Of a stretch of DNA of 64,000 nt, positions 1 to 64,000 are shown in pieces (position 1 is the stretch's first letter; every line of letters starts with the position of its first letter). The translations under genes and the position numbers were made by a program. Under the pieces are notes generated by a model. The model was not told the origin of the DNA, ran no database searches, and was given only the letters and a program-made list of their open reading frames with translations. Origin of the DNA: an uncultured virus (IMG/VR IMGVR_UViG_3300025070_000018) (lineage: Duplodnaviria > Heunggongvirae > Uroviricota > Caudoviricetes); the IMG/VR virus record IMGVR_UViG_3300025070_000018; one strand, written 5' to 3'.

Positions 1-326
1 CAAGTAAAATTCTTATTATGATAAGAGCATCATTTCAGTTATATGGTGGTGGTACTTCTACAAACGCAACTGCAAAATTTAGAGTTATAAATACTTTTGA
101 CAGTTCAGATAATACTTTATTTACATCTACTGAACTACCTAGATATGATAGTTTTGATGGTAATCACGATTCATTAACTGATATAATACCGATAGATTAT
201 ATTGATAGTCCAAATACAACCTCTCAATGCACTATAAAATTGCAAATAGCTTGTGTTTCAGGACATTTCTCAACACAAGTATCAGGTAACAGAAGTGATA
301 TATTTTTACAAGAAATATTAGCATAA
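1..326 (+). CDS. Tail fibre/receptor-binding module protein, 5'-truncated by window edge
   Basis: Identical except one residue to the C-terminal part of 37421..37924. Confidence 0.75.
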   Translation, partial: SKILIMIRASFQLYGGGTSTNATAKFRVINTFDSSDNTLFTSTELPRYDSFDGNHDSLTDIIPIDYIDSPNTTSQCTIKLQIACVSGHFSTQVSGNRSDIFLQEILA

Positions 327-620
327 TGAAATTACAAGAAAGGAAAATAATATGACAGATATAATAAGTGCAATCAAATCTCTTGATGCAAACGCTCAAG
401 TAGTAGTCAATGGTGAACCTAGTAATCAAGCTGAGTACGAAAGCCAAGTAAAATATATCTCTGGTGCAGATGAGAATGGCAGTGCCATTTACAAAGACAC
501 ACAGGATTTTACATGGAGTGAAGTATCAGCAAAGAAAGCTGAGTTACAAACTGACTATGACAACAAGCAGTATCAAAGAGATAGAGCAGATGAATATCCA
601 TCTATAGCAGAACAGCTAGA
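1..620 (+). repeat. Direct repeat copy A (tail cassette segment)
   Basis: Matches 37599-~38220 at offset 37598; 5 substitutions in the first 326 nt, diverging after ~600. Confidence 0.97.
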
Positions 621-696
621 TGACATATATCACAATGGCGTTGATGGTTGGAAAACCACTATCAAAGCTACAAAAGACAAATATCCAAAGAGTTAA
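352..696 (+). CDS. Tail-associated protein, probable fibre assembly chaperone
   Basis: YQRDRADEYPSIAEQLDDIYH...KDKYPK C-terminus typical of small proteins following phage fibre genes; allele of 37950..38303. Confidence 0.6.
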   Translation: MTDIISAIKSLDANAQVVVNGEPSNQAEYESQVKYISGADENGSAIYKDTQDFTWSEVSAKKAELQTDYDNKQYQRDRADEYPSIAEQLDDIYHNGVDGWKTTIKATKDKYPKS

Positions 697-698
697 TT

Positions 699-737
699 AT
701 GTGTAATTATTGTGGTGGTGAATGTATTTGTAAATGA
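699..737 (+). CDS. Cys-rich micropeptide MCNYCGGECICK (12 aa)
   Basis: Fills the gap between two genes; stop overlaps next start (ATGA). Confidence 0.45.
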   Translation: MCNYCGGECICK

Positions 738-1003
738 CTCTAGATTTAAACCTTAAAAATATAGTTATAATAGGTTCACTTATTTCAGCATTAATAGGTA
801 ACGTATTTGTAGTAGGAAAACTATTTAGCGATTTTGAATTATTAAAAATTAGAATTGCAGGTGTAGAAGAAAGTCAGAATGTTCTAGAAATAAAACAAGA
901 TGTTTTAGAACTAGGATATAAAATAAAAGGTATAAAACTTATGATTGATGATGAATATAGAGCTTTATGCCAAAAGGATATGTCTAAAATACAGTGTAAA
1001 TAA
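734..1003 (+). CDS. Hypothetical membrane-anchored coiled-coil protein
   Basis: N-terminal hydrophobic helix then heptad-like region. Confidence 0.6.
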   Translation: MTLDLNLKNIVIIGSLISALIGNVFVVGKLFSDFELLKIRIAGVEESQNVLEIKQDVLELGYKIKGIKLMIDDEYRALCQKDMSKIQCK

Positions 1004-1005
1004 CT

Positions 1006-1200
1006 ATGAACAATTTAAATATTAAACCTCTTCTACCTTACATTATGATAATCTTTACAGTTGCAATGTCATGGGGAATGGTTTCAGAAAGACTTGAAGC
1101 TGTTGAAAAGAAGTCTGACTCAATATCACAAATGCAACAAGACATTGCGGTTATAAAAGAAAAAATTATTTGGATAGAGGAATATTTAATAGAAAGATAA
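1006..1200 (+). CDS. Small membrane-anchored coiled-coil protein (possibly lysis related)
   Basis: TM helix plus coiled coil; homologue at 38637..38837. Confidence 0.6.
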   Translation: MNNLNIKPLLPYIMIIFTVAMSWGMVSERLEAVEKKSDSISQMQQDIAVIKEKIIWIEEYLIER

Positions 1201-1201
1201 T

Positions 1202-1450
1202 ATGGCTACAGATAGAGAAAAAATATTAGATAAGTTACATGATGAACTAGCTAAAAATTTATTAGAAAAAGTACAAAGTGGTGAAGCAAAAGCTTCTGAC
1301 TTAAATGTAGCTAGACAATTTTTAAAAGATAATGGCGTAGAGGGATTACCCGTAGAAAACTCATCCTTGAAATCTTTAGTAGATGAACTACCATTTACAG
1401 AAGAAGAAGCAGAAGAGAAAATATTAAGCCATGCAGGAAATCAACAGTAA
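1202..1450 (+). CDS. Terminase small subunit (T7 gp18-like)
   Basis: ASDLNVARQFLKDNG motif; directly upstream of large subunit. Confidence 0.88.
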   Translation: MATDREKILDKLHDELAKNLLEKVQSGEAKASDLNVARQFLKDNGVEGLPVENSSLKSLVDELPFTEEEAEEKILSHAGNQQ

Positions 1451-3101
1451 GTTAAAAGACTTTCGTAATTTTTTATATATCTGTTGGAAACATTTAAAGC
1501 TACCAGAACCAACACCTATACAGTACGATATAGCAGATTTTATACAATCTAGAGAACATCAAAGACAAATTGTAGAAGCATTTAGAGGAGTTGGTAAATC
1601 ATGGATTACTTCAGCTTATGTATGTCACCAATTATTACTTAATCCTCAAGTTAATATTTTAGTTGTATCAGCTAGTAAAACTAGAGCTGATGACTTTTCA
1701 ACATTTACATTAAGATTAATTAATGAGATGCCTTTGTTACAACACTTGATACCAAGTGAAAGCCAAAGACAATCTAAGATTAGTTTTGACGTAAAACCTG
1801 CTAGGGCTTCTCATCAACCTTCAGTTAAATCTTTAGGTATTACAGGACAATTAGCGGGTAGTCGTGCTGACCTTATAGTTGCTGATGATGTGGAAGTACC
1901 TAACAACTCTATGACTCAAGGAATGAGAGAAAAATTATCCGAAAGTGTCAAAGAGTTTGAGTCAATCATTAAGCCTAAAGGCAGAATACTCTTTCTGGGT
2001 ACACCTCAGACTGAGCAAAGCCTATATAACATCTTACCAGAAAGAGGATATAGGCTACGAATTTGGACAGCTAAATATCCTAATAACAAACAATTAAAAA
2101 GTTTAGCTATAAATTTAGCTCCTAAGATACTTCAAGAAGTACAAACTAATAAACTTTTAGAGAATAAATCTACAGACCCTAAAAGATTTACTGATGAAGA
2201 CTTAATGGAGAGAGAAGCTTCGTATGGCCGTACTGGTTTTGCTATGCAGTTTATGTTAGATACTCGATTATCTGACTTAGACAAATATCCTTTAAAGCTT
2301 TCTGATTTAGTCGTAATGAATTTAAATCCAGATAAAGCTCCAGAAAAAGTGATATGGGCTACATCACCAGAGTTAAAGATAAACGACATACCATGTGTCG
2401 GTCTAAATGGTGATGCTTATTACAGACCTATGGCGGTACAAGGAGACTGGGCTGATTATACTGGAAGCGTTATGGCTATTGACCCTAGTGGCCGTGGTAA
2501 AGATGAAACTGCATACGCTGTAGTCAAGATGTTACATGGTCAATTATTCGTCACTAAGGCAGGTGGTTTGTCTGGTGGATATGATGACCAAACATTACAA
2601 AAGCTTTGCGACATAGCCAAAGAAGAAAAGGTTAATCTTGTACTTATCGAGAGTAACTTTGGAGACGGAATGTTTACCAAAATGATTACACCTTTCTTTA
2701 TGCGTACTCATAAAGTAACCATAGAGGAAATTCGACACAACACACAAAAAGAAAAGCGAATTGTAGACACTTTAGAACCAGTTCTTAATCAGCACAGACT
2801 TATCGTTAATCAAGACGTTATTGATAGAGACTATGCGTCTACACAGCATTTACCACCAGAGTCAGCTTTAAAATACCAACTGTTTTATCAAATGAGTAGA
2901 GTTACCAGAGATAGAGGTAGTTTAGCCCATGATGACAGATTAGACGTTTTAAGTATGGCTGTAGGATATTGGGTAGAGCAGATGTCCAGAGATGTAGATA
3001 TGGCCATGAGAGACTCTAAAAACCAGAAAATCAACCAAGAATTAGACAGGTTTATACAAAATGCCGTGGGTAGAAAACCACAGCCTTTACGTTGGTTTTA
3101 A
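1431..3101 (+). CDS. Terminase large subunit (T7 gp19-like)
   Basis: AFRGVGKS Walker A, GSRADLIVADDVE Walker B, IDPSGRGKDET and HDDRLD nuclease motifs. Confidence 0.96.
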   Translation: MQEINSKLKDFRNFLYICWKHLKLPEPTPIQYDIADFIQSREHQRQIVEAFRGVGKSWITSAYVCHQLLLNPQVNILVVSASKTRADDFSTFTLRLINEMPLLQHLIPSESQRQSKISFDVKPARASHQPSVKSLGITGQLAGSRADLIVADDVEVPNNSMTQGMREKLSESVKEFESIIKPKGRILFLGTPQTEQSLYNILPERGYRLRIWTAKYPNNKQLKSLAINLAPKILQEVQTNKLLENKSTDPKRFTDEDLMEREASYGRTGFAMQFMLDTRLSDLDKYPLKLSDLVVMNLNPDKAPEKVIWATSPELKINDIPCVGLNGDAYYRPMAVQGDWADYTGSVMAIDPSGRGKDETAYAVVKMLHGQLFVTKAGGLSGGYDDQTLQKLCDIAKEEKVNLVLIESNFGDGMFTKMITPFFMRTHKVTIEEIRHNTQKEKRIVDTLEPVLNQHRLIVNQDVIDRDYASTQHLPPESALKYQLFYQMSRVTRDRGSLAHDDRLDVLSMAVGYWVEQMSRDVDMAMRDSKNQKINQELDRFIQNAVGRKPQPLRWF

Positions 3102-3121
3102 TTAAGTTCCACCTTAAGAGG
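3100..3121 (+). promoter_or_regulatory. Phage RNAP promoter (phiOR-like position)
   Basis: AATTAAGTTCCACCTTAAGAGG, 19/20 identical to 11619-11638; T7/SP6-like promoter architecture. Confidence 0.75.
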
Positions 3122-3125
3122 GGAA

Positions 3126-3196
3126 GATAACTATAGAGTATATTCCCTATAGATAACTTTAGATAACTAAAGGAGAACTAGAGATGCCTAAAGATG
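3126..3196 (+). repeat. Short heptamer repeats (ACTATAG/CCTATAG/ACTTTAG/ACTAAAG/CCTAAAG) like T7 terminal short-repeat arrays
   Basis: Visible cluster after the last promoter; T7 has CCTAAAG arrays beside its terminal repeats. Confidence 0.5.
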
Positions 3197-3360
3197 ATAA
3201 GACTATTACCTCATCATATAATAATAAATATATAAAACCTAAGAGAGTTAAGTTTAGTAAGACATACTCTAAGCTTAAAAGTAAAGAGTTTCTCTTAGAT
3301 GACTTAAATAATTTCATTAATTACTTATTAAATAAATCAGACATAGAAAGGTATTACTAA
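3184..3360 (+). CDS. Hypothetical protein (58 aa)
   Basis: AAAGGAG RBS; open frame MPKDDK...ERYY. Confidence 0.5.
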   Translation: MPKDDKTITSSYNNKYIKPKRVKFSKTYSKLKSKEFLLDDLNNFINYLLNKSDIERYY

Positions 3361-3361
3361 T

Positions 3362-3529
3362 ATGAGTAACAAGAAAGTATGGGAAAAGCCTAACCCTATA
3401 CCTAAGAAAGACCGTAAGACTCTTAAAGGTAAAAAAGGATATTCTTCAGCTAAAGCTAGTGCAGACGCTAAGTTTGGCTCTAAGCCGTCATTGGTCAAAA
3501 ATATGTATATTGCCAAGAAGATGGCCTAA
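3362..3529 (+). CDS. Small basic protein (55 aa)
   Basis: MSNKKVWEKPNP...SLVKNMYIAKKMA; stop overlaps next start. Confidence 0.6.
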   Translation: MSNKKVWEKPNPIPKKDRKTLKGKKGYSSAKASADAKFGSKPSLVKNMYIAKKMA

Positions 3530-3729
3530 TGATTACACTACCAATTACTCTTGTGACTCTATGGCTTAACGGTATAGCAACCTTCTGGGCTTTCTATGAT
3601 TTTCAAAGCTGTGAAGATGTTCAAGCATTTATGAAAACCAATAGTAAGGTTACGTCTTCTCATTGTATGACTAAAGAACAAGCGTCTGACTTTTGGAAAC
3701 AAATAAGTAAACCAAAGCTCTCATCCTAA
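3529..3729 (+). CDS. Hypothetical exported/membrane protein
   Basis: Hydrophobic N-terminus, two Cys. Confidence 0.55.
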   Translation: MITLPITLVTLWLNGIATFWAFYDFQSCEDVQAFMKTNSKVTSSHCMTKEQASDFWKQISKPKLSS

Positions 3730-4010
3730 ATAATTTGGTAAAAAAATGCGAAGGGGTTATCGTATAGTAACAAGCTGATTTTACCCCGTATAATCTTCTA
3801 ATACTCGGCCAAAACGTCAATAGGTACGGTACTATCATTTATTGCGGTATATCTTTGCAAAGCTAAATAAAATTATTTGTTGTATATCCTGCAAAATATA
3901 TTGACGACTGGATTTACAATCCACAAGATTTAATAAATGTCAGTAAAATTTTTTTATTTTTGCTGTCTGTCTTTTATCCATTGTATCTATATTTTTTTTC
4001 AAGCCATTAG

Positions 4011-4051
4011 TAAACAATCAGCAACCAATCAATAAACAATCAGCAACCAAT
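4011..4051 (+). repeat. 19-bp direct repeat x2 (TAAACAATCAGCAACCAAT, period 22)
   Basis: 4011-4029 and 4033-4051. Confidence 0.9.
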
Positions 4052-4104
4052 AGTAAATATATAATATGAATAGACTGTTGCATTTTTGCAACACTATCAT
4101 AACT

Positions 4105-4188
4105 ACTACAAGCTTGAAGTTATCCACAGATATTTTTTTTATTTAATTAATTATAAGCTTGCATTAGCTACAAGTTTGTATTTAATAA
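4105..4188 (+). promoter_or_regulatory. Early sigma70-type promoter region with three operator copies and a DnaA box
   Basis: Operators 4105-4120, 4150-4165, 4167-4182; -35 TTGCAT 4159-4164 with a non-canonical -10; TTATCCACA at 4120-4128. Confidence 0.6.
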
Positions 4189-4224
4189 TTAATGAATAAA
4201 CAATAAATAATACGGAGTGAATAC

Positions 4225-5145
4225 ATGACTTATACTAAACAAAAGATGCAAGAAATTGCTGACCTAGTAATTAATGCTATGGAGAAAAAAGGTACTGACT
4301 GGATTAAGCCGTTTAGCTATCAAACTAAATTAAGTAACGGTCAATCTAATACACCGCAGAATTTAAGGGGTACTTATTATAGCGGAATTAATTCTTTAAT
4401 CTTAGGATTAAAAGCTGATGCAATAGGCTACAAGGCGAACAAGTGGGCTACCTTCAAACAAATAAACGAAGCAGGCGGAACAGTTAACAAGGGAGAAAAA
4501 GGTTCTAGCGTTTGTTATTATGGCCAATCTACATCTAAGACAACTAACGAAGGCGGTGAGGAAGTTACTGACACATACAGATTTTTAAAATTTTATAGTG
4601 TCTTTAATATTGACCAAACAACACTAGAAGACAAACCTATTATTGTTAAACCTAGGCCATTAGTTGAGCGTATTGACCATGTAGAAAAGTTTGTAGCAAA
4701 CACAAAAGCTACTATCATTCACGACGAAGCAGGGTCTTGCTATTATAGACCTGCAACTGATACTATTAATATGTCACCGCTTGATACTTGGAAGAATATA
4801 GGAAGTAATACAAAAGAAGAATTGTATTATAGTACATTGTTACACGAGTTAGTTCATTGGACTGGTGATAAAAAAAGATGTGACCGTGACAAAAGCAATA
4901 ACGTGTTCGGTAACGAAGCTTATGCCTTCGAAGAGTTAGTAGCAGAGTTTGGTTCAGCCATGGCCTGCGGTACTCTGGAGATAACCAAAGAACCTAGCGA
5001 CCAACACGCCAAGTATTTAAATTCTTGGATGCGTAAAATTAAAGACGAGCCAAAGGCAATCTTTAAGGCAACCGCACTGGCTCAAAAATCAATAGACTAT
5101 TTATATAGTTTACAAAAAGAAGAACCAGTAAAGGCGGTAGCGTAA
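4225..5145 (+). CDS. ardC: ArdC-like antirestriction protein (ssDNA-binding domain + zincin-like domain)
   Basis: YSGIN, WATFKQ, V-KGEKG, FNIDQT, HELVHWTG and YAFEELVAE motifs; first early gene, position of T7 ocr. Confidence 0.88.
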   Translation: MTYTKQKMQEIADLVINAMEKKGTDWIKPFSYQTKLSNGQSNTPQNLRGTYYSGINSLILGLKADAIGYKANKWATFKQINEAGGTVNKGEKGSSVCYYGQSTSKTTNEGGEEVTDTYRFLKFYSVFNIDQTTLEDKPIIVKPRPLVERIDHVEKFVANTKATIIHDEAGSCYYRPATDTINMSPLDTWKNIGSNTKEELYYSTLLHELVHWTGDKKRCDRDKSNNVFGNEAYAFEELVAEFGSAMACGTLEITKEPSDQHAKYLNSWMRKIKDEPKAIFKATALAQKSIDYLYSLQKEEPVKAVA

Positions 5146-5325
5146 ATGTTTATAAATCTATTTAGAGTATTTCTTGGCCTGCTATCTATTAGCGGGCTAA
5201 GTTTAATTTTATTTTGTATGGCAACTAATCAGAATATGGATTTACCTATATTAATGCAATTCGCATTGATGGGATGTTTTATCTATGGCCTGCAATTAGC
5301 AATTAAATCAAGGGAGGTAATTTAA
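5146..5325 (+). CDS. Small two-TM membrane protein (59 aa)
   Basis: Translated by hand: MFINLFRVFLGLLSISGLSLILFCM...ILMQFALMGCFIYGLQLAIKSREVI. Confidence 0.6.
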   Translation: MFINLFRVFLGLLSISGLSLILFCMATNQNMDLPILMQFALMGCFIYGLQLAIKSREVI

Positions 5326-5326
5326 A

Positions 5327-5500
5327 ATGGAATTAAAAGTTACAATTCGTAATCATTACGGGAAGGATTTTATTTATCCATATTGTGAAAAATCAGAAGT
5401 GTTTGCAATAATAACTGGTAAACGAACATTGACAGATAAAGATATTCATTGGATAAAAACCTTAGGCTACACGTTTAAAGTTATAGAAAGGACTTTATAA
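5327..5500 (+). CDS. Hypothetical early protein (57 aa)
   Basis: GGAGG RBS; MELKVTIRNHYGKDFIYPYCEKS... Confidence 0.65.
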   Translation: MELKVTIRNHYGKDFIYPYCEKSEVFAIITGKRTLTDKDIHWIKTLGYTFKVIERTL

Positions 5501-5501
5501 A

Positions 5502-5759
5502 ATGTCATTAACAAAAAAACATTTGATTAAACTTTGTGATAGATGTGCCGTGCTTAACGTAACAGAATATAAAACTGTTGAAGCGGAGCAGATAGCACAA
5601 GAAACAATTCATTTTATAGAGTCGTTTGCAATAGATAACTGTAAAAACTTTTCATGGGATATTTGGAGAAATCACAAACAGAAAAAAGAACAGTCTATTA
5701 TTGCAGGTAGACAATTCATAGACACATTAACAAACGGAGAAAATAACAATGAGAGATAG
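5502..5759 (+). CDS. Hypothetical early protein
   Basis: ORF with RBS in early operon. Confidence 0.6.
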   Translation: MSLTKKHLIKLCDRCAVLNVTEYKTVEAEQIAQETIHFIESFAIDNCKNFSWDIWRNHKQKKEQSIIAGRQFIDTLTNGENNNER

Positions 5760-5931
5760 ACAATATTTAGAAAATCAATTTAAAAGATTAATAAATAGTA
5801 CGTATGGATTTAAAATTCAAATATCTGATTGTGAGGGTAACAAAACTAATCACATGGATTTGACACCAAACAGAACCAAACATATTTTGGAATGGTTAGA
5901 ACAAAATTGGTCTGTAACTGTAGAGAAATAA
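5749..5931 (+). CDS. Hypothetical early protein
   Basis: GGAG RBS, overlaps upstream gene. Confidence 0.6.
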   Translation: MRDRQYLENQFKRLINSTYGFKIQISDCEGNKTNHMDLTPNRTKHILEWLEQNWSVTVEK

Positions 5932-6037
5932 AACAATGAGAAATAAAAAAGCAGAGACTATTTTTATAGTCCTATCTTTTCTACTAATTTATTCAGTAAT
6001 ATTCTATATTATTGCAATCAGATAATTTTTCAATTTT

Positions 6038-6075
6038 TGCAGGCATTTTGAGTTTTTCAAGTGCCTGCATTTTTT
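6038..6075 (+). terminator. Intrinsic terminator of first early operon
   Basis: TGCAGGCAT...GTGCCTGCA stem followed by T6. Confidence 0.8.
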
Positions 6076-6153
6076 ATAATTCTACTATCATCATACCTGC
6101 GGAACACCAATAGACGTTCATACCTGCGGAATATAATCCTATAAAAAATATAT

Positions 6154-6191
6154 ACTACGGGCTTGCAATTAAAACGAACTTACACTAGAGT
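6154..6191 (+). promoter_or_regulatory. Sigma70 promoter overlapped by two operator copies
   Basis: TTGCAA(6163-6168)-N17-TAGAGT(6186-6191); operators 6154-6169 and 6171-6186. Confidence 0.7.
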
Positions 6192-6222
6192 CTAAGATAT
6201 AAACAAAGACTTGGAGGTCTAA

Positions 6223-6390
6223 ATGAAAACAATAACATTAATAGTATATGTTTGTATGGTGTCGAACCAGACTTGTTTTACACTAGAAGAACCACAAGCA
6301 AGTATGGAGGAATGTCAAGCGAATGATTTGTTATTACGAACTGAGTTTGAACATGATGAAAATATAACTGTAAGGGTAGACTGCAAATGA
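6223..6390 (+). CDS. Hypothetical protein (55 aa, 4 Cys)
   Basis: GGAGGT RBS (within an AGACTTGGAGGTCT hairpin). Confidence 0.6.
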   Translation: MKTITLIVYVCMVSNQTCFTLEEPQASMEECQANDLLLRTEFEHDENITVRVDCK

Positions 6391-6592
6391 AAGATGAAAA
6401 AACCTTAGAAAGTTATAAGAATAAAAACAAAGGAATGACTACAGAACAAAGAAAACAATTAAAAGAACGCAAGAGAGTAGAAAAATATTTTTCAAGCAGA
6501 CAAGATTATTACAAAAATAAAAATGTAATTGAGACTGATGAATAATATTTATTTAACTACGAACTTGAAATTTATAAAGGAGTGTATATAAA

Positions 6593-6805
6593 ATGAATAA
6601 TCAAAATGTTACTTTACTACCACAAAAATCTACTACTATCATACCTGCCGTATCAAAGAACGGTTACTTAACTGTTCAGGTTGTCTTCACTAGAAGAGAA
6701 GCAGACGGCCTAAGAACATACGGGTCAAAAGAGTTTGATAAGTACAACGTAGAAGGTTTTAAGAGAGCATTAAATAAACTTCAAAGAACTTTAGGAAGTT
6801 TATAA
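6593..6805 (+). CDS. Hypothetical early protein
   Basis: AAGGAG RBS; operator copy at 6556-6571 upstream. Confidence 0.6.
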   Translation: MNNQNVTLLPQKSTTIIPAVSKNGYLTVQVVFTRREADGLRTYGSKEFDKYNVEGFKRALNKLQRTLGSL

Positions 6806-6815
6806 CAAGTTTAAC

Positions 6816-7106
6816 ATGGAAACTTTACTCATGTTAATTATAGTCGGTGGGGGTGTATTTCTTTGTTTATTCCTCCGTTATAAAATCATCCTCACCGCTA
6901 TTTATAAGAATTTATACACAAAATTTTTTCACTTTATATGTAGAAATTGCAGAGGAAATGGTTACATAAGAGTAACATTTGAAGCGGAGGAACATATACA
7001 TCAATGTGATATCTGCAAAAGTGAAGGTATATTGAAAGGAGGTAAATACTATGTCAAAGCTATTGTGCAACTATATAGAACGTACAAAACTAAAGTATCA
7101 TTTTAG
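6816..7106 (+). CDS. DnaJ-central-domain-like zinc finger protein with N-terminal TM
   Basis: CRNCRGNG...CDICKSEG. Confidence 0.6.
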   Translation: METLLMLIIVGGGVFLCLFLRYKIILTAIYKNLYTKFFHFICRNCRGNGYIRVTFEAEEHIHQCDICKSEGILKGGKYYVKAIVQLYRTYKTKVSF

Positions 7107-7388
7107 TGCTACAACAAAGAGAACAAGTATGTCTTGTGGCAATCAAAATGGTTGGATTGATAATTTAAACAACGCACCCAATTAGAAAGGACGAAAAATG
7201 TTTTTTAGATTTTTACATGACATTTCTTTTTGTTTTTTAGGGAGGGAGTTTTATTTAGAAGTTTTCAGAACAAAGTCAAATAGACTTTATGAAACTATTA
7301 ATATAAATACTTACGAAAAAATAATAATAATATTTGGTAGTTTACAAATTCATGTGTGTAAATTATCAAAGTAACTATATGGAGGGCT

Positions 7389-7754
7389 ATGAGCAAAAAT
7401 AATAATTTACGAAGACTTCAGAATTTACTTCGTGAATTTGCTACATTAGAAAATTCTTTAGTTAATTCACAAGGTTTACCATTGCAGGTGGCTAGATTAT
7501 TTATAGCTATTTGCAACAAGCTTGGTGAAGAGAATAGTGTATCAACAAGTGATGTAAATGAGTTGTTAGGTTATAATTCAGCAACACTTAGTAGAAATAT
7601 AAATACACTGTCAAATAGACCTAAACGTAGTGGAACAGGTCTAGGGTTAATTACTACAGAAGAGAATATACATGACAGACGTAGTAAGTTAATCAAAATA
7701 ACCACAAAAGGTAAGGCACTACAAAATAAACTGCTTGATATAATGAAAGGATAA
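7389..7754 (+). CDS. MarR-like winged-helix transcriptional regulator
   Basis: SATLSRNINTL helix and GLI...DRRSKLIKITTKGK wing. Confidence 0.8.
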   Translation: MSKNNNLRRLQNLLREFATLENSLVNSQGLPLQVARLFIAICNKLGEENSVSTSDVNELLGYNSATLSRNINTLSNRPKRSGTGLGLITTEENIHDRRSKLIKITTKGKALQNKLLDIMKG

Positions 7755-7756
7755 AT

Positions 7757-8860
7757 ATGCCAAGTAATGCGAAACAATCGCCAACAAAAGGTGTTCGCCC
7801 TAATTACAACGAGAGGGGAGAAACTGTAAGTTGGTTTGTAGATGCTAGTTACACTCATGTTGATGAGGTATCTGGCCAGAAGGAAGTCAAAAGAGCTACT
7901 GCTACAGTCAAGACCTATGAAGAAGCTGTAAATAAAAAACAGCAACTTCAAGAGCAATTAGTGTACGGTATACCTATTGAGAAGAAAGAAAAGAAATGGA
8001 CTTTGTTAGAAGCCAAAGACAATGTTTTTAAAAATCATTGGGAAGGTAGTAAAGCTGAGAAGACAGCTCTCATCAACTATCATACCTGCGAAGATTACTT
8101 TGGTAAAAACAGACCATTAGAAACTATTGACGAAGACTTAATAGATGATTTCAAAGACCATTTGAAAGAGTTAGGTTTAAGTAATTCGACAATCAATCGT
8201 AAGCTTTCCGCTTTAAGTAAATTATTAACTCAAGCTTTAAAGAAAAGAAGGTTAAAGCAAAAACCATACATTGAGTTTTATAAGAAATCTAAAAGTAGGA
8301 AGAGGGTACTTAGTGATATAGAAGAAAAGATGTTTTTAGATATATGTCAGCAATGGGGTATAGGTGAAGTATCTGATTATTTTATATTTTTGTTAGAGTC
8401 TGGTGTCAGACCTTGGAAAGAAGGTTTGGTAGTTAGAAAGTTAGATGTTGATTTAAAAAATAATACAATTCATGTCTGGCAAACTAAACAAAGTACCGAT
8501 AGAACCATTTTTATGACAGGTAAATTAAGAGAAGTTATCCAGAGAAGAATGAAGATAATTCAAGATCCGCAAGGGAGATTATTTACATTTACTAGAGATA
8601 CTTTCTTTAACTACTGGTACAAGGTAAAAGCCCAAATGGACTTGGAGAATGACAAAACATTTATACCATATATGTTACGTCATACTTGTTGTACTAGGTT
8701 AGCTAAATCAAATCTTAGTTTACTTAAAATAAAAGAATGGATGGGTCACAAATCTATATTAACAACTATGGAATATGCCCATCTAAATACACAAAGCTTA
8801 ATGGATTGTGCCAAAGCTTTAGAAAATCATAGATTAGATTTGGAATTTTCCAGAAATTAA
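7757..8860 (+). CDS. int: Tyrosine integrase
   Basis: SGVRP, YMLRHTCCTRL and MGHKSILTTMEY catalytic motifs. Confidence 0.93.
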   Translation: MPSNAKQSPTKGVRPNYNERGETVSWFVDASYTHVDEVSGQKEVKRATATVKTYEEAVNKKQQLQEQLVYGIPIEKKEKKWTLLEAKDNVFKNHWEGSKAEKTALINYHTCEDYFGKNRPLETIDEDLIDDFKDHLKELGLSNSTINRKLSALSKLLTQALKKRRLKQKPYIEFYKKSKSRKRVLSDIEEKMFLDICQQWGIGEVSDYFIFLLESGVRPWKEGLVVRKLDVDLKNNTIHVWQTKQSTDRTIFMTGKLREVIQRRMKIIQDPQGRLFTFTRDTFFNYWYKVKAQMDLENDKTFIPYMLRHTCCTRLAKSNLSLLKIKEWMGHKSILTTMEYAHLNTQSLMDCAKALENHRLDLEFSRN

Positions 8861-8893
8861 TCTATAAAATGTTGCAAATGGATTGCAAAACGA

Positions 8894-8980
8894 GGGCGTA
8901 TGGCGAAATTTGGTAGACGCAACGGACTTAAAATCCGTGCCATTTATGGAGTGCCAGTTCGAGTCTGGCTACGCCCACCA
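8894..8980 (+). tRNA. tRNA-Leu(UAA), probably containing the attP core
   Basis: Acceptor GGGCGTA/TACGCCC+ACCA, anticodon arm ACGGA-CTTAAAA-TCCGT, T-arm GCCAG-TTCGAGT-CTGGC, long variable arm; sits between int and RNAP. Confidence 0.95.
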
Positions 8981-9088
8981 CATCTACTGGTCTTAAAATC
9001 AAGAGACCAATAGAAACGCCCTCGTAGTAATCCAAAAAATCCTAGTTATCTAGGCTTTATCAAGCAACATTTTTATTATAAACCTATA

Positions 9089-9104
9089 GCTACAAACTTG
9101 TAGT
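9089..9104. promoter_or_regulatory. Palindromic operator upstream of RNAP gene
   Basis: GCTACAAACTTGTAGT. Confidence 0.7.
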
Positions 9105-9165
9105 TATTCAGAAGGTTTTGCAATCTTTGAAAAATAAGGTTGCAAAATTGCGGGAGCAAATAAAA

Positions 9166-11601
9166 ATGGACTATACAAAATACGTAAGAAATAAAGAACT
9201 AGAAGAGGAAATGCAGTTAGTTGGTCTACGGAGATATCAATCAATAGTAAATAATTCAGTACAAAAGGGTCAAGAAAGTACAACTAAATATGGCTTACAG
9301 CTTATCCAGTCGGCTATTGACCCTTTATCAAAAGCAATAGTAGATTTTATTGATAGAGCTTTTGGTGGAGCTAAAGGTAGAAGGCATATATCAGCTAAGT
9401 ATTTACAACTTATACCCGCTGACATTTGTGCATTTATAACTCTTAAATCATTGATGGATAGTATTACACTAGGCCAGACTCTTAACAAAGCATCAATCAG
9501 AATAGGAACAGCTTTAGAAGACCAGTATAGATTTCAAATTTTTTCAAATGAAAAGAGTGGGTTGTTTCGTACATTGATGAAAGACTTACAAGCTAAATCT
9601 AATTACAGATATAAGAAGCGTGTACTTACACATACAATGAATAAGAAAGATATCATGTATGATAATTGGACTAATGTAGACAAGCTACACATAGGTACAA
9701 AGTGTATTGAGTTAGTAATAGAAGCTACAGGACTAATTAAAATAGTAATGAAAAATGAAGGTAGTAAAGGTAGAAGAGACACACCAAAATATGTAGAAGC
9801 AACAGAGAAAACAATGGAGTGGATTACAAATAAAAATGAAAGAAATGAAATACTAAGCCCTGCGTTTACACCTACTATCATACCTCCGAAAGACTGGGTA
9901 CATCCATTTAGAGGTGGTTATCACAGCCCATTAATTAAACCTATACCGTTTGTTAAGGTTAGAAACCGAGGATTTTTAGAAGAAATATCAAACAGGGTTG
10001 GGGATATGCAAACTACATACGAAGCTGTAAATATACTTCAAGCAACACCGTGGAAAGTAGAAAAAAGAACTTATCAAGTATTGGATTATTGTTGGAACTC
10101 TTCAGACAGTATAGGTAAATTACCAACAAGAGAAGACCTACCATTACCACCAAAGCCAGAAGACATAGCAACTAATCTACAAGCAAGAATAGAGTGGAAA
10201 AGAAAAAGTGCAAAAATATATGATTACAATGCAAAGTTAAAATCAAAGAGAATACAAATAGAAAAGGTAAGACAGATAGCTAATAAATATCAGAATGAAC
10301 AAGAAATTTATTTTGTAAAGCAATGTGATTTTCGTGGCAGGATTTATGACGTACCTATGTTTTTAAATCCTAGTGCAAATGATGTAGCTAAAAGTTTATT
10401 AGTATTTGCTCATGGTAAACCTATTGGTAATGAAGAAAGTTTATCTTGGCTTGCCATACATGGAGCAAATTTATATGGCCATGATAAATTAAAATTAGAA
10501 GACCGTGTAGAATTTATAAAACAAAATACAGAAATGATTTGTAATGTAGGTAGTGACCCATTGAATTACAAATGGTGGCAAAAGGCTGATAGCCCGTGGC
10601 AATTTTTAAGTTTTTGTTTTGAGTTTAATGACTTTATAAAAAGTGGAAGTAGTTCTAATTTTATTACACACTTACCAGTAAGTATTGACCATACTAATAG
10701 TGGCGTACAACATTTTAGTGGTATGTTAAAAGATGAGGTTGGTGGTGCAAGTACAAACTTAATACCTAATGATGAGCCTGCTGACATTTACCAAGATGTT
10801 GCAGACTTAGTTATAATTAAACTAAAAAACTCTAGTGATCTGTTAGCCCAACAATGGCTTGAGTTTGGTATTAACAGAAAGACAACAAAGAGAGCTACAA
10901 TGGTAAAACCTTACAGTGGAACAAGACAAAGTTGTAGAGAATATATTGAAGAACATATTGTAGAACGAGAAGAAAAAGGTGAAGCCCATCCTTTTGGAGA
11001 TGATTTATTTAAAGCATCAAATTATTTATCTAAATATGTTTATGAGTCTATCAATGAAACAGTAGTCAAGGCAGACGAATGTATGAAATGGTTACAACAA
11101 GTTAGTAGGTTAGTATCAAATGAAAATTTACCAGTTATCTGGACTACTCCAAATGGTTTTCCAGTGTTCATGGCATACTTTGATATGGAAAGTAAAAGAA
11201 TAAAAACTAAACTTGGAGACTCAACAATTAAACTAACTGTAAATACAGAAACAAAAAAGATTGCGAAGCGAAGGGTAGCTTCAGCTATTAGCCCAAATTA
11301 TATTCATAGCCTTGATGCTAATATGCTTCAAGACGCTGTAGTTCTGGCTAAGAAATATGGTATTGAAAATATATCAACGGTACATGATTGTTTTTCAGTA
11401 TTATCTTGTGATGCTATCAAAATGCACAATGCAATAAGAGAAGCTTTTGTCTCTATGTATTCCAGACCCGTTTTGGAAAATTTTAAAGCAGAGATTGAGA
11501 AGTTACTCAGTGAGAAGAACAAAAAGAAAATACCACCATTACCAGAATACGGTAATCTTGACCTTGAAAAAGTCAAAGACAGTCTTTTCTTTTGTTCATA
11601 A
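9166..11601 (+). CDS. T7-like single-subunit DNA-directed RNA polymerase
   Basis: DFRGRIY, PWQFL, motif A DHTNSGVQH, motif B RKTTKRATMVKPY, PNYIHSLDA, motif C VHDCF; ATG 9166 chosen for its GGGAG RBS. Confidence 0.97.
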   Translation: MDYTKYVRNKELEEEMQLVGLRRYQSIVNNSVQKGQESTTKYGLQLIQSAIDPLSKAIVDFIDRAFGGAKGRRHISAKYLQLIPADICAFITLKSLMDSITLGQTLNKASIRIGTALEDQYRFQIFSNEKSGLFRTLMKDLQAKSNYRYKKRVLTHTMNKKDIMYDNWTNVDKLHIGTKCIELVIEATGLIKIVMKNEGSKGRRDTPKYVEATEKTMEWITNKNERNEILSPAFTPTIIPPKDWVHPFRGGYHSPLIKPIPFVKVRNRGFLEEISNRVGDMQTTYEAVNILQATPWKVEKRTYQVLDYCWNSSDSIGKLPTREDLPLPPKPEDIATNLQARIEWKRKSAKIYDYNAKLKSKRIQIEKVRQIANKYQNEQEIYFVKQCDFRGRIYDVPMFLNPSANDVAKSLLVFAHGKPIGNEESLSWLAIHGANLYGHDKLKLEDRVEFIKQNTEMICNVGSDPLNYKWWQKADSPWQFLSFCFEFNDFIKSGSSSNFITHLPVSIDHTNSGVQHFSGMLKDEVGGASTNLIPNDEPADIYQDVADLVIIKLKNSSDLLAQQWLEFGINRKTTKRATMVKPYSGTRQSCREYIEEHIVEREEKGEAHPFGDDLFKASNYLSKYVYESINETVVKADECMKWLQQVSRLVSNENLPVIWTTPNGFPVFMAYFDMESKRIKTKLGDSTIKLTVNTETKKIAKRRVASAISPNYIHSLDANMLQDAVVLAKKYGIENISTVHDCFSVLSCDAIKMHNAIREAFVSMYSRPVLENFKAEIEKLLSEKNKKKIPPLPEYGNLDLEKVKDSLFFCS

Positions 11602-11602
11602 T

Positions 11603-11640
11603 GCTACGAACTTGTAGCAATTAAGTACCACCTTAAGACA
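11603..11640 (+). promoter_or_regulatory. Operator abutting phage RNAP promoter of the replication operon
   Basis: GCTACGAACTTGTAGC (11603-11618) then AATTAAGTACCACCTTAAGACA (11619-11640). Confidence 0.75.
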
Positions 11641-11657
11641 ACAAGAAGGGATGATAT

Positions 11658-12269
11658 ATGAATGAAAATCTTAAATTAACGTCACCAAAAGGTACGTTTG
11701 TCTATCCCCATTTGAATAAACCAGATACTAAGTTTAATGCAGATGGTGAGTATAAAGTAACTCTATCGCTAACAAGCGAAGAAGCTACGCCTTTATTGAA
11801 AACTTTAGAAGAACAGATAAGTCTATCAAAGTCTGAAGCAGAAGAAAAGGCCAAAGGTAAAAAACTTAAAGTGGCAGACCCACCTTATGTAGTTAATGAG
11901 GAAGACGGTAATTACCATTTTAAATTTAAATTAAAAGCAAGAGTTAAAAGCTCTAAGACAGGTAACGAGTGGGAACAAAAGCCCGCTATATTTGACTCTC
12001 AACTAAAACCTTTTTCACTTGATAAACAAATATGGGGTGGAACACAGGGTAAAATTTCATTTGAGGTTGTTCGTTATTTTGTAGCTACTACTGGAGCAGG
12101 TATCACATTACGAATGAAGGCTGTTCAGATTATTGATTTAGTAGAAGGTAGCGGTGGTGATGGAACTAAACATGGTTTCAACACTGAAGACGGTTATGTT
12201 GGAAATGATGTAACTGATAGCGAACCAGAAAATGAGATGGTTAGTGAGTCGAATGAAGACGATTTCTAA
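11658..12269 (+). CDS. ssDNA-binding protein (T7 gp2.5-like)
   Basis: YPHLNKPD, GITLRMKAVQIIDL, acidic tail ending in F. Confidence 0.9.
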   Translation: MNENLKLTSPKGTFVYPHLNKPDTKFNADGEYKVTLSLTSEEATPLLKTLEEQISLSKSEAEEKAKGKKLKVADPPYVVNEEDGNYHFKFKLKARVKSSKTGNEWEQKPAIFDSQLKPFSLDKQIWGGTQGKISFEVVRYFVATTGAGITLRMKAVQIIDLVEGSGGDGTKHGFNTEDGYVGNDVTDSEPENEMVSESNEDDF

Positions 12270-12663
12270 ATATAGATTTCGTAGTGGTCTTGAGGTAGAT
12301 ATTTCTAAATTTTTAGAAGAGAATAAAGTTAAATATGATTATGAAACTTTAACTATTAACTATCTCAAGCCACAACAAAAATCATATTACAGACCAGATT
12401 TTATATTGGATAATGGAATTATAATTGAAGCTAAGGGTTTGTTTTCTAGTGCCGATAGAAAGAAACATAAAATTATAAAAAACCAGTTCGGTGATGAGTA
12501 CGATATTCGTTTCGTATTTTCTAATTCTAAAAACAGAATTGGTAAAAAAAGTAAAACAACTTACGCAAAGTGGTGTGATTTATTTGGGTTTAAATGGCAC
12601 TGTATAAGAACAACAGGGGAATACATACCAAGGGAGTGGTTAAAAGAAAATGGCAAGAGATAA
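12232..12663 (+). CDS. Endonuclease I / Holliday junction resolvase (T7 gp3-like)
   Basis: FRSGLE, YRPDF, IIEAKG, DIRFVF; real start may be 12253. Confidence 0.92.
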   Translation: MRWLVSRMKTISKYRFRSGLEVDISKFLEENKVKYDYETLTINYLKPQQKSYYRPDFILDNGIIIEAKGLFSSADRKKHKIIKNQFGDEYDIRFVFSNSKNRIGKKSKTTYAKWCDLFGFKWHCIRTTGEYIPREWLKENGKR

Positions 12664-13075
12664 AACAGAATATATATTTATTCATTGTTCAGCGACAAGA
12701 CCTTCAATGGATTGGGTCAATGCAGATGAAATAGATAAATGGCATAGGGCTAGAGGATTTTTTAAGATTGGTTATACCTTTGTTATTACCCGTGATGGTA
12801 CTTTAGAAAAGGGTAGAGATTTATATGAACCTACAGCTAGTCAAAGAGGTTACAATCATAACTCAATTTCAATTTGTATGGTTGGTGGTGTAACAGAAGA
12901 TGACATACACAAAGCTGAAAATAACTACACACCAGAGCAATGGTCACAGTTAAAAGATTTATTAACGGAAATGAAAGAAGAATTTCCCAAAGCAAAAATA
13001 GTTGGTCACAATGAATTTAGTTCAAAAGAGTGTCCAAGTTTTGACGTTCAGAAATACGTAAAAGAGAATTTTTAG
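12650..13075 (+). CDS. N-acetylmuramoyl-L-alanine amidase (T7 gp3.5 lysozyme-like)
   Basis: IHCSAT, GHNE, KECPSF zinc ligands. Confidence 0.92.
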   Translation: MARDKTEYIFIHCSATRPSMDWVNADEIDKWHRARGFFKIGYTFVITRDGTLEKGRDLYEPTASQRGYNHNSISICMVGGVTEDDIHKAENNYTPEQWSQLKDLLTEMKEEFPKAKIVGHNEFSSKECPSFDVQKYVKENF

Positions 13076-13094
13076 ATACATTTAAGGAGGTAAT

Positions 13095-14684
13095 ATGTTA
13101 GCTGAAGAACAATCACAATTTATAAAACATGAGAGTTGTCCAAAGTGTGGGAGTAAGGATAATCTAGCTAGATACAGTGACCATGCTTATTGTTTTTCAG
13201 ATGGATGTGGTTACTACGAAAAAGGTGGTGAAGTTGTTCAGTTACCTAAAGCACCTACAAATCCAAAATTAATTAAAGGTGAATATAAAGATTTAATTAA
13301 AAGAAAAATTAGTGAAGAGACTTGTAAAAAGTTTGGTTACAGTGTTGGTGAATACCAAGGCAAGTTAGTACAAATAGCACCATACTTTAATAGTAAATAT
13401 GAATTAGTTGCTCAACACATACGATATCCAAACAAAGAATTTAAATGGATAGGTGATACAAAAAATTTACAATTTTATGGTCAAAATTTATTTAGAGATA
13501 CAGGAAAACTTTTAGTTATTTGTGAAGGTGAAATTGATGCAATGACTGTAAGCCAGTATTGTTTTAATAATAAATATCCAGTTGTATCAATACCAAGTGG
13601 TGTAGCTTCAGCGAAGAAAACAGTATCACAAAACATAGAATGGTTAGAAGGTTTTGATAATGTTGTTTTTTGTTTTGACAATGATGATGTAGGTAAAAAA
13701 GCTTCTATTCAATGTGCGTCTTTACTTAGCCCAAGTAAAAGTAAAGTTGCAGTCTTACCATTAAAAGACCCAAATGAAATGGTACTAGCAGGTAAGACAA
13801 AAGAACTGACAGATGCTATTTGGGGTTCTAAAGTTTACAGGCCAGATGGTATAGTTAGTGGTGAAGATTTATGGGATATACTTATTGAAGATACTGGTGA
13901 TAGTGATGCTGTATATCCTTTCAATGGTTTAAATGAAATTACACAAGGTATACGTAAGGGTGAAATAATTACACTATGTGCAGGTACAGGTATTGGTAAG
14001 AGTCAAGTATGTAGAGAGATTGCATACCATTTAATATCAAAAGAAAATAGAGTTGGATATATTGCATTAGAAGAAAGCGTACAAAGAAGTATAAGAGGTT
14101 TAGTTTCTATTGGTGTGAATACACCGTTACATTTACAGACAGAAAGAAAAAAAGTACCGTTAGATAATCTTAAAAAGGTTTGGTCAGATATAAAATCAAA
14201 ATGTTTTTTCTATGACCATTGGGGTAGCTTAGACTCAGACAATTTATTTAGTAGAATTAAATACTTAGCAGTTGGTTGTAAGTGTGATTACATAGTCTTA
14301 GACCATTTAAGTATTGTTGTAAGTGGAATATCTGAAGGTGATGAACGTAGAACTTTAGATAATTTAATGACTACGTTACGTAAACTTACAGAACAATTAA
14401 AAGTTGGATTAATATTAATATCACATTTGAAAAGACCAGAGGGTAATAAATCACACGAAGAAAATTTAATACCAACAATCTCACAACTTAGAGGTAGTCA
14501 AAGTATTGCTCAACTTAGCGATATAATTTTAGGTTTATCTAGGAACAGTTCAGCAGGTGATAATAATTGTGAAATAAGAGTTTTGAAAAATAGATTCACA
14601 GGTGAAACAGGATTAGCCACAACATTAAATTACAACAAAGATACAGGAAGATTATTTGAGGTAGAAAACTATGAGCAAATTTGA
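13095..14684 (+). CDS. Primase-helicase (T7 gp4-like)
   Basis: CPKC zinc finger, EGEIDA and FDNDDVG TOPRIM motifs, AGTGIGKS, LDHLSI, LRGS, KNRFTG. Confidence 0.96.
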   Translation: MLAEEQSQFIKHESCPKCGSKDNLARYSDHAYCFSDGCGYYEKGGEVVQLPKAPTNPKLIKGEYKDLIKRKISEETCKKFGYSVGEYQGKLVQIAPYFNSKYELVAQHIRYPNKEFKWIGDTKNLQFYGQNLFRDTGKLLVICEGEIDAMTVSQYCFNNKYPVVSIPSGVASAKKTVSQNIEWLEGFDNVVFCFDNDDVGKKASIQCASLLSPSKSKVAVLPLKDPNEMVLAGKTKELTDAIWGSKVYRPDGIVSGEDLWDILIEDTGDSDAVYPFNGLNEITQGIRKGEIITLCAGTGIGKSQVCREIAYHLISKENRVGYIALEESVQRSIRGLVSIGVNTPLHLQTERKKVPLDNLKKVWSDIKSKCFFYDHWGSLDSDNLFSRIKYLAVGCKCDYIVLDHLSIVVSGISEGDERRTLDNLMTTLRKLTEQLKVGLILISHLKRPEGNKSHEENLIPTISQLRGSQSIAQLSDIILGLSRNSSAGDNNCEIRVLKNRFTGETGLATTLNYNKDTGRLFEVENYEQI

Positions 14685-14958
14685 TGAAAATGAAGTAGAT
14701 AAATTAGCTATAGTTATACTTAGTTATTTAGAAACAAGTGAAAAATTTTCTAATATGACACCAAATGAAAAATCAAAAGTCTTTGAGGTATATCAAGAAA
14801 TATTAGATTGTATTTACAAATGTATTAAACACGAAAATGTTTATCCAATATTATTAGTACAAGATTATGAAGTATCAGTAGCAGTTAAAAATTTAATAGA
14901 AGAAACAAAAGAACTTATACCTGCATTATCTAGAATAACTGTAAGGACAGTATCTTGA
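14671..14958 (+). CDS. Hypothetical protein
   Basis: GAGG RBS, overlapping neighbours. Confidence 0.6.
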   Translation: MSKFDENEVDKLAIVILSYLETSEKFSNMTPNEKSKVFEVYQEILDCIYKCIKHENVYPILLVQDYEVSVAVKNLIEETKELIPALSRITVRTVS

Positions 14959-16718
14959 AATTAGTTTTTGATATTGAAACCAATGGTTTCTTAGAAAACA
15001 TGGACAAGATATTTAGTCTAGTTATCCACAATGTAGAGACAAAAGAATTATCTAGTTATAACTACAAAGAAATAGAAATAGGTCTAGAGCATTTATTACA
15101 AGCTGATGAAATAATAGGCCATAACATTATGCAGTTTGATATACCTGCAATACAAAAAATTTATCCTAAGTTTGTTTTTAAGAAAAAAATTTTTGATACA
15201 TTAATTGCATCAAGATTAATATGGTCAGACTTAAAAGAAATAGATTATAAAAAAAGAACTGTTCCAAATAAATCTATAGGTTCACACAGTTTAAAAGCAT
15301 GGGGTTATAGAATTGGAGACCACAAAGATGAGTTTGGTGAAACTACCGATTGGAGTGAGTGGTCACAAGAAATGCAAGATTATTGTGAGCAAGATGTAAA
15401 ACTTACAAGCAAGCTATATGATTTAATTATTAGTAAAAATTATAGTGAACAGTCTTTAGAATTAGAACATGAATTTGCTGAATGTATTCGTAAGCAAGAA
15501 CGATTAGGATTTTGTTTTGATATACAAAAAGCAAAAGAACTTCATACACAATTAAATACTAAAAGAGTTGAATTATTAGATGAACTACAAAAGATATTTC
15601 CACCTTGGAAAAAAGTTGTAGGTGTACTGATACCAAAAAGAGATAACAAAACTAAAGGTTATACAAAAGGTGTACCAGTAAAAAAGATAAAAGAGATTAT
15701 GTTTAATGCAGGTAGTAGAGACCACATTGCAGACAGACTAATGACGTTAAAAGGTTGGAAGCCAACAGAGTTTACACCAGATGGTAAACCAAAAGTAGAT
15801 GAGAAAGTTTTAGAAAAATTACAATATCCAGAAGCAGAATTATTATCTGAATATTTACTAATACAAAAAAGATTAGGAATGTTAGCAGAGGGTGACAATG
15901 CTTGGATAAAATTAGAAAGAAGAGGTAAAATTTATGGGAAAGTTATTACTAATGGAACGGCTACAGGAAGGTGTACGCATCATAATCCAAACATTGGTCA
16001 AGTGTGTAGTGCAAGTGCCAAATATGGTAAAGAGTTTCGTAGTCTTTTTACTGTACCTAGTGGTTATAAGTTGGTGGGTTGTGATGTTAGTGGCTTGGAA
16101 TTGCGTTGTCTATCTTCTTATCTTGTTAGATGGGATTCTGGAGCTTATCGAAAAGAACTCTTGGAAGGAGATATACATACAGCTAACCAAATGGCTTCGG
16201 GAGTTCCGACAAGAGACAAGGCAAAAACTTTTATTTATGCGTTCTTATATGGGGCGGGAGATAAAAAGATTGGTGAGATTGTCAAAGGAACAGCTAAAGA
16301 AGGTAAGATTCTTAAACAAACTTTTTTAAGTAAAACACCTGCAATAAAAAAATTAAGAGAAACAGTAATACAAAATTTTAAACAACGAGGGTTTTTATAT
16401 GCCATAGACAGGAGACGTATTCATCCTAGAAGTGAGCATAGTGCTTTAAACTTTCTACTACAATCTTGTGGTAGCATAATAGTTAAAAAAGCAACAATCT
16501 TGTTACACAAAAATCTATCCCATTTAAAATATGGTGAAGATTGGGGAATGGTAGCACACATACATGACGAGATGCAACTTCAAGTAAAGGAGCATTTAGC
16601 GGAGGAGGTAGGAAAGGTAGCAGTGGACAGCATCAAACAAACTCAAAACTATTTTAAATTTAATTGTGAATTAGATGGTGAATATAAAATAGGTAACAAC
16701 TGGGCTGAGACACATTAA
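14955..16718 (+). CDS. Family A DNA polymerase (T7 gp5-like, Tyr at 762-equivalent)
   Basis: DIETNG, HNIMQFD and YCEQD exonuclease motifs; DVSGLELR, KTFIYAFLYG and HDEMQ polymerase motifs; TTG start. Confidence 0.96.
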   Translation: MKLVFDIETNGFLENMDKIFSLVIHNVETKELSSYNYKEIEIGLEHLLQADEIIGHNIMQFDIPAIQKIYPKFVFKKKIFDTLIASRLIWSDLKEIDYKKRTVPNKSIGSHSLKAWGYRIGDHKDEFGETTDWSEWSQEMQDYCEQDVKLTSKLYDLIISKNYSEQSLELEHEFAECIRKQERLGFCFDIQKAKELHTQLNTKRVELLDELQKIFPPWKKVVGVLIPKRDNKTKGYTKGVPVKKIKEIMFNAGSRDHIADRLMTLKGWKPTEFTPDGKPKVDEKVLEKLQYPEAELLSEYLLIQKRLGMLAEGDNAWIKLERRGKIYGKVITNGTATGRCTHHNPNIGQVCSASAKYGKEFRSLFTVPSGYKLVGCDVSGLELRCLSSYLVRWDSGAYRKELLEGDIHTANQMASGVPTRDKAKTFIYAFLYGAGDKKIGEIVKGTAKEGKILKQTFLSKTPAIKKLRETVIQNFKQRGFLYAIDRRRIHPRSEHSALNFLLQSCGSIIVKKATILLHKNLSHLKYGEDWGMVAHIHDEMQLQVKEHLAEEVGKVAVDSIKQTQNYFKFNCELDGEYKIGNNWAETH

Positions 16719-16725
16719 TGGATAA

Positions 16726-17100
16726 ATGGCTAAATATAATAATGATAAGAAATTTGACATAGATTTAAAATATGGAAAAGTTCGTGAAAAAAGATTAGCT
16801 AAAATATTAGAAGAGAAGAAAATAGAAGTAAAAACAGAAAGAGATTGGTGGAGAAAAACAGGTAACATAGCAATAGAAATAGAAAGCTATGGTAAACCAA
16901 GTGGTCTCAAATCTACTAAAGCTGATTACTGGGTACATATACTTGCAGACGGAAGAAAAGATTATTGTATTCTTTTGTTTGATGTACCGACACTTAAAAA
17001 ACTAGCAAGAAAACATAAAAAGAATTGGAAGATGATGGGAGATAACAGAGCAAGCAAGTGTATTTTAATACCATTAAAGGAGATGTTTAATGAAAAATAA
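16726..17100 (+). CDS. PD-(D/E)xK-like phage protein
   Basis: IEVKTE...GNIAIE...KPSGL..TKADYW pattern. Confidence 0.55.
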   Translation: MAKYNNDKKFDIDLKYGKVREKRLAKILEEKKIEVKTERDWWRKTGNIAIEIESYGKPSGLKSTKADYWVHILADGRKDYCILLFDVPTLKKLARKHKKNWKMMGDNRASKCILIPLKEMFNEK

Positions 17101-17419
17101 ATTACCAGAATTTGTTACAGTAGGTGCGTTTACGGTAGAAATAATTTTGATACCACATGAATTAAGCTACGAAGTATCAGAACAGCAAGGCTCGTTTGTA
17201 GTTAAACCACCCTATAAAATTTATTTTGATGAAGACATCATAGAACAAGGCGGTGCTGATGCTGTCAATTTAGTAATACACGAATTTCTACATCTTGGTT
17301 TTTACCAATACATGTTGAAAGACAAAGACGAAGAAACAATAGTGAATAGCTATGGTAACTTTTTAACAGAATTACTTACAAGGTCTGAATTAAAAAGTTG
17401 GATTAAACATAATATATAA
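17090..17419 (+). CDS. Small HExxH (zincin-like) protein
   Basis: IHEFLH...DEETIV. Confidence 0.55.
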   Translation: MKNKLPEFVTVGAFTVEIILIPHELSYEVSEQQGSFVVKPPYKIYFDEDIIEQGGADAVNLVIHEFLHLGFYQYMLKDKDEETIVNSYGNFLTELLTRSELKSWIKHNI

Positions 17420-17428
17420 GGGGAATAA

Positions 17429-18184
17429 ATGACAACAATATTAATAGATGGTGATTTACTTATTTATAAGAGTGCCATATCTTGTGAAGTTCCTACACAA
17501 TGGGAAGATAATTTATGGACTCTTCATGCTGATGGTAAACAAGGTATAAGTAAATTAAAAAACGAAATAGATTATTTAGTTGATAAGTTAAAAGCTGATA
17601 AAGTTATTATGGCTTTATCTTCAAAAAATAACTTTAGAAAAACTGTTTCACCGACATATAAATCAAACAGAAAGAAAACTAGAAAACCTATAATATATAA
17701 AAATTTATTAGAATGGGCTGATAATAACTATGAGTGCTTTCAACATGAAGGGTTAGAAGGTGATGATGTCATGGGTATATTAGCAACAAGTGGTGAAATA
17801 AAAGATGATTTAATATTAGTATCGTCTGATAAAGATATGAAAACTATACCTGCTAATCACATTGGATTAGACGAAGATGATAAGGTAAGTTCTATAACAC
17901 CTAAAGAAGCTGATTACTGGTTTATGATGCAAACATTAACTGGTGATAGTACAGATGGTTATTCTGGTTGTCCAAAGATAGGCCAAGTATCAGCACAAAG
18001 AATACTAGCTGACGTTAAACATGACATTAATTTAATGTGGGAGAAGGTAGTTGATACATTTAAAAAAGCAAAACTAACAGAAGAAGACGCATTAATACAG
18101 TCAAGATTAGCAAGAATATTACGTAAACAAGACTGGGATGAAGTAAATAAAAAACCAATACTATGGAGACCAATAAATGTATGA
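17429..18184 (+). CDS. 5'-3' exonuclease (T7 gp6-like)
   Basis: IDGD, YKSNR, EGDDVMG, DKDM, GDSTDGYSG motifs. Confidence 0.93.
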   Translation: MTTILIDGDLLIYKSAISCEVPTQWEDNLWTLHADGKQGISKLKNEIDYLVDKLKADKVIMALSSKNNFRKTVSPTYKSNRKKTRKPIIYKNLLEWADNNYECFQHEGLEGDDVMGILATSGEIKDDLILVSSDKDMKTIPANHIGLDEDDKVSSITPKEADYWFMMQTLTGDSTDGYSGCPKIGQVSAQRILADVKHDINLMWEKVVDTFKKAKLTEEDALIQSRLARILRKQDWDEVNKKPILWRPINV

Positions 18185-18488
18185 CAGAGCAGAAATATTA
18201 AAAATAGCACTAAAATTAGTTACAGGTAACAGGCAAGAACAGAATGGTAGTATAGATAAAAACCATGAAAACATTGCACGATTATGGACTTCTTATTTAC
18301 AAAACGAAGGGTTAATAAGTAAAGAAAATAACTTAACATCTCTTAATGTAGCTATACTTATGTGTCTTTTGAAGATAGCTAGAAGTCAAGCAGGTGAATA
18401 TAATCCAGATGATTATGTAGATTTATGTGGTTATGGCAGTATTGCAGGACAAATAGCAGACCAAAATAATCCAGATAATGATGTTTAA
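18177..18488 (+). CDS. DUF6378-like phage protein
   Basis: IARLW...LLKIAR...DDYVDLCGY. Confidence 0.65.
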   Translation: MYDRAEILKIALKLVTGNRQEQNGSIDKNHENIARLWTSYLQNEGLISKENNLTSLNVAILMCLLKIARSQAGEYNPDDYVDLCGYGSIAGQIADQNNPDNDV

Positions 18489-18504
18489 GTGACACTTTTA
18501 GAGA
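18483..18504 (+). promoter_or_regulatory. Phage RNAP late promoter
   Basis: GTTTAAGTGACACTTTTAGAGA; aligns with 3100 and 11619 copies and resembles SP6 ATTTAGGTGACACTATAGA; precedes structural operon. Confidence 0.7.
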
Positions 18505-18505
18505 T

Positions 18506-18706
18506 ATGTCAGTTGATACAAATAAAAATTTACCTAATTTATCCAAAGATTTAGTCGAAGAATTAGATAGATTGTTTCCAGAAAAATCAGCAACATTAGA
18601 TTTTGATACTAAAGAATTGTATTTCAAAGGCGGACAAAGAAGTGTTGTTCGTTATTTAAAAGAACAATTTGATAGACAAAATGAAACAATATTGAAAGGA
18701 GAATAG
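18506..18706 (+). CDS. Conserved small protein preceding structural genes
   Basis: LDRLFP...GQRSVV pattern. Confidence 0.6.
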   Translation: MSVDTNKNLPNLSKDLVEELDRLFPEKSATLDFDTKELYFKGGQRSVVRYLKEQFDRQNETILKGE

Positions 18707-18709
18707 CTT

Positions 18710-18934
18710 ATGTGTTTTGGAGGTAGAAGTTCACCCCCACCTAAGCCACAGCCAGTAACACCCACACCACCACCAGTAGCAGAAAATAAACAATCAACAC
18801 CTGCTCCAGTGGACTACAATCAAAATAAAGTAGGGTCAATGGGAGACGAAGTAGGCAGTAAGAAAAAAGGAAAGAAAAGTTTAATTATTCCTTTAGGTGG
18901 CTCAAATAGTGGCGGTACTGGATTACAAGTTTAA
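18710..18934 (+). CDS. Small virion/tail assembly protein (gp6.7/7.3-like)
   Basis: MCFG start, Pro-rich, GKKSLIIP; before portal. Confidence 0.6.
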   Translation: MCFGGRSSPPPKPQPVTPTPPPVAENKQSTPAPVDYNQNKVGSMGDEVGSKKKGKKSLIIPLGGSNSGGTGLQV

Positions 18935-18936
18935 TC

Positions 18937-20505
18937 ATGGATAACATGACTTCAGTTAAAAACAGATATCAATCTTTGGAATTACAAAGAGAAGTATATT
19001 TAGAAAGAGCAAGAGAAAGTTCTAAACTAACAATACCTACTCTTATACCAGAAGAAAGTACAGGTTCTCATACAAGATTCTCAACTCCCTATCAAGGAAT
19101 AGGAGCAAGAGGTGTAAATAACCTTTCAGCTAAATTACTATTAGCTTTATTACCACCAAATGCTCCTTTCTTTAGATTACGTATTCAAGATTTTGTAATT
19201 AAAGAATTAGACCAAGATGAGTCTATGAAAACTGATATTGAAACTGGTCTTGGAGAAATAGAGAGAGCTATACAAACAAATATAGAAACTTCAGCAGATA
19301 GAGTAGCTATATTTGAAGCATTAAAACACCTAATAGTAGGTGGAAATGTATTATTATATGTAGCTGATAACGGCCTTAGAGTATTTCATTTAGATAGATA
19401 TGTAATTAGAAGAGACCCAATGGGTAATGTTCAAGAGATAATTACAAGAGAAACATTAAGCCCAAGAACATTAACACCAGAAGTTGCTAAATTAATAGCA
19501 GGTCAAATAACTGAAGACGAAAAGACAATAGAACTATTTACTTATGTATGTAGAAAAGGAAATAAGTTTGAAGTTTATCAAGAAGTAAAAGGTATAATTA
19601 TACCAAGTTCAAAAGGTAAATTTGATGTAGACAAAACACCTTTTATCCCGTTGAGATGGAATAGAATAGACGGTGAAGATTATGGCCGTGGTTTTGTAGA
19701 AGAGTATTTAGGAGACTTACAATCTTTAGAAGGACTAACACAAGCTATTGTAGAAGGTAGTAGTGCGTCAGCTAAAGTATTATTTATGGTTGCTCCTAAT
19801 GGTACTACAAGAGCATCTTCAATAGCTCAAAGCCCTAACGGTGCTATTATAGAAGGTTCAGCTCAAGATATTTCTGTCTTACAAGTAAATAAATTTGCAG
19901 ATTTTAGAATTGCATACGACACTATGCAACGTATTGAACAACGATTACAATATGCTTTCTTATTAAATGCTTCAGTACAAAGAAATGCTGAAAGAGTAAC
20001 AGCAGAAGAAATACGATTTATGGCTGAAGAATTAGAAGATACATTGGGTGGTACATACGCAATGTTATCTCAAGAATTTCAATTACCATTTATACAAAGA
20101 AAAATGTCTATAATGCAAAAGAATAAAGAATTACCAGAATTACCTAAGACTGTTTCACCACAAATTGTAACTGGTTTAGAAGCTCTTGGTAGAGGTAATG
20201 ATAAAAATAAATTAGTTAATTTTATACAAACATTAGGACAATTTTTAGGTGCAGAAGTGGTACAAAAATATGTCAATATAGATGATGCAATATCAAGATT
20301 AGCAACTGCTGATGGTATTGACACAAAAGGTTTAGTTAAAACTAAAGAAGAATTAATGGCTGAAGAACAACAGCAAATGATGGCTATGCAACAACAACAA
20401 GCTATGTCTAAAGGTATAGATGTTGCGGGTAATGTTGCAGGTAATGTAGACCCTAACTCGTTAGACCCACAAGCTATTGCGGAAGCTATTAATCAAGCAA
20501 CATAA
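18937..20505 (+). CDS. Portal / head-tail connector (T7 gp8-like)
   Basis: GARGVNNL, GEDYGRG, ERVTAEEIR, LEALGRG. Confidence 0.96.
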   Translation: MDNMTSVKNRYQSLELQREVYLERARESSKLTIPTLIPEESTGSHTRFSTPYQGIGARGVNNLSAKLLLALLPPNAPFFRLRIQDFVIKELDQDESMKTDIETGLGEIERAIQTNIETSADRVAIFEALKHLIVGGNVLLYVADNGLRVFHLDRYVIRRDPMGNVQEIITRETLSPRTLTPEVAKLIAGQITEDEKTIELFTYVCRKGNKFEVYQEVKGIIIPSSKGKFDVDKTPFIPLRWNRIDGEDYGRGFVEEYLGDLQSLEGLTQAIVEGSSASAKVLFMVAPNGTTRASSIAQSPNGAIIEGSAQDISVLQVNKFADFRIAYDTMQRIEQRLQYAFLLNASVQRNAERVTAEEIRFMAEELEDTLGGTYAMLSQEFQLPFIQRKMSIMQKNKELPELPKTVSPQIVTGLEALGRGNDKNKLVNFIQTLGQFLGAEVVQKYVNIDDAISRLATADGIDTKGLVKTKEELMAEEQQQMMAMQQQQAMSKGIDVAGNVAGNVDPNSLDPQAIAEAINQAT

Positions 20506-20516
20506 AGGAGAAAAGA

Positions 20517-21257
20517 ATGGTTGAAAAAGTTGTTGTAAACGACCAACAAGAATATAATCCTAGTTTAGAAGAGCAATCAGAAGCACAAGATAAACAGGAA
20601 AATCAAGCAGAGCAAAATTCTAGTGAAGATAGACCAGATTGGTTGCCAGAAAAATTTGCTAATGCTGAAGAATTAGCCAAAGCGTATGGCGAATTAGAAA
20701 AGAAAAATAGTACACCACAAGAAGACGCTTTAGAACAAAACAAAGCTGAAGTTGAAAAAGCAACAGGTTTGAGTTTAGATGAATACTATGGAGAGTTTGA
20801 ACAAAATGGTGAATTGTCAGACGATAGTTATGGAAAACTAGCACAACAAGGTTTACCAAAAGAATTGGTAGATAGTTATATTGAAGGCCAAAAAGCTATT
20901 AGCGATAATCAGACTAAAGAAATATATAGTGTGATTGGGTCAAGAGATGATTATGATAAAGTTGTTGCGTGGGCTTCTGATAATTTATCTGAAAAAGAAA
21001 TTAGTGCTTACAATCAATCTTTAGATACAGATGTAAACCAAGCTAAGTTAAGCTTACAAGGTATTTACGCAAAGTACCAAGCACAAGCAACTTCTAATGA
21101 GCCTAATTTAGTACAAGGACAAAACATATCTGGTAGAAGTGATGTATTTAATTCTACAAATGAAATAGTTACAGCTATTAATGATAAAAGATATTCTACA
21201 GATACAGCATACCGTAGAAATGTAGAAGAAAAGCTTAAGAGGTCAAACGTACTGTAA
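20517..21257 (+). CDS. Capsid scaffolding protein (gp9-like)
   Basis: Acidic; RPDWLPEKF; D.RY..D.AYR..V C-terminus. Confidence 0.88.
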   Translation: MVEKVVVNDQQEYNPSLEEQSEAQDKQENQAEQNSSEDRPDWLPEKFANAEELAKAYGELEKKNSTPQEDALEQNKAEVEKATGLSLDEYYGEFEQNGELSDDSYGKLAQQGLPKELVDSYIEGQKAISDNQTKEIYSVIGSRDDYDKVVAWASDNLSEKEISAYNQSLDTDVNQAKLSLQGIYAKYQAQATSNEPNLVQGQNISGRSDVFNSTNEIVTAINDKRYSTDTAYRRNVEEKLKRSNVL

Positions 21258-21478
21258 TGCGAGATTACAAGGCTGAGTACAATAATTACCAGTCTAAGAG
21301 TGGCCAAAAGAAAAACAGAGCTATGCGTAATAAAGCTCGAAGAATATTATCTAAACAAGGTAGAGTAAGTAAAGGTGATGGTAAAGACGTACATCACAAA
21401 GACGGAAATCCTCAAAATAATTCTTTGAAAAATTTACGTATAGCTTCTAAATCAGCCAATAGGTCAAGGAAAATATAA
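21257..21478 (+). CDS. Small HNH-motif protein
   Basis: GDGKDVHHKDGNPQNN...NLR....ANR. Confidence 0.7.
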   Translation: MRDYKAEYNNYQSKSGQKKNRAMRNKARRILSKQGRVSKGDGKDVHHKDGNPQNNSLKNLRIASKSANRSRKI

Positions 21479-21864
21479 TGTTAAATATATTGGGTGCAGT
21501 TGCACCTATGGTTAAAACTTTATTTAGTACAATAGATAAGACTATTGATAATAAAGCTGATGCAGAAAAAATGAAACAAGATATTCAACAAAAATTATTG
21601 TCTGGTCAGTTAAAAGAATTAGAAGCACAAGCTTCTATAATAACAGCAGAAGCTAAAGGTGGATGGTTACAAAGAAACTGGAGACCAATATTAATGTTAG
21701 TTTTTGCAGGATTAGTTGTAGCCCATTGGTTTGGGTTTACTGCTCCTAACATACCAGAGTCAGTACAAAACTCTTTACTTAACATAGTGTTAATTGGTGT
21801 TGGTGGGTATATCGCAGGTAGAAGCGGTGAAAAAATGATGGATAAATACAAGGAGAAAAAGTAA
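21478..21864 (+). CDS. Holin, 3TM/GTA-holin-like
   Basis: WLQRNWRP followed by TM helices and GRSGEK. Confidence 0.72.
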   Translation: MLNILGAVAPMVKTLFSTIDKTIDNKADAEKMKQDIQQKLLSGQLKELEAQASIITAEAKGGWLQRNWRPILMLVFAGLVVAHWFGFTAPNIPESVQNSLLNIVLIGVGGYIAGRSGEKMMDKYKEKK

Positions 21865-21967
21865 TGCCAAATAAAAATAATCAATATTCAAAAGCACAGA
21901 AAAAATCACCCGTGCCTATGAATACTAAATTAAAAATTAAACCTAAAAAGAAACCTAAAAAATATTA

Positions 21968-22237
21968 ATGAGTACAGAAAATAAACCTTTAAATAAAATT
22001 ATTAGAGAAAAACAAGGTAATAAAAAATTTAAAGTGTTTGTTAAAAACAAATCTTCTGGCAACATAAAAACAATTAGATTTGGAGATGCTAATATGAAAA
22101 TCCGTTCTAATAATCCAGAAGCTAAAGCGTCTTTTAATGCTAGAATGGGTGGCGTACTTGCAGAAGTAAATGGACAAAAAAATTTATCACCTGCCTACTG
22201 GTCATTAAAAGCTTGGAATAAAAACCTTAAAGTGTAA
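21968..22237 (+). CDS. Small basic conserved phage protein
   Basis: KTIRFGDANM...ASFNAR...AYWS. Confidence 0.6.
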   Translation: MSTENKPLNKIIREKQGNKKFKVFVKNKSSGNIKTIRFGDANMKIRSNNPEAKASFNARMGGVLAEVNGQKNLSPAYWSLKAWNKNLKV

Positions 22238-22378
22238 TCACCATCTCTCATAAGAGAGGTGACGCAACTTCATAAACACAAAAAACTAGAATTGCCCTAT
22301 GCGTAGGATAACTTTTTTGTATGTTATTGCAGTTTAGAAGAAGCATTAACTAATAACAACATTGAAAGGAAAAATACA

Positions 22379-23329
22379 ATGTCAAACGCAACAGTATCTT
22401 TTCTTGGTAAAACTAACAATGGTGGAACAGCTAATGACCTTTTCTTAAAAGTATTTAGCGGTGAAGTTCTTGCTAGTTTCCAAAGAGAAAACAAAATGCT
22501 TGAGATGTCTACTGTAAGAACTATTTCTTCAGGTAAGTCAGCTCAATTCCCAGTAGTGGGAAGAACTACAGCATCCTATCACACAGCAGGTAACGAAATC
22601 GTTGGTAGTGTGATTAATCATGCTGAAAAAGTGATTACTATTGATGATGTACTATTATCAAGTGCATTTATCTCATCTATTGATGATGCAAAAAATCACT
22701 ATGATGTAAGAAGTATTTACTCAAAAGAAATGGGTTCTGCTCTTGCAAAGAAAACAGACCAACACTTATTACAGTTAAGTGTACTTGGAGCTAGAGCTTC
22801 AGCTACAATTACTGGTGGTGATGGCGGTAATGTTATTACTGACGCTGATGCAAACACAAATATGACTTCATTAATTGATAGCATTTTTGAGGGAGCAGAA
22901 GACTTAGACAATAATGACGTTCCAGAAGATGACAGATATTGTGTGTTAGCTCCAGACGTTTACTATGAGCTAGTACAAAACGATAAAATCCTTAACAGAG
23001 ATTTCTCAAGTTTAAATGGTGATTTCTCAAAAGGTAAAGTGCTTGAAGTAGCAGGTATCAAGATTGTAAAATTAAATACAGCTAACACTTCATACACTGA
23101 TTTATCTGGTGCATCTACAACTGGTCAAAACAACACTTACAATGGAGACTTCTCTACAACTGTAGCAAGTATCTTCCATAAGAGTGCTGTAGGAACAGTA
23201 AAATTATTAGACCTATCTATGGAGTCAGAATATGACATTCGTAGACAAGGTACACTAATGATTGGTAAATACGCAATGGGTCACGGTATTCTAAGACCAG
23301 AAGCGTGTGTAGAAATTAAAACTGCATAA
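22379..23329 (+). CDS. Major capsid protein (T7 gp10-like)
   Basis: LFLKVFSGEV, RTISSGKSAQFP, GHGILRPE. Confidence 0.96.
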   Translation: MSNATVSFLGKTNNGGTANDLFLKVFSGEVLASFQRENKMLEMSTVRTISSGKSAQFPVVGRTTASYHTAGNEIVGSVINHAEKVITIDDVLLSSAFISSIDDAKNHYDVRSIYSKEMGSALAKKTDQHLLQLSVLGARASATITGGDGGNVITDADANTNMTSLIDSIFEGAEDLDNNDVPEDDRYCVLAPDVYYELVQNDKILNRDFSSLNGDFSKGKVLEVAGIKIVKLNTANTSYTDLSGASTTGQNNTYNGDFSTTVASIFHKSAVGTVKLLDLSMESEYDIRRQGTLMIGKYAMGHGILRPEACVEIKTA

Positions 23330-23346
23330 TCAATAAGGTAATTTAA

Positions 23347-23375
23347 AGGAGACCCTTTCGAGGGTCTTCTTTTTT
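23347..23375 (+). terminator. T-phi-like terminator after capsid gene
   Basis: AGGAGACCCT-TTCG-AGGGTCTTCT followed by a T-run. Confidence 0.9.
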
Positions 23376-23390
23376 ACAAGGATAAAATTA

Positions 23391-24017
23391 ATGAGCATAA
23401 CAACATCAACTTCAGAATTAGAAGCAGTCAATACTATTCTATCTACGATAGGAGAAGCTCCAGTTTCTTCATTAACAGGTACATTACCTGCTGAAGTAAG
23501 TGTAGCTCAAACAATATTAAATGAAGTAAATAGAGAAGTACAATCTAGAGGATGGCATTTTAATACAGAGTTAAAATATCCATTAACTAGAGATGTAAAT
23601 AATAAAATTCCTTTAGGTACTAATATAGTACGTTTAGAATTATTACCTTCTAAATATAATAAAACTACTTATGATTGCATACAAAGAGGTAATTTTTTAT
23701 ACAACAGAGTAGGTAGAACTTTTACTTTTAGTACAGACTTAGATGGTACAGTTGTCATACTGTTAGATTTTACCGATATACCAGAGACAGCTAGAAGATA
23801 TATTACTGTACGAGCTTCTAGAGTATTTTCAGATAGAATGATTGGTTCTAGTGAACTTAGAGGATTTACACAACAGGATGAGGTTATTGCTTTATCAAAT
23901 TTAAAACATGCTGAAACAATGACAGCAGACCATAATATATTTAATAATTACGATACAGCTAAAGTAATAGATAGAAACTCACCTCATAGAATAATTGATA
24001 ATAGTGAAATAAGTTAA
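23391..24017 (+). CDS. Tail tubular protein A (gp11-like)
   Basis: ELEAVN.IL..IGEAPV, GWHFNTE. Confidence 0.92.
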   Translation: MSITTSTSELEAVNTILSTIGEAPVSSLTGTLPAEVSVAQTILNEVNREVQSRGWHFNTELKYPLTRDVNNKIPLGTNIVRLELLPSKYNKTTYDCIQRGNFLYNRVGRTFTFSTDLDGTVVILLDFTDIPETARRYITVRASRVFSDRMIGSSELRGFTQQDEVIALSNLKHAETMTADHNIFNNYDTAKVIDRNSPHRIIDNSEIS

Positions 24018-24018
24018 T

Positions 24019-26373
24019 ATGCCATTAGTTAATAAATCTATACCAAATTTAATTAATGGGGTCTCTCAACAGCCAGATACATTAAGACTTAGTTCACAAG
24101 CAGAGTCACAAACCAATGGTTTTAGTTCAGTTGTAGAAGGTTTACGTAAAAGGCCACCAACAAGTTATGTAGCAAAAATATCATCAAGCAATTTAGATGG
24201 TGCATTTATTCATACTATTAATAGAGATTCAAACGAAAGATATATAGTAACTATTACCAATGGTGCTATTCAAGTTAATGCTATTGATGGTACAACTAGA
24301 ACTGTTAGTACACCAGACGGTGTTGCTTATTTATCTTCATCTAATCCTTATCAAAATTTTAGAGCATTAACTGTAGCTGATTTTACTTTTATAGTTAATA
24401 ATACAATTACCACAGCTAAAGGTACAACTACTTCACCTGCTAAAGTTCAAGAAGCAATTTATTCTATAAAACAAGCTGTAGTAAATACTAAATATTCTAT
24501 AATACTTAATGGTACTACTTATTCTACTACAACTGCATCAAGCGGTGATGATAGTAGTGATATTGTAGATAATTTAATTACAGCCATAGGTAGTGTATCA
24601 AATTTTTCTTTTACTAATTTAGGTAGTAGTATTCATATTAGAAATACAGCAGGTGCAGATTTTACAGTTAAAGCTACTGATGGTTATGGAGACCAAGCTT
24701 CACAAGTTATAAAAGATAAAGCACAAAATTTTACTGACTTACCCTCTGTAGCTGTAAATAATATGGTGGTAGAAATTACTAATACTGCTGAAAATAATTT
24801 TGATAACTATTATGTTAAATTTGAATCGGGTAATAATAATGATGAAGGTTTATGGGTAGAAACAGTAGAGCCAAATTCTAATATTAGTTTTGACGCTTCT
24901 ACTATGCCACATCAATTAGTACGTAATGCTGATGGCACATTTACTTTTCAACAAGTTACTTATGGGGATAGAGAAGTAGGAGATAGTGAAAGTGCTGAAG
25001 ACCCATCTTTTATAGGTAGTAAAATTAACGATATATTCTTTCATAGAAATAGACTTGGGTTTTTATCTTCAGAGTCAGTAGTGATGTCTAGAGCTAGTGA
25101 ATTTTTTGATTTTTATCCAGAAACCGTTACAGATGTTTTAGATACAGACCCTATTGATATAAGTGTTAGTCATACTAAAGTTTCTATCTTACGTCATGCT
25201 ATACCTTTTAATGAAGAGTTATTAGTATTTTCTGACCAAACACAATTTACTATTTCTGGTGCTAATACTATTACAGCAAAAAATGTTACGTCAAATGTAT
25301 CAACTGAATTTGATAATAATCAATTTGTAAAACCAGTTAGTGCAGGAAGACAAGTTTATTTTGCATTTAATAAAGGTGAGTTTTCTGGAATAAGAGAATA
25401 CTTTACAAATATAGATGGTGATACAAATGATGCTAATGATATTACTGACGCTGTACCAAAATATATACCAAAGAATTTACAAAAACTTGCAGTAGCATCT
25501 AACGAAAATATATTAATTGCATTAAGTAAAGATGAGCCAAATGCTTTATATGTTTATCAATATTACTATGCTAACAATGAAAAATTACAAAGTGCGTGGC
25601 ATAAATGGACTTATGGTAATACAACAGATACTAAAATATTAAATTTAGATTTTATAGAAACAACTTTATATATTTTATTACAACGGTCTGACGGTGTTTA
25701 TATAGAAAGTTTAGAAGTAGCTCCTGCTGTAGTTGATACAGGTAGTACCTATCTTACTCATTTAGATTCTAAAATTGATGAGTCTACGAGTGGTGTATCT
25801 ACATCTTATAATAGTGGTACTAACCAAACTACAATTACAATTCCTTATGCTATAGATAATACTATGCAAGTAGTTACCCGATTTGTAAGTGGTAACAGCA
25901 CTGTAGCAGGCGTAGTAATACCTACAGTAAGTCAAGTAGATGGTGGTACAAGTATTGTAGTTAATACAGATATAACAGCTAAAAAGTTTTTTATAGGAGA
26001 GAAGTATACATTTAATTATGAACTTTCTACACAATTTATAAAAACTCAAGATAGCGAAACAGGTTCTAAATCATCAATAAAAGAAGGTAGATTACAAATA
26101 CGTAACTTTACAGTTTCTTTTAACAATACAGGATTTTTTAAAACTAAAGTAACACCGTTTAGACGAGATACATCAACTGATACATTTTCTGGAGCAGTTG
26201 TAAGCTCTACAAAAGTAAATGATTTAGATTTACAAACAGGTGATTTTAAATTTTCTGTTCAATCTAAAAATGAAAATCTAAAAATAGAATTTGAAAATGA
26301 CTCTTTCTTACCTTCTAATTTTGTTAATGCGGAGTGGGAAGGATTTTTCCATCAACGAGGTAGAAATATTTAA
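24019..26373 (+). CDS. Tail tubular protein B (gp12-like)
   Basis: NLINGVSQQPD, GLRKRPP, FHRNRLGFL, QSAWHKW, AEWEG. Confidence 0.93.
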   Translation: MPLVNKSIPNLINGVSQQPDTLRLSSQAESQTNGFSSVVEGLRKRPPTSYVAKISSSNLDGAFIHTINRDSNERYIVTITNGAIQVNAIDGTTRTVSTPDGVAYLSSSNPYQNFRALTVADFTFIVNNTITTAKGTTTSPAKVQEAIYSIKQAVVNTKYSIILNGTTYSTTTASSGDDSSDIVDNLITAIGSVSNFSFTNLGSSIHIRNTAGADFTVKATDGYGDQASQVIKDKAQNFTDLPSVAVNNMVVEITNTAENNFDNYYVKFESGNNNDEGLWVETVEPNSNISFDASTMPHQLVRNADGTFTFQQVTYGDREVGDSESAEDPSFIGSKINDIFFHRNRLGFLSSESVVMSRASEFFDFYPETVTDVLDTDPIDISVSHTKVSILRHAIPFNEELLVFSDQTQFTISGANTITAKNVTSNVSTEFDNNQFVKPVSAGRQVYFAFNKGEFSGIREYFTNIDGDTNDANDITDAVPKYIPKNLQKLAVASNENILIALSKDEPNALYVYQYYYANNEKLQSAWHKWTYGNTTDTKILNLDFIETTLYILLQRSDGVYIESLEVAPAVVDTGSTYLTHLDSKIDESTSGVSTSYNSGTNQTTITIPYAIDNTMQVVTRFVSGNSTVAGVVIPTVSQVDGGTSIVVNTDITAKKFFIGEKYTFNYELSTQFIKTQDSETGSKSSIKEGRLQIRNFTVSFNNTGFFKTKVTPFRRDTSTDTFSGAVVSSTKVNDLDLQTGDFKFSVQSKNENLKIEFENDSFLPSNFVNAEWEGFFHQRGRNI

Positions 26374-26834
26374 TGCAACAATATATGAAAGTAGCAACTG
26401 AAGATGACGCTATTGCTTTAGCTAAAAAATTACGTCAAGAAGATATAGACGAAGTAAAAGCAAATAGTAATTTATCACCCGAAGAAGCTTTAGTAGTAGG
26501 TATTAAAAATTCAGAATTACCTATAGGTATTTATTATAATGATGAATGTGTTAGTATATTTGGAGTTGTACCAGTTTATAAATCTGCATTGATATGGCTT
26601 TTAGCTTCTGAAGATGCGTTTAAATATTTAAAAATACCTTTTTTAAGAAACAATAAAGAACTGGTAAATTTCTTAAATAAAAAACATACAGTTTTATATA
26701 ACTTTGTAGACGCAAGAAACAAAGTACATATTAAATGGTTGAAGTGGTTAGGCTTCATTTTTATTAACAAGATAGAAAAGTTTGGTTTTGAACAAAGACC
26801 ATTTTATGAATTTGTGAGGTTAAATAATGTGTGA
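26373..26834 (+). CDS. gp13-like internal virion protein (GNAT-like)
   Basis: LYNFVDARNKVHIKWLKWLGF. Confidence 0.8.
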   Translation: MQQYMKVATEDDAIALAKKLRQEDIDEVKANSNLSPEEALVVGIKNSELPIGIYYNDECVSIFGVVPVYKSALIWLLASEDAFKYLKIPFLRNNKELVNFLNKKHTVLYNFVDARNKVHIKWLKWLGFIFINKIEKFGFEQRPFYEFVRLNNV

Positions 26835-27381
26835 CCCTGCTACAATAGGATTAATTATTAGTGGTGCAAAAACAGCCCTTGAGCTTCAATCAGCTAAAAG
26901 TGAAGCTGATGCAAACCAAAGACAACAAGAAGAACAAAATAGAATAGCTAAAGAAGATGCTATTAATAAAATGGCACAAGAAGATTTACGTATTCGTCAA
27001 GAGAAGTTAGCATCTTTAGATAAACAAGCTGTAGTAGAAAAAGACAGAAGAAAAGCTGAAGCAACTGCTGTAGTTGAAGCAGGTGAAGGTGGTGTTTCTG
27101 GAGTGTCTGTTACAAGATTATTTACAGATTTCTTAAGACAAGAAGGTGAATACAAAAGTAGTGTCTTAAATAATTTAAATATGGAGATACAACAAAGTAT
27201 ACAAAACAAAAAATCTATATCTACTGGTCAGTCAGCTAACTCTACGTTTGTTCAAAAGTTCAATCCTATTCCTGCTTTTGCTAGTGCAGGCTTACGATTT
27301 GCAGGTGACTATAATGATTACAGAACTAAAAAATTAGAAAAAGAACAAACAAACAAAAAGGCAGGAAAGTATTATGGGTAG
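26827..27381 (+). CDS. Internal virion protein (gp14-like)
   Basis: MCDP start, AGEGGVSGVSV; synteny. Confidence 0.75.
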   Translation: MCDPATIGLIISGAKTALELQSAKSEADANQRQQEEQNRIAKEDAINKMAQEDLRIRQEKLASLDKQAVVEKDRRKAEATAVVEAGEGGVSGVSVTRLFTDFLRQEGEYKSSVLNNLNMEIQQSIQNKKSISTGQSANSTFVQKFNPIPAFASAGLRFAGDYNDYRTKKLEKEQTNKKAGKYYG

Positions 27382-29395
27382 AGCAAGCGATATACGTAAA
27401 ACTCAATTTGAAGTAGATAGAGAAATTACTAATCCAGTCGCTAGAGGATTAAATAATTTTTATGTACCTCAAGCAGAACCCGTAGTGTCACAATCACAAA
27501 GAGATTTAATAGACTCTTTAGCTTATGTTGTACCTTCATTAAACCGTTACCAAGAGAAAAAAGAAGAAATACTAACAGCAGAAGAAACAGCTAAAGGTAT
27601 AGAAGCATTTCAAAAAAATAAAATAGGTTTTAAGAAAGCGGTAGCTGATGGTCTTATACCAGAGGGTGCTAATCCACACTTTGTTATAGCTTACAATCAA
27701 ATGGAGCTAGAAGACAAAGGCCGTAAGTTTTCTAATATAATTAAACAAAAATATGCTGAACAACAAGGAGCATTACTTGAAAATACAGACCCTAATGTTG
27801 TTAATGATTTTATAAAAAATGAATTAGATGTTTTTATGAAAGATAATAATATTGATGGGTATGACTCAGAAGATATTGTTAATCATTTTTTACCTAAAGT
27901 AGATGGTGTAGAAGGTGAAATAAATAATAATGTAGCTAATGGTAGAATTGCAGTTATCCAAAACAAAGCGGAACAAAGTTACGCATCAAGTATATATGAA
28001 TTAATTACTGAAGGATTTAATATAGATGCTGATAATATTGAAGAGCTTATTGGTGATAAAATTAATGGTGAAATATTAAAATACTCAGATGTTAAAACTA
28101 CTTCATCACTTAATAAGATAGCAGTAGAAACTATTATAACTCATGCAAAAGATAATTTAGATATAGAAACTTTAGAAATTATAGGTAGTGTCAAAACTCA
28201 AGGTGGTAAAACTTTAGCTGATATACCAGAGTACAAAGACTTAATTAATACAGCAGAGCAACAAATATATGCTGAATTAAAAGAGATTGACGCATTTAAA
28301 AGAAATTATGATGACAACAAAAGAAAAGATAAATATAGAGAAGACACAAAGAATTTTAGTGGATTTTTAACTAATCCTACAAAAGATGGTGAAGCAATAA
28401 AATTTATTGATTTAACACCAAGAGATATTGAAGATTATTTAGAACAAAATAATATTACTGAACCACAGACTAAAAGAGATATTCGTAGTCTTTATAGTAA
28501 CAAACTACAATTTTTAAATAATATTGCTGAAGATGTAAATGTAATCAATGATATTAATGAGTTAATATTTCTAGACCCTTTTAATCCAGAAATAGAAAAC
28601 TTAATCAGACAAGCCGTAGAAAATAACGATATTACTAGCGAAAAAGCTATAGGCTATTCTGAAATTATAGAAACACAAAAAGCAGGCTCAAGAAGTATAT
28701 TTGTAAGTAATCCTTTAGTAAATGACTTAGAAAATAGCGGTGTAAGATTAATACAAAAAGGTGAGTTCGCTAGTAAAACTGAAATTGCAATAGTATCAAA
28801 TAGATTTACTTCATCTTTTACTACAAGTGTTAGAACTATTGCTAGTGAAGTAGAAGCGGACACAAGTATAGCTCCTGCTAACAAAGAATTTGAATTTGAA
28901 AAAAGAGTAAGAGCAAGATACGAAGAGCTTCTAAAAATATATACTTTACCCGCTGTACCATCTAGTGATGAAGTTATAGAAGAAGCTACAATGGAAGCTG
29001 ATGACCCAGATAAGTTTCAAATTAAAACAGATTTTGATAATAAAACACAAAAAATACAAGACTTAAGAAATGACCTTAAGGCATTACAAACTAACCTTTC
29101 TAAAGTACAAGAAGAGAGCCAAGCTAAAATAGATAAATACATAAAGAAAAAACAAAAAGCTCAAGATAAACTTACAAAAAGCGAAGAGAAACTAGCTAAT
29201 GCTAAAAGTGAACCAATGAAAAAGACTTATCAAGGCCGTATAGATGATTTTAATGAAGACATTGTAGAGTATGATGAAATTATTAATGAAGCACAGTCTA
29301 AAATAGATAATTTAAAATCAAACATTACTGATAAGTTAAATGAAGTAACAGCACTTAATACTGAAATAAATAATTTAAAGGAACAGTTAAAATAA
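27374..29395 (+). CDS. Internal virion protein (gp15-like)
   Basis: Size and synteny; helical with C-terminal coiled coil. Confidence 0.65.
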   Translation: MGRASDIRKTQFEVDREITNPVARGLNNFYVPQAEPVVSQSQRDLIDSLAYVVPSLNRYQEKKEEILTAEETAKGIEAFQKNKIGFKKAVADGLIPEGANPHFVIAYNQMELEDKGRKFSNIIKQKYAEQQGALLENTDPNVVNDFIKNELDVFMKDNNIDGYDSEDIVNHFLPKVDGVEGEINNNVANGRIAVIQNKAEQSYASSIYELITEGFNIDADNIEELIGDKINGEILKYSDVKTTSSLNKIAVETIITHAKDNLDIETLEIIGSVKTQGGKTLADIPEYKDLINTAEQQIYAELKEIDAFKRNYDDNKRKDKYREDTKNFSGFLTNPTKDGEAIKFIDLTPRDIEDYLEQNNITEPQTKRDIRSLYSNKLQFLNNIAEDVNVINDINELIFLDPFNPEIENLIRQAVENNDITSEKAIGYSEIIETQKAGSRSIFVSNPLVNDLENSGVRLIQKGEFASKTEIAIVSNRFTSSFTTSVRTIASEVEADTSIAPANKEFEFEKRVRARYEELLKIYTLPAVPSSDEVIEEATMEADDPDKFQIKTDFDNKTQKIQDLRNDLKALQTNLSKVQEESQAKIDKYIKKKQKAQDKLTKSEEKLANAKSEPMKKTYQGRIDDFNEDIVEYDEIINEAQSKIDNLKSNITDKLNEVTALNTEINNLKEQLK

Positions 29396-32300
29396 TGGCA
29401 ATAACACAAGAAGAAATAAATCTATTACAAACTAATCCAGATTTAATTAGTAGTTTTAAAATAAAGTACCCTAATGAAAATTTAGAACAGTATATTGGTA
29501 ATAAAAGTGACACTTTAAGAGCAACAGAAAGCGAAACTGTAGATAATAACACAGAAAACCAAGAAAATGAAGATGGTAGAGGTTTAATAGCTGATATTGG
29601 TTTACAAACTTTAGGTGGCCTTGCTGATGCAGGCAAAAACACCTTAAATCTTATTGAAAATCTTGGTGATACTTTAGGTGAAAAAACAGGTATTGGTGGT
29701 TTTGCTTTTGGAGATGAAGCACAAGATGGCTTTGTTGATTATTTAAGTTTTGAAGAATTAAAAGAAAGACAAGAAAAAGGCGAAGCTTCAGACTTTTTCT
29801 TTGGTAATATTGGTGAAAGAGATAATTTAGGTCAAGATATACCGAATGTACCAGAAGCCGATACTATGGTAGGTGCATTTATTAGACCTACAGCTCAGTT
29901 TTTAGGCTCATATTTTACTGGGGGTAAAGCTCTTAAATTTATTAAACCTACAACAACAGCAGGTAAAGTAGGTAAAGGTTTTATTCAAGGTGGTATTGCT
30001 GACTTTACTGCTTTTGATGAGCATGAAGCAAGACTTAGTGATTTAGTTCAAAATACAGCTTTAGAAAATCCTGTAACAGAATATTTAGCGTCTGATGTAA
30101 CAGATAGTTATGCTGAAGGTAGATTTAAAAACTTTATCGAAGGTATGTTTTTAGGTGGTGTTACAGAAAGTGTTTTTGTAGGTTTTAGAAGATATAAAAG
30201 ATTAAAGAAAGCTAAAGAAGAAAACAATAAAGCTGAGTTTGATAAAGCTAATAAAGAAGAAACAACAAAATTAAATAAGACTGTAAATCAAACTATAAAT
30301 GATGCTCAAACTAAAAAACAAACAACAAAATTAAATAAAAATAAAAAGAAGAAAAAGAAACAATCTGATAAAGCTCTTGATGAGCTAAATAACGGTAAGT
30401 TTGATGAAGATTTAGATAGATTTGATAACTCTATACAAGCTTGGCGTAATCAAGAAATTAATCCACGAACAAACAAACCTTATAAATTAGGTGAAATACT
30501 AGATGAAACTTTTGCTAGTGGGCAATTTGCTAAATTAACTTCTGACTCAGCTATAGTCTTACTTAATAAAATATACACAACTTTAAGACAAAACAAAGTT
30601 GGTAATAATAAACAAATTACTAATGAAGAAATTTTAAGACTAGCAGATAAAATGGGTGAAGACCCTATAAAAGTATCTTTTGATATGCTTCGTATGGCAG
30701 ATGAATTTAAAAATGCTCCTATTAAAGTAGTAGCAGGCGAAGTTGTCCAAATGGGTTTTTTAGAAAACATGGGTGGAGTAGCTAGAGCTGTTAAAGAAGG
30801 TAGAGCTACAGAAGAAGATTTTGATATAGCTTATAATTTAGTTATGGAATTATCCCAAGCTATAGATGATGTTGTATCTGGCTCTTCAAGAGTTTTAAAT
30901 GCTAGAAAGATTGCTGTTACTGAAGGTGCTGATACTATGTCAGGAGATGCTATTTTAAACTTTACCAAACTTAAAAAAGCAGGTGAAGAATACAAATGGA
31001 GACCTACAAAAGAACAAAAGAAAAAACTTATTGATAAGGTAGCACAAATTAATGACCCTGCTAAACAAAGTGCATTTCTAAAAACTATAAGAAAAGTTAT
31101 TGGTAAAAATGGAGTATGGGATAGGTTAAACGAATTTTGGATTAACGCTATTTTATCTAGCCCTAAGACACATTTAATTAACATGACTTCTAATGCTATA
31201 CAGTCATTTATTACACCATTAGAAATGGGTATTGGTGGTTTATTAAGAAGAGACTCAGTAGCTATAAGAGAAGCAGTAGATACTTATTTCGGTTTAGTAA
31301 AATACTGGGGTGATGCTTTTCAAATGGCCAAAGAGTCTTTAGCAACAAATAAAAATATTCTTGATGAGTCTACAAAAATAGATTTAGAAAATAAAAACGC
31401 TATTCAATTTGGTGGTAATGTTGTTCGTTTACCATCTAGATTTTTAGGTGCAGAAGATGAATTTTTTAAACAGATAAATTATAGAGCTAAACTCTATGCT
31501 TATGCTGTTCAACAAACACGATTAAAAAACCAAGGCAAAAAACTTACTGCTGATGAATTTTCAGAGCAAGTAGAACAAATTTTTAAAGATGGGTTTGACG
31601 AAAATGGTAGAGGTATAAATTCTTACGCCTTAGAATATGCTCAAGAAAATACTTTTACTAGAAGTTTAAATGAACAAATAGATAATTATTCTAAAGGTAC
31701 TAAAATAAAACGTAGTGCTATTGGTGGTAATATACAAAAACTAACAAATGATTTTCCACCATTAAAACAAATTATACCTTTTATACGTACACCCGTTAAT
31801 ATTGCTCGTAATGTTTGGCAACGAACACCATTACTAAATTTATTACAAAGAGAATATCGTAATCAATTACGAAGTGCTAATCCTTCAGTAAGAGCTAATG
31901 CTTATGGTAAAATGGCTCTAGGTTCTGCAATATATGTAAATGCAGGTATTTTAGCAGGAGCAGGTAAAATTACAGGTGGTGGTTCTAGAGACCCACAAAT
32001 TAGAAAACAACAGCTTGCCACAGGATGGAAACCTTATTCATTTAAAGTTGGTGATAATTATTATTCTTTTGAACGATTAGACCCTTGGGGTATGTTCTTT
32101 GGTTTAGTTGCTGATTACAATGAAATTGCTAAAGAAGTAGATGACCAAACTAGAGATAATTTAGCTATGATGAATATGATGGCTACTATTATGACTATGG
32201 ATGGTGAAGAGGTAGCATTTCAAGGTGATATAGAAGATGACTACAATCCATTAAGCATGAAAATGGCCAGAGGTATAACAGCAGTAGCTAGTAACTTATC

Positions 32301-33057
32301 AAGTAAAACATATTTAAAAGGTGTGTCTGACTTAATAAGCTTAGTACAATCTGGAGATGAAAATAAAGTAGATAGAATATTAAAATCTAAAGTAGGCTCT
32401 TTTGTACCTAATATTATTAAGAAATTATCTGGAGACCCTTATTATAGAGAAGTTCGTACATATACAGACTCTATAATGGCAGGATTACCATACTTTAATG
32501 AAAAATTAGAGCCTAAGTATGATTACAAAGGTGAAAAAGTAGAAAGAGTAGGGAGCTATTTAGATAACTTAATATCCCCTATTAGTATCGGGAAAGATAA
32601 AAATGATTTTGTAGCTGATAAAATAGCTGAATTAAATCATAGATTTACTCCACCAGATGAAAGAGTTGGTGTTAATGGTAATATTAATCTTACACAATTT
32701 AAAAATGCTGAAGGTAAAACTGCATACTTAGTTTTAAATGAAAAGATTGGTACTATAAAATTAGGTAATCCAGAAAAAACTTTAAGAGAAAGATTAACGG
32801 ATTTATTTAATAGTGATGATTATAAGAATATGTCTGACCCAGTAAAAGGTTTTGACATGAATATGCAAGGCGGAAAAGTTGTAGAGATACAAAAGATATT
32901 ATTACAGTACCGTCAAAACGCTATAAAAGAAATTAAAAGAAGCAAAGCGTTTAAAAATGAAGAAGGTATTGACTTACACAAAATGCTTAACCTCAATAAG
33001 CAAACTAATACTGTTATAAAATCTAACAGAGCAGAAGACTATTTAAATATTAAGTAA
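29395..33057 (+). CDS. Internal virion protein (gp16-like)
   Basis: Size and synteny; PF.RTP.NI, GWKPYS and RLDP motifs. Confidence 0.75.
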   Translation: MAITQEEINLLQTNPDLISSFKIKYPNENLEQYIGNKSDTLRATESETVDNNTENQENEDGRGLIADIGLQTLGGLADAGKNTLNLIENLGDTLGEKTGIGGFAFGDEAQDGFVDYLSFEELKERQEKGEASDFFFGNIGERDNLGQDIPNVPEADTMVGAFIRPTAQFLGSYFTGGKALKFIKPTTTAGKVGKGFIQGGIADFTAFDEHEARLSDLVQNTALENPVTEYLASDVTDSYAEGRFKNFIEGMFLGGVTESVFVGFRRYKRLKKAKEENNKAEFDKANKEETTKLNKTVNQTINDAQTKKQTTKLNKNKKKKKKQSDKALDELNNGKFDEDLDRFDNSIQAWRNQEINPRTNKPYKLGEILDETFASGQFAKLTSDSAIVLLNKIYTTLRQNKVGNNKQITNEEILRLADKMGEDPIKVSFDMLRMADEFKNAPIKVVAGEVVQMGFLENMGGVARAVKEGRATEEDFDIAYNLVMELSQAIDDVVSGSSRVLNARKIAVTEGADTMSGDAILNFTKLKKAGEEYKWRPTKEQKKKLIDKVAQINDPAKQSAFLKTIRKVIGKNGVWDRLNEFWINAILSSPKTHLINMTSNAIQSFITPLEMGIGGLLRRDSVAIREAVDTYFGLVKYWGDAFQMAKESLATNKNILDESTKIDLENKNAIQFGGNVVRLPSRFLGAEDEFFKQINYRAKLYAYAVQQTRLKNQGKKLTADEFSEQVEQIFKDGFDENGRGINSYALEYAQENTFTRSLNEQIDNYSKGTKIKRSAIGGNIQKLTNDFPPLKQIIPFIRTPVNIARNVWQRTPLLNLLQREYRNQLRSANPSVRANAYGKMALGSAIYVNAGILAGAGKITGGGSRDPQIRKQQLATGWKPYSFKVGDNYYSFERLDPWGMFFGLVADYNEIAKEVDDQTRDNLAMMNMMATIMTMDGEEVAFQGDIEDDYNPLSMKMARGITAVASNLSSKTYLKGVSDLISLVQSGDENKVDRILKSKVGSFVPNIIKKLSGDPYYREVRTYTDSIMAGLPYFNEKLEPKYDYKGEKVERVGSYLDNLISPISIGKDKNDFVADKIAELNHRFTPPDERVGVNGNINLTQFKNAEGKTAYLVLNEKIGTIKLGNPEKTLRERLTDLFNSDDYKNMSDPVKGFDMNMQGGKVVEIQKILLQYRQNAIKEIKRSKAFKNEEGIDLHKMLNLNKQTNTVIKSNRAEDYLNIK

Positions 33058-33065
33058 AGGAAATA

Positions 33066-34553
33066 ATGGCACTATCGTATGTAAAATATACGGCAGATGG
33101 TTCTACTAACCAATTTGCTGTAACATTTAGTTATATTCAACAATCAGACGTAAAAGTATTTATTGATGGAGTTGAAGACAATAGCAGAACTTTTGTCAAT
33201 AGTGCATTAGTTCAAACCTCTACTACACCATCTAATGGAGCTATTGTTAATGTTAAAAGAACAACATCTAACACAGCAAGACTTGTAGATTTCCAAGATG
33301 GGTCTGTTTTAACAGAATCAGATTTAGATACGTCAGCTAACCAAAACTTTTTTACAGTTCAAGAAAACTTTGACCGTACAGAAGATACTATACAACTAAC
33401 TACTGCTGATGTGTGGGATGCTCAAAGTAAAAAACTTAGTAATGTAGCTGACCCCGTATCTGACCAAGATGCTGTAACTAAAATTTATTTATCAAATACC
33501 TTTTTAACTGATGCAAATAAAACAGCTTTAACAAATGTAAATGCAAATATTTCTAACATAAACGCTGTTAATTCTAATAGTTCTAATATTACTACTGTTG
33601 CAGGTAATAATACAAATATAAATACTGTAGCAGGTATATCTTCTAATGTTACAACTGTAGCAGGCATAAGTTCAGACGTTACAACTGTAGCGGGTATTTC
33701 TAGTGCTGTATCTTCAGTAAATTCTAATGCTACAAATATTAATACCGTTGCAACAAATATAAGTTCAGTTAATACCGTAGCTACTGATATTACAAAGGTT
33801 ATTGCAGTTGCTAATGATTTGGCCGAAGCTGTTTCTGAAGTAGAGACAGTTGCAAACGATTTAAATGAGTCTACAAGTGAGATTGATACAGTAGCTACTA
33901 ACATTGCTAATGTAAATACTGTTGGCGGAGCTATAGCTAACGTGAATACAGTAGCGGGCATTTCTTCTAATGTTACAACCGTTGCGGGTATATCGAGTGA
34001 TGTAACTGCTGTAGTAGGAATATCTAGTGCTGTAAGTGGTGTTAATTCTAACTCAACAAATATTAATGCTGTAAATTCTAACGCTACAAACATTAATACT
34101 GTAGCGGGAATATCAAGCAACATTACAACTGTAGCAGGAGTATCTAGTAACATCACAACAGTTGCAGGTATATCTAGTGATGTAACTACAGTAGCAGGAG
34201 CTAACTCTAATATTTCTACAGTAGCTTCTAATATATCTGGCGTAAATAGTTTTGCAGAAAGATATAGAATAGCATCTAGTGACCCTTCTTCATCATTAAA
34301 TGAGGGTGATTTAGTTTATAATTCAACAGATAACGTATTAAAATTTTATGATGGTAGTTCTTGGAACAGCATCACTGCTGATACAGATGTAAAAACAAAA
34401 GTATCAGCTAACGACACTACAGCAGGTTTTCTTAACGGTAAACTTGTTGCAGGGTCAAACGTAACTTTCACTGAAAATTCAGACGGTGGAAATGAAACAT
34501 TAACAGTAGCAGTCACGGATAATAGTATTCCGTTTGCTATAGCATTAGGATGA
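33066..34553 (+). CDS. Tail fibre (T7 gp17-like N-terminus) with 10-aa repeat shaft
   Basis: RTT....LVDFQDGSVLTE.DLD anchor; repeated VTTVAGISS(N/D). Confidence 0.85.
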   Translation: MALSYVKYTADGSTNQFAVTFSYIQQSDVKVFIDGVEDNSRTFVNSALVQTSTTPSNGAIVNVKRTTSNTARLVDFQDGSVLTESDLDTSANQNFFTVQENFDRTEDTIQLTTADVWDAQSKKLSNVADPVSDQDAVTKIYLSNTFLTDANKTALTNVNANISNINAVNSNSSNITTVAGNNTNINTVAGISSNVTTVAGISSDVTTVAGISSAVSSVNSNATNINTVATNISSVNTVATDITKVIAVANDLAEAVSEVETVANDLNESTSEIDTVATNIANVNTVGGAIANVNTVAGISSNVTTVAGISSDVTAVVGISSAVSGVNSNSTNINAVNSNATNINTVAGISSNITTVAGVSSNITTVAGISSDVTTVAGANSNISTVASNISGVNSFAERYRIASSDPSSSLNEGDLVYNSTDNVLKFYDGSSWNSITADTDVKTKVSANDTTAGFLNGKLVAGSNVTFTENSDGGNETLTVAVTDNSIPFAIALG

Positions 34554-34559
34554 TAACAC

Positions 34560-34883
34560 ATGGCAAATAACTTTTCAGAATCAGACGCAAGTCTAACTAA
34601 CGATACCTTGACCACAGTTGTCTCTACTACTAGCAACAAACAGATTATAGTTGGATGTCTTGTATCTAATACAGGAACTTTAGCAATTAATGTTGATGTT
34701 GTTTTAAATAACGGAAGTAACGATAGATATATTGTTAAAGGAAGCCCAGTAAGTGTAGGCGGAGCTTTAGAATGTGTTGAAGGTAAAATCGTTATTCCAA
34801 GTGGTGGGTCAATTAAAGTAAAGTCAGATAACGCTAGTGGCAATGCGGATGTGATTGTTTCTTTATTAACAGATGTAGCATAG
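34560..34883 (+). CDS. Tail-associated beta-rich protein
   Basis: Follows fibre; similar in size and pattern to 40903..41244. Confidence 0.55.
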   Translation: MANNFSESDASLTNDTLTTVVSTTSNKQIIVGCLVSNTGTLAINVDVVLNNGSNDRYIVKGSPVSVGGALECVEGKIVIPSGGSIKVKSDNASGNADVIVSLLTDVA

Positions 34884-34892
34884 GAGATAGCA

Positions 34893-35561
34893 TTGGGATA
34901 TTTAGGTAACGTACCTTCAGAGAAATTTTTAACTACACAGAAGGATAGATTTACTGGCCTTACAGGTTCTACAGTAACACTTTCTCATAGTGTCAGTTCA
35001 ATTTCAGACATAATTGTTTGGGTCAATTCAGTAAAACAAGATTACAATAGTTTAAGTGTAAGTGGTACTACACTAACTCTTGGTGGTGCTTTAGTTTCAG
35101 ATGATGTGGTACAAGTTGCTTATATAGGCCGTACAGTTGGAACAAAAGCTCCCGCAGTCGGTACAGTTACGAACTCTATGTTAGCTAACTCATCTATTAC
35201 TTTAAATGGTTCTGCTGTTTCTTTAGGTGGTAGTGCTACAATTAGTAGTGGTGCTGGTTCTGTAGAAACATGGGTAAACTTTAACGGAACAGGAACACCC
35301 TCTATTAGAGGTAGTGGCAATGTATCTAGTATCAGTGATAATGGTACTGGCTCTTATACAGTAAATTTTAGTAATAATTTAACTGATGCCAATTATGCTG
35401 TTGTTGCTTGTGGAGATAGAGAAACAGGAGAGAGGCAAATTGTAGTTCTTGTTGACCAAAATAATGGTGGTCAAAGTAATTCTTCTGTTGGGATAGCAAC
35501 AATTAATAATGATAACCCTTACAGAGATGCTGAAATAGTAGGGATAGGAATATTGAGATAA
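34893..35561 (+). CDS. Tail fibre/receptor-binding module protein
   Basis: Shares LANSSITLNGSAVSLGGSATI hinge with 36573..37424; WVNFNGTG C-terminal domain. Confidence 0.7.
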   Translation: MGYLGNVPSEKFLTTQKDRFTGLTGSTVTLSHSVSSISDIIVWVNSVKQDYNSLSVSGTTLTLGGALVSDDVVQVAYIGRTVGTKAPAVGTVTNSMLANSSITLNGSAVSLGGSATISSGAGSVETWVNFNGTGTPSIRGSGNVSSISDNGTGSYTVNFSNNLTDANYAVVACGDRETGERQIVVLVDQNNGGQSNSSVGIATINNDNPYRDAEIVGIGILR

Positions 35562-35564
35562 TTT

Positions 35565-35783
35565 ATGGACAAAAGAATAATATACAAAAAATCAAATGGA
35601 ACAGTTTCTATTATAATTCCAGCAAGTAATGAAACAAGAACTGTAGATGAAATTGCTAAAAAAGATGTGCCAACAGGTTTGTCTTATAAGATTGTTAATG
35701 TATCAGAAATATCAAGCGACAGAACTTTTAGAAATGCTTGGACTATTGATGATAGTGAACTAACAGACGGAGTAGGTGATTAA
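35565..35783 (+). CDS. Tail-associated small protein
   Basis: KDVP.G..YKIV...SDRTFRNAW. Confidence 0.55.
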   Translation: MDKRIIYKKSNGTVSIIIPASNETRTVDEIAKKDVPTGLSYKIVNVSEISSDRTFRNAWTIDDSELTDGVGD

Positions 35784-36025
35784 TGGGTATTACAATAGAC
35801 ATAACAAAAGCCAAAGATATTTGGAAAGATAAAATTAGAGTTGCTAGAAAACCAGCACTAGAAAAATTAGATGTTGATTTTGTTAAGGCACAAGAAACTT
35901 CAAGCGATACATCTTCTATTGTTACAGATAAAAACACACTGAGAGATTTACCTAGTCAAGTTGATACAGCAAACACTACAGATGAAATCAAAGCTGTATG
36001 GAACAATATGTTAGGAGATAAATAA
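35783..36025 (+). CDS. Tail fibre assembly chaperone-like protein
   Basis: IR.AR...L..LDVDF...K..LRDLP (Tfa-like pattern). Confidence 0.6.
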   Translation: MGITIDITKAKDIWKDKIRVARKPALEKLDVDFVKAQETSSDTSSIVTDKNTLRDLPSQVDTANTTDEIKAVWNNMLGDK

Positions 36026-36573
36026 TGGCTATAACTAAAATACAAGCAGAGAGTATGAACCTTGCAGATACTTATGACTTCACAGGTACAGTAAGTGGTG
36101 TTGGTGGTGGTGGTAAGATTGGTCAAGTAATCCAATCAGTAGTAACAACTTCAAGTGCTTTTACTACAAGTCATGGTACATTTATTGATTTAACAGGAAT
36201 GAACGCTTCTATTACGCCTTCAGCTACAGATAGTAAGGTTCTTGTCAATGTTTCAATTCAATTTGGAACAACAAGTAACTCTTATTGTGCTGTTAGATTA
36301 TTAAGAGGAAGTACAAATATTGCACTAGGTGATGGAGAAGGAAACAGAGCTAGAGCAACTGCTTTTACTTCTGGAAACGACATATCAAAAGGTCATAGTA
36401 CCTCATTTCAATTTTTAGACTCACCAAGCACAACCAGTTCTACTAACTATAAAATACAGATGCATAATGGTAGTAGTCAAACATTTAGATTAAATGGTGA
36501 AGGTGAGAACTATAATGGTGGTGGAAGTCATAGATTAATATCAACAGTTACACTAATGGAGATACTAGCATAA
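36025..36573 (+). CDS. Tail fibre/receptor-binding module protein (paralogue 1)
   Basis: GKIGQV...ITPSATDSK...DSPSTTS..YKIQ...MEILA. Confidence 0.7.
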   Translation: MAITKIQAESMNLADTYDFTGTVSGVGGGGKIGQVIQSVVTTSSAFTTSHGTFIDLTGMNASITPSATDSKVLVNVSIQFGTTSNSYCAVRLLRGSTNIALGDGEGNRARATAFTSGNDISKGHSTSFQFLDSPSTTSSTNYKIQMHNGSSQTFRLNGEGENYNGGGSHRLISTVTLMEILA

Positions 36574-37424
36574 TGGCATACATAGGTAGAGATATATCAA
36601 ACTTATCTTCACGCACAGTCTTAGATAATATTACAGCAAGTGCTACAGCTACATATAACCTATTATTAAATAGTGTTGCGTATGTACCTAGTAGTGCAGA
36701 GAGTTTAACAGTTAGTTTAAATGGTGTTATTCAGAAACCTCAGTCAAGCTACACAGTATCAGGTAGTACGATTGTATTTGATTCAGCATTAACTTCTTCA
36801 GATTCTATAGACTTTATTATTGCAGAAAGAGCAATCACCTTAACGACAGTAGGTAGTGGTTCAGTAGGAACTTCTCAACTTGCTGATACTGCTGTTACTA
36901 ATGCAAAGATTACAGACGGAACAATCGCTAATGCTAAGTTAGCTAACAGTTCAATCACACTAAATGGTAGTGCAGTATCACTGGGTGGTAGTGCTACCAT
37001 AGGTGGGGGTAAAGTTGCTCAAGTAGTATATCAAAACTTTACTTCATCTTTTTCAACAACTTCTGCTACCTATGCCGATACAGGATTAACACTTGCAATC
37101 ACACCTACAGCTTCAGATAGTAAACTTTACATTCAAGTTTCTATGAATCAGATTGCTCATAATGGTGCTAGTTTTGCAAGTTTTAAAATGTTTGAAGGTA
37201 GTACAGAATTAGAAGAATGGTATAAAGCACATGGATATTCAGATAATGACATAAGTTCTGTAACTCTTAATGTTCAAAGAGATGCATCTTCTACTTCTGC
37301 AAGAACTTATAAAATACAAATGGCTAATAATCCTAATACTAATGGAACATTAAGACTAAATAATTCGGCAGCAGACGGATTTTCAGCTCAATCAAGCATG
37401 ATGATTACGGAGGTACTAGCATGA
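36573..37424 (+). CDS. Tail fibre/receptor-binding module protein (paralogue 2)
   Basis: MAYIG N-terminus, shared hinge, GKVAQV...ITPTASDSK...TEVLA. Confidence 0.7.
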   Translation: MAYIGRDISNLSSRTVLDNITASATATYNLLLNSVAYVPSSAESLTVSLNGVIQKPQSSYTVSGSTIVFDSALTSSDSIDFIIAERAITLTTVGSGSVGTSQLADTAVTNAKITDGTIANAKLANSSITLNGSAVSLGGSATIGGGKVAQVVYQNFTSSFSTTSATYADTGLTLAITPTASDSKLYIQVSMNQIAHNGASFASFKMFEGSTELEEWYKAHGYSDNDISSVTLNVQRDASSTSARTYKIQMANNPNTNGTLRLNNSAADGFSAQSSMMITEVLA

Positions 37425-37924
37425 GCTTAATTAAATTAAACAATCAATCAATCTCTGCTGTTAGTGCTTTGCCTAGTGGTATTGATACAGGCAAGATTGG
37501 TCAAGTAGTTCATGCAAGTACATCATCTGTTCTTAATACAACATCTAGTTCATTTGCAGATTCAAACATAACTGCACAAATAACACCTAGTGCAACATCA
37601 AGTAAAATTCTTATTATGATAAGAGCATCATTTCAGTTATATGGTGGTGGTACTTCTACAAACGCAACTGCAAAATTTAGAGTTATAAATACTTTTGACA
37701 GTTCAGATAATACTTTATTTACATCTACTGAACTACCAAGATATGATAGTTTTGATGGTAATCACGATTCATTAACTGATATAATACCGATAGATTATAT
37801 TGATAGTCCAAATACAACTTCTCAATGTACTATAAAATTACAAATAGCTTGTGTTTCAGGACATTTCTCAACACAAGTAGCAGGTAACAGAAGTGATATA
37901 TTTTTACAAGAAATATTAGCATAA
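37421..37924 (+). CDS. Tail fibre/receptor-binding module protein (paralogue 3)
   Basis: GKIGQV...ITPSATSSK...DSPNTTS...QEILA. Confidence 0.7.
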   Translation: MSLIKLNNQSISAVSALPSGIDTGKIGQVVHASTSSVLNTTSSSFADSNITAQITPSATSSKILIMIRASFQLYGGGTSTNATAKFRVINTFDSSDNTLFTSTELPRYDSFDGNHDSLTDIIPIDYIDSPNTTSQCTIKLQIACVSGHFSTQVAGNRSDIFLQEILA

Positions 37925-38220
37925 TGAAAATTCAAGAAAGGAAAAATAAATGACAGATATAATAAGTGCAATCAAAGCTCTTGATGCAAATGCTCAAGTA
38001 GTAGTCAATGGTGAACCTAGCAATCAAGCTGAGTACGAAGCCAATGTAAAATATATCTCTGGTGCAGATGAGAATGGCAGTGCTATTTACAAAGACACAC
38101 AGGATTTTACATGGAGTCAAGTATCAGCAAAGAAAGCTGAGTTACAAACTGCCTATGACAATAACAAGTATCAAAGAGATAGAGCAGATGCTTATCCGTC
38201 AATTCAAGACCAGTTAGATA
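37599..38220 (+). repeat. Direct repeat copy B (tail cassette segment)
   Basis: Near-identical to 1-~620. Confidence 0.97.
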
Positions 38221-38303
38221 TGCAATACTGGGATAGTGTTAATAGCACGTCTACTTGGAAAGACGCAGTAGCAAAAGTTAAATCAGATAATCCAAAGGGG
38301 TAA
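37950..38303 (+). CDS. Tail-associated protein, probable chaperone
   Basis: Allele of 352..696 with a different C-terminus. Confidence 0.6.
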   Translation: MTDIISAIKALDANAQVVVNGEPSNQAEYEANVKYISGADENGSAIYKDTQDFTWSQVSAKKAELQTAYDNNKYQRDRADAYPSIQDQLDMQYWDSVNSTSTWKDAVAKVKSDNPKG

Positions 38304-38307
38304 ACAA

Positions 38308-38634
38308 ATGGCACAACTAAGTACAAAAGTAAAAGAGTATTTAAAAGCTAACAGTGTAAATACTGTAGACTTTCAAGCTGATGTTCTTTTACAGGATGAT
38401 GGTCAAGGTGCATACATTAAAGAGTGGAATATCTCTGGTGTAGCTAAACCTACTGATGACCAGTTAGCGACATATGAAACTGTTGCTAATACTGCTGAGT
38501 CAAATGCTACTGTAGACGCAACTCGTAAAGCTGCGTATGGTGATATAGGCGAACAACTTGATGAAATTTATCATAATATGGACGCTTGGAAAACCAGAAT
38601 ACAAGGCATTAAATCAGATAATCCTAAGAGCTAA
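38308..38634 (+). CDS. XkdW-like tail-associated protein
   Basis: LQDDGQGAYIKEWN....KPT..QL. Confidence 0.6.
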   Translation: MAQLSTKVKEYLKANSVNTVDFQADVLLQDDGQGAYIKEWNISGVAKPTDDQLATYETVANTAESNATVDATRKAAYGDIGEQLDEIYHNMDAWKTRIQGIKSDNPKS

Positions 38635-38636
38635 AA

Positions 38637-38837
38637 ATGAAAATAGATCTCAAGACTGTATTACCGTACATAGTACTGGCAGCTACCATAGCTATGTCTT
38701 GGGGAATGTTTTCTGAAAGACTTAATGCGGTTGAAAAGAAAGTAGATTCCGTAACACAAATGCAACAAGACATTGCCATTATCAAAGAGAAGATAGTGTG
38801 GATGGAAAATTGGTTAGTAACAACACCTAAAAGATAG
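38637..38837 (+). CDS. Small membrane-anchored coiled-coil protein
   Basis: Homologue of 1006..1200. Confidence 0.6.
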   Translation: MKIDLKTVLPYIVLAATIAMSWGMFSERLNAVEKKVDSVTQMQQDIAIIKEKIVWMENWLVTTPKR

Positions 38838-38855
38838 GGAAGGGGGCACGGCTAA

Positions 38856-40706
38856 ATGCCATTCGTAAAATTAACAGCGCCTCCAGGGGTTATCACAGAC
38901 ATCACAGATTACCAAGCGCAAATGCGTTATACTAACGCGGACAAGGTGCGCTTCTTTCAAGGGTATGCAGAGAAGATAGGTGGCTGGACTAAGAGGTTTA
39001 GCTCCGCACAAATCAGTGGCGCATGCCGAAACATTCTACCTCATCGCGATCTCAACGGAACCAAGATGATTCTCATGGGAACATCAACCCATGTTTACAT
39101 TGAGTACTCTGGTGTAGTATATGATGTCACGCCGTATAGAACAGATTCAGCAACACTAACTAATCCCTATACAACGGGAGCAGCAGGCACTAATGAAGTA
39201 ACAGTCACTCACGTTTCCCATGGTTTAGCAAACACTGACCCAGGTTCTCGTGTGGTTATTGACACGGCAGTTACCTTAGATGGTATTACAATTGCAGCGG
39301 GAGAATACGTAGCAACTTATTTAAGTGCTAACACTTACAAAATTACAGGCACAGGAGCAGCAGCATCTGGAGGAGTAACAGGCGGAGGTTCAGTTACATT
39401 ACGTTACTTAGTAAACAACGGTCCTTCTGATGGTCTAACAGGTTATGGTTATGGTGTAGGTTTATGGGGACAATCCTCTTGGGGTACAGCAAGAAGTACA
39501 TCAGGTATTGTTTTGTCACCAAGAGTTTGGTCAATGGATGCATGGGGTGAGGACATTGTTGCATCTGTAGGTGGCGGCGAAGATACTATTTATTATTTTG
39601 ATATCAGCGCTTTCATTGCATCTCCTACTACTTTTCGTGGGACAACACTAGCTTACTATGTCACAAATACTTTAAGCGGTGATGCTTCACAGATTCCATC
39701 AAAGGTCGGGCAAGTTATGGTATCTACTCCTGATAGACACCTAATTGCATTTGGTTGTAATCCTGTGGGTTCATCAGACTATGATCGAATGACAGTACGC
39801 TTTTGTAATCAAGAAGATTTTCAAACATGGACACCTCAGTTAGTCAATACAGCAGGTGAACAAAGACTAGGTACAGGTACAAACATTGAGGCTGTTGAAA
39901 AAGGGCGTGGTCAAATATTCTTATGGACAGATGTAGATGTGTATTCTATGCAGTTTATTGGTCCACCATTTACATTCTCATTCTCAGTGTTAGGAGAAAT
40001 CTCTGGTACTATATCCAAGAACGCGGCAACCACAATAGAAGGTGCTTCATTCTGGATGGGTGTGGATAACTTCTACATGTATGATGGTGCTGTGCGTACT
40101 TTAGAATGTCCCGTATTGACACACATCTTTAATAACTTTAACCAAGTTCAGCGTGAGAAAGTTTTCTGCGGACAAAACATTAAGTTTAACGAGCTATGGT
40201 GGTTCTATCCATCGCAAGGTTCTTTAGATGTAGATAAGTATGTCATCTATAATTACATTGACAAGACTTGGTCTATTGGAGATTTAGGCAGAACAGCTTG
40301 GGCAGATTCTAATATCTATTCCAATCCTTTAGCGATTGATTCTTCTGGTATTCAATATAACCAAGAAGATGGGGTAGATGCAGCAGGCAGTGCGATCACT
40401 GCTTTTGTGGAAACAGGTTTCTTTAATGGTGATCAGAATGGCGACAATGTTTATTTCTTAGATAGGGTGATTCCTGACATTACATTTAAAAATGGTACAG
40501 CCATGAAGTTTACATTAAATAGTAAAATATACCCGCAAGATGCCTTGATAACTAAAGGACCATTTACTATTAACGCAACTGACCCTGAGTTAGATTTTCG
40601 CGCTAGAGGTAGATCCTTCCAAGCCAGGTATGAATCTGATACAACAGGAGTGTCATGGAGATTAGGCACGTGGCGTGCGGACGGTAGACAGGATGGATTA
40701 AGGTAA
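38856..40706 (+). CDS. Podovirus tail/packaged-DNA stabilisation protein (tail tube B / P22 gp10-like)
   Basis: DKVRF...EKIGGW N-terminus, beta-propeller-like composition, WRLG..R.D...DG.R end. Confidence 0.7.
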   Translation: MPFVKLTAPPGVITDITDYQAQMRYTNADKVRFFQGYAEKIGGWTKRFSSAQISGACRNILPHRDLNGTKMILMGTSTHVYIEYSGVVYDVTPYRTDSATLTNPYTTGAAGTNEVTVTHVSHGLANTDPGSRVVIDTAVTLDGITIAAGEYVATYLSANTYKITGTGAAASGGVTGGGSVTLRYLVNNGPSDGLTGYGYGVGLWGQSSWGTARSTSGIVLSPRVWSMDAWGEDIVASVGGGEDTIYYFDISAFIASPTTFRGTTLAYYVTNTLSGDASQIPSKVGQVMVSTPDRHLIAFGCNPVGSSDYDRMTVRFCNQEDFQTWTPQLVNTAGEQRLGTGTNIEAVEKGRGQIFLWTDVDVYSMQFIGPPFTFSFSVLGEISGTISKNAATTIEGASFWMGVDNFYMYDGAVRTLECPVLTHIFNNFNQVQREKVFCGQNIKFNELWWFYPSQGSLDVDKYVIYNYIDKTWSIGDLGRTAWADSNIYSNPLAIDSSGIQYNQEDGVDAAGSAITAFVETGFFNGDQNGDNVYFLDRVIPDITFKNGTAMKFTLNSKIYPQDALITKGPFTINATDPELDFRARGRSFQARYESDTTGVSWRLGTWRADGRQDGLR

Positions 40707-40903
40707 TGGCATTATACAGCAGACCCGCATACCCAGAACCTTCATACAAAGAAAGAACAGAAGGAAAGATTGATGTCAGAACATATGACGCATTAATACA
40801 GGTTTTAAAACTAAGGGATTACTCAGAAGAGAATCCGCCAGTAAAGATAGCAGACCAAACAGAGATTAGAGCAATGGCTTGGTTTTTAGGAGATCATAAT
40901 TAA
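40706..40903 (+). CDS. Hypothetical virion protein
   Basis: Translationally coupled in structural operon. Confidence 0.55.
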   Translation: MALYSRPAYPEPSYKERTEGKIDVRTYDALIQVLKLRDYSEENPPVKIADQTEIRAMAWFLGDHN

Positions 40904-41244
40904 TGTCAACATTATACAAGTCAGTAGGTTTTACTTTAACCGCAACAACTTTAACTACAATATACACATGCCCAACCGAAACAGAAACTATTGTTAAAAC
41001 GATACAAACTACCAATCACACCACATCAGGCAATATAGGACTAAATGTTTTTGTTAACAAGAGTGGTACCGATTATGATATAGCTCACCATGTATTAGAC
41101 AGTAAAGATTCTTTAAATGTTATTGATGGCACGCTTGTCCTTGAGCAAGGTGACATTTTAAAACTACAAGCAGATACAGCTAACAAGCTCAGTGGTTTGG
41201 TTTCATTCTTGGAGGTCAGAAGTGATACAAAAAATCCGATATAA
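40903..41244 (+). CDS. Tail-associated beta-rich protein
   Basis: TTIYTCP...LVLEQGDILK. Confidence 0.55.
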   Translation: MSTLYKSVGFTLTATTLTTIYTCPTETETIVKTIQTTNHTTSGNIGLNVFVNKSGTDYDIAHHVLDSKDSLNVIDGTLVLEQGDILKLQADTANKLSGLVSFLEVRSDTKNPI

Positions 41245-41260
41245 TTTTCACCGTGCCCCC

Positions 41261-41289
41261 TTGTATTTAGGGCATAAAAAGGGTATAAT
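41261..41289 (+). promoter_or_regulatory. Sigma70 promoter, probably leaderless transcript
   Basis: TTGTAT-N17-TATAAT; ATGs at 41293/41296 with no SD; CCGTGCCCCC abuts the -35. Confidence 0.7.
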
Positions 41290-41292
41290 ATT

Positions 41293-42513
41293 ATGATGCA
41301 AGGATACGCAGGTCCAGTACAACAAGGAGATATGGTCGTACGAGCGAACGAAGTTTCGCCAGGTATTACTGCACTCTTATCAAAACAGAACAGGAAGGGG
41401 GCACAGGGAATTTATGAACTTCCTGGAGCACAACAGCCAGTCCCTAATTATTACAACATGGCACTAGACAATGTTCAAAACGAGATTCGATCAGCGGCGC
41501 GTACGGTTAATGCGATGGCGCCAGAGGGTGAACGACTAGCTTACGTTAACCCACAAGAAGAAGGTATATTAAAATTATTAGGTGGCGCAGGCGAACCACA
41601 ACCTGTCACAGGTATACCATCATACTATGTTTCGCAATACAGAGGAGGTAAGCCCGATAAACCTATATCTAAATCACCCAGGATTTCACAAGGTTTAAGG
41701 GATGCTATGAATAAGCGATCAAAAGATACACCACCACCGCCACCAAGTTCTTCAAAAGACACAGGTAATAAACCATATATTCCTATGGTTGCTGGAGGTA
41801 TTGGAAAAGATGAATTTAAAGATGACAAAAATATAGATAACAATTATGCACAACAAGCATTGATAAATGCATATGTTGCAGGAGCAGCTAAACAAGCTCA
41901 AGGTGCGGCAGGGGGTAATATAGGACAAGATGCACTACGCGGACTGTCTGCTTTAAAAGGACAAGCAAATAAAACTTTCTTTAGCAGTGACTATAATAAA
42001 ATGTTAAATAGAGCAATGAAGTATGGAGATCCTTTAACTACAGGAAACTATTATTTAGGAAGTGCTGATAATGATCTTAGAAAAGAAGGTATTTTTGGTG
42101 ACTATGATACAGAAGAAGGTAAGAGATTAAAGTTTGGTTTAGGTGGGGGAGCTTCTAAGATTGGTGACTTCTTTTCTAATTTTGGCTTAATGGGTTTACT
42201 AAATAAATTATTCCCAGGGGATGAGATGACTTTCGATGAAAAATTAAAAGCTTACGATGCAATGAAAGCTCAAGAAGAAAAACAACGTATGAGCAAAGAT
42301 GCTGGAACTGCTGACTCAACTGGAGAAGATGATACAGATACAGATGATGAAGATGAATCAGAAGAAGAGTATCCATTCTTTGGTTATAGAAGAAAGGTAC
42401 AAGTACCTTTATCTCTTGAAGATATTATGAGTAGATATTATAGTTCTGATCCTGATAGAAAAAATATTTTAGAAGACCTTGATGCTGCTGTAAAAAGAAG
42501 GGATGATTCATAA
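41293..42513 (+). CDS. Probable ejection/internal virion protein
   Basis: APEGERLAYVNPQEEGILKLLGGAG....TGIPSY segment; low complexity; synteny. Confidence 0.55.
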   Translation: MMQGYAGPVQQGDMVVRANEVSPGITALLSKQNRKGAQGIYELPGAQQPVPNYYNMALDNVQNEIRSAARTVNAMAPEGERLAYVNPQEEGILKLLGGAGEPQPVTGIPSYYVSQYRGGKPDKPISKSPRISQGLRDAMNKRSKDTPPPPPSSSKDTGNKPYIPMVAGGIGKDEFKDDKNIDNNYAQQALINAYVAGAAKQAQGAAGGNIGQDALRGLSALKGQANKTFFSSDYNKMLNRAMKYGDPLTTGNYYLGSADNDLRKEGIFGDYDTEEGKRLKFGLGGGASKIGDFFSNFGLMGLLNKLFPGDEMTFDEKLKAYDAMKAQEEKQRMSKDAGTADSTGEDDTDTDDEDESEEEYPFFGYRRKVQVPLSLEDIMSRYYSSDPDRKNILEDLDAAVKRRDDS

Positions 42514-43391
42514 TGTTAGATTTTTTATTCGGAACTAAAGAAGCACAACAAACTTCAACAACCTCAGTAGAACTTCCAGAGTATATGGAGAAAGCTGCTA
42601 AATCCTTAACGGGAGTAGCAGGTGATGTAGCCAAAGAAGGTTTTATACCTTACACAGGTCCAAGACTTGCGGCTATGTCGCAAGCAGAAAAAGACGCAAT
42701 AGCCAGAGCCCAATCACAGACAGGTATCGCGGGTACACAGGTGGGGCAAGCTTATACTGCTGCAACAGCAGCGGGGGCACCGATTGGTCAAGCCGATCTC
42801 CAAAGATACATGAACCCATACATGACTAATGTTGCGGATATCGCAGCAAGAGAAGCGCGAAAACAATCTGCCATTGAGCAGCAAGGTATCGCAGCTCAGT
42901 CTGCGCAAGCAGGTGCATTCGGTGGGTCGCGACAAGCTGTACTAGAAGCTGAGCGTCAAAAAAATTTACAACAAGGGATTGGTGATATCTATGCGCAAGC
43001 CCAACAACAAGCTTTTCAAACTGCACTAGGTGCGGCACAACAAGAAAGACAACAACAATTACAATCTGCTTTAGGTATGGCAAGTACTGGTCAGGCAGGT
43101 CAAGCAGCAAGACAATCAGATTTCCAACAGTCTATGGGCATTGGCGGGCTACAAAGACAGATGGAACAACAGGCTTTAGACTTGGGTTACTCTACATTTG
43201 TACAGGAAAGAGATTACCCAAAACAACAATTAGGATTCTACTCTGATATTTTAAGAGGAGTTCCGACAGGTGAAACAAGAACATACACTGGGACACCAGT
43301 CCAACAGCCTAGTTTCTTTTCACAGGCGATGGGTTTAGGTGTGCAAGGATTAGGAGTGGCGGCTAATTTAGGTTGGCAGCCGTTAGGATAA
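42513..43391 (+). CDS. DNA transfer/pilot (ejection) protein
   Basis: Ala/Gln-rich; YMNPY, GAFGGSR. Confidence 0.65.
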   Translation: MLDFLFGTKEAQQTSTTSVELPEYMEKAAKSLTGVAGDVAKEGFIPYTGPRLAAMSQAEKDAIARAQSQTGIAGTQVGQAYTAATAAGAPIGQADLQRYMNPYMTNVADIAAREARKQSAIEQQGIAAQSAQAGAFGGSRQAVLEAERQKNLQQGIGDIYAQAQQQAFQTALGAAQQERQQQLQSALGMASTGQAGQAARQSDFQQSMGIGGLQRQMEQQALDLGYSTFVQERDYPKQQLGFYSDILRGVPTGETRTYTGTPVQQPSFFSQAMGLGVQGLGVAANLGWQPLG

Positions 43392-44419
43392 TGGCAGATT
43401 CATATTCAGATTTTTTAAACTTAGCTGAGACTTTGGGCATACCACTAAATACAAATGATGTAAGTACTATTGCCCCGCAACTTCAAGAGCCTCAATCCAA
43501 CTTAGATACAGCTTTAAGTGGTATTGTTAGTAATATTAAACAAGGAGAGTTTAATAAAAATCAAGGTCAAGCTATGTCAGACGCGTTAGGAATTATGGAT
43601 TTGATGGAACAAGAAGGTAATTACAATGTTAAAGATTTAGCCGAAGACATGGAGAAAGCAGGTATAATAACTTTAGACCCTGACACTAATATATTTTCAG
43701 AAGGAAACGCAAGACGAGACGCCGCAGATTATTTAGCTAGAGAAAAATCTTTTTCTAAGATACCTGCAGACGATAGATTGCCTTATGATTTTGATATTAA
43801 ATTAAAAGATAAGCCACCCATCCGAAGTAAAGATAAAAAGGGAGATGCTAAAAAAGAAGAAAAAGTTAAAGAAGATGATAGACCTAAAGAGTTAAAAGAT
43901 TATTTAAAAGATATCATGTCTGATGGTGATTCTCTGATTGCTTTAGGTAGTGCTATAGCCAGGGGCGAAGGTTTAGTTGGGGGTCTTCAAGACTTTAATG
44001 AAGCCAGAAAAGCAACTAAAGCATTGCAAAGAGAACTTGCAACGCAAGACTTCGAAAGAAAACGTCAAACAAAATTAGATGAATACACTATCGCAGCTGC
44101 TCAAATGGATATTGCTTACAAGCAAAGTCAATTAACTACAGATGAAATTAAAAACGCGCAAAGTGCTGCACTGTTTGAAGCAACAGCAGAAGGTATAGAC
44201 CCTACAGACCCTAATTTAACTGAGGAACAGCTATCAAAATATTACGCGATTCTTAATAAGAAAATGGATATGATTATCAATAAAGAGAAACCGATGACTA
44301 CTGGGGCTTTTGGTGAACAAATAGCCATGCAAGCTATACAAGATGCTGTGGGTGGTGAAGGCACAGGGGCTGTTGGTCAGGGTAATAAACAAATTACCGA
44401 ATCATATAAAGATTATTAA
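43391..44419 (+). CDS. Probable internal virion protein
   Basis: Start coupled to upstream stop (TAATG); synteny. Confidence 0.55.
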   Translation: MADSYSDFLNLAETLGIPLNTNDVSTIAPQLQEPQSNLDTALSGIVSNIKQGEFNKNQGQAMSDALGIMDLMEQEGNYNVKDLAEDMEKAGIITLDPDTNIFSEGNARRDAADYLAREKSFSKIPADDRLPYDFDIKLKDKPPIRSKDKKGDAKKEEKVKEDDRPKELKDYLKDIMSDGDSLIALGSAIARGEGLVGGLQDFNEARKATKALQRELATQDFERKRQTKLDEYTIAAAQMDIAYKQSQLTTDEIKNAQSAALFEATAEGIDPTDPNLTEEQLSKYYAILNKKMDMIINKEKPMTTGAFGEQIAMQAIQDAVGGEGTGAVGQGNKQITESYKDY

Positions 44420-44464
44420 AGTAAAGAGCTTGGCTCTTGAATACACGAAAGTGTAACAAAAAAC

Positions 44465-47400
44465 ATGGCAGAAGAAGTAACATATAAACCTATAAGTGAT
44501 TCCAACATAGCTAATATACTAGCTAAAAGTTCTGCCATAGCTTCACAAGGAATCGCCGCTCCTCCTAAACCTACAAGTGAACAGCTAAAACAAATGGCTG
44601 ATTCATCTCCCGAAAATTTAAAATATATATTATTATCTGATGACCCGAATGGTCCTCGCATGGCAGTTCCTAAAGACGCTACAAAAGAAGAAGTACAAGC
44701 GTACTTAAAAAATCCTAAACTAGAGCAAAACTTATTTAACCAAGGTTACATATATAAGTTTGGTATTGGAGCTGAACGCTATGACAACCCCAACGACTTA
44801 GATGATACTGCATTTACAAAAGGTTTGAAAGGTGGATGGGCTGGTCTTAAACAGATAGGAGCGGGGGCACTCGGAACTGTGGCTGATGTTTTAGGCATGG
44901 AAGACTTAGAGAAAGCCACCAATGATGCTATCCAAAGATATCAAATACAAGGGATGGCAGATCAGTTTATCAAAACCAAAGATGGTGAAGTTATTCCTTT
45001 TGAAGCATCTATTGAAAAGATATTAACTGAAGAGGATAGAGCCGCGCATTTCTTTGATTGGCTAGGATTCAATGTTGGGCAAGGTCTTGTCACTACTATA
45101 CCCATCTTCGCTGCTAGTATGGTTAACCCTGCACTTGGCGTAGGTATGGCTTACGGTATGGGTGTGGGTGATTCCAGAATAGCACAGCTAGAAGCTACAG
45201 ATTTTGAAAAAGCAAACGCAGGATTATCTTTAGCTATTGGTGTACCATACGCGGCAACTGAATATTTATTAGGTGCTGGTAGTATATTACAAAGAATGCT
45301 TTATCAAAAGTTTGGTAAAGAAGCTACGCGCAAAGGCATAGATAAATTATTAAAACAGTCTACATCCAAAACCATTGGCAAAGAAACAGGTAAGTCAATA
45401 GCAGGCGAATCATTGGCTGAAGGAACACAGGAAGCTCTTGTAGAATCTGCTGGAGTAATTGAAAAAGCTCTTGACACTGACCAAGAAATAATTGCATCTT
45501 TATCCGACTTGTACACTGACAAAGATTTTTATAAAAGAGTTGGTGAATCAGCAGGTGCTGGTGCTGCGGGTGGTGGACCATTTGGTATTACTGGTGGTAT
45601 TGTAAAAAGTTATCAAATAAGTGATATTAAAAATATTGATGCTAAAGATTCTAAAGCTTATCAAGACAACAGAACTAATGATGATAAAGACCCTGTTGTA
45701 ATAGACAAGTTAGGTGAAGATTATACAAACAATACCTATACTGTTACAGGTATAAGTTCTAGTAAAGATATTGATGACAATGATATAGTAGATGAGGATG
45801 GTAATATTGTTACACCTCAATTCCAAGTAATAGGAACGTACGATCGGGGTGGTCAAAGGAAAGTTTTTCTAAAAGACTTAACACCTGGTGCTAAAAATAC
45901 TTTCGTTGAAACAGATATAAGTGTATTAGATAGTTTAAATATAATAAAAAAGCCGACAGAAGATAAGAAAGCAGATACTGTTGATCCCCAAACAGGTGAG
46001 GTTGAACAAACCCCTGTATTTGATAAGAGAGAAGATTATGAAAAGATAAATGTAAAACCTCTAACTGATAAGAAAAGAGAAAAGCTCATGAACATCTTAA
46101 GAGGTAGAGGATATACAGATTCGCAAATGGAATTACTTGAAGCGCAAGGACCAAGGGCTTTATCACATGAAGTAGAAAGTGGTTCCAATTATTTAACACC
46201 AGAAGAAATACAACAGCTAGGTCAGCTTGGTTACTTACAAGAGATAGAAGGTGAATTTTCTTTAGAAGTTCCACGTGGTGGACCACGTGCTATTTATACT
46301 CCAGCAACATTAAAAGAAATACAAGAGAATACATCTGTAAATAAAAAGACTGGCAAAACTGCTGGACGTGAAATCTTAGAAGAAATAATAAACAACAAGG
46401 TAGAAAATAAACCGCGTACCTCACCTATTAGAGAGCAAGTCGGAACTACACCCGCCGTGCCCCCCGTCCCTCAGGAAGAAATTGTTAATCAAGCAGATGA
46501 GAAATTAGCTAAAGAAATATCTAAAGTAAGCGAACAGCTTAGAAATCCTAAACTAACGGAAGAGAAAAGGCAAGAGCTACTTAGCTACAGAGATGTTTTA
46601 AATGAGGCATCTGGCGATGTGATGCAACAAGAAGCGCGAGACAGGTATTATGATATGCAAATACTTGCTAATAGAATTGGGCAAGAAAACCACACACCCG
46701 CGGCAATTGAAGGTTACAAAAAAGCGATTGAAGGATTGCGTAAAAGAAAAGGAATTACAGAAGAAGATAGAGCTGCAGAAATAAATAGATTCCAAGCTTT
46801 GATTAATAGAGCAGAAGGAGACTTAAAAAACTTTAATGTGTTGTATACTTCTTTCGGTTATAAACCTTTAACAAGGCAACAGCTAAACAGAATAACACAA
46901 AAGTCTTTCCCAAACAAAGGCAAAATTCGCGCGCTTTATCAAGGAACAAAAGAGAAACCAATTATCAAACCTATAGAAGTTTATTCTGTAGATGATTCTA
47001 CTACTAGAGCACAAGGTGAATTACGCCGAGAAATTAATGACAACAAGATTAAAGCATTACAAAATAAAACTTACTGGGGAACTGTAGGGCATACATTCTG
47101 GAATACAGGATCTGGCTCAATCCCAGGGGGCACGCTGGATGGGGGTAAGTCTGCGTTTTTATATCTCAAGCCTAGTGTATTTTTACGATTAGCCACTAGT
47201 GGGGCTGACACAAGCATAGAGCGTCAAAATCAATTACAAGAACAATATGGTAAGGGTGCCCAAAATGGTATTACTCCACCGTATTTAAGATTAAAGTTAC
47301 GTTACACAGATGCGGGTAATCCAATCCTAAGTGTTACAGGGCACGAAGGAAGACATCGAGCAGTATATGCTAGCAGATTAAATCCAGACAAACCCATACC

Positions 47401-50400
47401 AATTCAGATAGAAATACGTGACGAAAATTTAAAAGCTTTATTTTATGATACAACTATACCAGGGTATAAAGGCAGAAGAGACTACGGAGATTTTGTAGGA
47501 ATTATTCAAGAAGCAGGTATCGAGACTCAAGATTTGGTTATAGATAATATGGACGGTAATCCAGAAATGTTAACTAATCTAGATTTAGATATTGGTGGTT
47601 TTGTATATAATAATGGTGAAGTAAAACTTGGTAGAATATTTAAAAGAGATGATGACTACAACCCAGATCAATTAGTAAACAGTATTAATGACTTGGGTGT
47701 TGTTGGTTATCTAGAAACACAGGAAGAGAAAGCTCAGTTTACAAAAGAAGCTGAGAAGGATTTAATGCGTATTTATCTAGCGATGCGTGCTGAGTTAGAT
47801 AATATGGGATTAGACTATGTCAACCTGGCTATCCTCAATAGGTGGTTAGATAACTCTAGAACTAGACTAGGCAAATTTATTGGCACTTACGATGTTGCAA
47901 CAGAAGCTATGGATTTTCAGAATCCTCAAGTCATAGAAGTGCTAGGTAAGAAGTATGATAATCTATCATACGAGAGCAGATTGAATAGTTTGATGGTAAC
48001 ACTTAGACATGAAGCAATGCACGCCATGTTTAGAAGTGGTTTGTTTACAGACAAAGAGCTTAACATGTTAAAAGAATTTTCTAAGAAACATTGGGTAGAT
48101 GCTTTTAATGTTAGAAAAAACTATAGTGGTTTGCCTGGCATGACTGAAGACATAATTATAGAAGAAGGTATTACTGCAGCATTTGGTGCTTATATTAACA
48201 AGAAGTATGTTCCAAAAGGTAGGCTGGCGAAAGTATTTGAAAGATTAAAAGCTTTCTTCTTAGGCTTATCAAGAGCACTATTTAAAACAGGTTATACAAA
48301 TCCTGCTCAATTATTCGATGCAATTGATAACGGAGAATTTAAAAGAAGAATGCAAGAGCGTAAACGTTTAGTATTAAATAATACTATAGCGAATAACACC
48401 CAACAAAGTTTAGAGAAACGTAGCCCTTCAACAAAAATTAAACAAAGACGAACTCCATTTGTTGCTATTACTGACATACCAGAATCGCAACCAGGATACA
48501 ACTACAGCCAAGAATATATTGATGAACCATCTTCCCCAGAGATAGATAAGTATATACCAGGCACACGCCAAAGTTTAAGATCCTCTACTCGACAAATGGA
48601 AAATGACATTGCTAGAGAATCACGAGCAGATGAAACAAATACAGCCTCACCTGAAAGTATTGGCACACCTGCGCGTATATTTTCCCACGCCAGAGTATGG
48701 GCTAAAAAATATCCTGTGTTTGAAAAGCTATTTAGTGCTGTAAGTTCACGTGATCAAAAGTCTAGAGAATTACAAAGTCAATTCGTAGCAACCTTAAGTA
48801 AAAAGTTTATGAAAGTAATGCGTAATCCAGAGTATGCTAAACTAATTAATAAAGCATTAGAAATATCTCAGCAAGTTAAGGGTCGTTACAGGATGAATGA
48901 GAATGGTCAAATAATTTTTAGAGCTGAGAGAAATGGAGATGGCGGAGATAGTACAGTAAAAGCAGGAGAAGTTGTAGTATTGGAAGGTGACTTAGCGGAA
49001 GCTTATGAGAATGTGCAAGAGGCTGTACAAATGATGCACAAAGAAATCGTTAGAGGTTTACTAGCTAATGATTCTGCTACAGATTTATTATCAAATACTA
49101 TTCAGACTTTAATAACTTTAAATGCTATAGATGTAGATGCTAAAACATTTTTAAATAATACTAAATCAATTACTGAGCTCACTGAAAATGATTATGAAAA
49201 TTTAAGTTACACAGACATACTTCAATTAACTAATGCTGTAAAAGATTTTAAGGAAGCTGTGGGTGATAACGCGGAAATATTAATTAACTTACAGCTAACT
49301 GCTAAAGAAGGTCAAGGTGTTATTGCTAGATTAAATACATTACTAGGACAGGCTGATAAAGAGGGGGCACCTGGGACTGGATTGTTGGCACTTACTTCTG
49401 AGCTGAGAAAGTATAATGACTTCACAAAGACAGACTATGTACCACTACAAAGATACGGCAGTCATTACATTGTCGTAAAAGATAAAGACGGTAAAACCGT
49501 AGATTATAGAATGTTTGATAAGGTACGCTTTGGTGTTGTCAAACAAGATGAAGAAAAAGAAGTTAGAGAAGCATTACAAAATAAATACGGAGGTAACCCT
49601 GATGTAACTATATCAGGAACTAAACCTGTTACTATTAATGATTTAAGAAGAGATGTTCAAGCTGATCTAAATACTATAGACGCAGCCGCACAATTTTTAT
49701 CAGACACTAATAAAGAAAAATATAATGAAATAAGAAAAGAAATAGAAACAACTTTAAATAAAGGTACTGATATTACTAATGGTGTAGTCCAAGGATACAG
49801 TGCTTTCATACAACCGCGTAAACAGTCGGGAGGTATACCAGGATACAGTACTGATTTCGCAAGAGGGTTGACTCAATACGGTTTAGCCAGCAGTAACTTC
49901 GCGGCAGGTAATAGATTCAATAAAACTATAGCAGACGCTTATCGAGGTACGCAAGATCCTAAGCAAGCAGATGTTAGTTTACGTGATGCTTCTAGTAAGT
50001 GGTACAAATATGTTATGGACCCAAAACAAGAGTTAGCCCAAATTCGTAGGCTAGGTTTCTGGTATTATTTGGGAGGTAATATATCTTCTGCTTTCTTACA
50101 GCTAATGAGTATTGTACAATTTAGTGGTCCAATTTTAAGCACAATATCTGGGCAGAAACAATCCGCAGCTGTTGAGTTAGTGAAAGCATTTAATGACGTA
50201 AGAAAAATGTTAGTGTTCAATGGTAGAAAATTTGAAGATGTGTTCTTAAATTTTGATAAGTTACCAGAAGATGTCAGAGAAGATGCTATGGCTGACATAT
50301 ATAATGGTACAATCAAACAAGGTATGGCAGCACACGAAGCAGGGATGCCTGTAGGTGGTGGCACAGTTAGCCAAAACCAAATTAGACAAAGGGCACTAAG

Positions 50401-51727
50401 AACATTTGAGAACACTGTCATTGGTGGTGTCTTTAATACCTTCGAAACAATTGCACGTTTAACTGCATATATTGCCTCCCACAGGATGATGCAAAAACCA
50501 GACGCCATGGAAAGCGCAGTTAACTTCTTTAATACAGACGCAGATTTTAGAGGAAACGTAAATAGAAATGGCGGAGTCGCTACACCTAGAATAGTAGCGC
50601 AACAAGTATTAGAAGAAACTTTTGGTGTGTACGGTAAATTAAATAGACCACAATATATGCGTGGTTGGGGTTCAGCTTTCTTTTTATTCCAAACTTACAT
50701 AAGTCAGATGTTTAGCTTAATGACTAGAATGTTATTAAGGCAAGGTACACCTGCGCAAAAAGCGGCGGGCAGAAAAGCTTTAGCTAAAATGTTAGTTATG
50801 ATAATGATTACTGGTGGGTTTTTTGGTATGCCTGGCATGGATGACGCTCTTTGGGTTAAAGATTTATTAACTAGGTTAGTAACAGGAATAGATAGAGATT
50901 CAAGGTCAGAGTTTAGAAATATGCTAGCTGAAGTATCGGGACCTAAGGTAGCAGAATTTTTTGAGAATGGTATTATAAATACTCTAGCAAACGTAGATGT
51001 GCAAAGAAGATTATCTTTCGGAGCTGTACCAGGTTCTGGACAAATGAGAGCCGTCTTGAGTATGATGGGATTAAATACTGGAGCAAGAGCTGAAGAATTT
51101 TTAGGAGCACCTGGTGCTATTTTTTTCCAAAATGCTAGAAATATTCTACAAGCTTACGAAGCTACAGGAGAATTTCCTGCGAAAGAATTAGCATATGCAG
51201 TAACCCCCACGTTTCTTACTAACTTATTGAAAGCAAATGATATTGCAGAAGATGGTAGAGTAGAGAGTAGATATGGTACAGTGCTAACTGAAGACGCTAC
51301 TTTATATGACGCTTTCTTACAAGGTATAGGTTTTTCACCTACTAAAATTACAAAGGAAAGAGAGTTGCTTAGATTAGAACGTTTAAATTCTGGAAGAAAT
51401 TCTCAAGTACAATCTAGAATGAATAGAAAAGTTACTACCGCTTACAGAAAAATATTTTTAGGTATGATTAAAAAGGATTTTGAATCACAGCTAGAAGGTC
51501 AAGAGGATTTAAAAGAGTTATTAATAGAATTATATGCATACAACTCTAGGCAAGATTGGACAAACCAATTGAATGTTGATGTGCAAAGATTAGCTATGGA
51601 AGCGATGAAAGATTTATCAAAAGAATACAGAGTTCTAAAAGGTGGCTCCACAAACATACAACAAAATTTGAAAGACGCAGAAGGTCTGGGCGTAGAGTAT
51701 GATTTCCCTAGCCCAAACCCTCAATAG
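44465..51727 (+). CDS. Giant (2420 aa) polyvalent internal virion protein
   Basis: ParB-like GHEGRHRA, zincin-like HEAMHA...EE, PLxRFG-like YVPLQRYG, Gly-rich hydrophobic segments. Confidence 0.7.
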   Translation: MAEEVTYKPISDSNIANILAKSSAIASQGIAAPPKPTSEQLKQMADSSPENLKYILLSDDPNGPRMAVPKDATKEEVQAYLKNPKLEQNLFNQGYIYKFGIGAERYDNPNDLDDTAFTKGLKGGWAGLKQIGAGALGTVADVLGMEDLEKATNDAIQRYQIQGMADQFIKTKDGEVIPFEASIEKILTEEDRAAHFFDWLGFNVGQGLVTTIPIFAASMVNPALGVGMAYGMGVGDSRIAQLEATDFEKANAGLSLAIGVPYAATEYLLGAGSILQRMLYQKFGKEATRKGIDKLLKQSTSKTIGKETGKSIAGESLAEGTQEALVESAGVIEKALDTDQEIIASLSDLYTDKDFYKRVGESAGAGAAGGGPFGITGGIVKSYQISDIKNIDAKDSKAYQDNRTNDDKDPVVIDKLGEDYTNNTYTVTGISSSKDIDDNDIVDEDGNIVTPQFQVIGTYDRGGQRKVFLKDLTPGAKNTFVETDISVLDSLNIIKKPTEDKKADTVDPQTGEVEQTPVFDKREDYEKINVKPLTDKKREKLMNILRGRGYTDSQMELLEAQGPRALSHEVESGSNYLTPEEIQQLGQLGYLQEIEGEFSLEVPRGGPRAIYTPATLKEIQENTSVNKKTGKTAGREILEEIINNKVENKPRTSPIREQVGTTPAVPPVPQEEIVNQADEKLAKEISKVSEQLRNPKLTEEKRQELLSYRDVLNEASGDVMQQEARDRYYDMQILANRIGQENHTPAAIEGYKKAIEGLRKRKGITEEDRAAEINRFQALINRAEGDLKNFNVLYTSFGYKPLTRQQLNRITQKSFPNKGKIRALYQGTKEKPIIKPIEVYSVDDSTTRAQGELRREINDNKIKALQNKTYWGTVGHTFWNTGSGSIPGGTLDGGKSAFLYLKPSVFLRLATSGADTSIERQNQLQEQYGKGAQNGITPPYLRLKLRYTDAGNPILSVTGHEGRHRAVYASRLNPDKPIPIQIEIRDENLKALFYDTTIPGYKGRRDYGDFVGIIQEAGIETQDLVIDNMDGNPEMLTNLDLDIGGFVYNNGEVKLGRIFKRDDDYNPDQLVNSINDLGVVGYLETQEEKAQFTKEAEKDLMRIYLAMRAELDNMGLDYVNLAILNRWLDNSRTRLGKFIGTYDVATEAMDFQNPQVIEVLGKKYDNLSYESRLNSLMVTLRHEAMHAMFRSGLFTDKELNMLKEFSKKHWVDAFNVRKNYSGLPGMTEDIIIEEGITAAFGAYINKKYVPKGRLAKVFERLKAFFLGLSRALFKTGYTNPAQLFDAIDNGEFKRRMQERKRLVLNNTIANNTQQSLEKRSPSTKIKQRRTPFVAITDIPESQPGYNYSQEYIDEPSSPEIDKYIPGTRQSLRSSTRQMENDIARESRADETNTASPESIGTPARIFSHARVWAKKYPVFEKLFSAVSSRDQKSRELQSQFVATLSKKFMKVMRNPEYAKLINKALEISQQVKGRYRMNENGQIIFRAERNGDGGDSTVKAGEVVVLEGDLAEAYENVQEAVQMMHKEIVRGLLANDSATDLLSNTIQTLITLNAIDVDAKTFLNNTKSITELTENDYENLSYTDILQLTNAVKDFKEAVGDNAEILINLQLTAKEGQGVIARLNTLLGQADKEGAPGTGLLALTSELRKYNDFTKTDYVPLQRYGSHYIVVKDKDGKTVDYRMFDKVRFGVVKQDEEKEVREALQNKYGGNPDVTISGTKPVTINDLRRDVQADLNTIDAAAQFLSDTNKEKYNEIRKEIETTLNKGTDITNGVVQGYSAFIQPRKQSGGIPGYSTDFARGLTQYGLASSNFAAGNRFNKTIADAYRGTQDPKQADVSLRDASSKWYKYVMDPKQELAQIRRLGFWYYLGGNISSAFLQLMSIVQFSGPILSTISGQKQSAAVELVKAFNDVRKMLVFNGRKFEDVFLNFDKLPEDVREDAMADIYNGTIKQGMAAHEAGMPVGGGTVSQNQIRQRALRTFENTVIGGVFNTFETIARLTAYIASHRMMQKPDAMESAVNFFNTDADFRGNVNRNGGVATPRIVAQQVLEETFGVYGKLNRPQYMRGWGSAFFLFQTYISQMFSLMTRMLLRQGTPAQKAAGRKALAKMLVMIMITGGFFGMPGMDDALWVKDLLTRLVTGIDRDSRSEFRNMLAEVSGPKVAEFFENGIINTLANVDVQRRLSFGAVPGSGQMRAVLSMMGLNTGARAEEFLGAPGAIFFQNARNILQAYEATGEFPAKELAYAVTPTFLTNLLKANDIAEDGRVESRYGTVLTEDATLYDAFLQGIGFSPTKITKERELLRLERLNSGRNSQVQSRMNRKVTTAYRKIFLGMIKKDFESQLEGQEDLKELLIELYAYNSRQDWTNQLNVDVQRLAMEAMKDLSKEYRVLKGGSTNIQQNLKDAEGLGVEYDFPSPNPQ

Positions 51728-51728
51728 T

Positions 51729-52967
51729 TTAGCACATCCAAGAAACCCAATCTTTAGATTTCTTTTTGATAGGCTCATCAACTACTACAGGCACTTGAAA
51801 AGTAACACCATATTCTGGGTGGGTAAACCATAAAGCTTGTTGAGGTCTCTCAGATGTGAATCGGTTTGAGTAAGCGTATTCATCATAACCCTTTGTAGAG
51901 CCATTAACGATACACCCCTTTAATGATATGTACTGATGGTAGTGACCCATAATTACATAGTCAATTGTTTTATTTTGGTTGTGGTATTCCTGTTTAATCT
52001 TCTGGACACCACGTGCAATAGGTCCAAGCATTCCCACAATTCCCGTGCCCCCCGCTACTCCGAGGCGATCACCATGAGTCAATAAATAGTTAACACCATA
52101 CACTTTATATACTGTATCAAAACCTGTAGGTATTTGGAACTGTATTCTCTTATCATTTTTAAAATGCCTAGATAATAAATTGTATAACATCCAATCGTAA
52201 TTAGTTTTCGCGGCTTGCTTGTGGCGGTATTGTTTATATGTGCGAGAGTGGTTACCAAATGTACAAGGTACAAACACTTTACCAAATACATCTGCAAATT
52301 TACCTAACGCCCATGTTAAATTGTCTAGTAAATCTAAGACGTGTTCTATATTAGAACCATCATTACTTTCAGCTAGCTCATCATGAATATCACCCGAGAT
52401 CATATCACCACCTAACGCACAGATAATACCAGGATACTTAGGGTTAACCATGTGGTTAGTACATAAGTCTATGGTTGTATTGATAACGTTCTTGAATCTT
52501 CTTAATGCTATGGTTCTATCATACTCATTGATATTATTGACCGCTTCTTTATAGACTACTTCACCCCAGTGAAAGTCAGATAGGAATATAGTAGGCACAC
52601 CAGGTGCCCCCTTGGCAGGCGTATTCTTTGTCAACCACTTGGGTGGTTTAACTACATGATTATCTGCTTTAAGTAGGCTGTCTTTCAGTTTCTGGTGGGA
52701 AAGATTTTCTTTAGCTAGTAAATCTACTTGTCTTTTAATGTCACGAATTTCTGCGTCGTGTGCGTACTGCTGTTCAATCAGTGCTGCCTCAGCGTCGGGG
52801 GGCACCGTTGTAGGTTTAACACCCTGTAGTTGGGCTTGTTCAATTCTCTCTATGAGAGTAGTGCGCGGTATTCCTAGTTCCCTAGAGGCTGCCGCTTTGT
52901 TGCCTTTATTTCTAATGACTGCATTTAGAGCGTCAATTAGTATGCTTTTTGCTGTAGTTTTTGCCAT
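51729..52967 (-). CDS. Fis-type HTH + calcineurin-like metallophosphoesterase
   Basis: GNKAAASRELGIPRTTL HTH; SDFH, GGD, GNH, HGD, GHYH motifs; ATG 52967 with AGGAG RBS. Confidence 0.82.
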   Translation of the reverse strand: MAKTTAKSILIDALNAVIRNKGNKAAASRELGIPRTTLIERIEQAQLQGVKPTTVPPDAEAALIEQQYAHDAEIRDIKRQVDLLAKENLSHQKLKDSLLKADNHVVKPPKWLTKNTPAKGAPGVPTIFLSDFHWGEVVYKEAVNNINEYDRTIALRRFKNVINTTIDLCTNHMVNPKYPGIICALGGDMISGDIHDELAESNDGSNIEHVLDLLDNLTWALGKFADVFGKVFVPCTFGNHSRTYKQYRHKQAAKTNYDWMLYNLLSRHFKNDKRIQFQIPTGFDTVYKVYGVNYLLTHGDRLGVAGGTGIVGMLGPIARGVQKIKQEYHNQNKTIDYVIMGHYHQYISLKGCIVNGSTKGYDEYAYSNRFTSERPQQALWFTHPEYGVTFQVPVVVDEPIKKKSKDWVSWMC

Positions 52968-52989
52968 AATTATCTCCTGTAGTGCGCGA

Positions 52990-53040
52990 ATATTACCACG
53001 TTTTTTCACCCTTGTCAAGCAAATAATGATATGGTATACT
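52990..53040. promoter_or_regulatory. Back-to-back divergent sigma70 promoters sharing a palindromic -35
   Basis: + strand TTGTCA(53012-53017)-N17-TATACT; - strand TTGACA(53018-53013)-N17-TAATAT; both have TG-extended -10. Confidence 0.8.
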
Positions 53041-53046
53041 CTTTGT

Positions 53047-53163
53047 ATGAAACTCACAGAAGAAATAAAAATAACAGCACCTGTTGTTAAAATTGGTGGT
53101 GATGCAGTAAAGGTTGAAGCACCCCAATCAGAAGCCTCATCTGATTCTTCACCATCTAAGTAA
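53047..53163 (+). CDS. Small leaderless hypothetical protein (38 aa)
   Basis: ATG 7 nt after the -10. Confidence 0.5.
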   Translation: MKLTEEIKITAPVVKIGGDAVKVEAPQSEASSDSSPSK

Positions 53164-53172
53164 GGATATATC

Positions 53173-53412
53173 ATGAAAAACCAGAGAGTAAGAAAAGAAC
53201 CATTGGGTAAGGGAGTGGATAAATACAGAGAGAAAGTACGTTATCCTAATTTAGAAGTAGCTAGACCTTATGTTAAAAAAATATCAAAAGCTATTGATAC
53301 AGTTAAAAAAACTTATGAAGATATTAGAGATAAAAAGACTGTTAAAAATCCAGTTAAAAGAAAACAAATTAAAATAGCTAGAAGAAAAGATTTAGAAAAG
53401 AAATATAAATAA
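53173..53412 (+). CDS. Small basic protein
   Basis: K/R-rich, AAGGA RBS. Confidence 0.6.
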   Translation: MKNQRVRKEPLGKGVDKYREKVRYPNLEVARPYVKKISKAIDTVKKTYEDIRDKKTVKNPVKRKQIKIARRKDLEKKYK

Positions 53413-53636
53413 TGCCAATCACTAGAGCACAAACATATCAGCAAATTAAAAGCGGTACAAAAAAGAAACCTAAAAAGAAAAAGTTTTCTACACCAGGCTC
53501 TAGAGCTAGGGCTAAAGCTGGTAAGATAAAGAAAGCTATTCTATCTCAACAAAGAGGAGAAAAATCTCCGCAAGGTAGAGTAGTAATGAGAGGATTTGTT
53601 AAGGCACTATATGATAAAGTCAAAAACAAAAAGTAA
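53412..53636 (+). CDS. Small basic protein
   Basis: MPITRAQ..QQI start, K/R-rich. Confidence 0.6.
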   Translation: MPITRAQTYQQIKSGTKKKPKKKKFSTPGSRARAKAGKIKKAILSQQRGEKSPQGRVVMRGFVKALYDKVKNKK

Positions 53637-53805
53637 ATCTACCGTAAACAAAGCAGGTAATTATACTAAGCCTAGTATGAGGAAGGCATTGTTTAATAGA
53701 ATAAAAGCTGGCGGAAAAGGTGGAGCCCCAGGACAGTGGTCAGCACGCAAAGCACAAATGCTAGCCAAACAATATAAATCAAAAGGCGGAGGTTACAAAT
53801 CATAG
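53611..53805 (+). CDS. DUF5872-like basic protein, N-terminal part
   Basis: YTKP.MRK..F..IKAG.KGG.PGQWSARKAQMLA..YK..GGGY. Confidence 0.7.
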   Translation: MIKSKTKSKSTVNKAGNYTKPSMRKALFNRIKAGGKGGAPGQWSARKAQMLAKQYKSKGGGYKS

Positions 53806-53806
53806 G

Positions 53807-53905
53807 ATGGAATCAATTTGCAAATCTTGTGGGCACAATTGTCACTGCAGTAACTCCTCTCAATGCCATTGTGGTTGCGCAAATTGCGCACACGGAAAGG
53901 AATAA
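53807..53905 (+). CDS. Metallothionein-like Cys/His peptide (32 aa)
   Basis: MESICKSCGHNCHCSNSSQCHCGCANCAHGKE; fills the gap between two genes. Confidence 0.65.
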   Translation: MESICKSCGHNCHCSNSSQCHCGCANCAHGKE

Positions 53906-53907
53906 AA

Positions 53908-54066
53908 ATGCCAAAGGGACCAGGAACATACGGAAGCAAGGTGGGGAGACCTGCCAAAAAGAAAACAAAAAAACCAGCAATGGGACCAGCTGGAAAATTG
54001 ACAGCAAAACAGAAAAAGCTACCCGATTTTCTAAAGGAAAAAATACAAAAGTCAAAGAAGAAGTAA
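53908..54066 (+). CDS. Small basic protein
   Basis: MPKGPGTYGSKVGRPAKKK; AAAGGA RBS. Confidence 0.65.
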   Translation: MPKGPGTYGSKVGRPAKKKTKKPAMGPAGKLTAKQKKLPDFLKEKIQKSKKK

Positions 54067-54326
54067 TGGCGTTAACTAAATCACAGAAAAGTTTAAAGGC
54101 TTGGACCAAACAGAAGTGGCGTACTAAATCTGGTAAGCCATCTACTCAAGGTCCAAAAGCTACAGGTGAAAGATATTTACCATCTGCCGCTATCAAGTCT
54201 TTATCCTCTGGTGAATATGCAGCGACTACCGCTGCGAAAAGAAAAGCTAAAGCTGCTGGTAAACAACATGCATCGCAACCAAAGAATATAAAAAAGAAAA
54301 CTAAAAAATTTAGGAAGGTATCGTAA
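54066..54326 (+). CDS. DUF5872-like basic protein, C-terminal part
   Basis: SQKSLKAWTKQKWRTKSGK...GERYLP. Confidence 0.65.
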   Translation: MALTKSQKSLKAWTKQKWRTKSGKPSTQGPKATGERYLPSAAIKSLSSGEYAATTAAKRKAKAAGKQHASQPKNIKKKTKKFRKVS

Positions 54327-54721
54327 TGTTTAATTTATTAGTAGGTCCTCTGGCATCTCTACTAGGAGACACAGTTAAAGGATTTGTAGCTACTAAGAAA
54401 GCTAAAGCTGATTTAGCTTTAACAGAAATAAAAGCACAGAAAAGTTTAAAGGAACAACAGATCGCAGGAAAGATTGGATGGGAAGCATCCGCTGTAGATC
54501 AAATGAAAGGGAGCTGGAAAGATGAAGTAATTTTACTAGCCCTGTTAATTCCAGCGGTGCTAGTTTTTATTCCTGGTTGGACACCACATATTAAAGCAGG
54601 GTTTGAAGCCTTGCATAGTCTACCAGATTACTATAAACATTTATTATATATCGCCTGCTCAGCTAGCTTTGGTATCAAAGGGGCTAAAGGTGCTATGGGA
54701 TTAATAACTAAAAAGAAATAA
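54326..54721 (+). CDS. Holin-like membrane protein
   Basis: SWKDE, TM helices, ASFG; upstream of lysozyme. Confidence 0.7.
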   Translation: MFNLLVGPLASLLGDTVKGFVATKKAKADLALTEIKAQKSLKEQQIAGKIGWEASAVDQMKGSWKDEVILLALLIPAVLVFIPGWTPHIKAGFEALHSLPDYYKHLLYIACSASFGIKGAKGAMGLITKKK

Positions 54722-54833
54722 TGTATCAATTAGAAATATTCACATATAAGATTATCGCTAGTGTATATAAACTATTTGAAAAAGAAAAACCTAAAGATGA
54801 ACATGAAGTTCATTGGGGTATAGGAGGCAGATA

Positions 54834-55280
54834 ATGTTTGAAAAACTTAAGGAGAGAATAAAAGAACACGAAGGATTTAGGTCTTATGTTTACAAGGATT
54901 CATTAGGATTCGCAACCATAGGATACGGTCACTTGGTAACAAAGGAGGACAACTATGAAGAAGGTATTGAATACAGTCAAGAACAACTTGATGCCGTCTT
55001 TGAAGATGATTTTGAAAATGCCTGTGATTGCGCTCAATTGGTCGCTGACAATTTTAATATCAATTTTGACGAGCACCCAGAACCTGTTAAAGAAGTTCTT
55101 ATAGAAATGGTATTTCAGTTAGGTGTTGGAGGGGTAAGTAAGTTTAAGAAATTTCTTGGACACTTGTCTACTAACACCTATCATTTTGCCGCGGACGAAA
55201 TGCTCAATTCACGTTGGGCAAAACAAACACCTATGCGTGCAGAAAAATTATCATATACAATTAGAGGACTAGCCTACTAA
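54834..55280 (+). CDS. Lysozyme (GH24, T4-like endolysin)
   Basis: HEG....Y.D..G..TIGYGH; SRWAKQTP.RA. Confidence 0.9.
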   Translation: MFEKLKERIKEHEGFRSYVYKDSLGFATIGYGHLVTKEDNYEEGIEYSQEQLDAVFEDDFENACDCAQLVADNFNINFDEHPEPVKEVLIEMVFQLGVGGVSKFKKFLGHLSTNTYHFAADEMLNSRWAKQTPMRAEKLSYTIRGLAY

Positions 55281-55281
55281 C

Positions 55282-55920
55282 GTGGCTTTCCTAGTAGCCA
55301 ATGTGCCGCCTGTTGAAGTCCTTGTTAAGAAGGAATATCTTTATGACTTTCAGAGGGGGCACGGTGAATACGAACCAGGGTTATGGATCACCGCAAAATC
55401 TATCCAAGGTCGCGCATTATATTTTGAGACCTATCTCTATGAGACAGGAGCTCTATATGATAAGCTTCCTATCTCGGCTTTTGTTTGGAAAGAAACGAAG
55501 GAAGAGATGGAACTTGAAGACCTAGAGCTTTGGGACTGTTTCAGCTACCACATCTCAGTTATACAAAAGGTGAGTGTAGGGTCGGGGAAATGTAAATACA
55601 AGGCTCCAAACGGGAATTTTTATTATGGGGAGTATTTATATACTATAGATAGTTGTCATCCCGAATATAATATACCAGATATTGGGTATTCTGAGGTACC
55701 TACACAACATAAGTCCTTTAATATAATACAATTAGACAACGGATATTTCGCCGCTCAGCCTAACAATCGGGTAATATTCTACGATAAGTCTTTATCCCCA
55801 AAGAAGATGAGGTTCCCAGACTACAAGGTTTCAACTATTGAATATGGTGTGGAAAATAAATCTAAGTACACCGCAGGGGATGATACTAATTTCTTTTATG
55901 AGTTCGAAGAACAAAGCTAG
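55282..55920 (+). CDS. Conserved hypothetical phage protein
   Basis: GTG start, GAGG RBS, long clean ORF. Confidence 0.65.
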   Translation: MAFLVANVPPVEVLVKKEYLYDFQRGHGEYEPGLWITAKSIQGRALYFETYLYETGALYDKLPISAFVWKETKEEMELEDLELWDCFSYHISVIQKVSVGSGKCKYKAPNGNFYYGEYLYTIDSCHPEYNIPDIGYSEVPTQHKSFNIIQLDNGYFAAQPNNRVIFYDKSLSPKKMRFPDYKVSTIEYGVENKSKYTAGDDTNFFYEFEEQS

Positions 55921-55934
55921 GCAAGAAGCCTAGC
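55911..55934 (-). terminator. Hairpin between convergent operons
   Basis: GCTAGGC-AAGAA-GCCTAGC; short T-run on - strand. Confidence 0.55.
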
Positions 55935-55950
55935 CCATTCCTCTTATAAT

Positions 55951-56151
55951 TTACTTCTGTGGTATTCTTAATACGTTAGGGAAGTATTGATTTTCTTTAT
56001 AAAAATTAAAAGCCCAGTACCAATCGTCTTTATATTCTGCTCTCGCGTACTGTTCTAATTCTGAGTCTCCGTCTGTTCCTGCAGTATTAAAGATGTTTAA
56101 ACATCTATTAACAAATGAGTTAGTTACGGAGAAAGTTCTTGGGTTTGCCAT
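55951..56151 (-). CDS. Hypothetical protein
   Basis: AAGGAG RBS. Confidence 0.6.
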   Translation of the reverse strand: MANPRTFSVTNSFVNRCLNIFNTAGTDGDSELEQYARAEYKDDWYWAFNFYKENQYFPNVLRIPQK

Positions 56152-56321
56152 AGTTTCTCCTTTATTGATATCTCAGCCAAGGCTCTCCAGTAGTCCTTGT
56201 CTTTGATTGAGAGTGTAGCAAACTTTTGCTTAGAAGTCAAGCGTCTACTGCTGAATAGCAGGTATAGCTTTTTTGCAAGGCTATCGTATTTAGTTTTAAA
56301 AGGATAAGTATCTGTTTTCAT
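56124..56321 (-). CDS. Hypothetical protein
   Basis: AGGAG RBS. Confidence 0.6.
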   Translation of the reverse strand: MKTDTYPFKTKYDSLAKKLYLLFSSRRLTSKQKFATLSIKDKDYWRALAEISIKEKLWQTQELSP

Positions 56322-56335
56322 TTTGCTCCTGTAAT

Positions 56336-56466
56336 AAAAAAAGGAGCCAGCATTTCTACCAGCTCCTTTGTACGGTTGTGGAAAAAAGAGATCCCCAAAC
56401 TGTTCTTAAACATATCGTCTAAGAGAAGTAAGGTTCTTCGTGCCCCCCTGTCTCCAATTTAATCTT
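56336..56466 (-). ncRNA. Candidate structured small RNA or attenuator leader (~130 nt)
   Basis: Promoter TTGACA(56501-56496)-N17-TATTAT with TG extension; internal hairpins; terminator GGAGCTGGT...GCTGGCTCC-T7 at 56336-56369. Confidence 0.5.
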
Positions 56467-56497
56467 ATAGTAATAATACCATAAGTTAGTCAATTTG

Positions 56498-57463
56498 TCA
56501 AGAGGAAAATGCATCACCCCAATCTCCTTGAACTGCGCCCTTTGCGTATTCAGTAGCTCTAGTTTCGAAGAAGTTTTCGTGTGCCTGTCCGTTGACAATA
56601 TAGTCTACCCATTCCAATGGGTTTGACTTTACTCCGTAGTTAGGCTTCAAGCCTAGCTGAAGTAATCTTCTGTCCGCCATATAATGTACATAGTTCTTAA
56701 CTTCTTGAGGAGTTAAGCCTTCGACTGGACCCTGCTCAAATGCTAGATCAATAAACTTTTCTTCCAAAGTTACCATGTCTCTACATATATCATACAGTGA
56801 CTTTTTAAATTGATCATTCCAGATGTGTGGCTTCTCATCTAATACAGTATGTAAAAGTTTAATCATGTTTTCAACGTGGTGATTCTCATCTCTGATAGAC
56901 CACGCTACAATTTGCCCCATACCTTTCATCTTACCGAAGCGCTGAAAGTTTAGTAGCATAATAAATGAACCAAACAATTGCAAGCCTTCACCGAATGCAG
57001 AGAACACTGCCATGTCACGAACGATCTTCTCTTCTTCCGTGCCCCCTTTATTTTCCCAAAGATAGTTATGTTTGTCTGCCATCTCTGCGTACTCTTGGAA
57101 TGCTTTATACTCTCTGTCATCCATACCAATAGTATCATTCAGCAGTGAATAACTATGCGCATGGTTAGCCTCCGACGTAGCAATAGCGGATAACATCATA
57201 CGCACTTCTGGTTTCTTGAACATGGGTATATACACATCCATATAGGCTTGTGCAATGTCTACGTCACCTTGGGTAAAGAACGTTAAAATCTGTTTCACTA
57301 GATTCTTTTCTGCATCATTCATCTTAGAGTTCCAATCATTTACATCTTCATGCAATGGAACTTCACTGGGTAACCAGTGCATCTTTTGTTGTTGGTCATA
57401 GGCTTCAAACGCCCATGGATATTCAAATGGTTTATAGTACTCTCTTCCTTTAAATACTGACAT
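56498..57463 (-). CDS. nrdB: Ribonucleotide reductase class Ia beta subunit
   Basis: FFTQGD, EANHAHSY, EGLQLF, RDENHH, NFFE. Confidence 0.95.
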   Translation of the reverse strand: MSVFKGREYYKPFEYPWAFEAYDQQQKMHWLPSEVPLHEDVNDWNSKMNDAEKNLVKQILTFFTQGDVDIAQAYMDVYIPMFKKPEVRMMLSAIATSEANHAHSYSLLNDTIGMDDREYKAFQEYAEMADKHNYLWENKGGTEEEKIVRDMAVFSAFGEGLQLFGSFIMLLNFQRFGKMKGMGQIVAWSIRDENHHVENMIKLLHTVLDEKPHIWNDQFKKSLYDICRDMVTLEEKFIDLAFEQGPVEGLTPQEVKNYVHYMADRRLLQLGLKPNYGVKSNPLEWVDYIVNGQAHENFFETRATEYAKGAVQGDWGDAFSS

Positions 57464-57472
57464 ATATTCTCC

Positions 57473-59230
57473 TTATGCTTCGCAAGCCACGCATGCGGCT
57501 TCTTCTTGTTGATAGTCTTGTCTTATAGTTCTTTCTATCTGGTTAGATAGATTTTCTACTTTCTTTAAAGCTTGGCTTCTCATGTAGTAAAGTGTTTTTA
57601 CTTTACCTTTCCACGCCCTCAAGTGAATACCATGTAATGTTTTGGTGTCCACGTCTGGCGGTAAGAACAAGTTTAAACTTTGTGATTGACAGATGTATTG
57701 TTGTCTGTCTGCCGCTAGATCAACTAGCAACCTCTGGTCCATCTCGATAGCTGTTTTAAATATAGATTTCTCTTGTTCTGATAAGAACTCTAAGTGCTGT
57801 ACACTACCCCCATTAGTCACAATAGATTTCCAAACTTCTTTATTGTTTCTATCATGCTTTAATAATACTCTCTCTAAGTATTTATTTTTCATAAGGAATG
57901 TACCGCTCAAAGTCTTTTGAGAAAACGCATTTGCGCGTAGCGGTTCGATAGATGGAGAAGTTCCCCCACAAATTACAGATGAAGAAGCATTAGGAGCAAT
58001 GGCAATGACATGTGAATGTCTTAGCCCTGTGCCCTCCATGTCTGCGGGAGAACCCCTCTCTGCTCCCAGCTTTTGATTAGCAGATTGAGCCTCTTTGTTT
58101 ATATGCTTAAATATATAGTCATTGATATCTTTAGACATATCATCATCCATTGCTACTTCTCTCTTCTGAAAGTAACTATGTAACCCCATTGTACCCAAGC
58201 CAATGGCTCTTTCACAACGCGCTGAGTTAACTGCACGCCACATGTAAGAGGGGGCACTTGTAATGAAATGCTCTAAAACATTGTCAAGCATACGCACCAA
58301 ATCTTCTATGAATAATTTATTATCTTTCCACTCATCAAAGTATTCTAAGTTCACTGAGGATAAACAACACACCGCAGTTCTATCTTTTGCAGTTGGTAGT
58401 GTAATCTCAGAACATAAGTTTGAGTGATTAAATTTTAATCCCAGTTTCTTCTGTGATTCTGGCAGTGCTGCATTCACTGTGTCAATGAATGAGATATATG
58501 GCTCGCCTGTAGCTATCCTTGTTTCTAGAATCTTAATCCATAAAGTTCTAGCATCAAGAGTTTTAATAACTTGTTTAGTATGGGGATCAATTAAATCCCA
58601 AGCCTCGCCTTTTTGTACAGCCTCCATGAAAGCATCTGATACATTGATACCGTGGTGTAAGTTTAAATTTTTTCTATGGATATCTCCGCCTGTAGGTTTT
58701 CTCATTTCAATAAACTCTACAATCTCTGGGTGTGATACATCCATGTAGGAAGCGTAGCTACCACGGCGTGTTGCGCCTTGATGAAAGGCAGTCATCTGTG
58801 AATCGACCACGTGCATGAAAGGAATAACTCCTGTAGTTTTATTACCAATACTTGTAGCCATACCCTGTGATCTAACATCACCCCAGTAGCCACCAATACC
58901 GCCGCCCATACTAGACAACCATATGTTCTCAGTATAGTGATCTGCTAAACCTTCACGTGAATCATCTACATAATTTAAGAAGCAAGATATAGGTAGCCCT
59001 CGTGTTGTACCTCCGTTGGATAGAACAGGTGTGGAAAACATAAACCATAACTTACTAGCGTAGTCATATAATCTTTGTGCGTGTGCTTGATCATCCGCAA
59101 ATGTTTTTGCTGCTCTGGCAAAGCCGTCTTGAGGACTAGCCTCAGTAGGTAGTAAGTATCTGTCTTTTAGTATTATTTTGCCAGACTCTGTCAAGAGTTC
59201 ATCGCGAGAGTAGTCTATATTTATTTTCAT
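57473..59230 (-). CDS. nrdA: Ribonucleotide reductase class I alpha subunit
   Basis: PISCF, SNLCSEI, VCCLSS, APNASSS, LYY, C-terminal CVAC; ATG 59230 with AGGAG RBS. Confidence 0.95.
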   Translation of the reverse strand: MKINIDYSRDELLTESGKIILKDRYLLPTEASPQDGFARAAKTFADDQAHAQRLYDYASKLWFMFSTPVLSNGGTTRGLPISCFLNYVDDSREGLADHYTENIWLSSMGGGIGGYWGDVRSQGMATSIGNKTTGVIPFMHVVDSQMTAFHQGATRRGSYASYMDVSHPEIVEFIEMRKPTGGDIHRKNLNLHHGINVSDAFMEAVQKGEAWDLIDPHTKQVIKTLDARTLWIKILETRIATGEPYISFIDTVNAALPESQKKLGLKFNHSNLCSEITLPTAKDRTAVCCLSSVNLEYFDEWKDNKLFIEDLVRMLDNVLEHFITSAPSYMWRAVNSARCERAIGLGTMGLHSYFQKREVAMDDDMSKDINDYIFKHINKEAQSANQKLGAERGSPADMEGTGLRHSHVIAIAPNASSSVICGGTSPSIEPLRANAFSQKTLSGTFLMKNKYLERVLLKHDRNNKEVWKSIVTNGGSVQHLEFLSEQEKSIFKTAIEMDQRLLVDLAADRQQYICQSQSLNLFLPPDVDTKTLHGIHLRAWKGKVKTLYYMRSQALKKVENLSNQIERTIRQDYQQEEAACVACEA

Positions 59231-59282
59231 GTTTGCTCCTTTATTAATTTTGAATGTTTCTCGAGGCGAGTTTGCCATCCTA

Positions 59283-60539
59283 TCACAACTTAACGGGAAA
59301 CACAAGACCGTCTTGTACTTTTATATATCCCGCTTCCTCCATAGCTTTGACAGTCTGCTCAGATTCACCAGGTGCGAGAGTTCTTCGAAGAAGTTCTCGC
59401 TTAAAGTGTCGAAGGTGGATGTATCCTTGCTTCGAATTTGTCATGGTTTCTTTAGACCATACTGCCATATCTTGCGCTAGTTTACCCGCCCTAGCCATTC
59501 CAAAGCCTGCCAACGCACGAGGCATAGCCTCTTCTACTTCAAACATTAAGTCTTTAGTTCTCTGCCAATGGTCCCAAGTAATAATCTTATCCTTGGAACT
59601 GCTGGCTGAGATAGCTAGAGATACTTTAATAAAGTGTGATACTCTACGTTGTGTATACTCAGCTAAGTTTGCATCAGTTGGTATTGGATCAAGTCCTGTT
59701 TCAATATCTTGATTGATCTTATCAAATGCTCGGTCATCAAATCTCATTGGTCCATACATCTTAGCAATCTCAGCTAAGTCATGTCTGAGATTTACAATAG
59801 TTGCATCAGATACTCTATCTTGTAATAAAGATTGAGGAATCTTTTCACCATCATAAAACACAGGAATGATTCTAGATAATAGACCTTGTGATCTGGCATC
59901 TTCTGGTAAGTTATCCACGAACTGCTCGGGTGTAGCACATGCGATCCAATTTAAACAAGGACCTTTAATAATATGCTCACCCGCAGTCTTGGTCTTATGT
60001 GAGTATTCTTCTTTACTATCCCACATATCAGTCAAGAACATTTGTAGGTAACGCTCATGTCTTGATAGAAATGTACCAAGCTCTGAAGTTACTAATGTCA
60101 ATGACCCATCAAAAAATTCTTCACCCATTGTAGATAATCTCATGTCTAGTCTTGAAGCCTTAGACATATCCACTGCTAATTTTTCTGGGGTAATTCTATC
60201 CTGTATACAATACAAAGGAAACTCTTTCAAACCGTACTCAGCTAACCCCGAATTAAAATTCTCGTGATCTGTTTTTGTACCTATAGGTGTTGTTAGTTTA
60301 CGAAATATTTTACTGAATGGTAGAATCAAACTTACTGATTTGTTTCGCCCAGGTCCAGCCACAAGCACGACGAATATATTCGCACGTATATCGTAGTTAG
60401 CCATAGGCATCCACACTCTTCTACCTAATGCACCAGACACAGATGACAGTGCCGCCCAAGTTCTAAACAACTTAGGTATCGGACTTTTTTCTGTAGCCTT
60501 TACACATGCATCTATATAGTCTTTATATATTCGCGCCAT
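59283..60539 (-). CDS. DUF3987/YfjI-like P-loop protein (putative replicative helicase-like ATPase)
   Basis: NIFVVLVAGPGRNKS, TPEKL, SELG, GLLSR. Confidence 0.65.
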   Translation of the reverse strand: MARIYKDYIDACVKATEKSPIPKLFRTWAALSSVSGALGRRVWMPMANYDIRANIFVVLVAGPGRNKSVSLILPFSKIFRKLTTPIGTKTDHENFNSGLAEYGLKEFPLYCIQDRITPEKLAVDMSKASRLDMRLSTMGEEFFDGSLTLVTSELGTFLSRHERYLQMFLTDMWDSKEEYSHKTKTAGEHIIKGPCLNWIACATPEQFVDNLPEDARSQGLLSRIIPVFYDGEKIPQSLLQDRVSDATIVNLRHDLAEIAKMYGPMRFDDRAFDKINQDIETGLDPIPTDANLAEYTQRRVSHFIKVSLAISASSSKDKIITWDHWQRTKDLMFEVEEAMPRALAGFGMARAGKLAQDMAVWSKETMTNSKQGYIHLRHFKRELLRRTLAPGESEQTVKAMEEAGYIKVQDGLVFPVKL

Positions 60540-62082
60540 CGTGCCCCCTTTCCCATGTTTTCATATTCTTCCATGTGTTACCCACCTCTACAGAGGAAGG
60601 TATCACCAGTGTTCTAGTACCTACTTGAATAGGATTAGTCATACACTCAACGATCTTAGGCATCAGCTCATCTACCTTTTCAGTAGGAACCTGTCCTAAA
60701 ATCGCGTCGTGTACTTGTCCCAATACTTGAACACCATCATCACATAACTCATTCCACACTCGATATAATCCCATGTTCAATAAATCACCAATAGTAGATT
60801 GAGGTACGTAAGCAATAGCACCACGTAATGTAGTGGCATCATCCAGCCTGCCCCAGAATTGTCTGCGTCTACCAATAGGAGTAGTTAGTGTCCCAGTATT
60901 TAACAACTCATTTGCTATACTGTCATGCCATTTACGTATTCCAGGGAACGCGCCAGGCACATCAACATACTGAGTCTTTTCACCATATACTTTACCATAT
61001 GCTAGAAGCTCATCAAAACCAGCTTTAGGATCTTGTTGATGCCAGCGATTGACAGAATCAAGACTGACCACTCCACCATAATAAAGTAATTGGAATCGTG
61101 TAGCATGTGCTACTTTAATCTTCAGATGTCTAGCCAAAGACGCGGCTGACAAACCATAGTTAGTACCATGACCTGCGCGCTTACACATATCCCTAAAACT
61201 AAACTGTAAGTAATAAGGATTCTCGGCTAGCTGTCTCTCTTGTTTAGGATCGCCACTCCAACCCATGTTTTTCCAGACCATTTTAACCACAGTGGTATGC
61301 AAGTCACCACTCTCACAAGCATCAATATATCCTTGGTCGTCTGTTAAGTAGGCAACCACACGGGATTCCGCTTGCTCTAAGTCTGCGTAGAACATAGTCA
61401 TACCTTCATCGGGTATAAATATTTCGCGCAAGTCTTTCGTTATGTTTTGAAGATTAGTTCCTGTACCCCAAGGGGCTTCTGAAGATGACCAACGACCTGT
61501 CTCTGTACCTGCCACATTATAAGAACAACGAATACGATTATCTTTGTCTCTATCTGTATCAAGCACACCAAGTTGTTTGTCGATATCGCGCAACGCAAGG
61601 ATAGCGTTGGCAAATACTTTTGCTCGTGGGTAGTTCTCTCTTAGTTTTTCAAGAGCCTCACGATCTGTTGAAACTTTTGACTTACCTTTTTTATATGACA
61701 TGATCTTAGGTATACCTAAGTGTACATAAAATAAATCCTGTAATTGTTTTGGTGAGGCGTGGTTTAAGTCTTTACCTGTTGCCGCTTGTGAAAAGAGATT
61801 CAACATTCTCTCTAATTTCAAACGCGCTTTTTTCAAGGGGGCACGCATGTTCCTAACTTTCTCTAAGTCAACGCGTAAACCCTTCTGCATCATAGCCATC
61901 GCAGGCTTGAGGCTGTCTAGTTCAAACTGATATGTCTTGGTTGTAGTATCGTCTAGTTCTTTCTTGATCTTCTGCCAAATCTCTAGCGTTACCGCACAGT
62001 CAAGGGCGCAGTAAGTCCAGAGTGTTTGCTCAGAATCTAGCTCGATATTTTGTATATCTACGTTCTTTATTATTTTTGCCAT
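60523..62082 (-). CDS. Family A DNA polymerase, C-terminal part (ExoIII + thumb/palm/fingers)
   Basis: YCALD, TGRWSS, NLQNI, DLEQAESR, KRAGHGTNYG, QVHDA. Confidence 0.92.
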   Translation of the reverse strand: MAKIIKNVDIQNIELDSEQTLWTYCALDCAVTLEIWQKIKKELDDTTTKTYQFELDSLKPAMAMMQKGLRVDLEKVRNMRAPLKKARLKLERMLNLFSQAATGKDLNHASPKQLQDLFYVHLGIPKIMSYKKGKSKVSTDREALEKLRENYPRAKVFANAILALRDIDKQLGVLDTDRDKDNRIRCSYNVAGTETGRWSSSEAPWGTGTNLQNITKDLREIFIPDEGMTMFYADLEQAESRVVAYLTDDQGYIDACESGDLHTTVVKMVWKNMGWSGDPKQERQLAENPYYLQFSFRDMCKRAGHGTNYGLSAASLARHLKIKVAHATRFQLLYYGGVVSLDSVNRWHQQDPKAGFDELLAYGKVYGEKTQYVDVPGAFPGIRKWHDSIANELLNTGTLTTPIGRRRQFWGRLDDATTLRGAIAYVPQSTIGDLLNMGLYRVWNELCDDGVQVLGQVHDAILGQVPTEKVDELMPKIVECMTNPIQVGTRTLVIPSSVEVGNTWKNMKTWERGHDGANI

Positions 62083-62099
62083 TGCTTTTGTCTCCTGTG

Positions 62100-62330
62100 T
62101 TACTCATAGTCTCTCTCAATTATCATGTCGATATAGTGTTTTGCTTTTAATAAATCTTGTTTGCCTCCTTTGTCTTTATGCCTGCAGATATATTTGATTG
62201 CGTTACCTTCTGCAAAAAGAAAATTGTTTTGATTAACGAACTCAGAGGGTTGTATCTTATATTTTTTGTAGTGGTCACCGCCCACCTGTGTACTGTATGC
62301 TGTTGTTGCTTTATTATTTGTATAACTCAT
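62100..62330 (-). CDS. DUF3310 family protein
   Basis: QVGGDHYK...IQP...GNAIKY..R...K...DL.KA..Y. Confidence 0.8.
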   Translation of the reverse strand: MSYTNNKATTAYSTQVGGDHYKKYKIQPSEFVNQNNFLFAEGNAIKYICRHKDKGGKQDLLKAKHYIDMIIERDYE

Positions 62331-62601
62331 CTATGCCACCTATAATATTAAATATTTCTTCCCTTACATTCTTCGCATTTAATTGTGCATAGTCGCACAC
62401 AATACTGAAATCTTCTGTCTTTCCTCTCAGCCAAATCTTGGCTCGTTCTTTGTTTGATAAACTCTCTCGGGACTTGTTCTCTGTGAGAAAGTCTGATATC
62501 GCTTGGTCTATTACTGATCTCCACAATCGTACTTCACTTTCGATAGTTACTAAATCATTTGGTATATGTAACTCCGCAAAGTATGGAGCACGTTTGGTCA
62601 T
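62314..62601 (-). CDS. Conserved hypothetical phage protein
   Basis: LWRSVIDQAISD...AKIWL...F..VCDYA. Confidence 0.6.
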   Translation of the reverse strand: MTKRAPYFAELHIPNDLVTIESEVRLWRSVIDQAISDFLTENKSRESLSNKERAKIWLRGKTEDFSIVCDYAQLNAKNVREEIFNIIGGIDELYK

Positions 62602-62609
62602 TATTACAT

Positions 62610-63695
62610 CTATTCATCTCTCTTAGTACTCTTTGAAAACTTAGCCATAGTTTTCCAAGCACCCTCGTTTGTGTATATCGAACCTAAAAAGCCTAAGCCT
62701 TTCTGTTGTTCGGGCTGTAGTGCATGCTGGGCATGCATTGTATCGTGGATAGTTCCATTGACTGTGATGTTGTATTTATATTCTAACCACGACACATCAT
62801 ACGTTTGATTTTGAGCGACCTTAGTAATCTTCTCGTTCTCAAGAACATGCTTTATCCAAGCCCAAGCTCGTTGCTCATGGGCAGGGTCGGTCCAATAGTT
62901 TTGGAGTACGTTGCGCTTGTCTTTGAATGGTATAACGAGAGCGACAGTATCGCTTGGAGCGAAACCAATACAAGTAATAAAACCGCCCCCTGTTTCAATG
63001 TCGAAACTGAGTGGCTGATCTGTGTTATTCTCTCTAATAAATTTTTGTTCGAAGTCCTCGAGGTCTTTGATGTCTGGTTCAATCCATAACTCTCTTTCTT
63101 TTATTTTGATTTGTGGTGTGTTGGATTCCTCGACAGCCTTCCTAATATCTGCTAAGACAATAGGACGGAAGTCGAAGTTTCTAATAACGGCACTAGGACT
63201 AAACGTAGGCATAACTTTGGTCCCACCTGTGAGGTCCGATTTAAGAATGGTTCCCCTGTAAGTACCTATCTTGTCTAGTCCTGTCAGCGCCCATAACGCA
63301 ACGCTACCCATGGCAATAATGACATTAGGTTTGCACGCGTTAAGCTCGTTTTGCAACCGCTCTAATTCACTCTCGTATTCTTCTTTTAAAAAGCCGAAGC
63401 CATGCACAGGATACTTGGAGCGCCACTTATTCTCTTTACTAAACTTAGAATAGTTCTTCTTGTTCATAAAGAAATGGGCGGGGTTCTCTTGTGCAGGCTT
63501 CTGAGCGAGAGCATGCGTAAGCAAACAGTTCTCCACATTTAGTTCTAATATCTCACACATTTTGTGAAACATTTTTCCCGTACTACCAATCATGATTTCA
63601 CCAAGACGTTGCTCATCCGTAGTTGGAAAATCAAATACGAAAGCTATCTTGCAATCACCGTTAGGTTGTTGTGAAGGTACTGTCTGCTTAGTCAT
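62610..63695 (-). CDS. UDG-like domain fused to 3'-5' exonuclease ExoI/ExoII (N-terminal part of split PolA)
   Basis: Family-4 UDG-like pattern (P...E...G....G.TG, PNVIIAMG, MPTFSPS); FDIET, AQNQTYD, HDTM. Confidence 0.82.
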   Translation of the reverse strand: MTKQTVPSQQPNGDCKIAFVFDFPTTDEQRLGEIMIGSTGKMFHKMCEILELNVENCLLTHALAQKPAQENPAHFFMNKKNYSKFSKENKWRSKYPVHGFGFLKEEYESELERLQNELNACKPNVIIAMGSVALWALTGLDKIGTYRGTILKSDLTGGTKVMPTFSPSAVIRNFDFRPIVLADIRKAVEESNTPQIKIKERELWIEPDIKDLEDFEQKFIRENNTDQPLSFDIETGGGFITCIGFAPSDTVALVIPFKDKRNVLQNYWTDPAHEQRAWAWIKHVLENEKITKVAQNQTYDVSWLEYKYNITVNGTIHDTMHAQHALQPEQQKGLGFLGSIYTNEGAWKTMAKFSKSTKRDE

Positions 63696-63696
63696 G

Positions 63697-64000
63697 TTAG
63701 AGTATTCTCTTTACTGTTGGTTGTAGAATATCTTTATTCTGCCCCACCATCTCGTGCTTGATTAAGCCCTTGAAGGTTTTGCCAATTGCCATCTCTAGCA
63801 ATTCACTGTAAGGCAGGTCTTCCACATGACCCATGTCTAACCCGTTGGTTAGAAACGACTTCAATCCTGTTGCAGGATTGTTTACTTTCAAGGCGTTAGG
63901 TGTAGCCCAGAACTCCATACGAGTTGGCTGTGCGTCCTTGAGTTTCTCGTCAGTTAAATCTGAGTCGATCACTCCAATCGCCTTAACGTTTACTTTGATG
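63697..64000 (-). CDS. Replication-module protein, possibly ssDNA-binding; 5' end beyond window
   Basis: Frame open to window edge; position in replication operon. Confidence 0.4.
   Translation of the reverse strand, partial: IKVNVKAIGVIDSDLTDEKLKDAQPTRMEFWATPNALKVNNPATGLKSFLTNGLDMGHVEDLPYSELLEMAIGKTFKGLIKHEMVGQNKDILQPTVKRIL

Follow-up and report, generated by a model that had tools for sequence, protein, structure and literature searches.

Chi, the site read by RecBCD/AddAB, is an asymmetric G-rich word of 5 to 8 nucleotides that is read on one strand, is dispersed through the genome, and protects DNA ends from a processive nuclease. Uptake sequences, such as the DUS of Neisseria and the USS of Pasteurellaceae, occur on both strands and in all frames at about one per 1-2 kb, and are maintained at the DNA level. 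In cluster A mycobacteriophages, stoperators (the sites of the L5 repressor) number in the tens. These dispersed, asymmetric sites of 13-14 bp have a lineage-specific consensus, are mostly intergenic, and are oriented with transcription. Phage primases recognise shorter sites, namely 5'-GTC-3' in T7 and 5'-GTT-3' in T4. As far as is known, these sites span three nucleotides and function without being enriched, and none is maintained as a 7-8-mer. For the primase of SP6, the excerpts of PMC2532735 and PMC2034472 give GCA as the template trinucleotide, and those of PMC2532735 state a general rule for primase sites, a central pyrimidine followed by a cryptic 3' base.

The localised nicks of phage DNA form a further class. 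In the available text of PMC3517423, the function of these nicks in T5, phiKMV-like phages and tf is described as unexplained for decades. The same text reports 14 mapped nicks within the consensus TACT/RTGMC for tf, nick positions that are similar among relatives, a consensus that is specific to the lineage, and, for all mapped phage nick systems, a consensus on one strand only. When the k-mer method used below was applied to tf as a control, its consensus TACTGTGAC was the top 9-mer with 11 copies against 0.26 expected, and the tf consensus was found 14 times on the top strand and 0 times on the bottom strand.

The window, i.e., the whole stretch of 64,000 nucleotides that was analysed, carries an 8-mer, GGGGGCAC, which looks like a DNA-level recognition word kept on both strands by one uncultured marine podophage clade. 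An exact search of both strands located 17 copies, all within 38842-61844 and none before 38842, with 10 on the plus and 7 on the minus strand (Table 1). Dinucleotide shuffling predicts 0.23 copies (sd 0.45, max 2), and none of the 100 shuffled sequences contained as many as 17. The dispersed, enriched word described in the first-pass annotation, with an expectation well below one copy, is thus borne out. The 4-G variant placed there at 60540 is really a full copy on the minus strand (60541-60548), which raises the earlier count of 16 to 17. The annotation's plus-strand starts were exact, and its minus-strand positions were off by 0-2 bases. Of the G5/C5 runs between 38000 and 64000, 17 of 25 carry the word, in line with the earlier estimate of two thirds, and six copies extend to GGGGGCACGG, as had been counted. 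GC content is 0.35-0.41, which includes the estimated 38%, and the dipeptides encoded at the word in genes (GA, GT, GH, VP, AP) are the same set as before. The use of all six reading frames was overstated: five of the six are used in the window, on both strands.

Table 1. Copies of the word and associated features, in window coordinates.
Feature	Position	Strand	Context
Phage 2	37599..64000	.	same phage as IMG/VR contig G002: 99.87% identity over 26,033 bases from window 37971
Tail-associated module (XkdW-like and others)	37599..38837	+	first 621 bases 95% identical to window 1-621; no GGGGGCAC
GGGGGCAC copy	38842..38849	+	intergenic; 6 nt 5' of ATG (38856) of 616-aa virion protein gene; place kept in most relatives
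GGGGGCAC copy	41253..41260	-	intergenic; divergent pair with 41397
GGGGGCAC copy	41397..41404	+	gene 41293-42513; sense, frame 2 (K-G-A-Q)
GGGGGCAC copy	42773..42780	+	gene 42513-43391; sense, frame 2
GGGGGCAC copy	44863..44870	+	giant 2420-aa gene; sense, frame 2
GGGGGCAC copy	46457..46464	-	giant 2420-aa gene; antisense, frame 0
GGGGGCAC copy	47126..47133	+	giant 2420-aa gene; sense, frame 0
GGGGGCAC copy	49363..49370	+	giant 2420-aa gene; sense, frame 2
HTH_8 + SbcD/Mre11-like metallophosphoesterase	51729..53174	-	candidate reader of the word
GGGGGCAC copy	52045..52052	-	HTH-metallophosphoesterase gene; sense, frame 0
GGGGGCAC copy	52604..52611	-	HTH-metallophosphoesterase gene; sense, frame 2; divergent pair with 52798
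GGGGGCAC copy	52798..52805	+	HTH-metallophosphoesterase gene; antisense, frame 0
GGGGGCAC copy	55355..55362	+	gene 55282-55920; sense, frame 1
GGGGGCAC copy	56440..56447	-	intergenic; RNR small-subunit gene on one side, small gene on the other
GGGGGCAC copy	57039..57046	-	RNR small-subunit gene; sense, frame 0; only G002 site kept in 5/5 other genomes compared
GGGGGCAC copy	58250..58257	+	RNR large-subunit gene; antisense, frame 1
DUF3987 P-loop protein	59283..60539	-	Walker A at residues 61-68
Split family-A DNA polymerase region	60523..63695	-	PolA 60523-62082; two small genes; UDG-like + 3'-5' exonuclease protein 62610-63695
GGGGGCAC copy	60541..60548	-	1 nt 5' of DUF3987 gene ATG, inside end of PolA gene
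GGGGGCAC copy	61837..61844	+	PolA gene; antisense, frame 1

The window comprises two phages, probably joined by assembly via a shared tail module. Phage 1 is a T7-like temperate pelagiphage that contains 0 copies of GGGGGCAC and 0 copies of all 24 one-mismatch variants; four G5/C5 runs lie in positions 1-38000, none with the word, as had been noted for these 38 kb. Phage 2 is an uncultured podophage of about 55-60 kb, and contig G002 continues 25.8 kb past the window end. The tail module finds DNA-level matches in pelagiphages only and is the likely point of the join. The word also helped to reveal this probable join, because it ends where GC content and homology change. The word had been called private to phage 2, which holds with respect to phage 1 and fails for the relatives, since a whole clade shares it: it is present at 23 of 25 loci of relatives, and its core at 80 of 80 loci in a second set.

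In all three full contigs (G002, G003 and G004), GGGGGCAC is the top 8-mer, with 27, 24 and 15 copies against 0.34, 0.21 and 0.26 expected. The value of 0.34 for G002 derives from an order-2 Markov model over the whole contig, and the word is about 80-fold over-represented. Forward and reverse copies are about equal (16:11, 11:13 and 7:8), and the density in the phage is about one per 2 kb, both strands counted. In codon-preserving shuffles of the same contigs, 1.26, 0.67 and 0.73 copies are obtained, against 20, 18 and 11 intragenic copies observed; the maximum for G002 among 300 shuffles is 5. The core of the word is RGGGGCA, usually 3' of a short purine run, and one relative favours GGGGGCAG or GGGGGCAA. 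The base after GGGGGCA is C in 27 of 29 cases in G002; in G007 (n=37) it is G in 18, A in 10, T in 5 and C in 4.

The word is preserved at 17 of 22, 13 of 20 and 10 of 16 orthologous sites (63-77%), whereas the rates for aligned 7-mers in general are 26%, 17% and 18%. Third-codon positions inside the word are identical in 71 of 100 cases, against 506 of 913 (55%) in the flanks (p = 0.003). GGGGGCAC is a signal under nucleotide-level selection, independent of reading frame and transcription direction. The first-pass annotation, which had proposed a nucleotide-level, phage-specific signal matching no described system, named two findings that would count against it, loss of enrichment in a codon-preserving shuffle and free loss of synonymous sites in relatives; the enrichment survives and the sites are kept. 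Between sub-clades the positions turn over: only 3 of 13-14 sites of G002 are kept in G007, G008 and G009, and these genomes carry 18-32 copies of their own. Such turnover at steady density fits selection that would act on density and not on place.

Across three genomes, 65 of 83 sites are intragenic and 18 lie outside genes, where non-coding DNA makes up about 5-7% of the sequence. The intragenic sites are on the sense strand in 49 of 65 cases (75%), against 242 of 338 (72%) for composition-matched permuted 7-mers. The purine-rich sense strand favours G-rich words in general. A cumulative orientation walk, compared with permutations, detected no polarity along the genome in four of four genomes (P >= 0.32), and the earlier statement that the word is polarised neither by strand nor by transcription is upheld. 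Sites at most 20 nt before a co-oriented start amount to 11 of 133, with 2% expected. The gap CV is 0.60 in G002 and 0.59 in G003, against about 0.95 (P = 0.003 and 0.002), and the largest gaps there are 4.0-4.3 kb, with 6.8-7.8 kb expected. Spacing is significantly even in only two of six genomes, these same two, which have many sites in common.

The word co-occurs with a clade-specific replication-recombination module that consists of the split PolA, the DUF3987 P-loop protein, a Sak4-like annealing protein, a PD-(D/E)XK nuclease and the HTH-metallophosphoesterase. It is not a feature of HTVC023P, HTVC027P, DSL-LC04, CRP-901 and 023Pt_psg01, which have 1, 0, 0, 0 and 0 copies. Since the preferred last base differs by lineage and the word tracks this module, a phage-encoded reader is suggested. 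The HTH-metallophosphoesterase is encoded in six of six motif-bearing genomes compared and in none of four motif-less cultured relatives. It had been put forward as reader together with the DUF3987 protein, and neither gains specific support: the former belongs to a family widespread in phages, and the latter is a P-loop protein in which domain scans revealed neither a Toprim nor a zinc-ribbon nor an AEP domain. Annotators of relatives named the DUF3987 protein 'DNA primase'. The Caulobacter phage Kuura shares the module at 26-36% identity, yet no word in it is of similar strength, the best 8-mer reaching only 13 copies against 1.25 expected; this counts against the reading proposed below.

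The best guess, a tentative one, is that the copies of GGGGGCAC would be dispersed nicking or priming sites for the clade's own replication module. A protein of this module would read the word, which would mark spots about every 2 kb, on either strand, for strand opening or start, and the act at the word would be a sequence-specific nick or a primer start. Among known systems, the nick consensus of tf comes nearest. The likeness to the nick sites of tf and other LUZ24-like phages, phiKMV-like phages and T5 extends to a short asymmetric word that is over-represented (11 against 0.26 in tf, 27 against 0.34 in G002), to sites inside genes and at gene starts, to positions that are similar among relatives, and to a consensus that shifts by lineage. 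In contrast, the tf-type sites are confined to one strand, the density of GGGGGCAC is 2-3 times higher, and nicks are mapped in tf-type phages but are a prediction for GGGGGCAC. The near-equal use of both strands argues against nicking, because the mapped systems are one-stranded. We know of no nickase for tf-type nick systems or for GGGGGCAC, and domain scans of the window, G002 and G003 proteins recognised none, such as HNH or GIY-YIG. The wider group of tf shares PolA, the DUF3987 'primase' and the amidoligase/GATase cluster with the clade. Phage tf itself has a virion protein in common with it, and structural and replication genes are distantly related. The link is remote, with only three different proteins giving BLAST matches at E <= 1e-3.

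With regard to priming, the core of the word ends in GCA, with the G run 5' of it. The trinucleotide is shared with the SP6 primase site, the middle base is a pyrimidine, and the 3' base would be the 'cryptic' one, a likeness of form only; the G run would be copied into a C-rich primer. Phage primase systems differ from the clade in that no canonical primase domain (Toprim, zinc-ribbon or AEP) was detected in the scanned proteins of the window, G002 and G003 (Pfam E <= 0.01, NCBIfam <= 0.1). The available text of PMC9599517 assigns a primase to the motif-less HTVC023P type, and this difference supports the priming reading. It is doubtful, although conceivable, that a clade without a recognisable primase would start DNA synthesis at a private word absent from its host. 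The word (purine run, G5, CA) would then be a nick that gives a 3'-OH for strand-displacement synthesis or, alternatively, an RNase-H-resistant primer site like the retroviral polypurine tract. If so, the same word would confine the phage replication machinery to phage DNA inside the AT-rich SAR11 cell.

Nicking or priming has to be weighed against several other explanations. It is extremely improbable that the word is a functionless by-product of codon usage, a recurrent peptide, mutational bias or an assembly artefact. The purine-rich sense strand would suit such an origin, but it is contradicted by the codon-preserving shuffles (20 observed against 1.26 in G002), by the conservation of synonymous sites, and by the spread over five frames, both strands and several dipeptides. 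Furthermore, one-mismatch variants are near expectation apart from AGGGGCAC, and the word recurs across contigs of many independent assemblies and across runs of 16 studies. A truly protein-driven word, GGTGGTGG in HTVC023P, has 30 of 32 copies in sense frame 0. It is very improbable that the word was borrowed from the host, whether as its Chi, as an uptake signal or as some other architectural element of the host genome, even though the general statistics resemble those of uptake sequences, which use both strands and all frames at about one copy per 1-2 kb. The host is probably SAR11, and five Pelagibacteraceae-type genomes contain 12 copies in 5.7 Mb (1-4 each), a level comparable with the 6 of the reversed control. 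Chi belongs to the host genome and has a polarity relative to replication, and DUS and USS fill a bacterial genome; GGGGGCAC, in contrast, is without polarity and is limited to a lytic-looking phage clade. Because the word is near-absent from candidate hosts and occurs 0-1 times in cultured relatives (1 in HTVC023P, 0 in HTVC027P), a host Chi or uptake signal is excluded for these hosts; the co-assembled temperate pelagiphage likewise lacks both the word and its one-mismatch variants. The earlier suggestion of a host protein, or of a Chi-like signal shared with the host, is therefore contradicted for SAR11-type genomes, a host assignment that is itself indirect.

A phage-specific self-mark is somewhat unlikely. 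Here the word would act as Chi does and stop or tame a processive nuclease, which could be an enzyme of the host or the activity with which the phage itself degrades host DNA, so that word-bearing DNA survives and host DNA is degraded. The contrast between near-absence in the Pelagibacteraceae-type genomes and about one copy per 2 kb in the phage would fit, as would the even spacing with small largest gaps in G002 and G003, the density upheld through turnover, and the asymmetric, G-rich, dispersed form on both strands that recalls Chi. Phage 2 also encodes an RNR and several nucleases, consistent with nucleotide recycling. Against this stand the lack of orientation polarity, the failure to find a RecBCD/AddAB-type helicase-nuclease among the phage proteins scanned, and the lack of the word in other pelagiphages, including phage 1 of the same window; host-DNA degradation by the phage is moreover an assumption. 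It is unlikely that a phage protein binds the word to organise or silence the genome, by condensation for packaging or ejection or through stoperator-like roadblocks. Many dispersed asymmetric sites with a lineage-dependent consensus, the excess outside genes and just before co-oriented starts, and the clade-specific HTH protein would agree with such binding. The predominantly intragenic location and an orientation matching the composition control set GGGGGCAC apart from stoperators, and the turnover of positions between sub-clades disfavours gene-specific regulation. In addition, the HTH protein family is widespread, and no integrase or repressor was seen among the genes of phage 2. Quite improbable is a target of phage-made, sequence-specific base or backbone modification, in which modified sites would serve protection or recognition. 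Type IIS/III-like modification enzymes read short asymmetric words of this sort, and the clade encodes unexplained enzymes (Amidoligase_2, a GATase_4-like protein, GGACT, a UDG-like domain and a Pyr_excise-like protein). However, scans of the window, G002 and G003 proteins gave no match to a methyltransferase, DpdA, Dnd or Ssp domain, modification targets need neither enrichment nor even spacing, and the amidoligase cluster also occurs in tf, whose word differs.

A selected word of 7-8 bases at about one per 2 kb offers a handle on an unexplained step in how phages handle their DNA. If localised nicks have a counterpart in this uncultured clade, one that is denser, uses both strands and shifts in evolution, the puzzle that they pose would grow. 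The clade is common in the sea and probably infects SAR11, the most abundant marine bacterium, and the word is a simple marker for it in metagenomes. Phage 2 itself is contained in runs from 16 studies (2017-2025), all 22 runs found being stored as contigs, a form in which molecule ends are not visible, and its helicase family gave 354 hits.

The window contains 17 copies of the octamer GGGGGCAC, ten on the plus strand and seven on the minus strand, spanning 38842-61844. In 100 dinucleotide-preserving shuffles of the window, 0.23 copies were expected and the largest count was 2. As described in the first-pass annotation, the first 38 kb contain no copy, and in six copies the match continues to GGGGGCACGG. 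G5/C5 runs number four in the first 38 kb and 25 after position 38000, and 17 of the latter carry the word, in agreement with the earlier estimate of about two thirds. The minus-strand sites listed there exist, with coordinates wrong by up to two bases, and what was taken for a four-G variant at 60540 is a complete minus-strand copy (60541-60548). The use of multiple reading frames also holds, but the window uses five frames and not all six, as had been claimed.

The window comprises two phages. Phage 1 (window 1 to ~37.6 kb, 29-35% GC) is a T7-like temperate pelagiphage. Its genes include a T7-type terminase, a single-subunit RNA polymerase, a T7-type primase-helicase and PolA, together with the structural genes for portal, capsid protein, nozzle protein and tail fibre. 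The portal shares 56-62% identity with portals of pelagiphages, roseophages and one uncultured marine phage. The adjacency of integrase and tRNA-Leu(TAA) (7757-8980) hints at an attachment site linked to the tRNA; a search of the bacterial genome collection with three exact patterns taken from the 3' half of this tRNA gave no match. The ArdC-N/MPTase-PolyVal fusion of phage 1 is of an anti-restriction type that is better known from plasmids. The nearest record to phage 1, the 29.4 kb contig G001, has no copy of GGGGGCAC.

Phage 2, from ~37.6 kb on, has 35-41% GC and shares 99.87% identity with the IMG/VR contig G002 across 26,033 bases; G002 starts at window 37971 and extends 25.8 kb past the window end. 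The join of the two phages is likely an assembly chimera formed via a shared tail-associated module, because window 1-621 and 37599-38219 are repeated with 95% identity, the depths of the two parts differ, and contigs of independent runs end between 35.2 and 38.3 kb, at a depth peak. Depth in run X6 is ~3.6 in the phage 1 part and 7.4-9.2 in the phage 2 part; in run X11 it reaches up to 14 in phage 2, with 0-3.75 in the phage 1 bins. None of the listed pieces spans 37.9-38.2 kb, a hole which by itself proves nothing.

Features of the two phages and of genomes bearing the word
Feature	Where found	Coordinates
Protein with ArdC-N and zincin metallopeptidase (MPTase-PolyVal) domains	Phage 1	4225-5145
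Integrase	Phage 1	7757-8860
tRNA-Leu(TAA), complete, directly after the integrase	Phage 1	8894-8980
Tail-associated module (XkdW-like protein and neighbours)	Window	37421-38837
Giant 2420-aa virion protein	Shared in motif-bearing genomes	window 44465-51727
Split PolA with UDG-like and exonuclease protein	Replication-recombination block	
DUF3987 P-loop protein	Replication-recombination block	
Sak4-like protein	Replication-recombination block	
PD-(D/E)XK nuclease	Replication-recombination block	
HTH_8-metallophosphoesterase	Replication-recombination block	
RNR	Shared in motif-bearing genomes	
Amidoligase_2 and GATase_4-like protein	G002	L030:13085-15270
Amidoligase_2, GATase_4-like protein and GGACT cyclotransferase	G003	L026:14690-16905, L027:22-492

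The word is present in 23 of 25 loci around relatives of the 616-aa virion protein of phage 2 (64-100% identity). It occurs 27 times in G002 (51.9 kb), 24 times in the relative G003 (60.6 kb, rated complete), and 15, 18 and 11 times in the further relatives G004, G005 and G006, respectively, while a reversed control word is absent from each of these five contigs. In G002, G003 and G004 it is the most over-represented 8-mer, with 80-, 79- and 51-fold enrichment relative to base composition, and an order-2 Markov model predicts 0.34, 0.21 and 0.26 copies. One-mismatch variants are near expectation, with the exception of AGGGGCAC (2, 4 and 8 copies). The 7-mer GGGGCAC is more uniform than the 8-mer, with 29, 29 and 25 copies. 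At these 83 sites, the preceding base is G in 66 cases, A in 14, T in three and never C, and the base before that is A in 52, G in 24, C in seven and never T. Among motif-less cultured relatives in the structural genes, whose counterparts of the 616-aa protein show 30-36% identity, HTVC023P contains a single copy, and HTVC027P, DSL-LC04, CRP-901 and 023Pt_psg01 contain none.

The relative G007 (38 kb) was at first apparently without the word, though it contains 32 copies of GGGGGCA. Across its 37 GGGGCA sites, the following base is G in 18, A in ten, T in five and C in four, GGGGGCAG occurs 17 times against 0.22 expected, and the 5' side shows a stronger T-A-A preference. In this sister lineage, the last base of the word has shifted from C to G or A. 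In the loci of DUF3987 homologues, compared for the best 80 of 208 IMG/VR relatives, GGGGCA is present in all 80, at 0.44-1.59 per kb. The preference for the last and first base is sharp at 74-100% identity and relaxed at 64-67%. Therefore, the general core is RGGGGCA, sharpened to GGGGGCAC in the lineage of the window.

Shuffles that preserve every protein and the codon pool of each gene yielded 1.26 (largest 5 of 300 shuffles), 0.67 and 0.73 intragenic copies in G002, G003 and G004, compared with 20, 18 and 11 observed. For GGGGGCA in G007, the same shuffles gave 1.5 against 26 observed. Intragenic sites of the three genomes occupy sense frames 0, 1 and 2 in 21, 19 and nine cases and antisense frames 0 and 1 in six and ten, while the other 18 of the 83 sites map to gene ends or to the gaps between genes. 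The sense-strand share of sites is 75%, compared with 72% (242 of 338) for composition-matched permuted 7-mers. Between G002 and G003, 17 of 22 aligned orthologous sites are preserved, as are 13 of 20 between G002 and G004 and 10 of 16 between G003 and G004; for all aligned 7-mers, the corresponding shares are 26%, 17% and 18%. Third-codon positions within the word are identical in 71 of 100 cases, and those of the flanks in 506 of 913 (Fisher p = 0.003). The word is real, clade-specific and selected at the DNA level.

Sites in G002 are spaced more evenly than random (CV of the gaps 0.60 versus 0.95, P = 0.003). The same is seen in G003 (P = 0.002), which has many sites in common with G002, and in four other genomes the CV lies under the random mean without reaching significance. 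No polarity of orientation along the genome was found in any of four genomes. Within the sub-clade, G002 sites are kept at 15 of 20 positions in G003 and 9 of 19 in G004, and across the deeper split at three of 14, three of 13 and three of 14 alignable positions in G007, G008 and G009. The density of the word is maintained while its positions turn over. Neighbouring sites show a weak trend towards alternation between strands (108 alternating versus 66 same), seen in four of six genomes with orthologous sites counted repeatedly. Divergent close pairs were rejected as an arrangement, as ten '-+' cases among 22 pairs within 300 bp are too few and non-independent.

A different kind of word, GGTGGTGG, tops the k-mer list of HTVC023P, with 30 of 32 copies in sense frame 0 and a concentration in a few genes. 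Together with related words, it ranks first among the k-mers of several marine phages (HTVC023P, DSL-LC04, G004). Words of this type encode glycine in sense frame 0 and cluster in a few tail-region genes, a protein-level effect and no signal.

Motif-bearing genomes differ from motif-less relatives in their replication-recombination block. The GGACT cyclotransferase was seen in G003. Other clade-specific proteins are three of 145, 102 and 77 aa and a Pyr_excise-like protein. Domain scans covered 22 window proteins, 29 G002 proteins, 22 proteins with NCBIfam, and 48 of 79 G003 ORFs of at least 60 aa; the other 31 lie in stretches collinear with scanned proteins, and two more ORFs spanned locus borders. 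Among the scanned proteins, neither a primase domain of the Toprim, zinc-ribbon or AEP type nor an HNH nuclease, a GIY-YIG nuclease or a methyltransferase was detected. The DUF3987 protein has a Walker A motif at residues 61-68; its label 'DNA primase' comes only from PHROGs and from the annotators of 119X/PaP2-type phages, to which its identity is ~22%. It had no match in a PDB sequence search, its structure model (mean pLDDT 41.4) is too poor to use, and no fused, longer forms were found, which is weak evidence. The HTH-metallophosphoesterase family is widespread in phages, and this member matched PDB sequences only at chance level (E 0.86). The 2420-aa protein has no Pfam match and its gene holds four of the 17 copies of the word; its C-terminus matches only an unnamed PHROG of 3431 positions, and at the DNA level the giant gene matched no cultured phage. 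HTVC023P-type phages possess a primase according to passages of Wittmers et al. (PMC9599517), in which the sole mention of a 'motif' concerns CsgG.

Nine phage records match the tail-associated module at the DNA level, namely eight Pelagibacter phages, which differ in genome type, and one uncultured phage. Identity is 67-85% with the eight Pelagibacter phages and 95% between the two phages of the window, which suggests a host-recognition module exchanged across phage families. SAR11 is the putative host of phage 2, because the module matches Pelagibacter phages and phage 1 is pelagiphage-like. No relative of the 616-aa virion protein was found in the bacterial genomes searched. Five single-cell genomes, found through T7-like portal genes, served as host candidates; by title, three belong to Pelagibacteraceae, one to Candidatus Pelagibacter and one to Alphaproteobacteria. 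In their ~5.7 Mb, GGGGGCAC occurs 2, 1, 2, 4 and 3 times and the reversed control 2, 3, 0, 1 and 0 times, so that the word is nearly absent from the presumed host. About a dozen single-cell or metagenome-assembled genomes of Pelagibacteraceae have long contigs with T7-like portal genes 49-58% identical to that of phage 1, belonging either to prophages or to infecting phages.

A whole-word search of the searchable literature found no phage paper with GGGGGCAC, GTGCCCCC, RGGGGCA or GGGGCAC. The nearest described counterpart is the set of localised nicks of phage tf. PMC3517423 gives 14 nicks at 5'-TACT/RTGMC-3', on the top strand only and of unknown function; LUZ24, PaP3 and MR299-2 have similar nick positions and a different preferred consensus. 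With the k-mer method used here, the consensus is the top 9-mer of tf (11 versus 0.26 expected), with 14 sites on the top strand and none on the bottom strand. Phage tf shares a virion protein, lysozyme and adaptor protein with this clade at BLAST level, tf and LUZ24-like phages have an amidoligase/GATase cluster of the same kind, and the 119X/PaP2 group shares the PolA-'primase' pair. The decisive difference is that every mapped nick system uses one strand only, whereas this word is about equally frequent on both; among the literature matches listed, nothing relevant on two-stranded phage nicks was found. SP6 primase recognises the template site GCA, and the word ends in GCA after a G run, a resemblance of form only. 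The purine run with G5 also recalls retroviral polypurine tracts. Chi was rejected, as the word is scarce in candidate host genomes and lacks orientation polarity, and scarcity in these genomes likewise counts against a DNA uptake sequence. Stoperators are mostly intergenic and oriented with transcription, and the word differs from them in both respects. A ribosome-binding or promoter reading covers a small minority only, as just 11 of 133 sites precede a start in the same orientation by no more than 20 nt.

Independence of frame and orientation, even spread and turnover of positions argue for a genome-wide, place-independent function with a phage-encoded reader. Among specific roles, dispersed strand-opening or start sites, at which a nick or primer would be placed, are favoured tentatively, judging from sequence comparison. 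That the word is a protective self-mark appears unlikely. Architectural or regulatory binding sites seem somewhat less probable still, and the same four properties argue against gene-specific regulation. It is doubtful that the word is a target of modification. A host-derived signal and a by-product, taken jointly, are very improbable: the former is opposed by the 12 copies in the single-cell genomes, with six of the reversed control, and the latter by the codon-preserving shuffles of G002. The remaining probability falls to functions outside these readings.

The Caulobacter phage Kuura has a replication block 26-36% identical to that of this clade, without a comparable word. It was rejected as a second example, as its top words reach only 5-14-fold enrichment and one of them has a strong strand polarity. 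Of the 33 copies (6.7 expected) of its most frequent enriched 7-mer, GAGGGAC, 29 lie on the antisense strand of the gene block, with a flip where the transcription direction flips; codon usage or a polar signal may be behind this.
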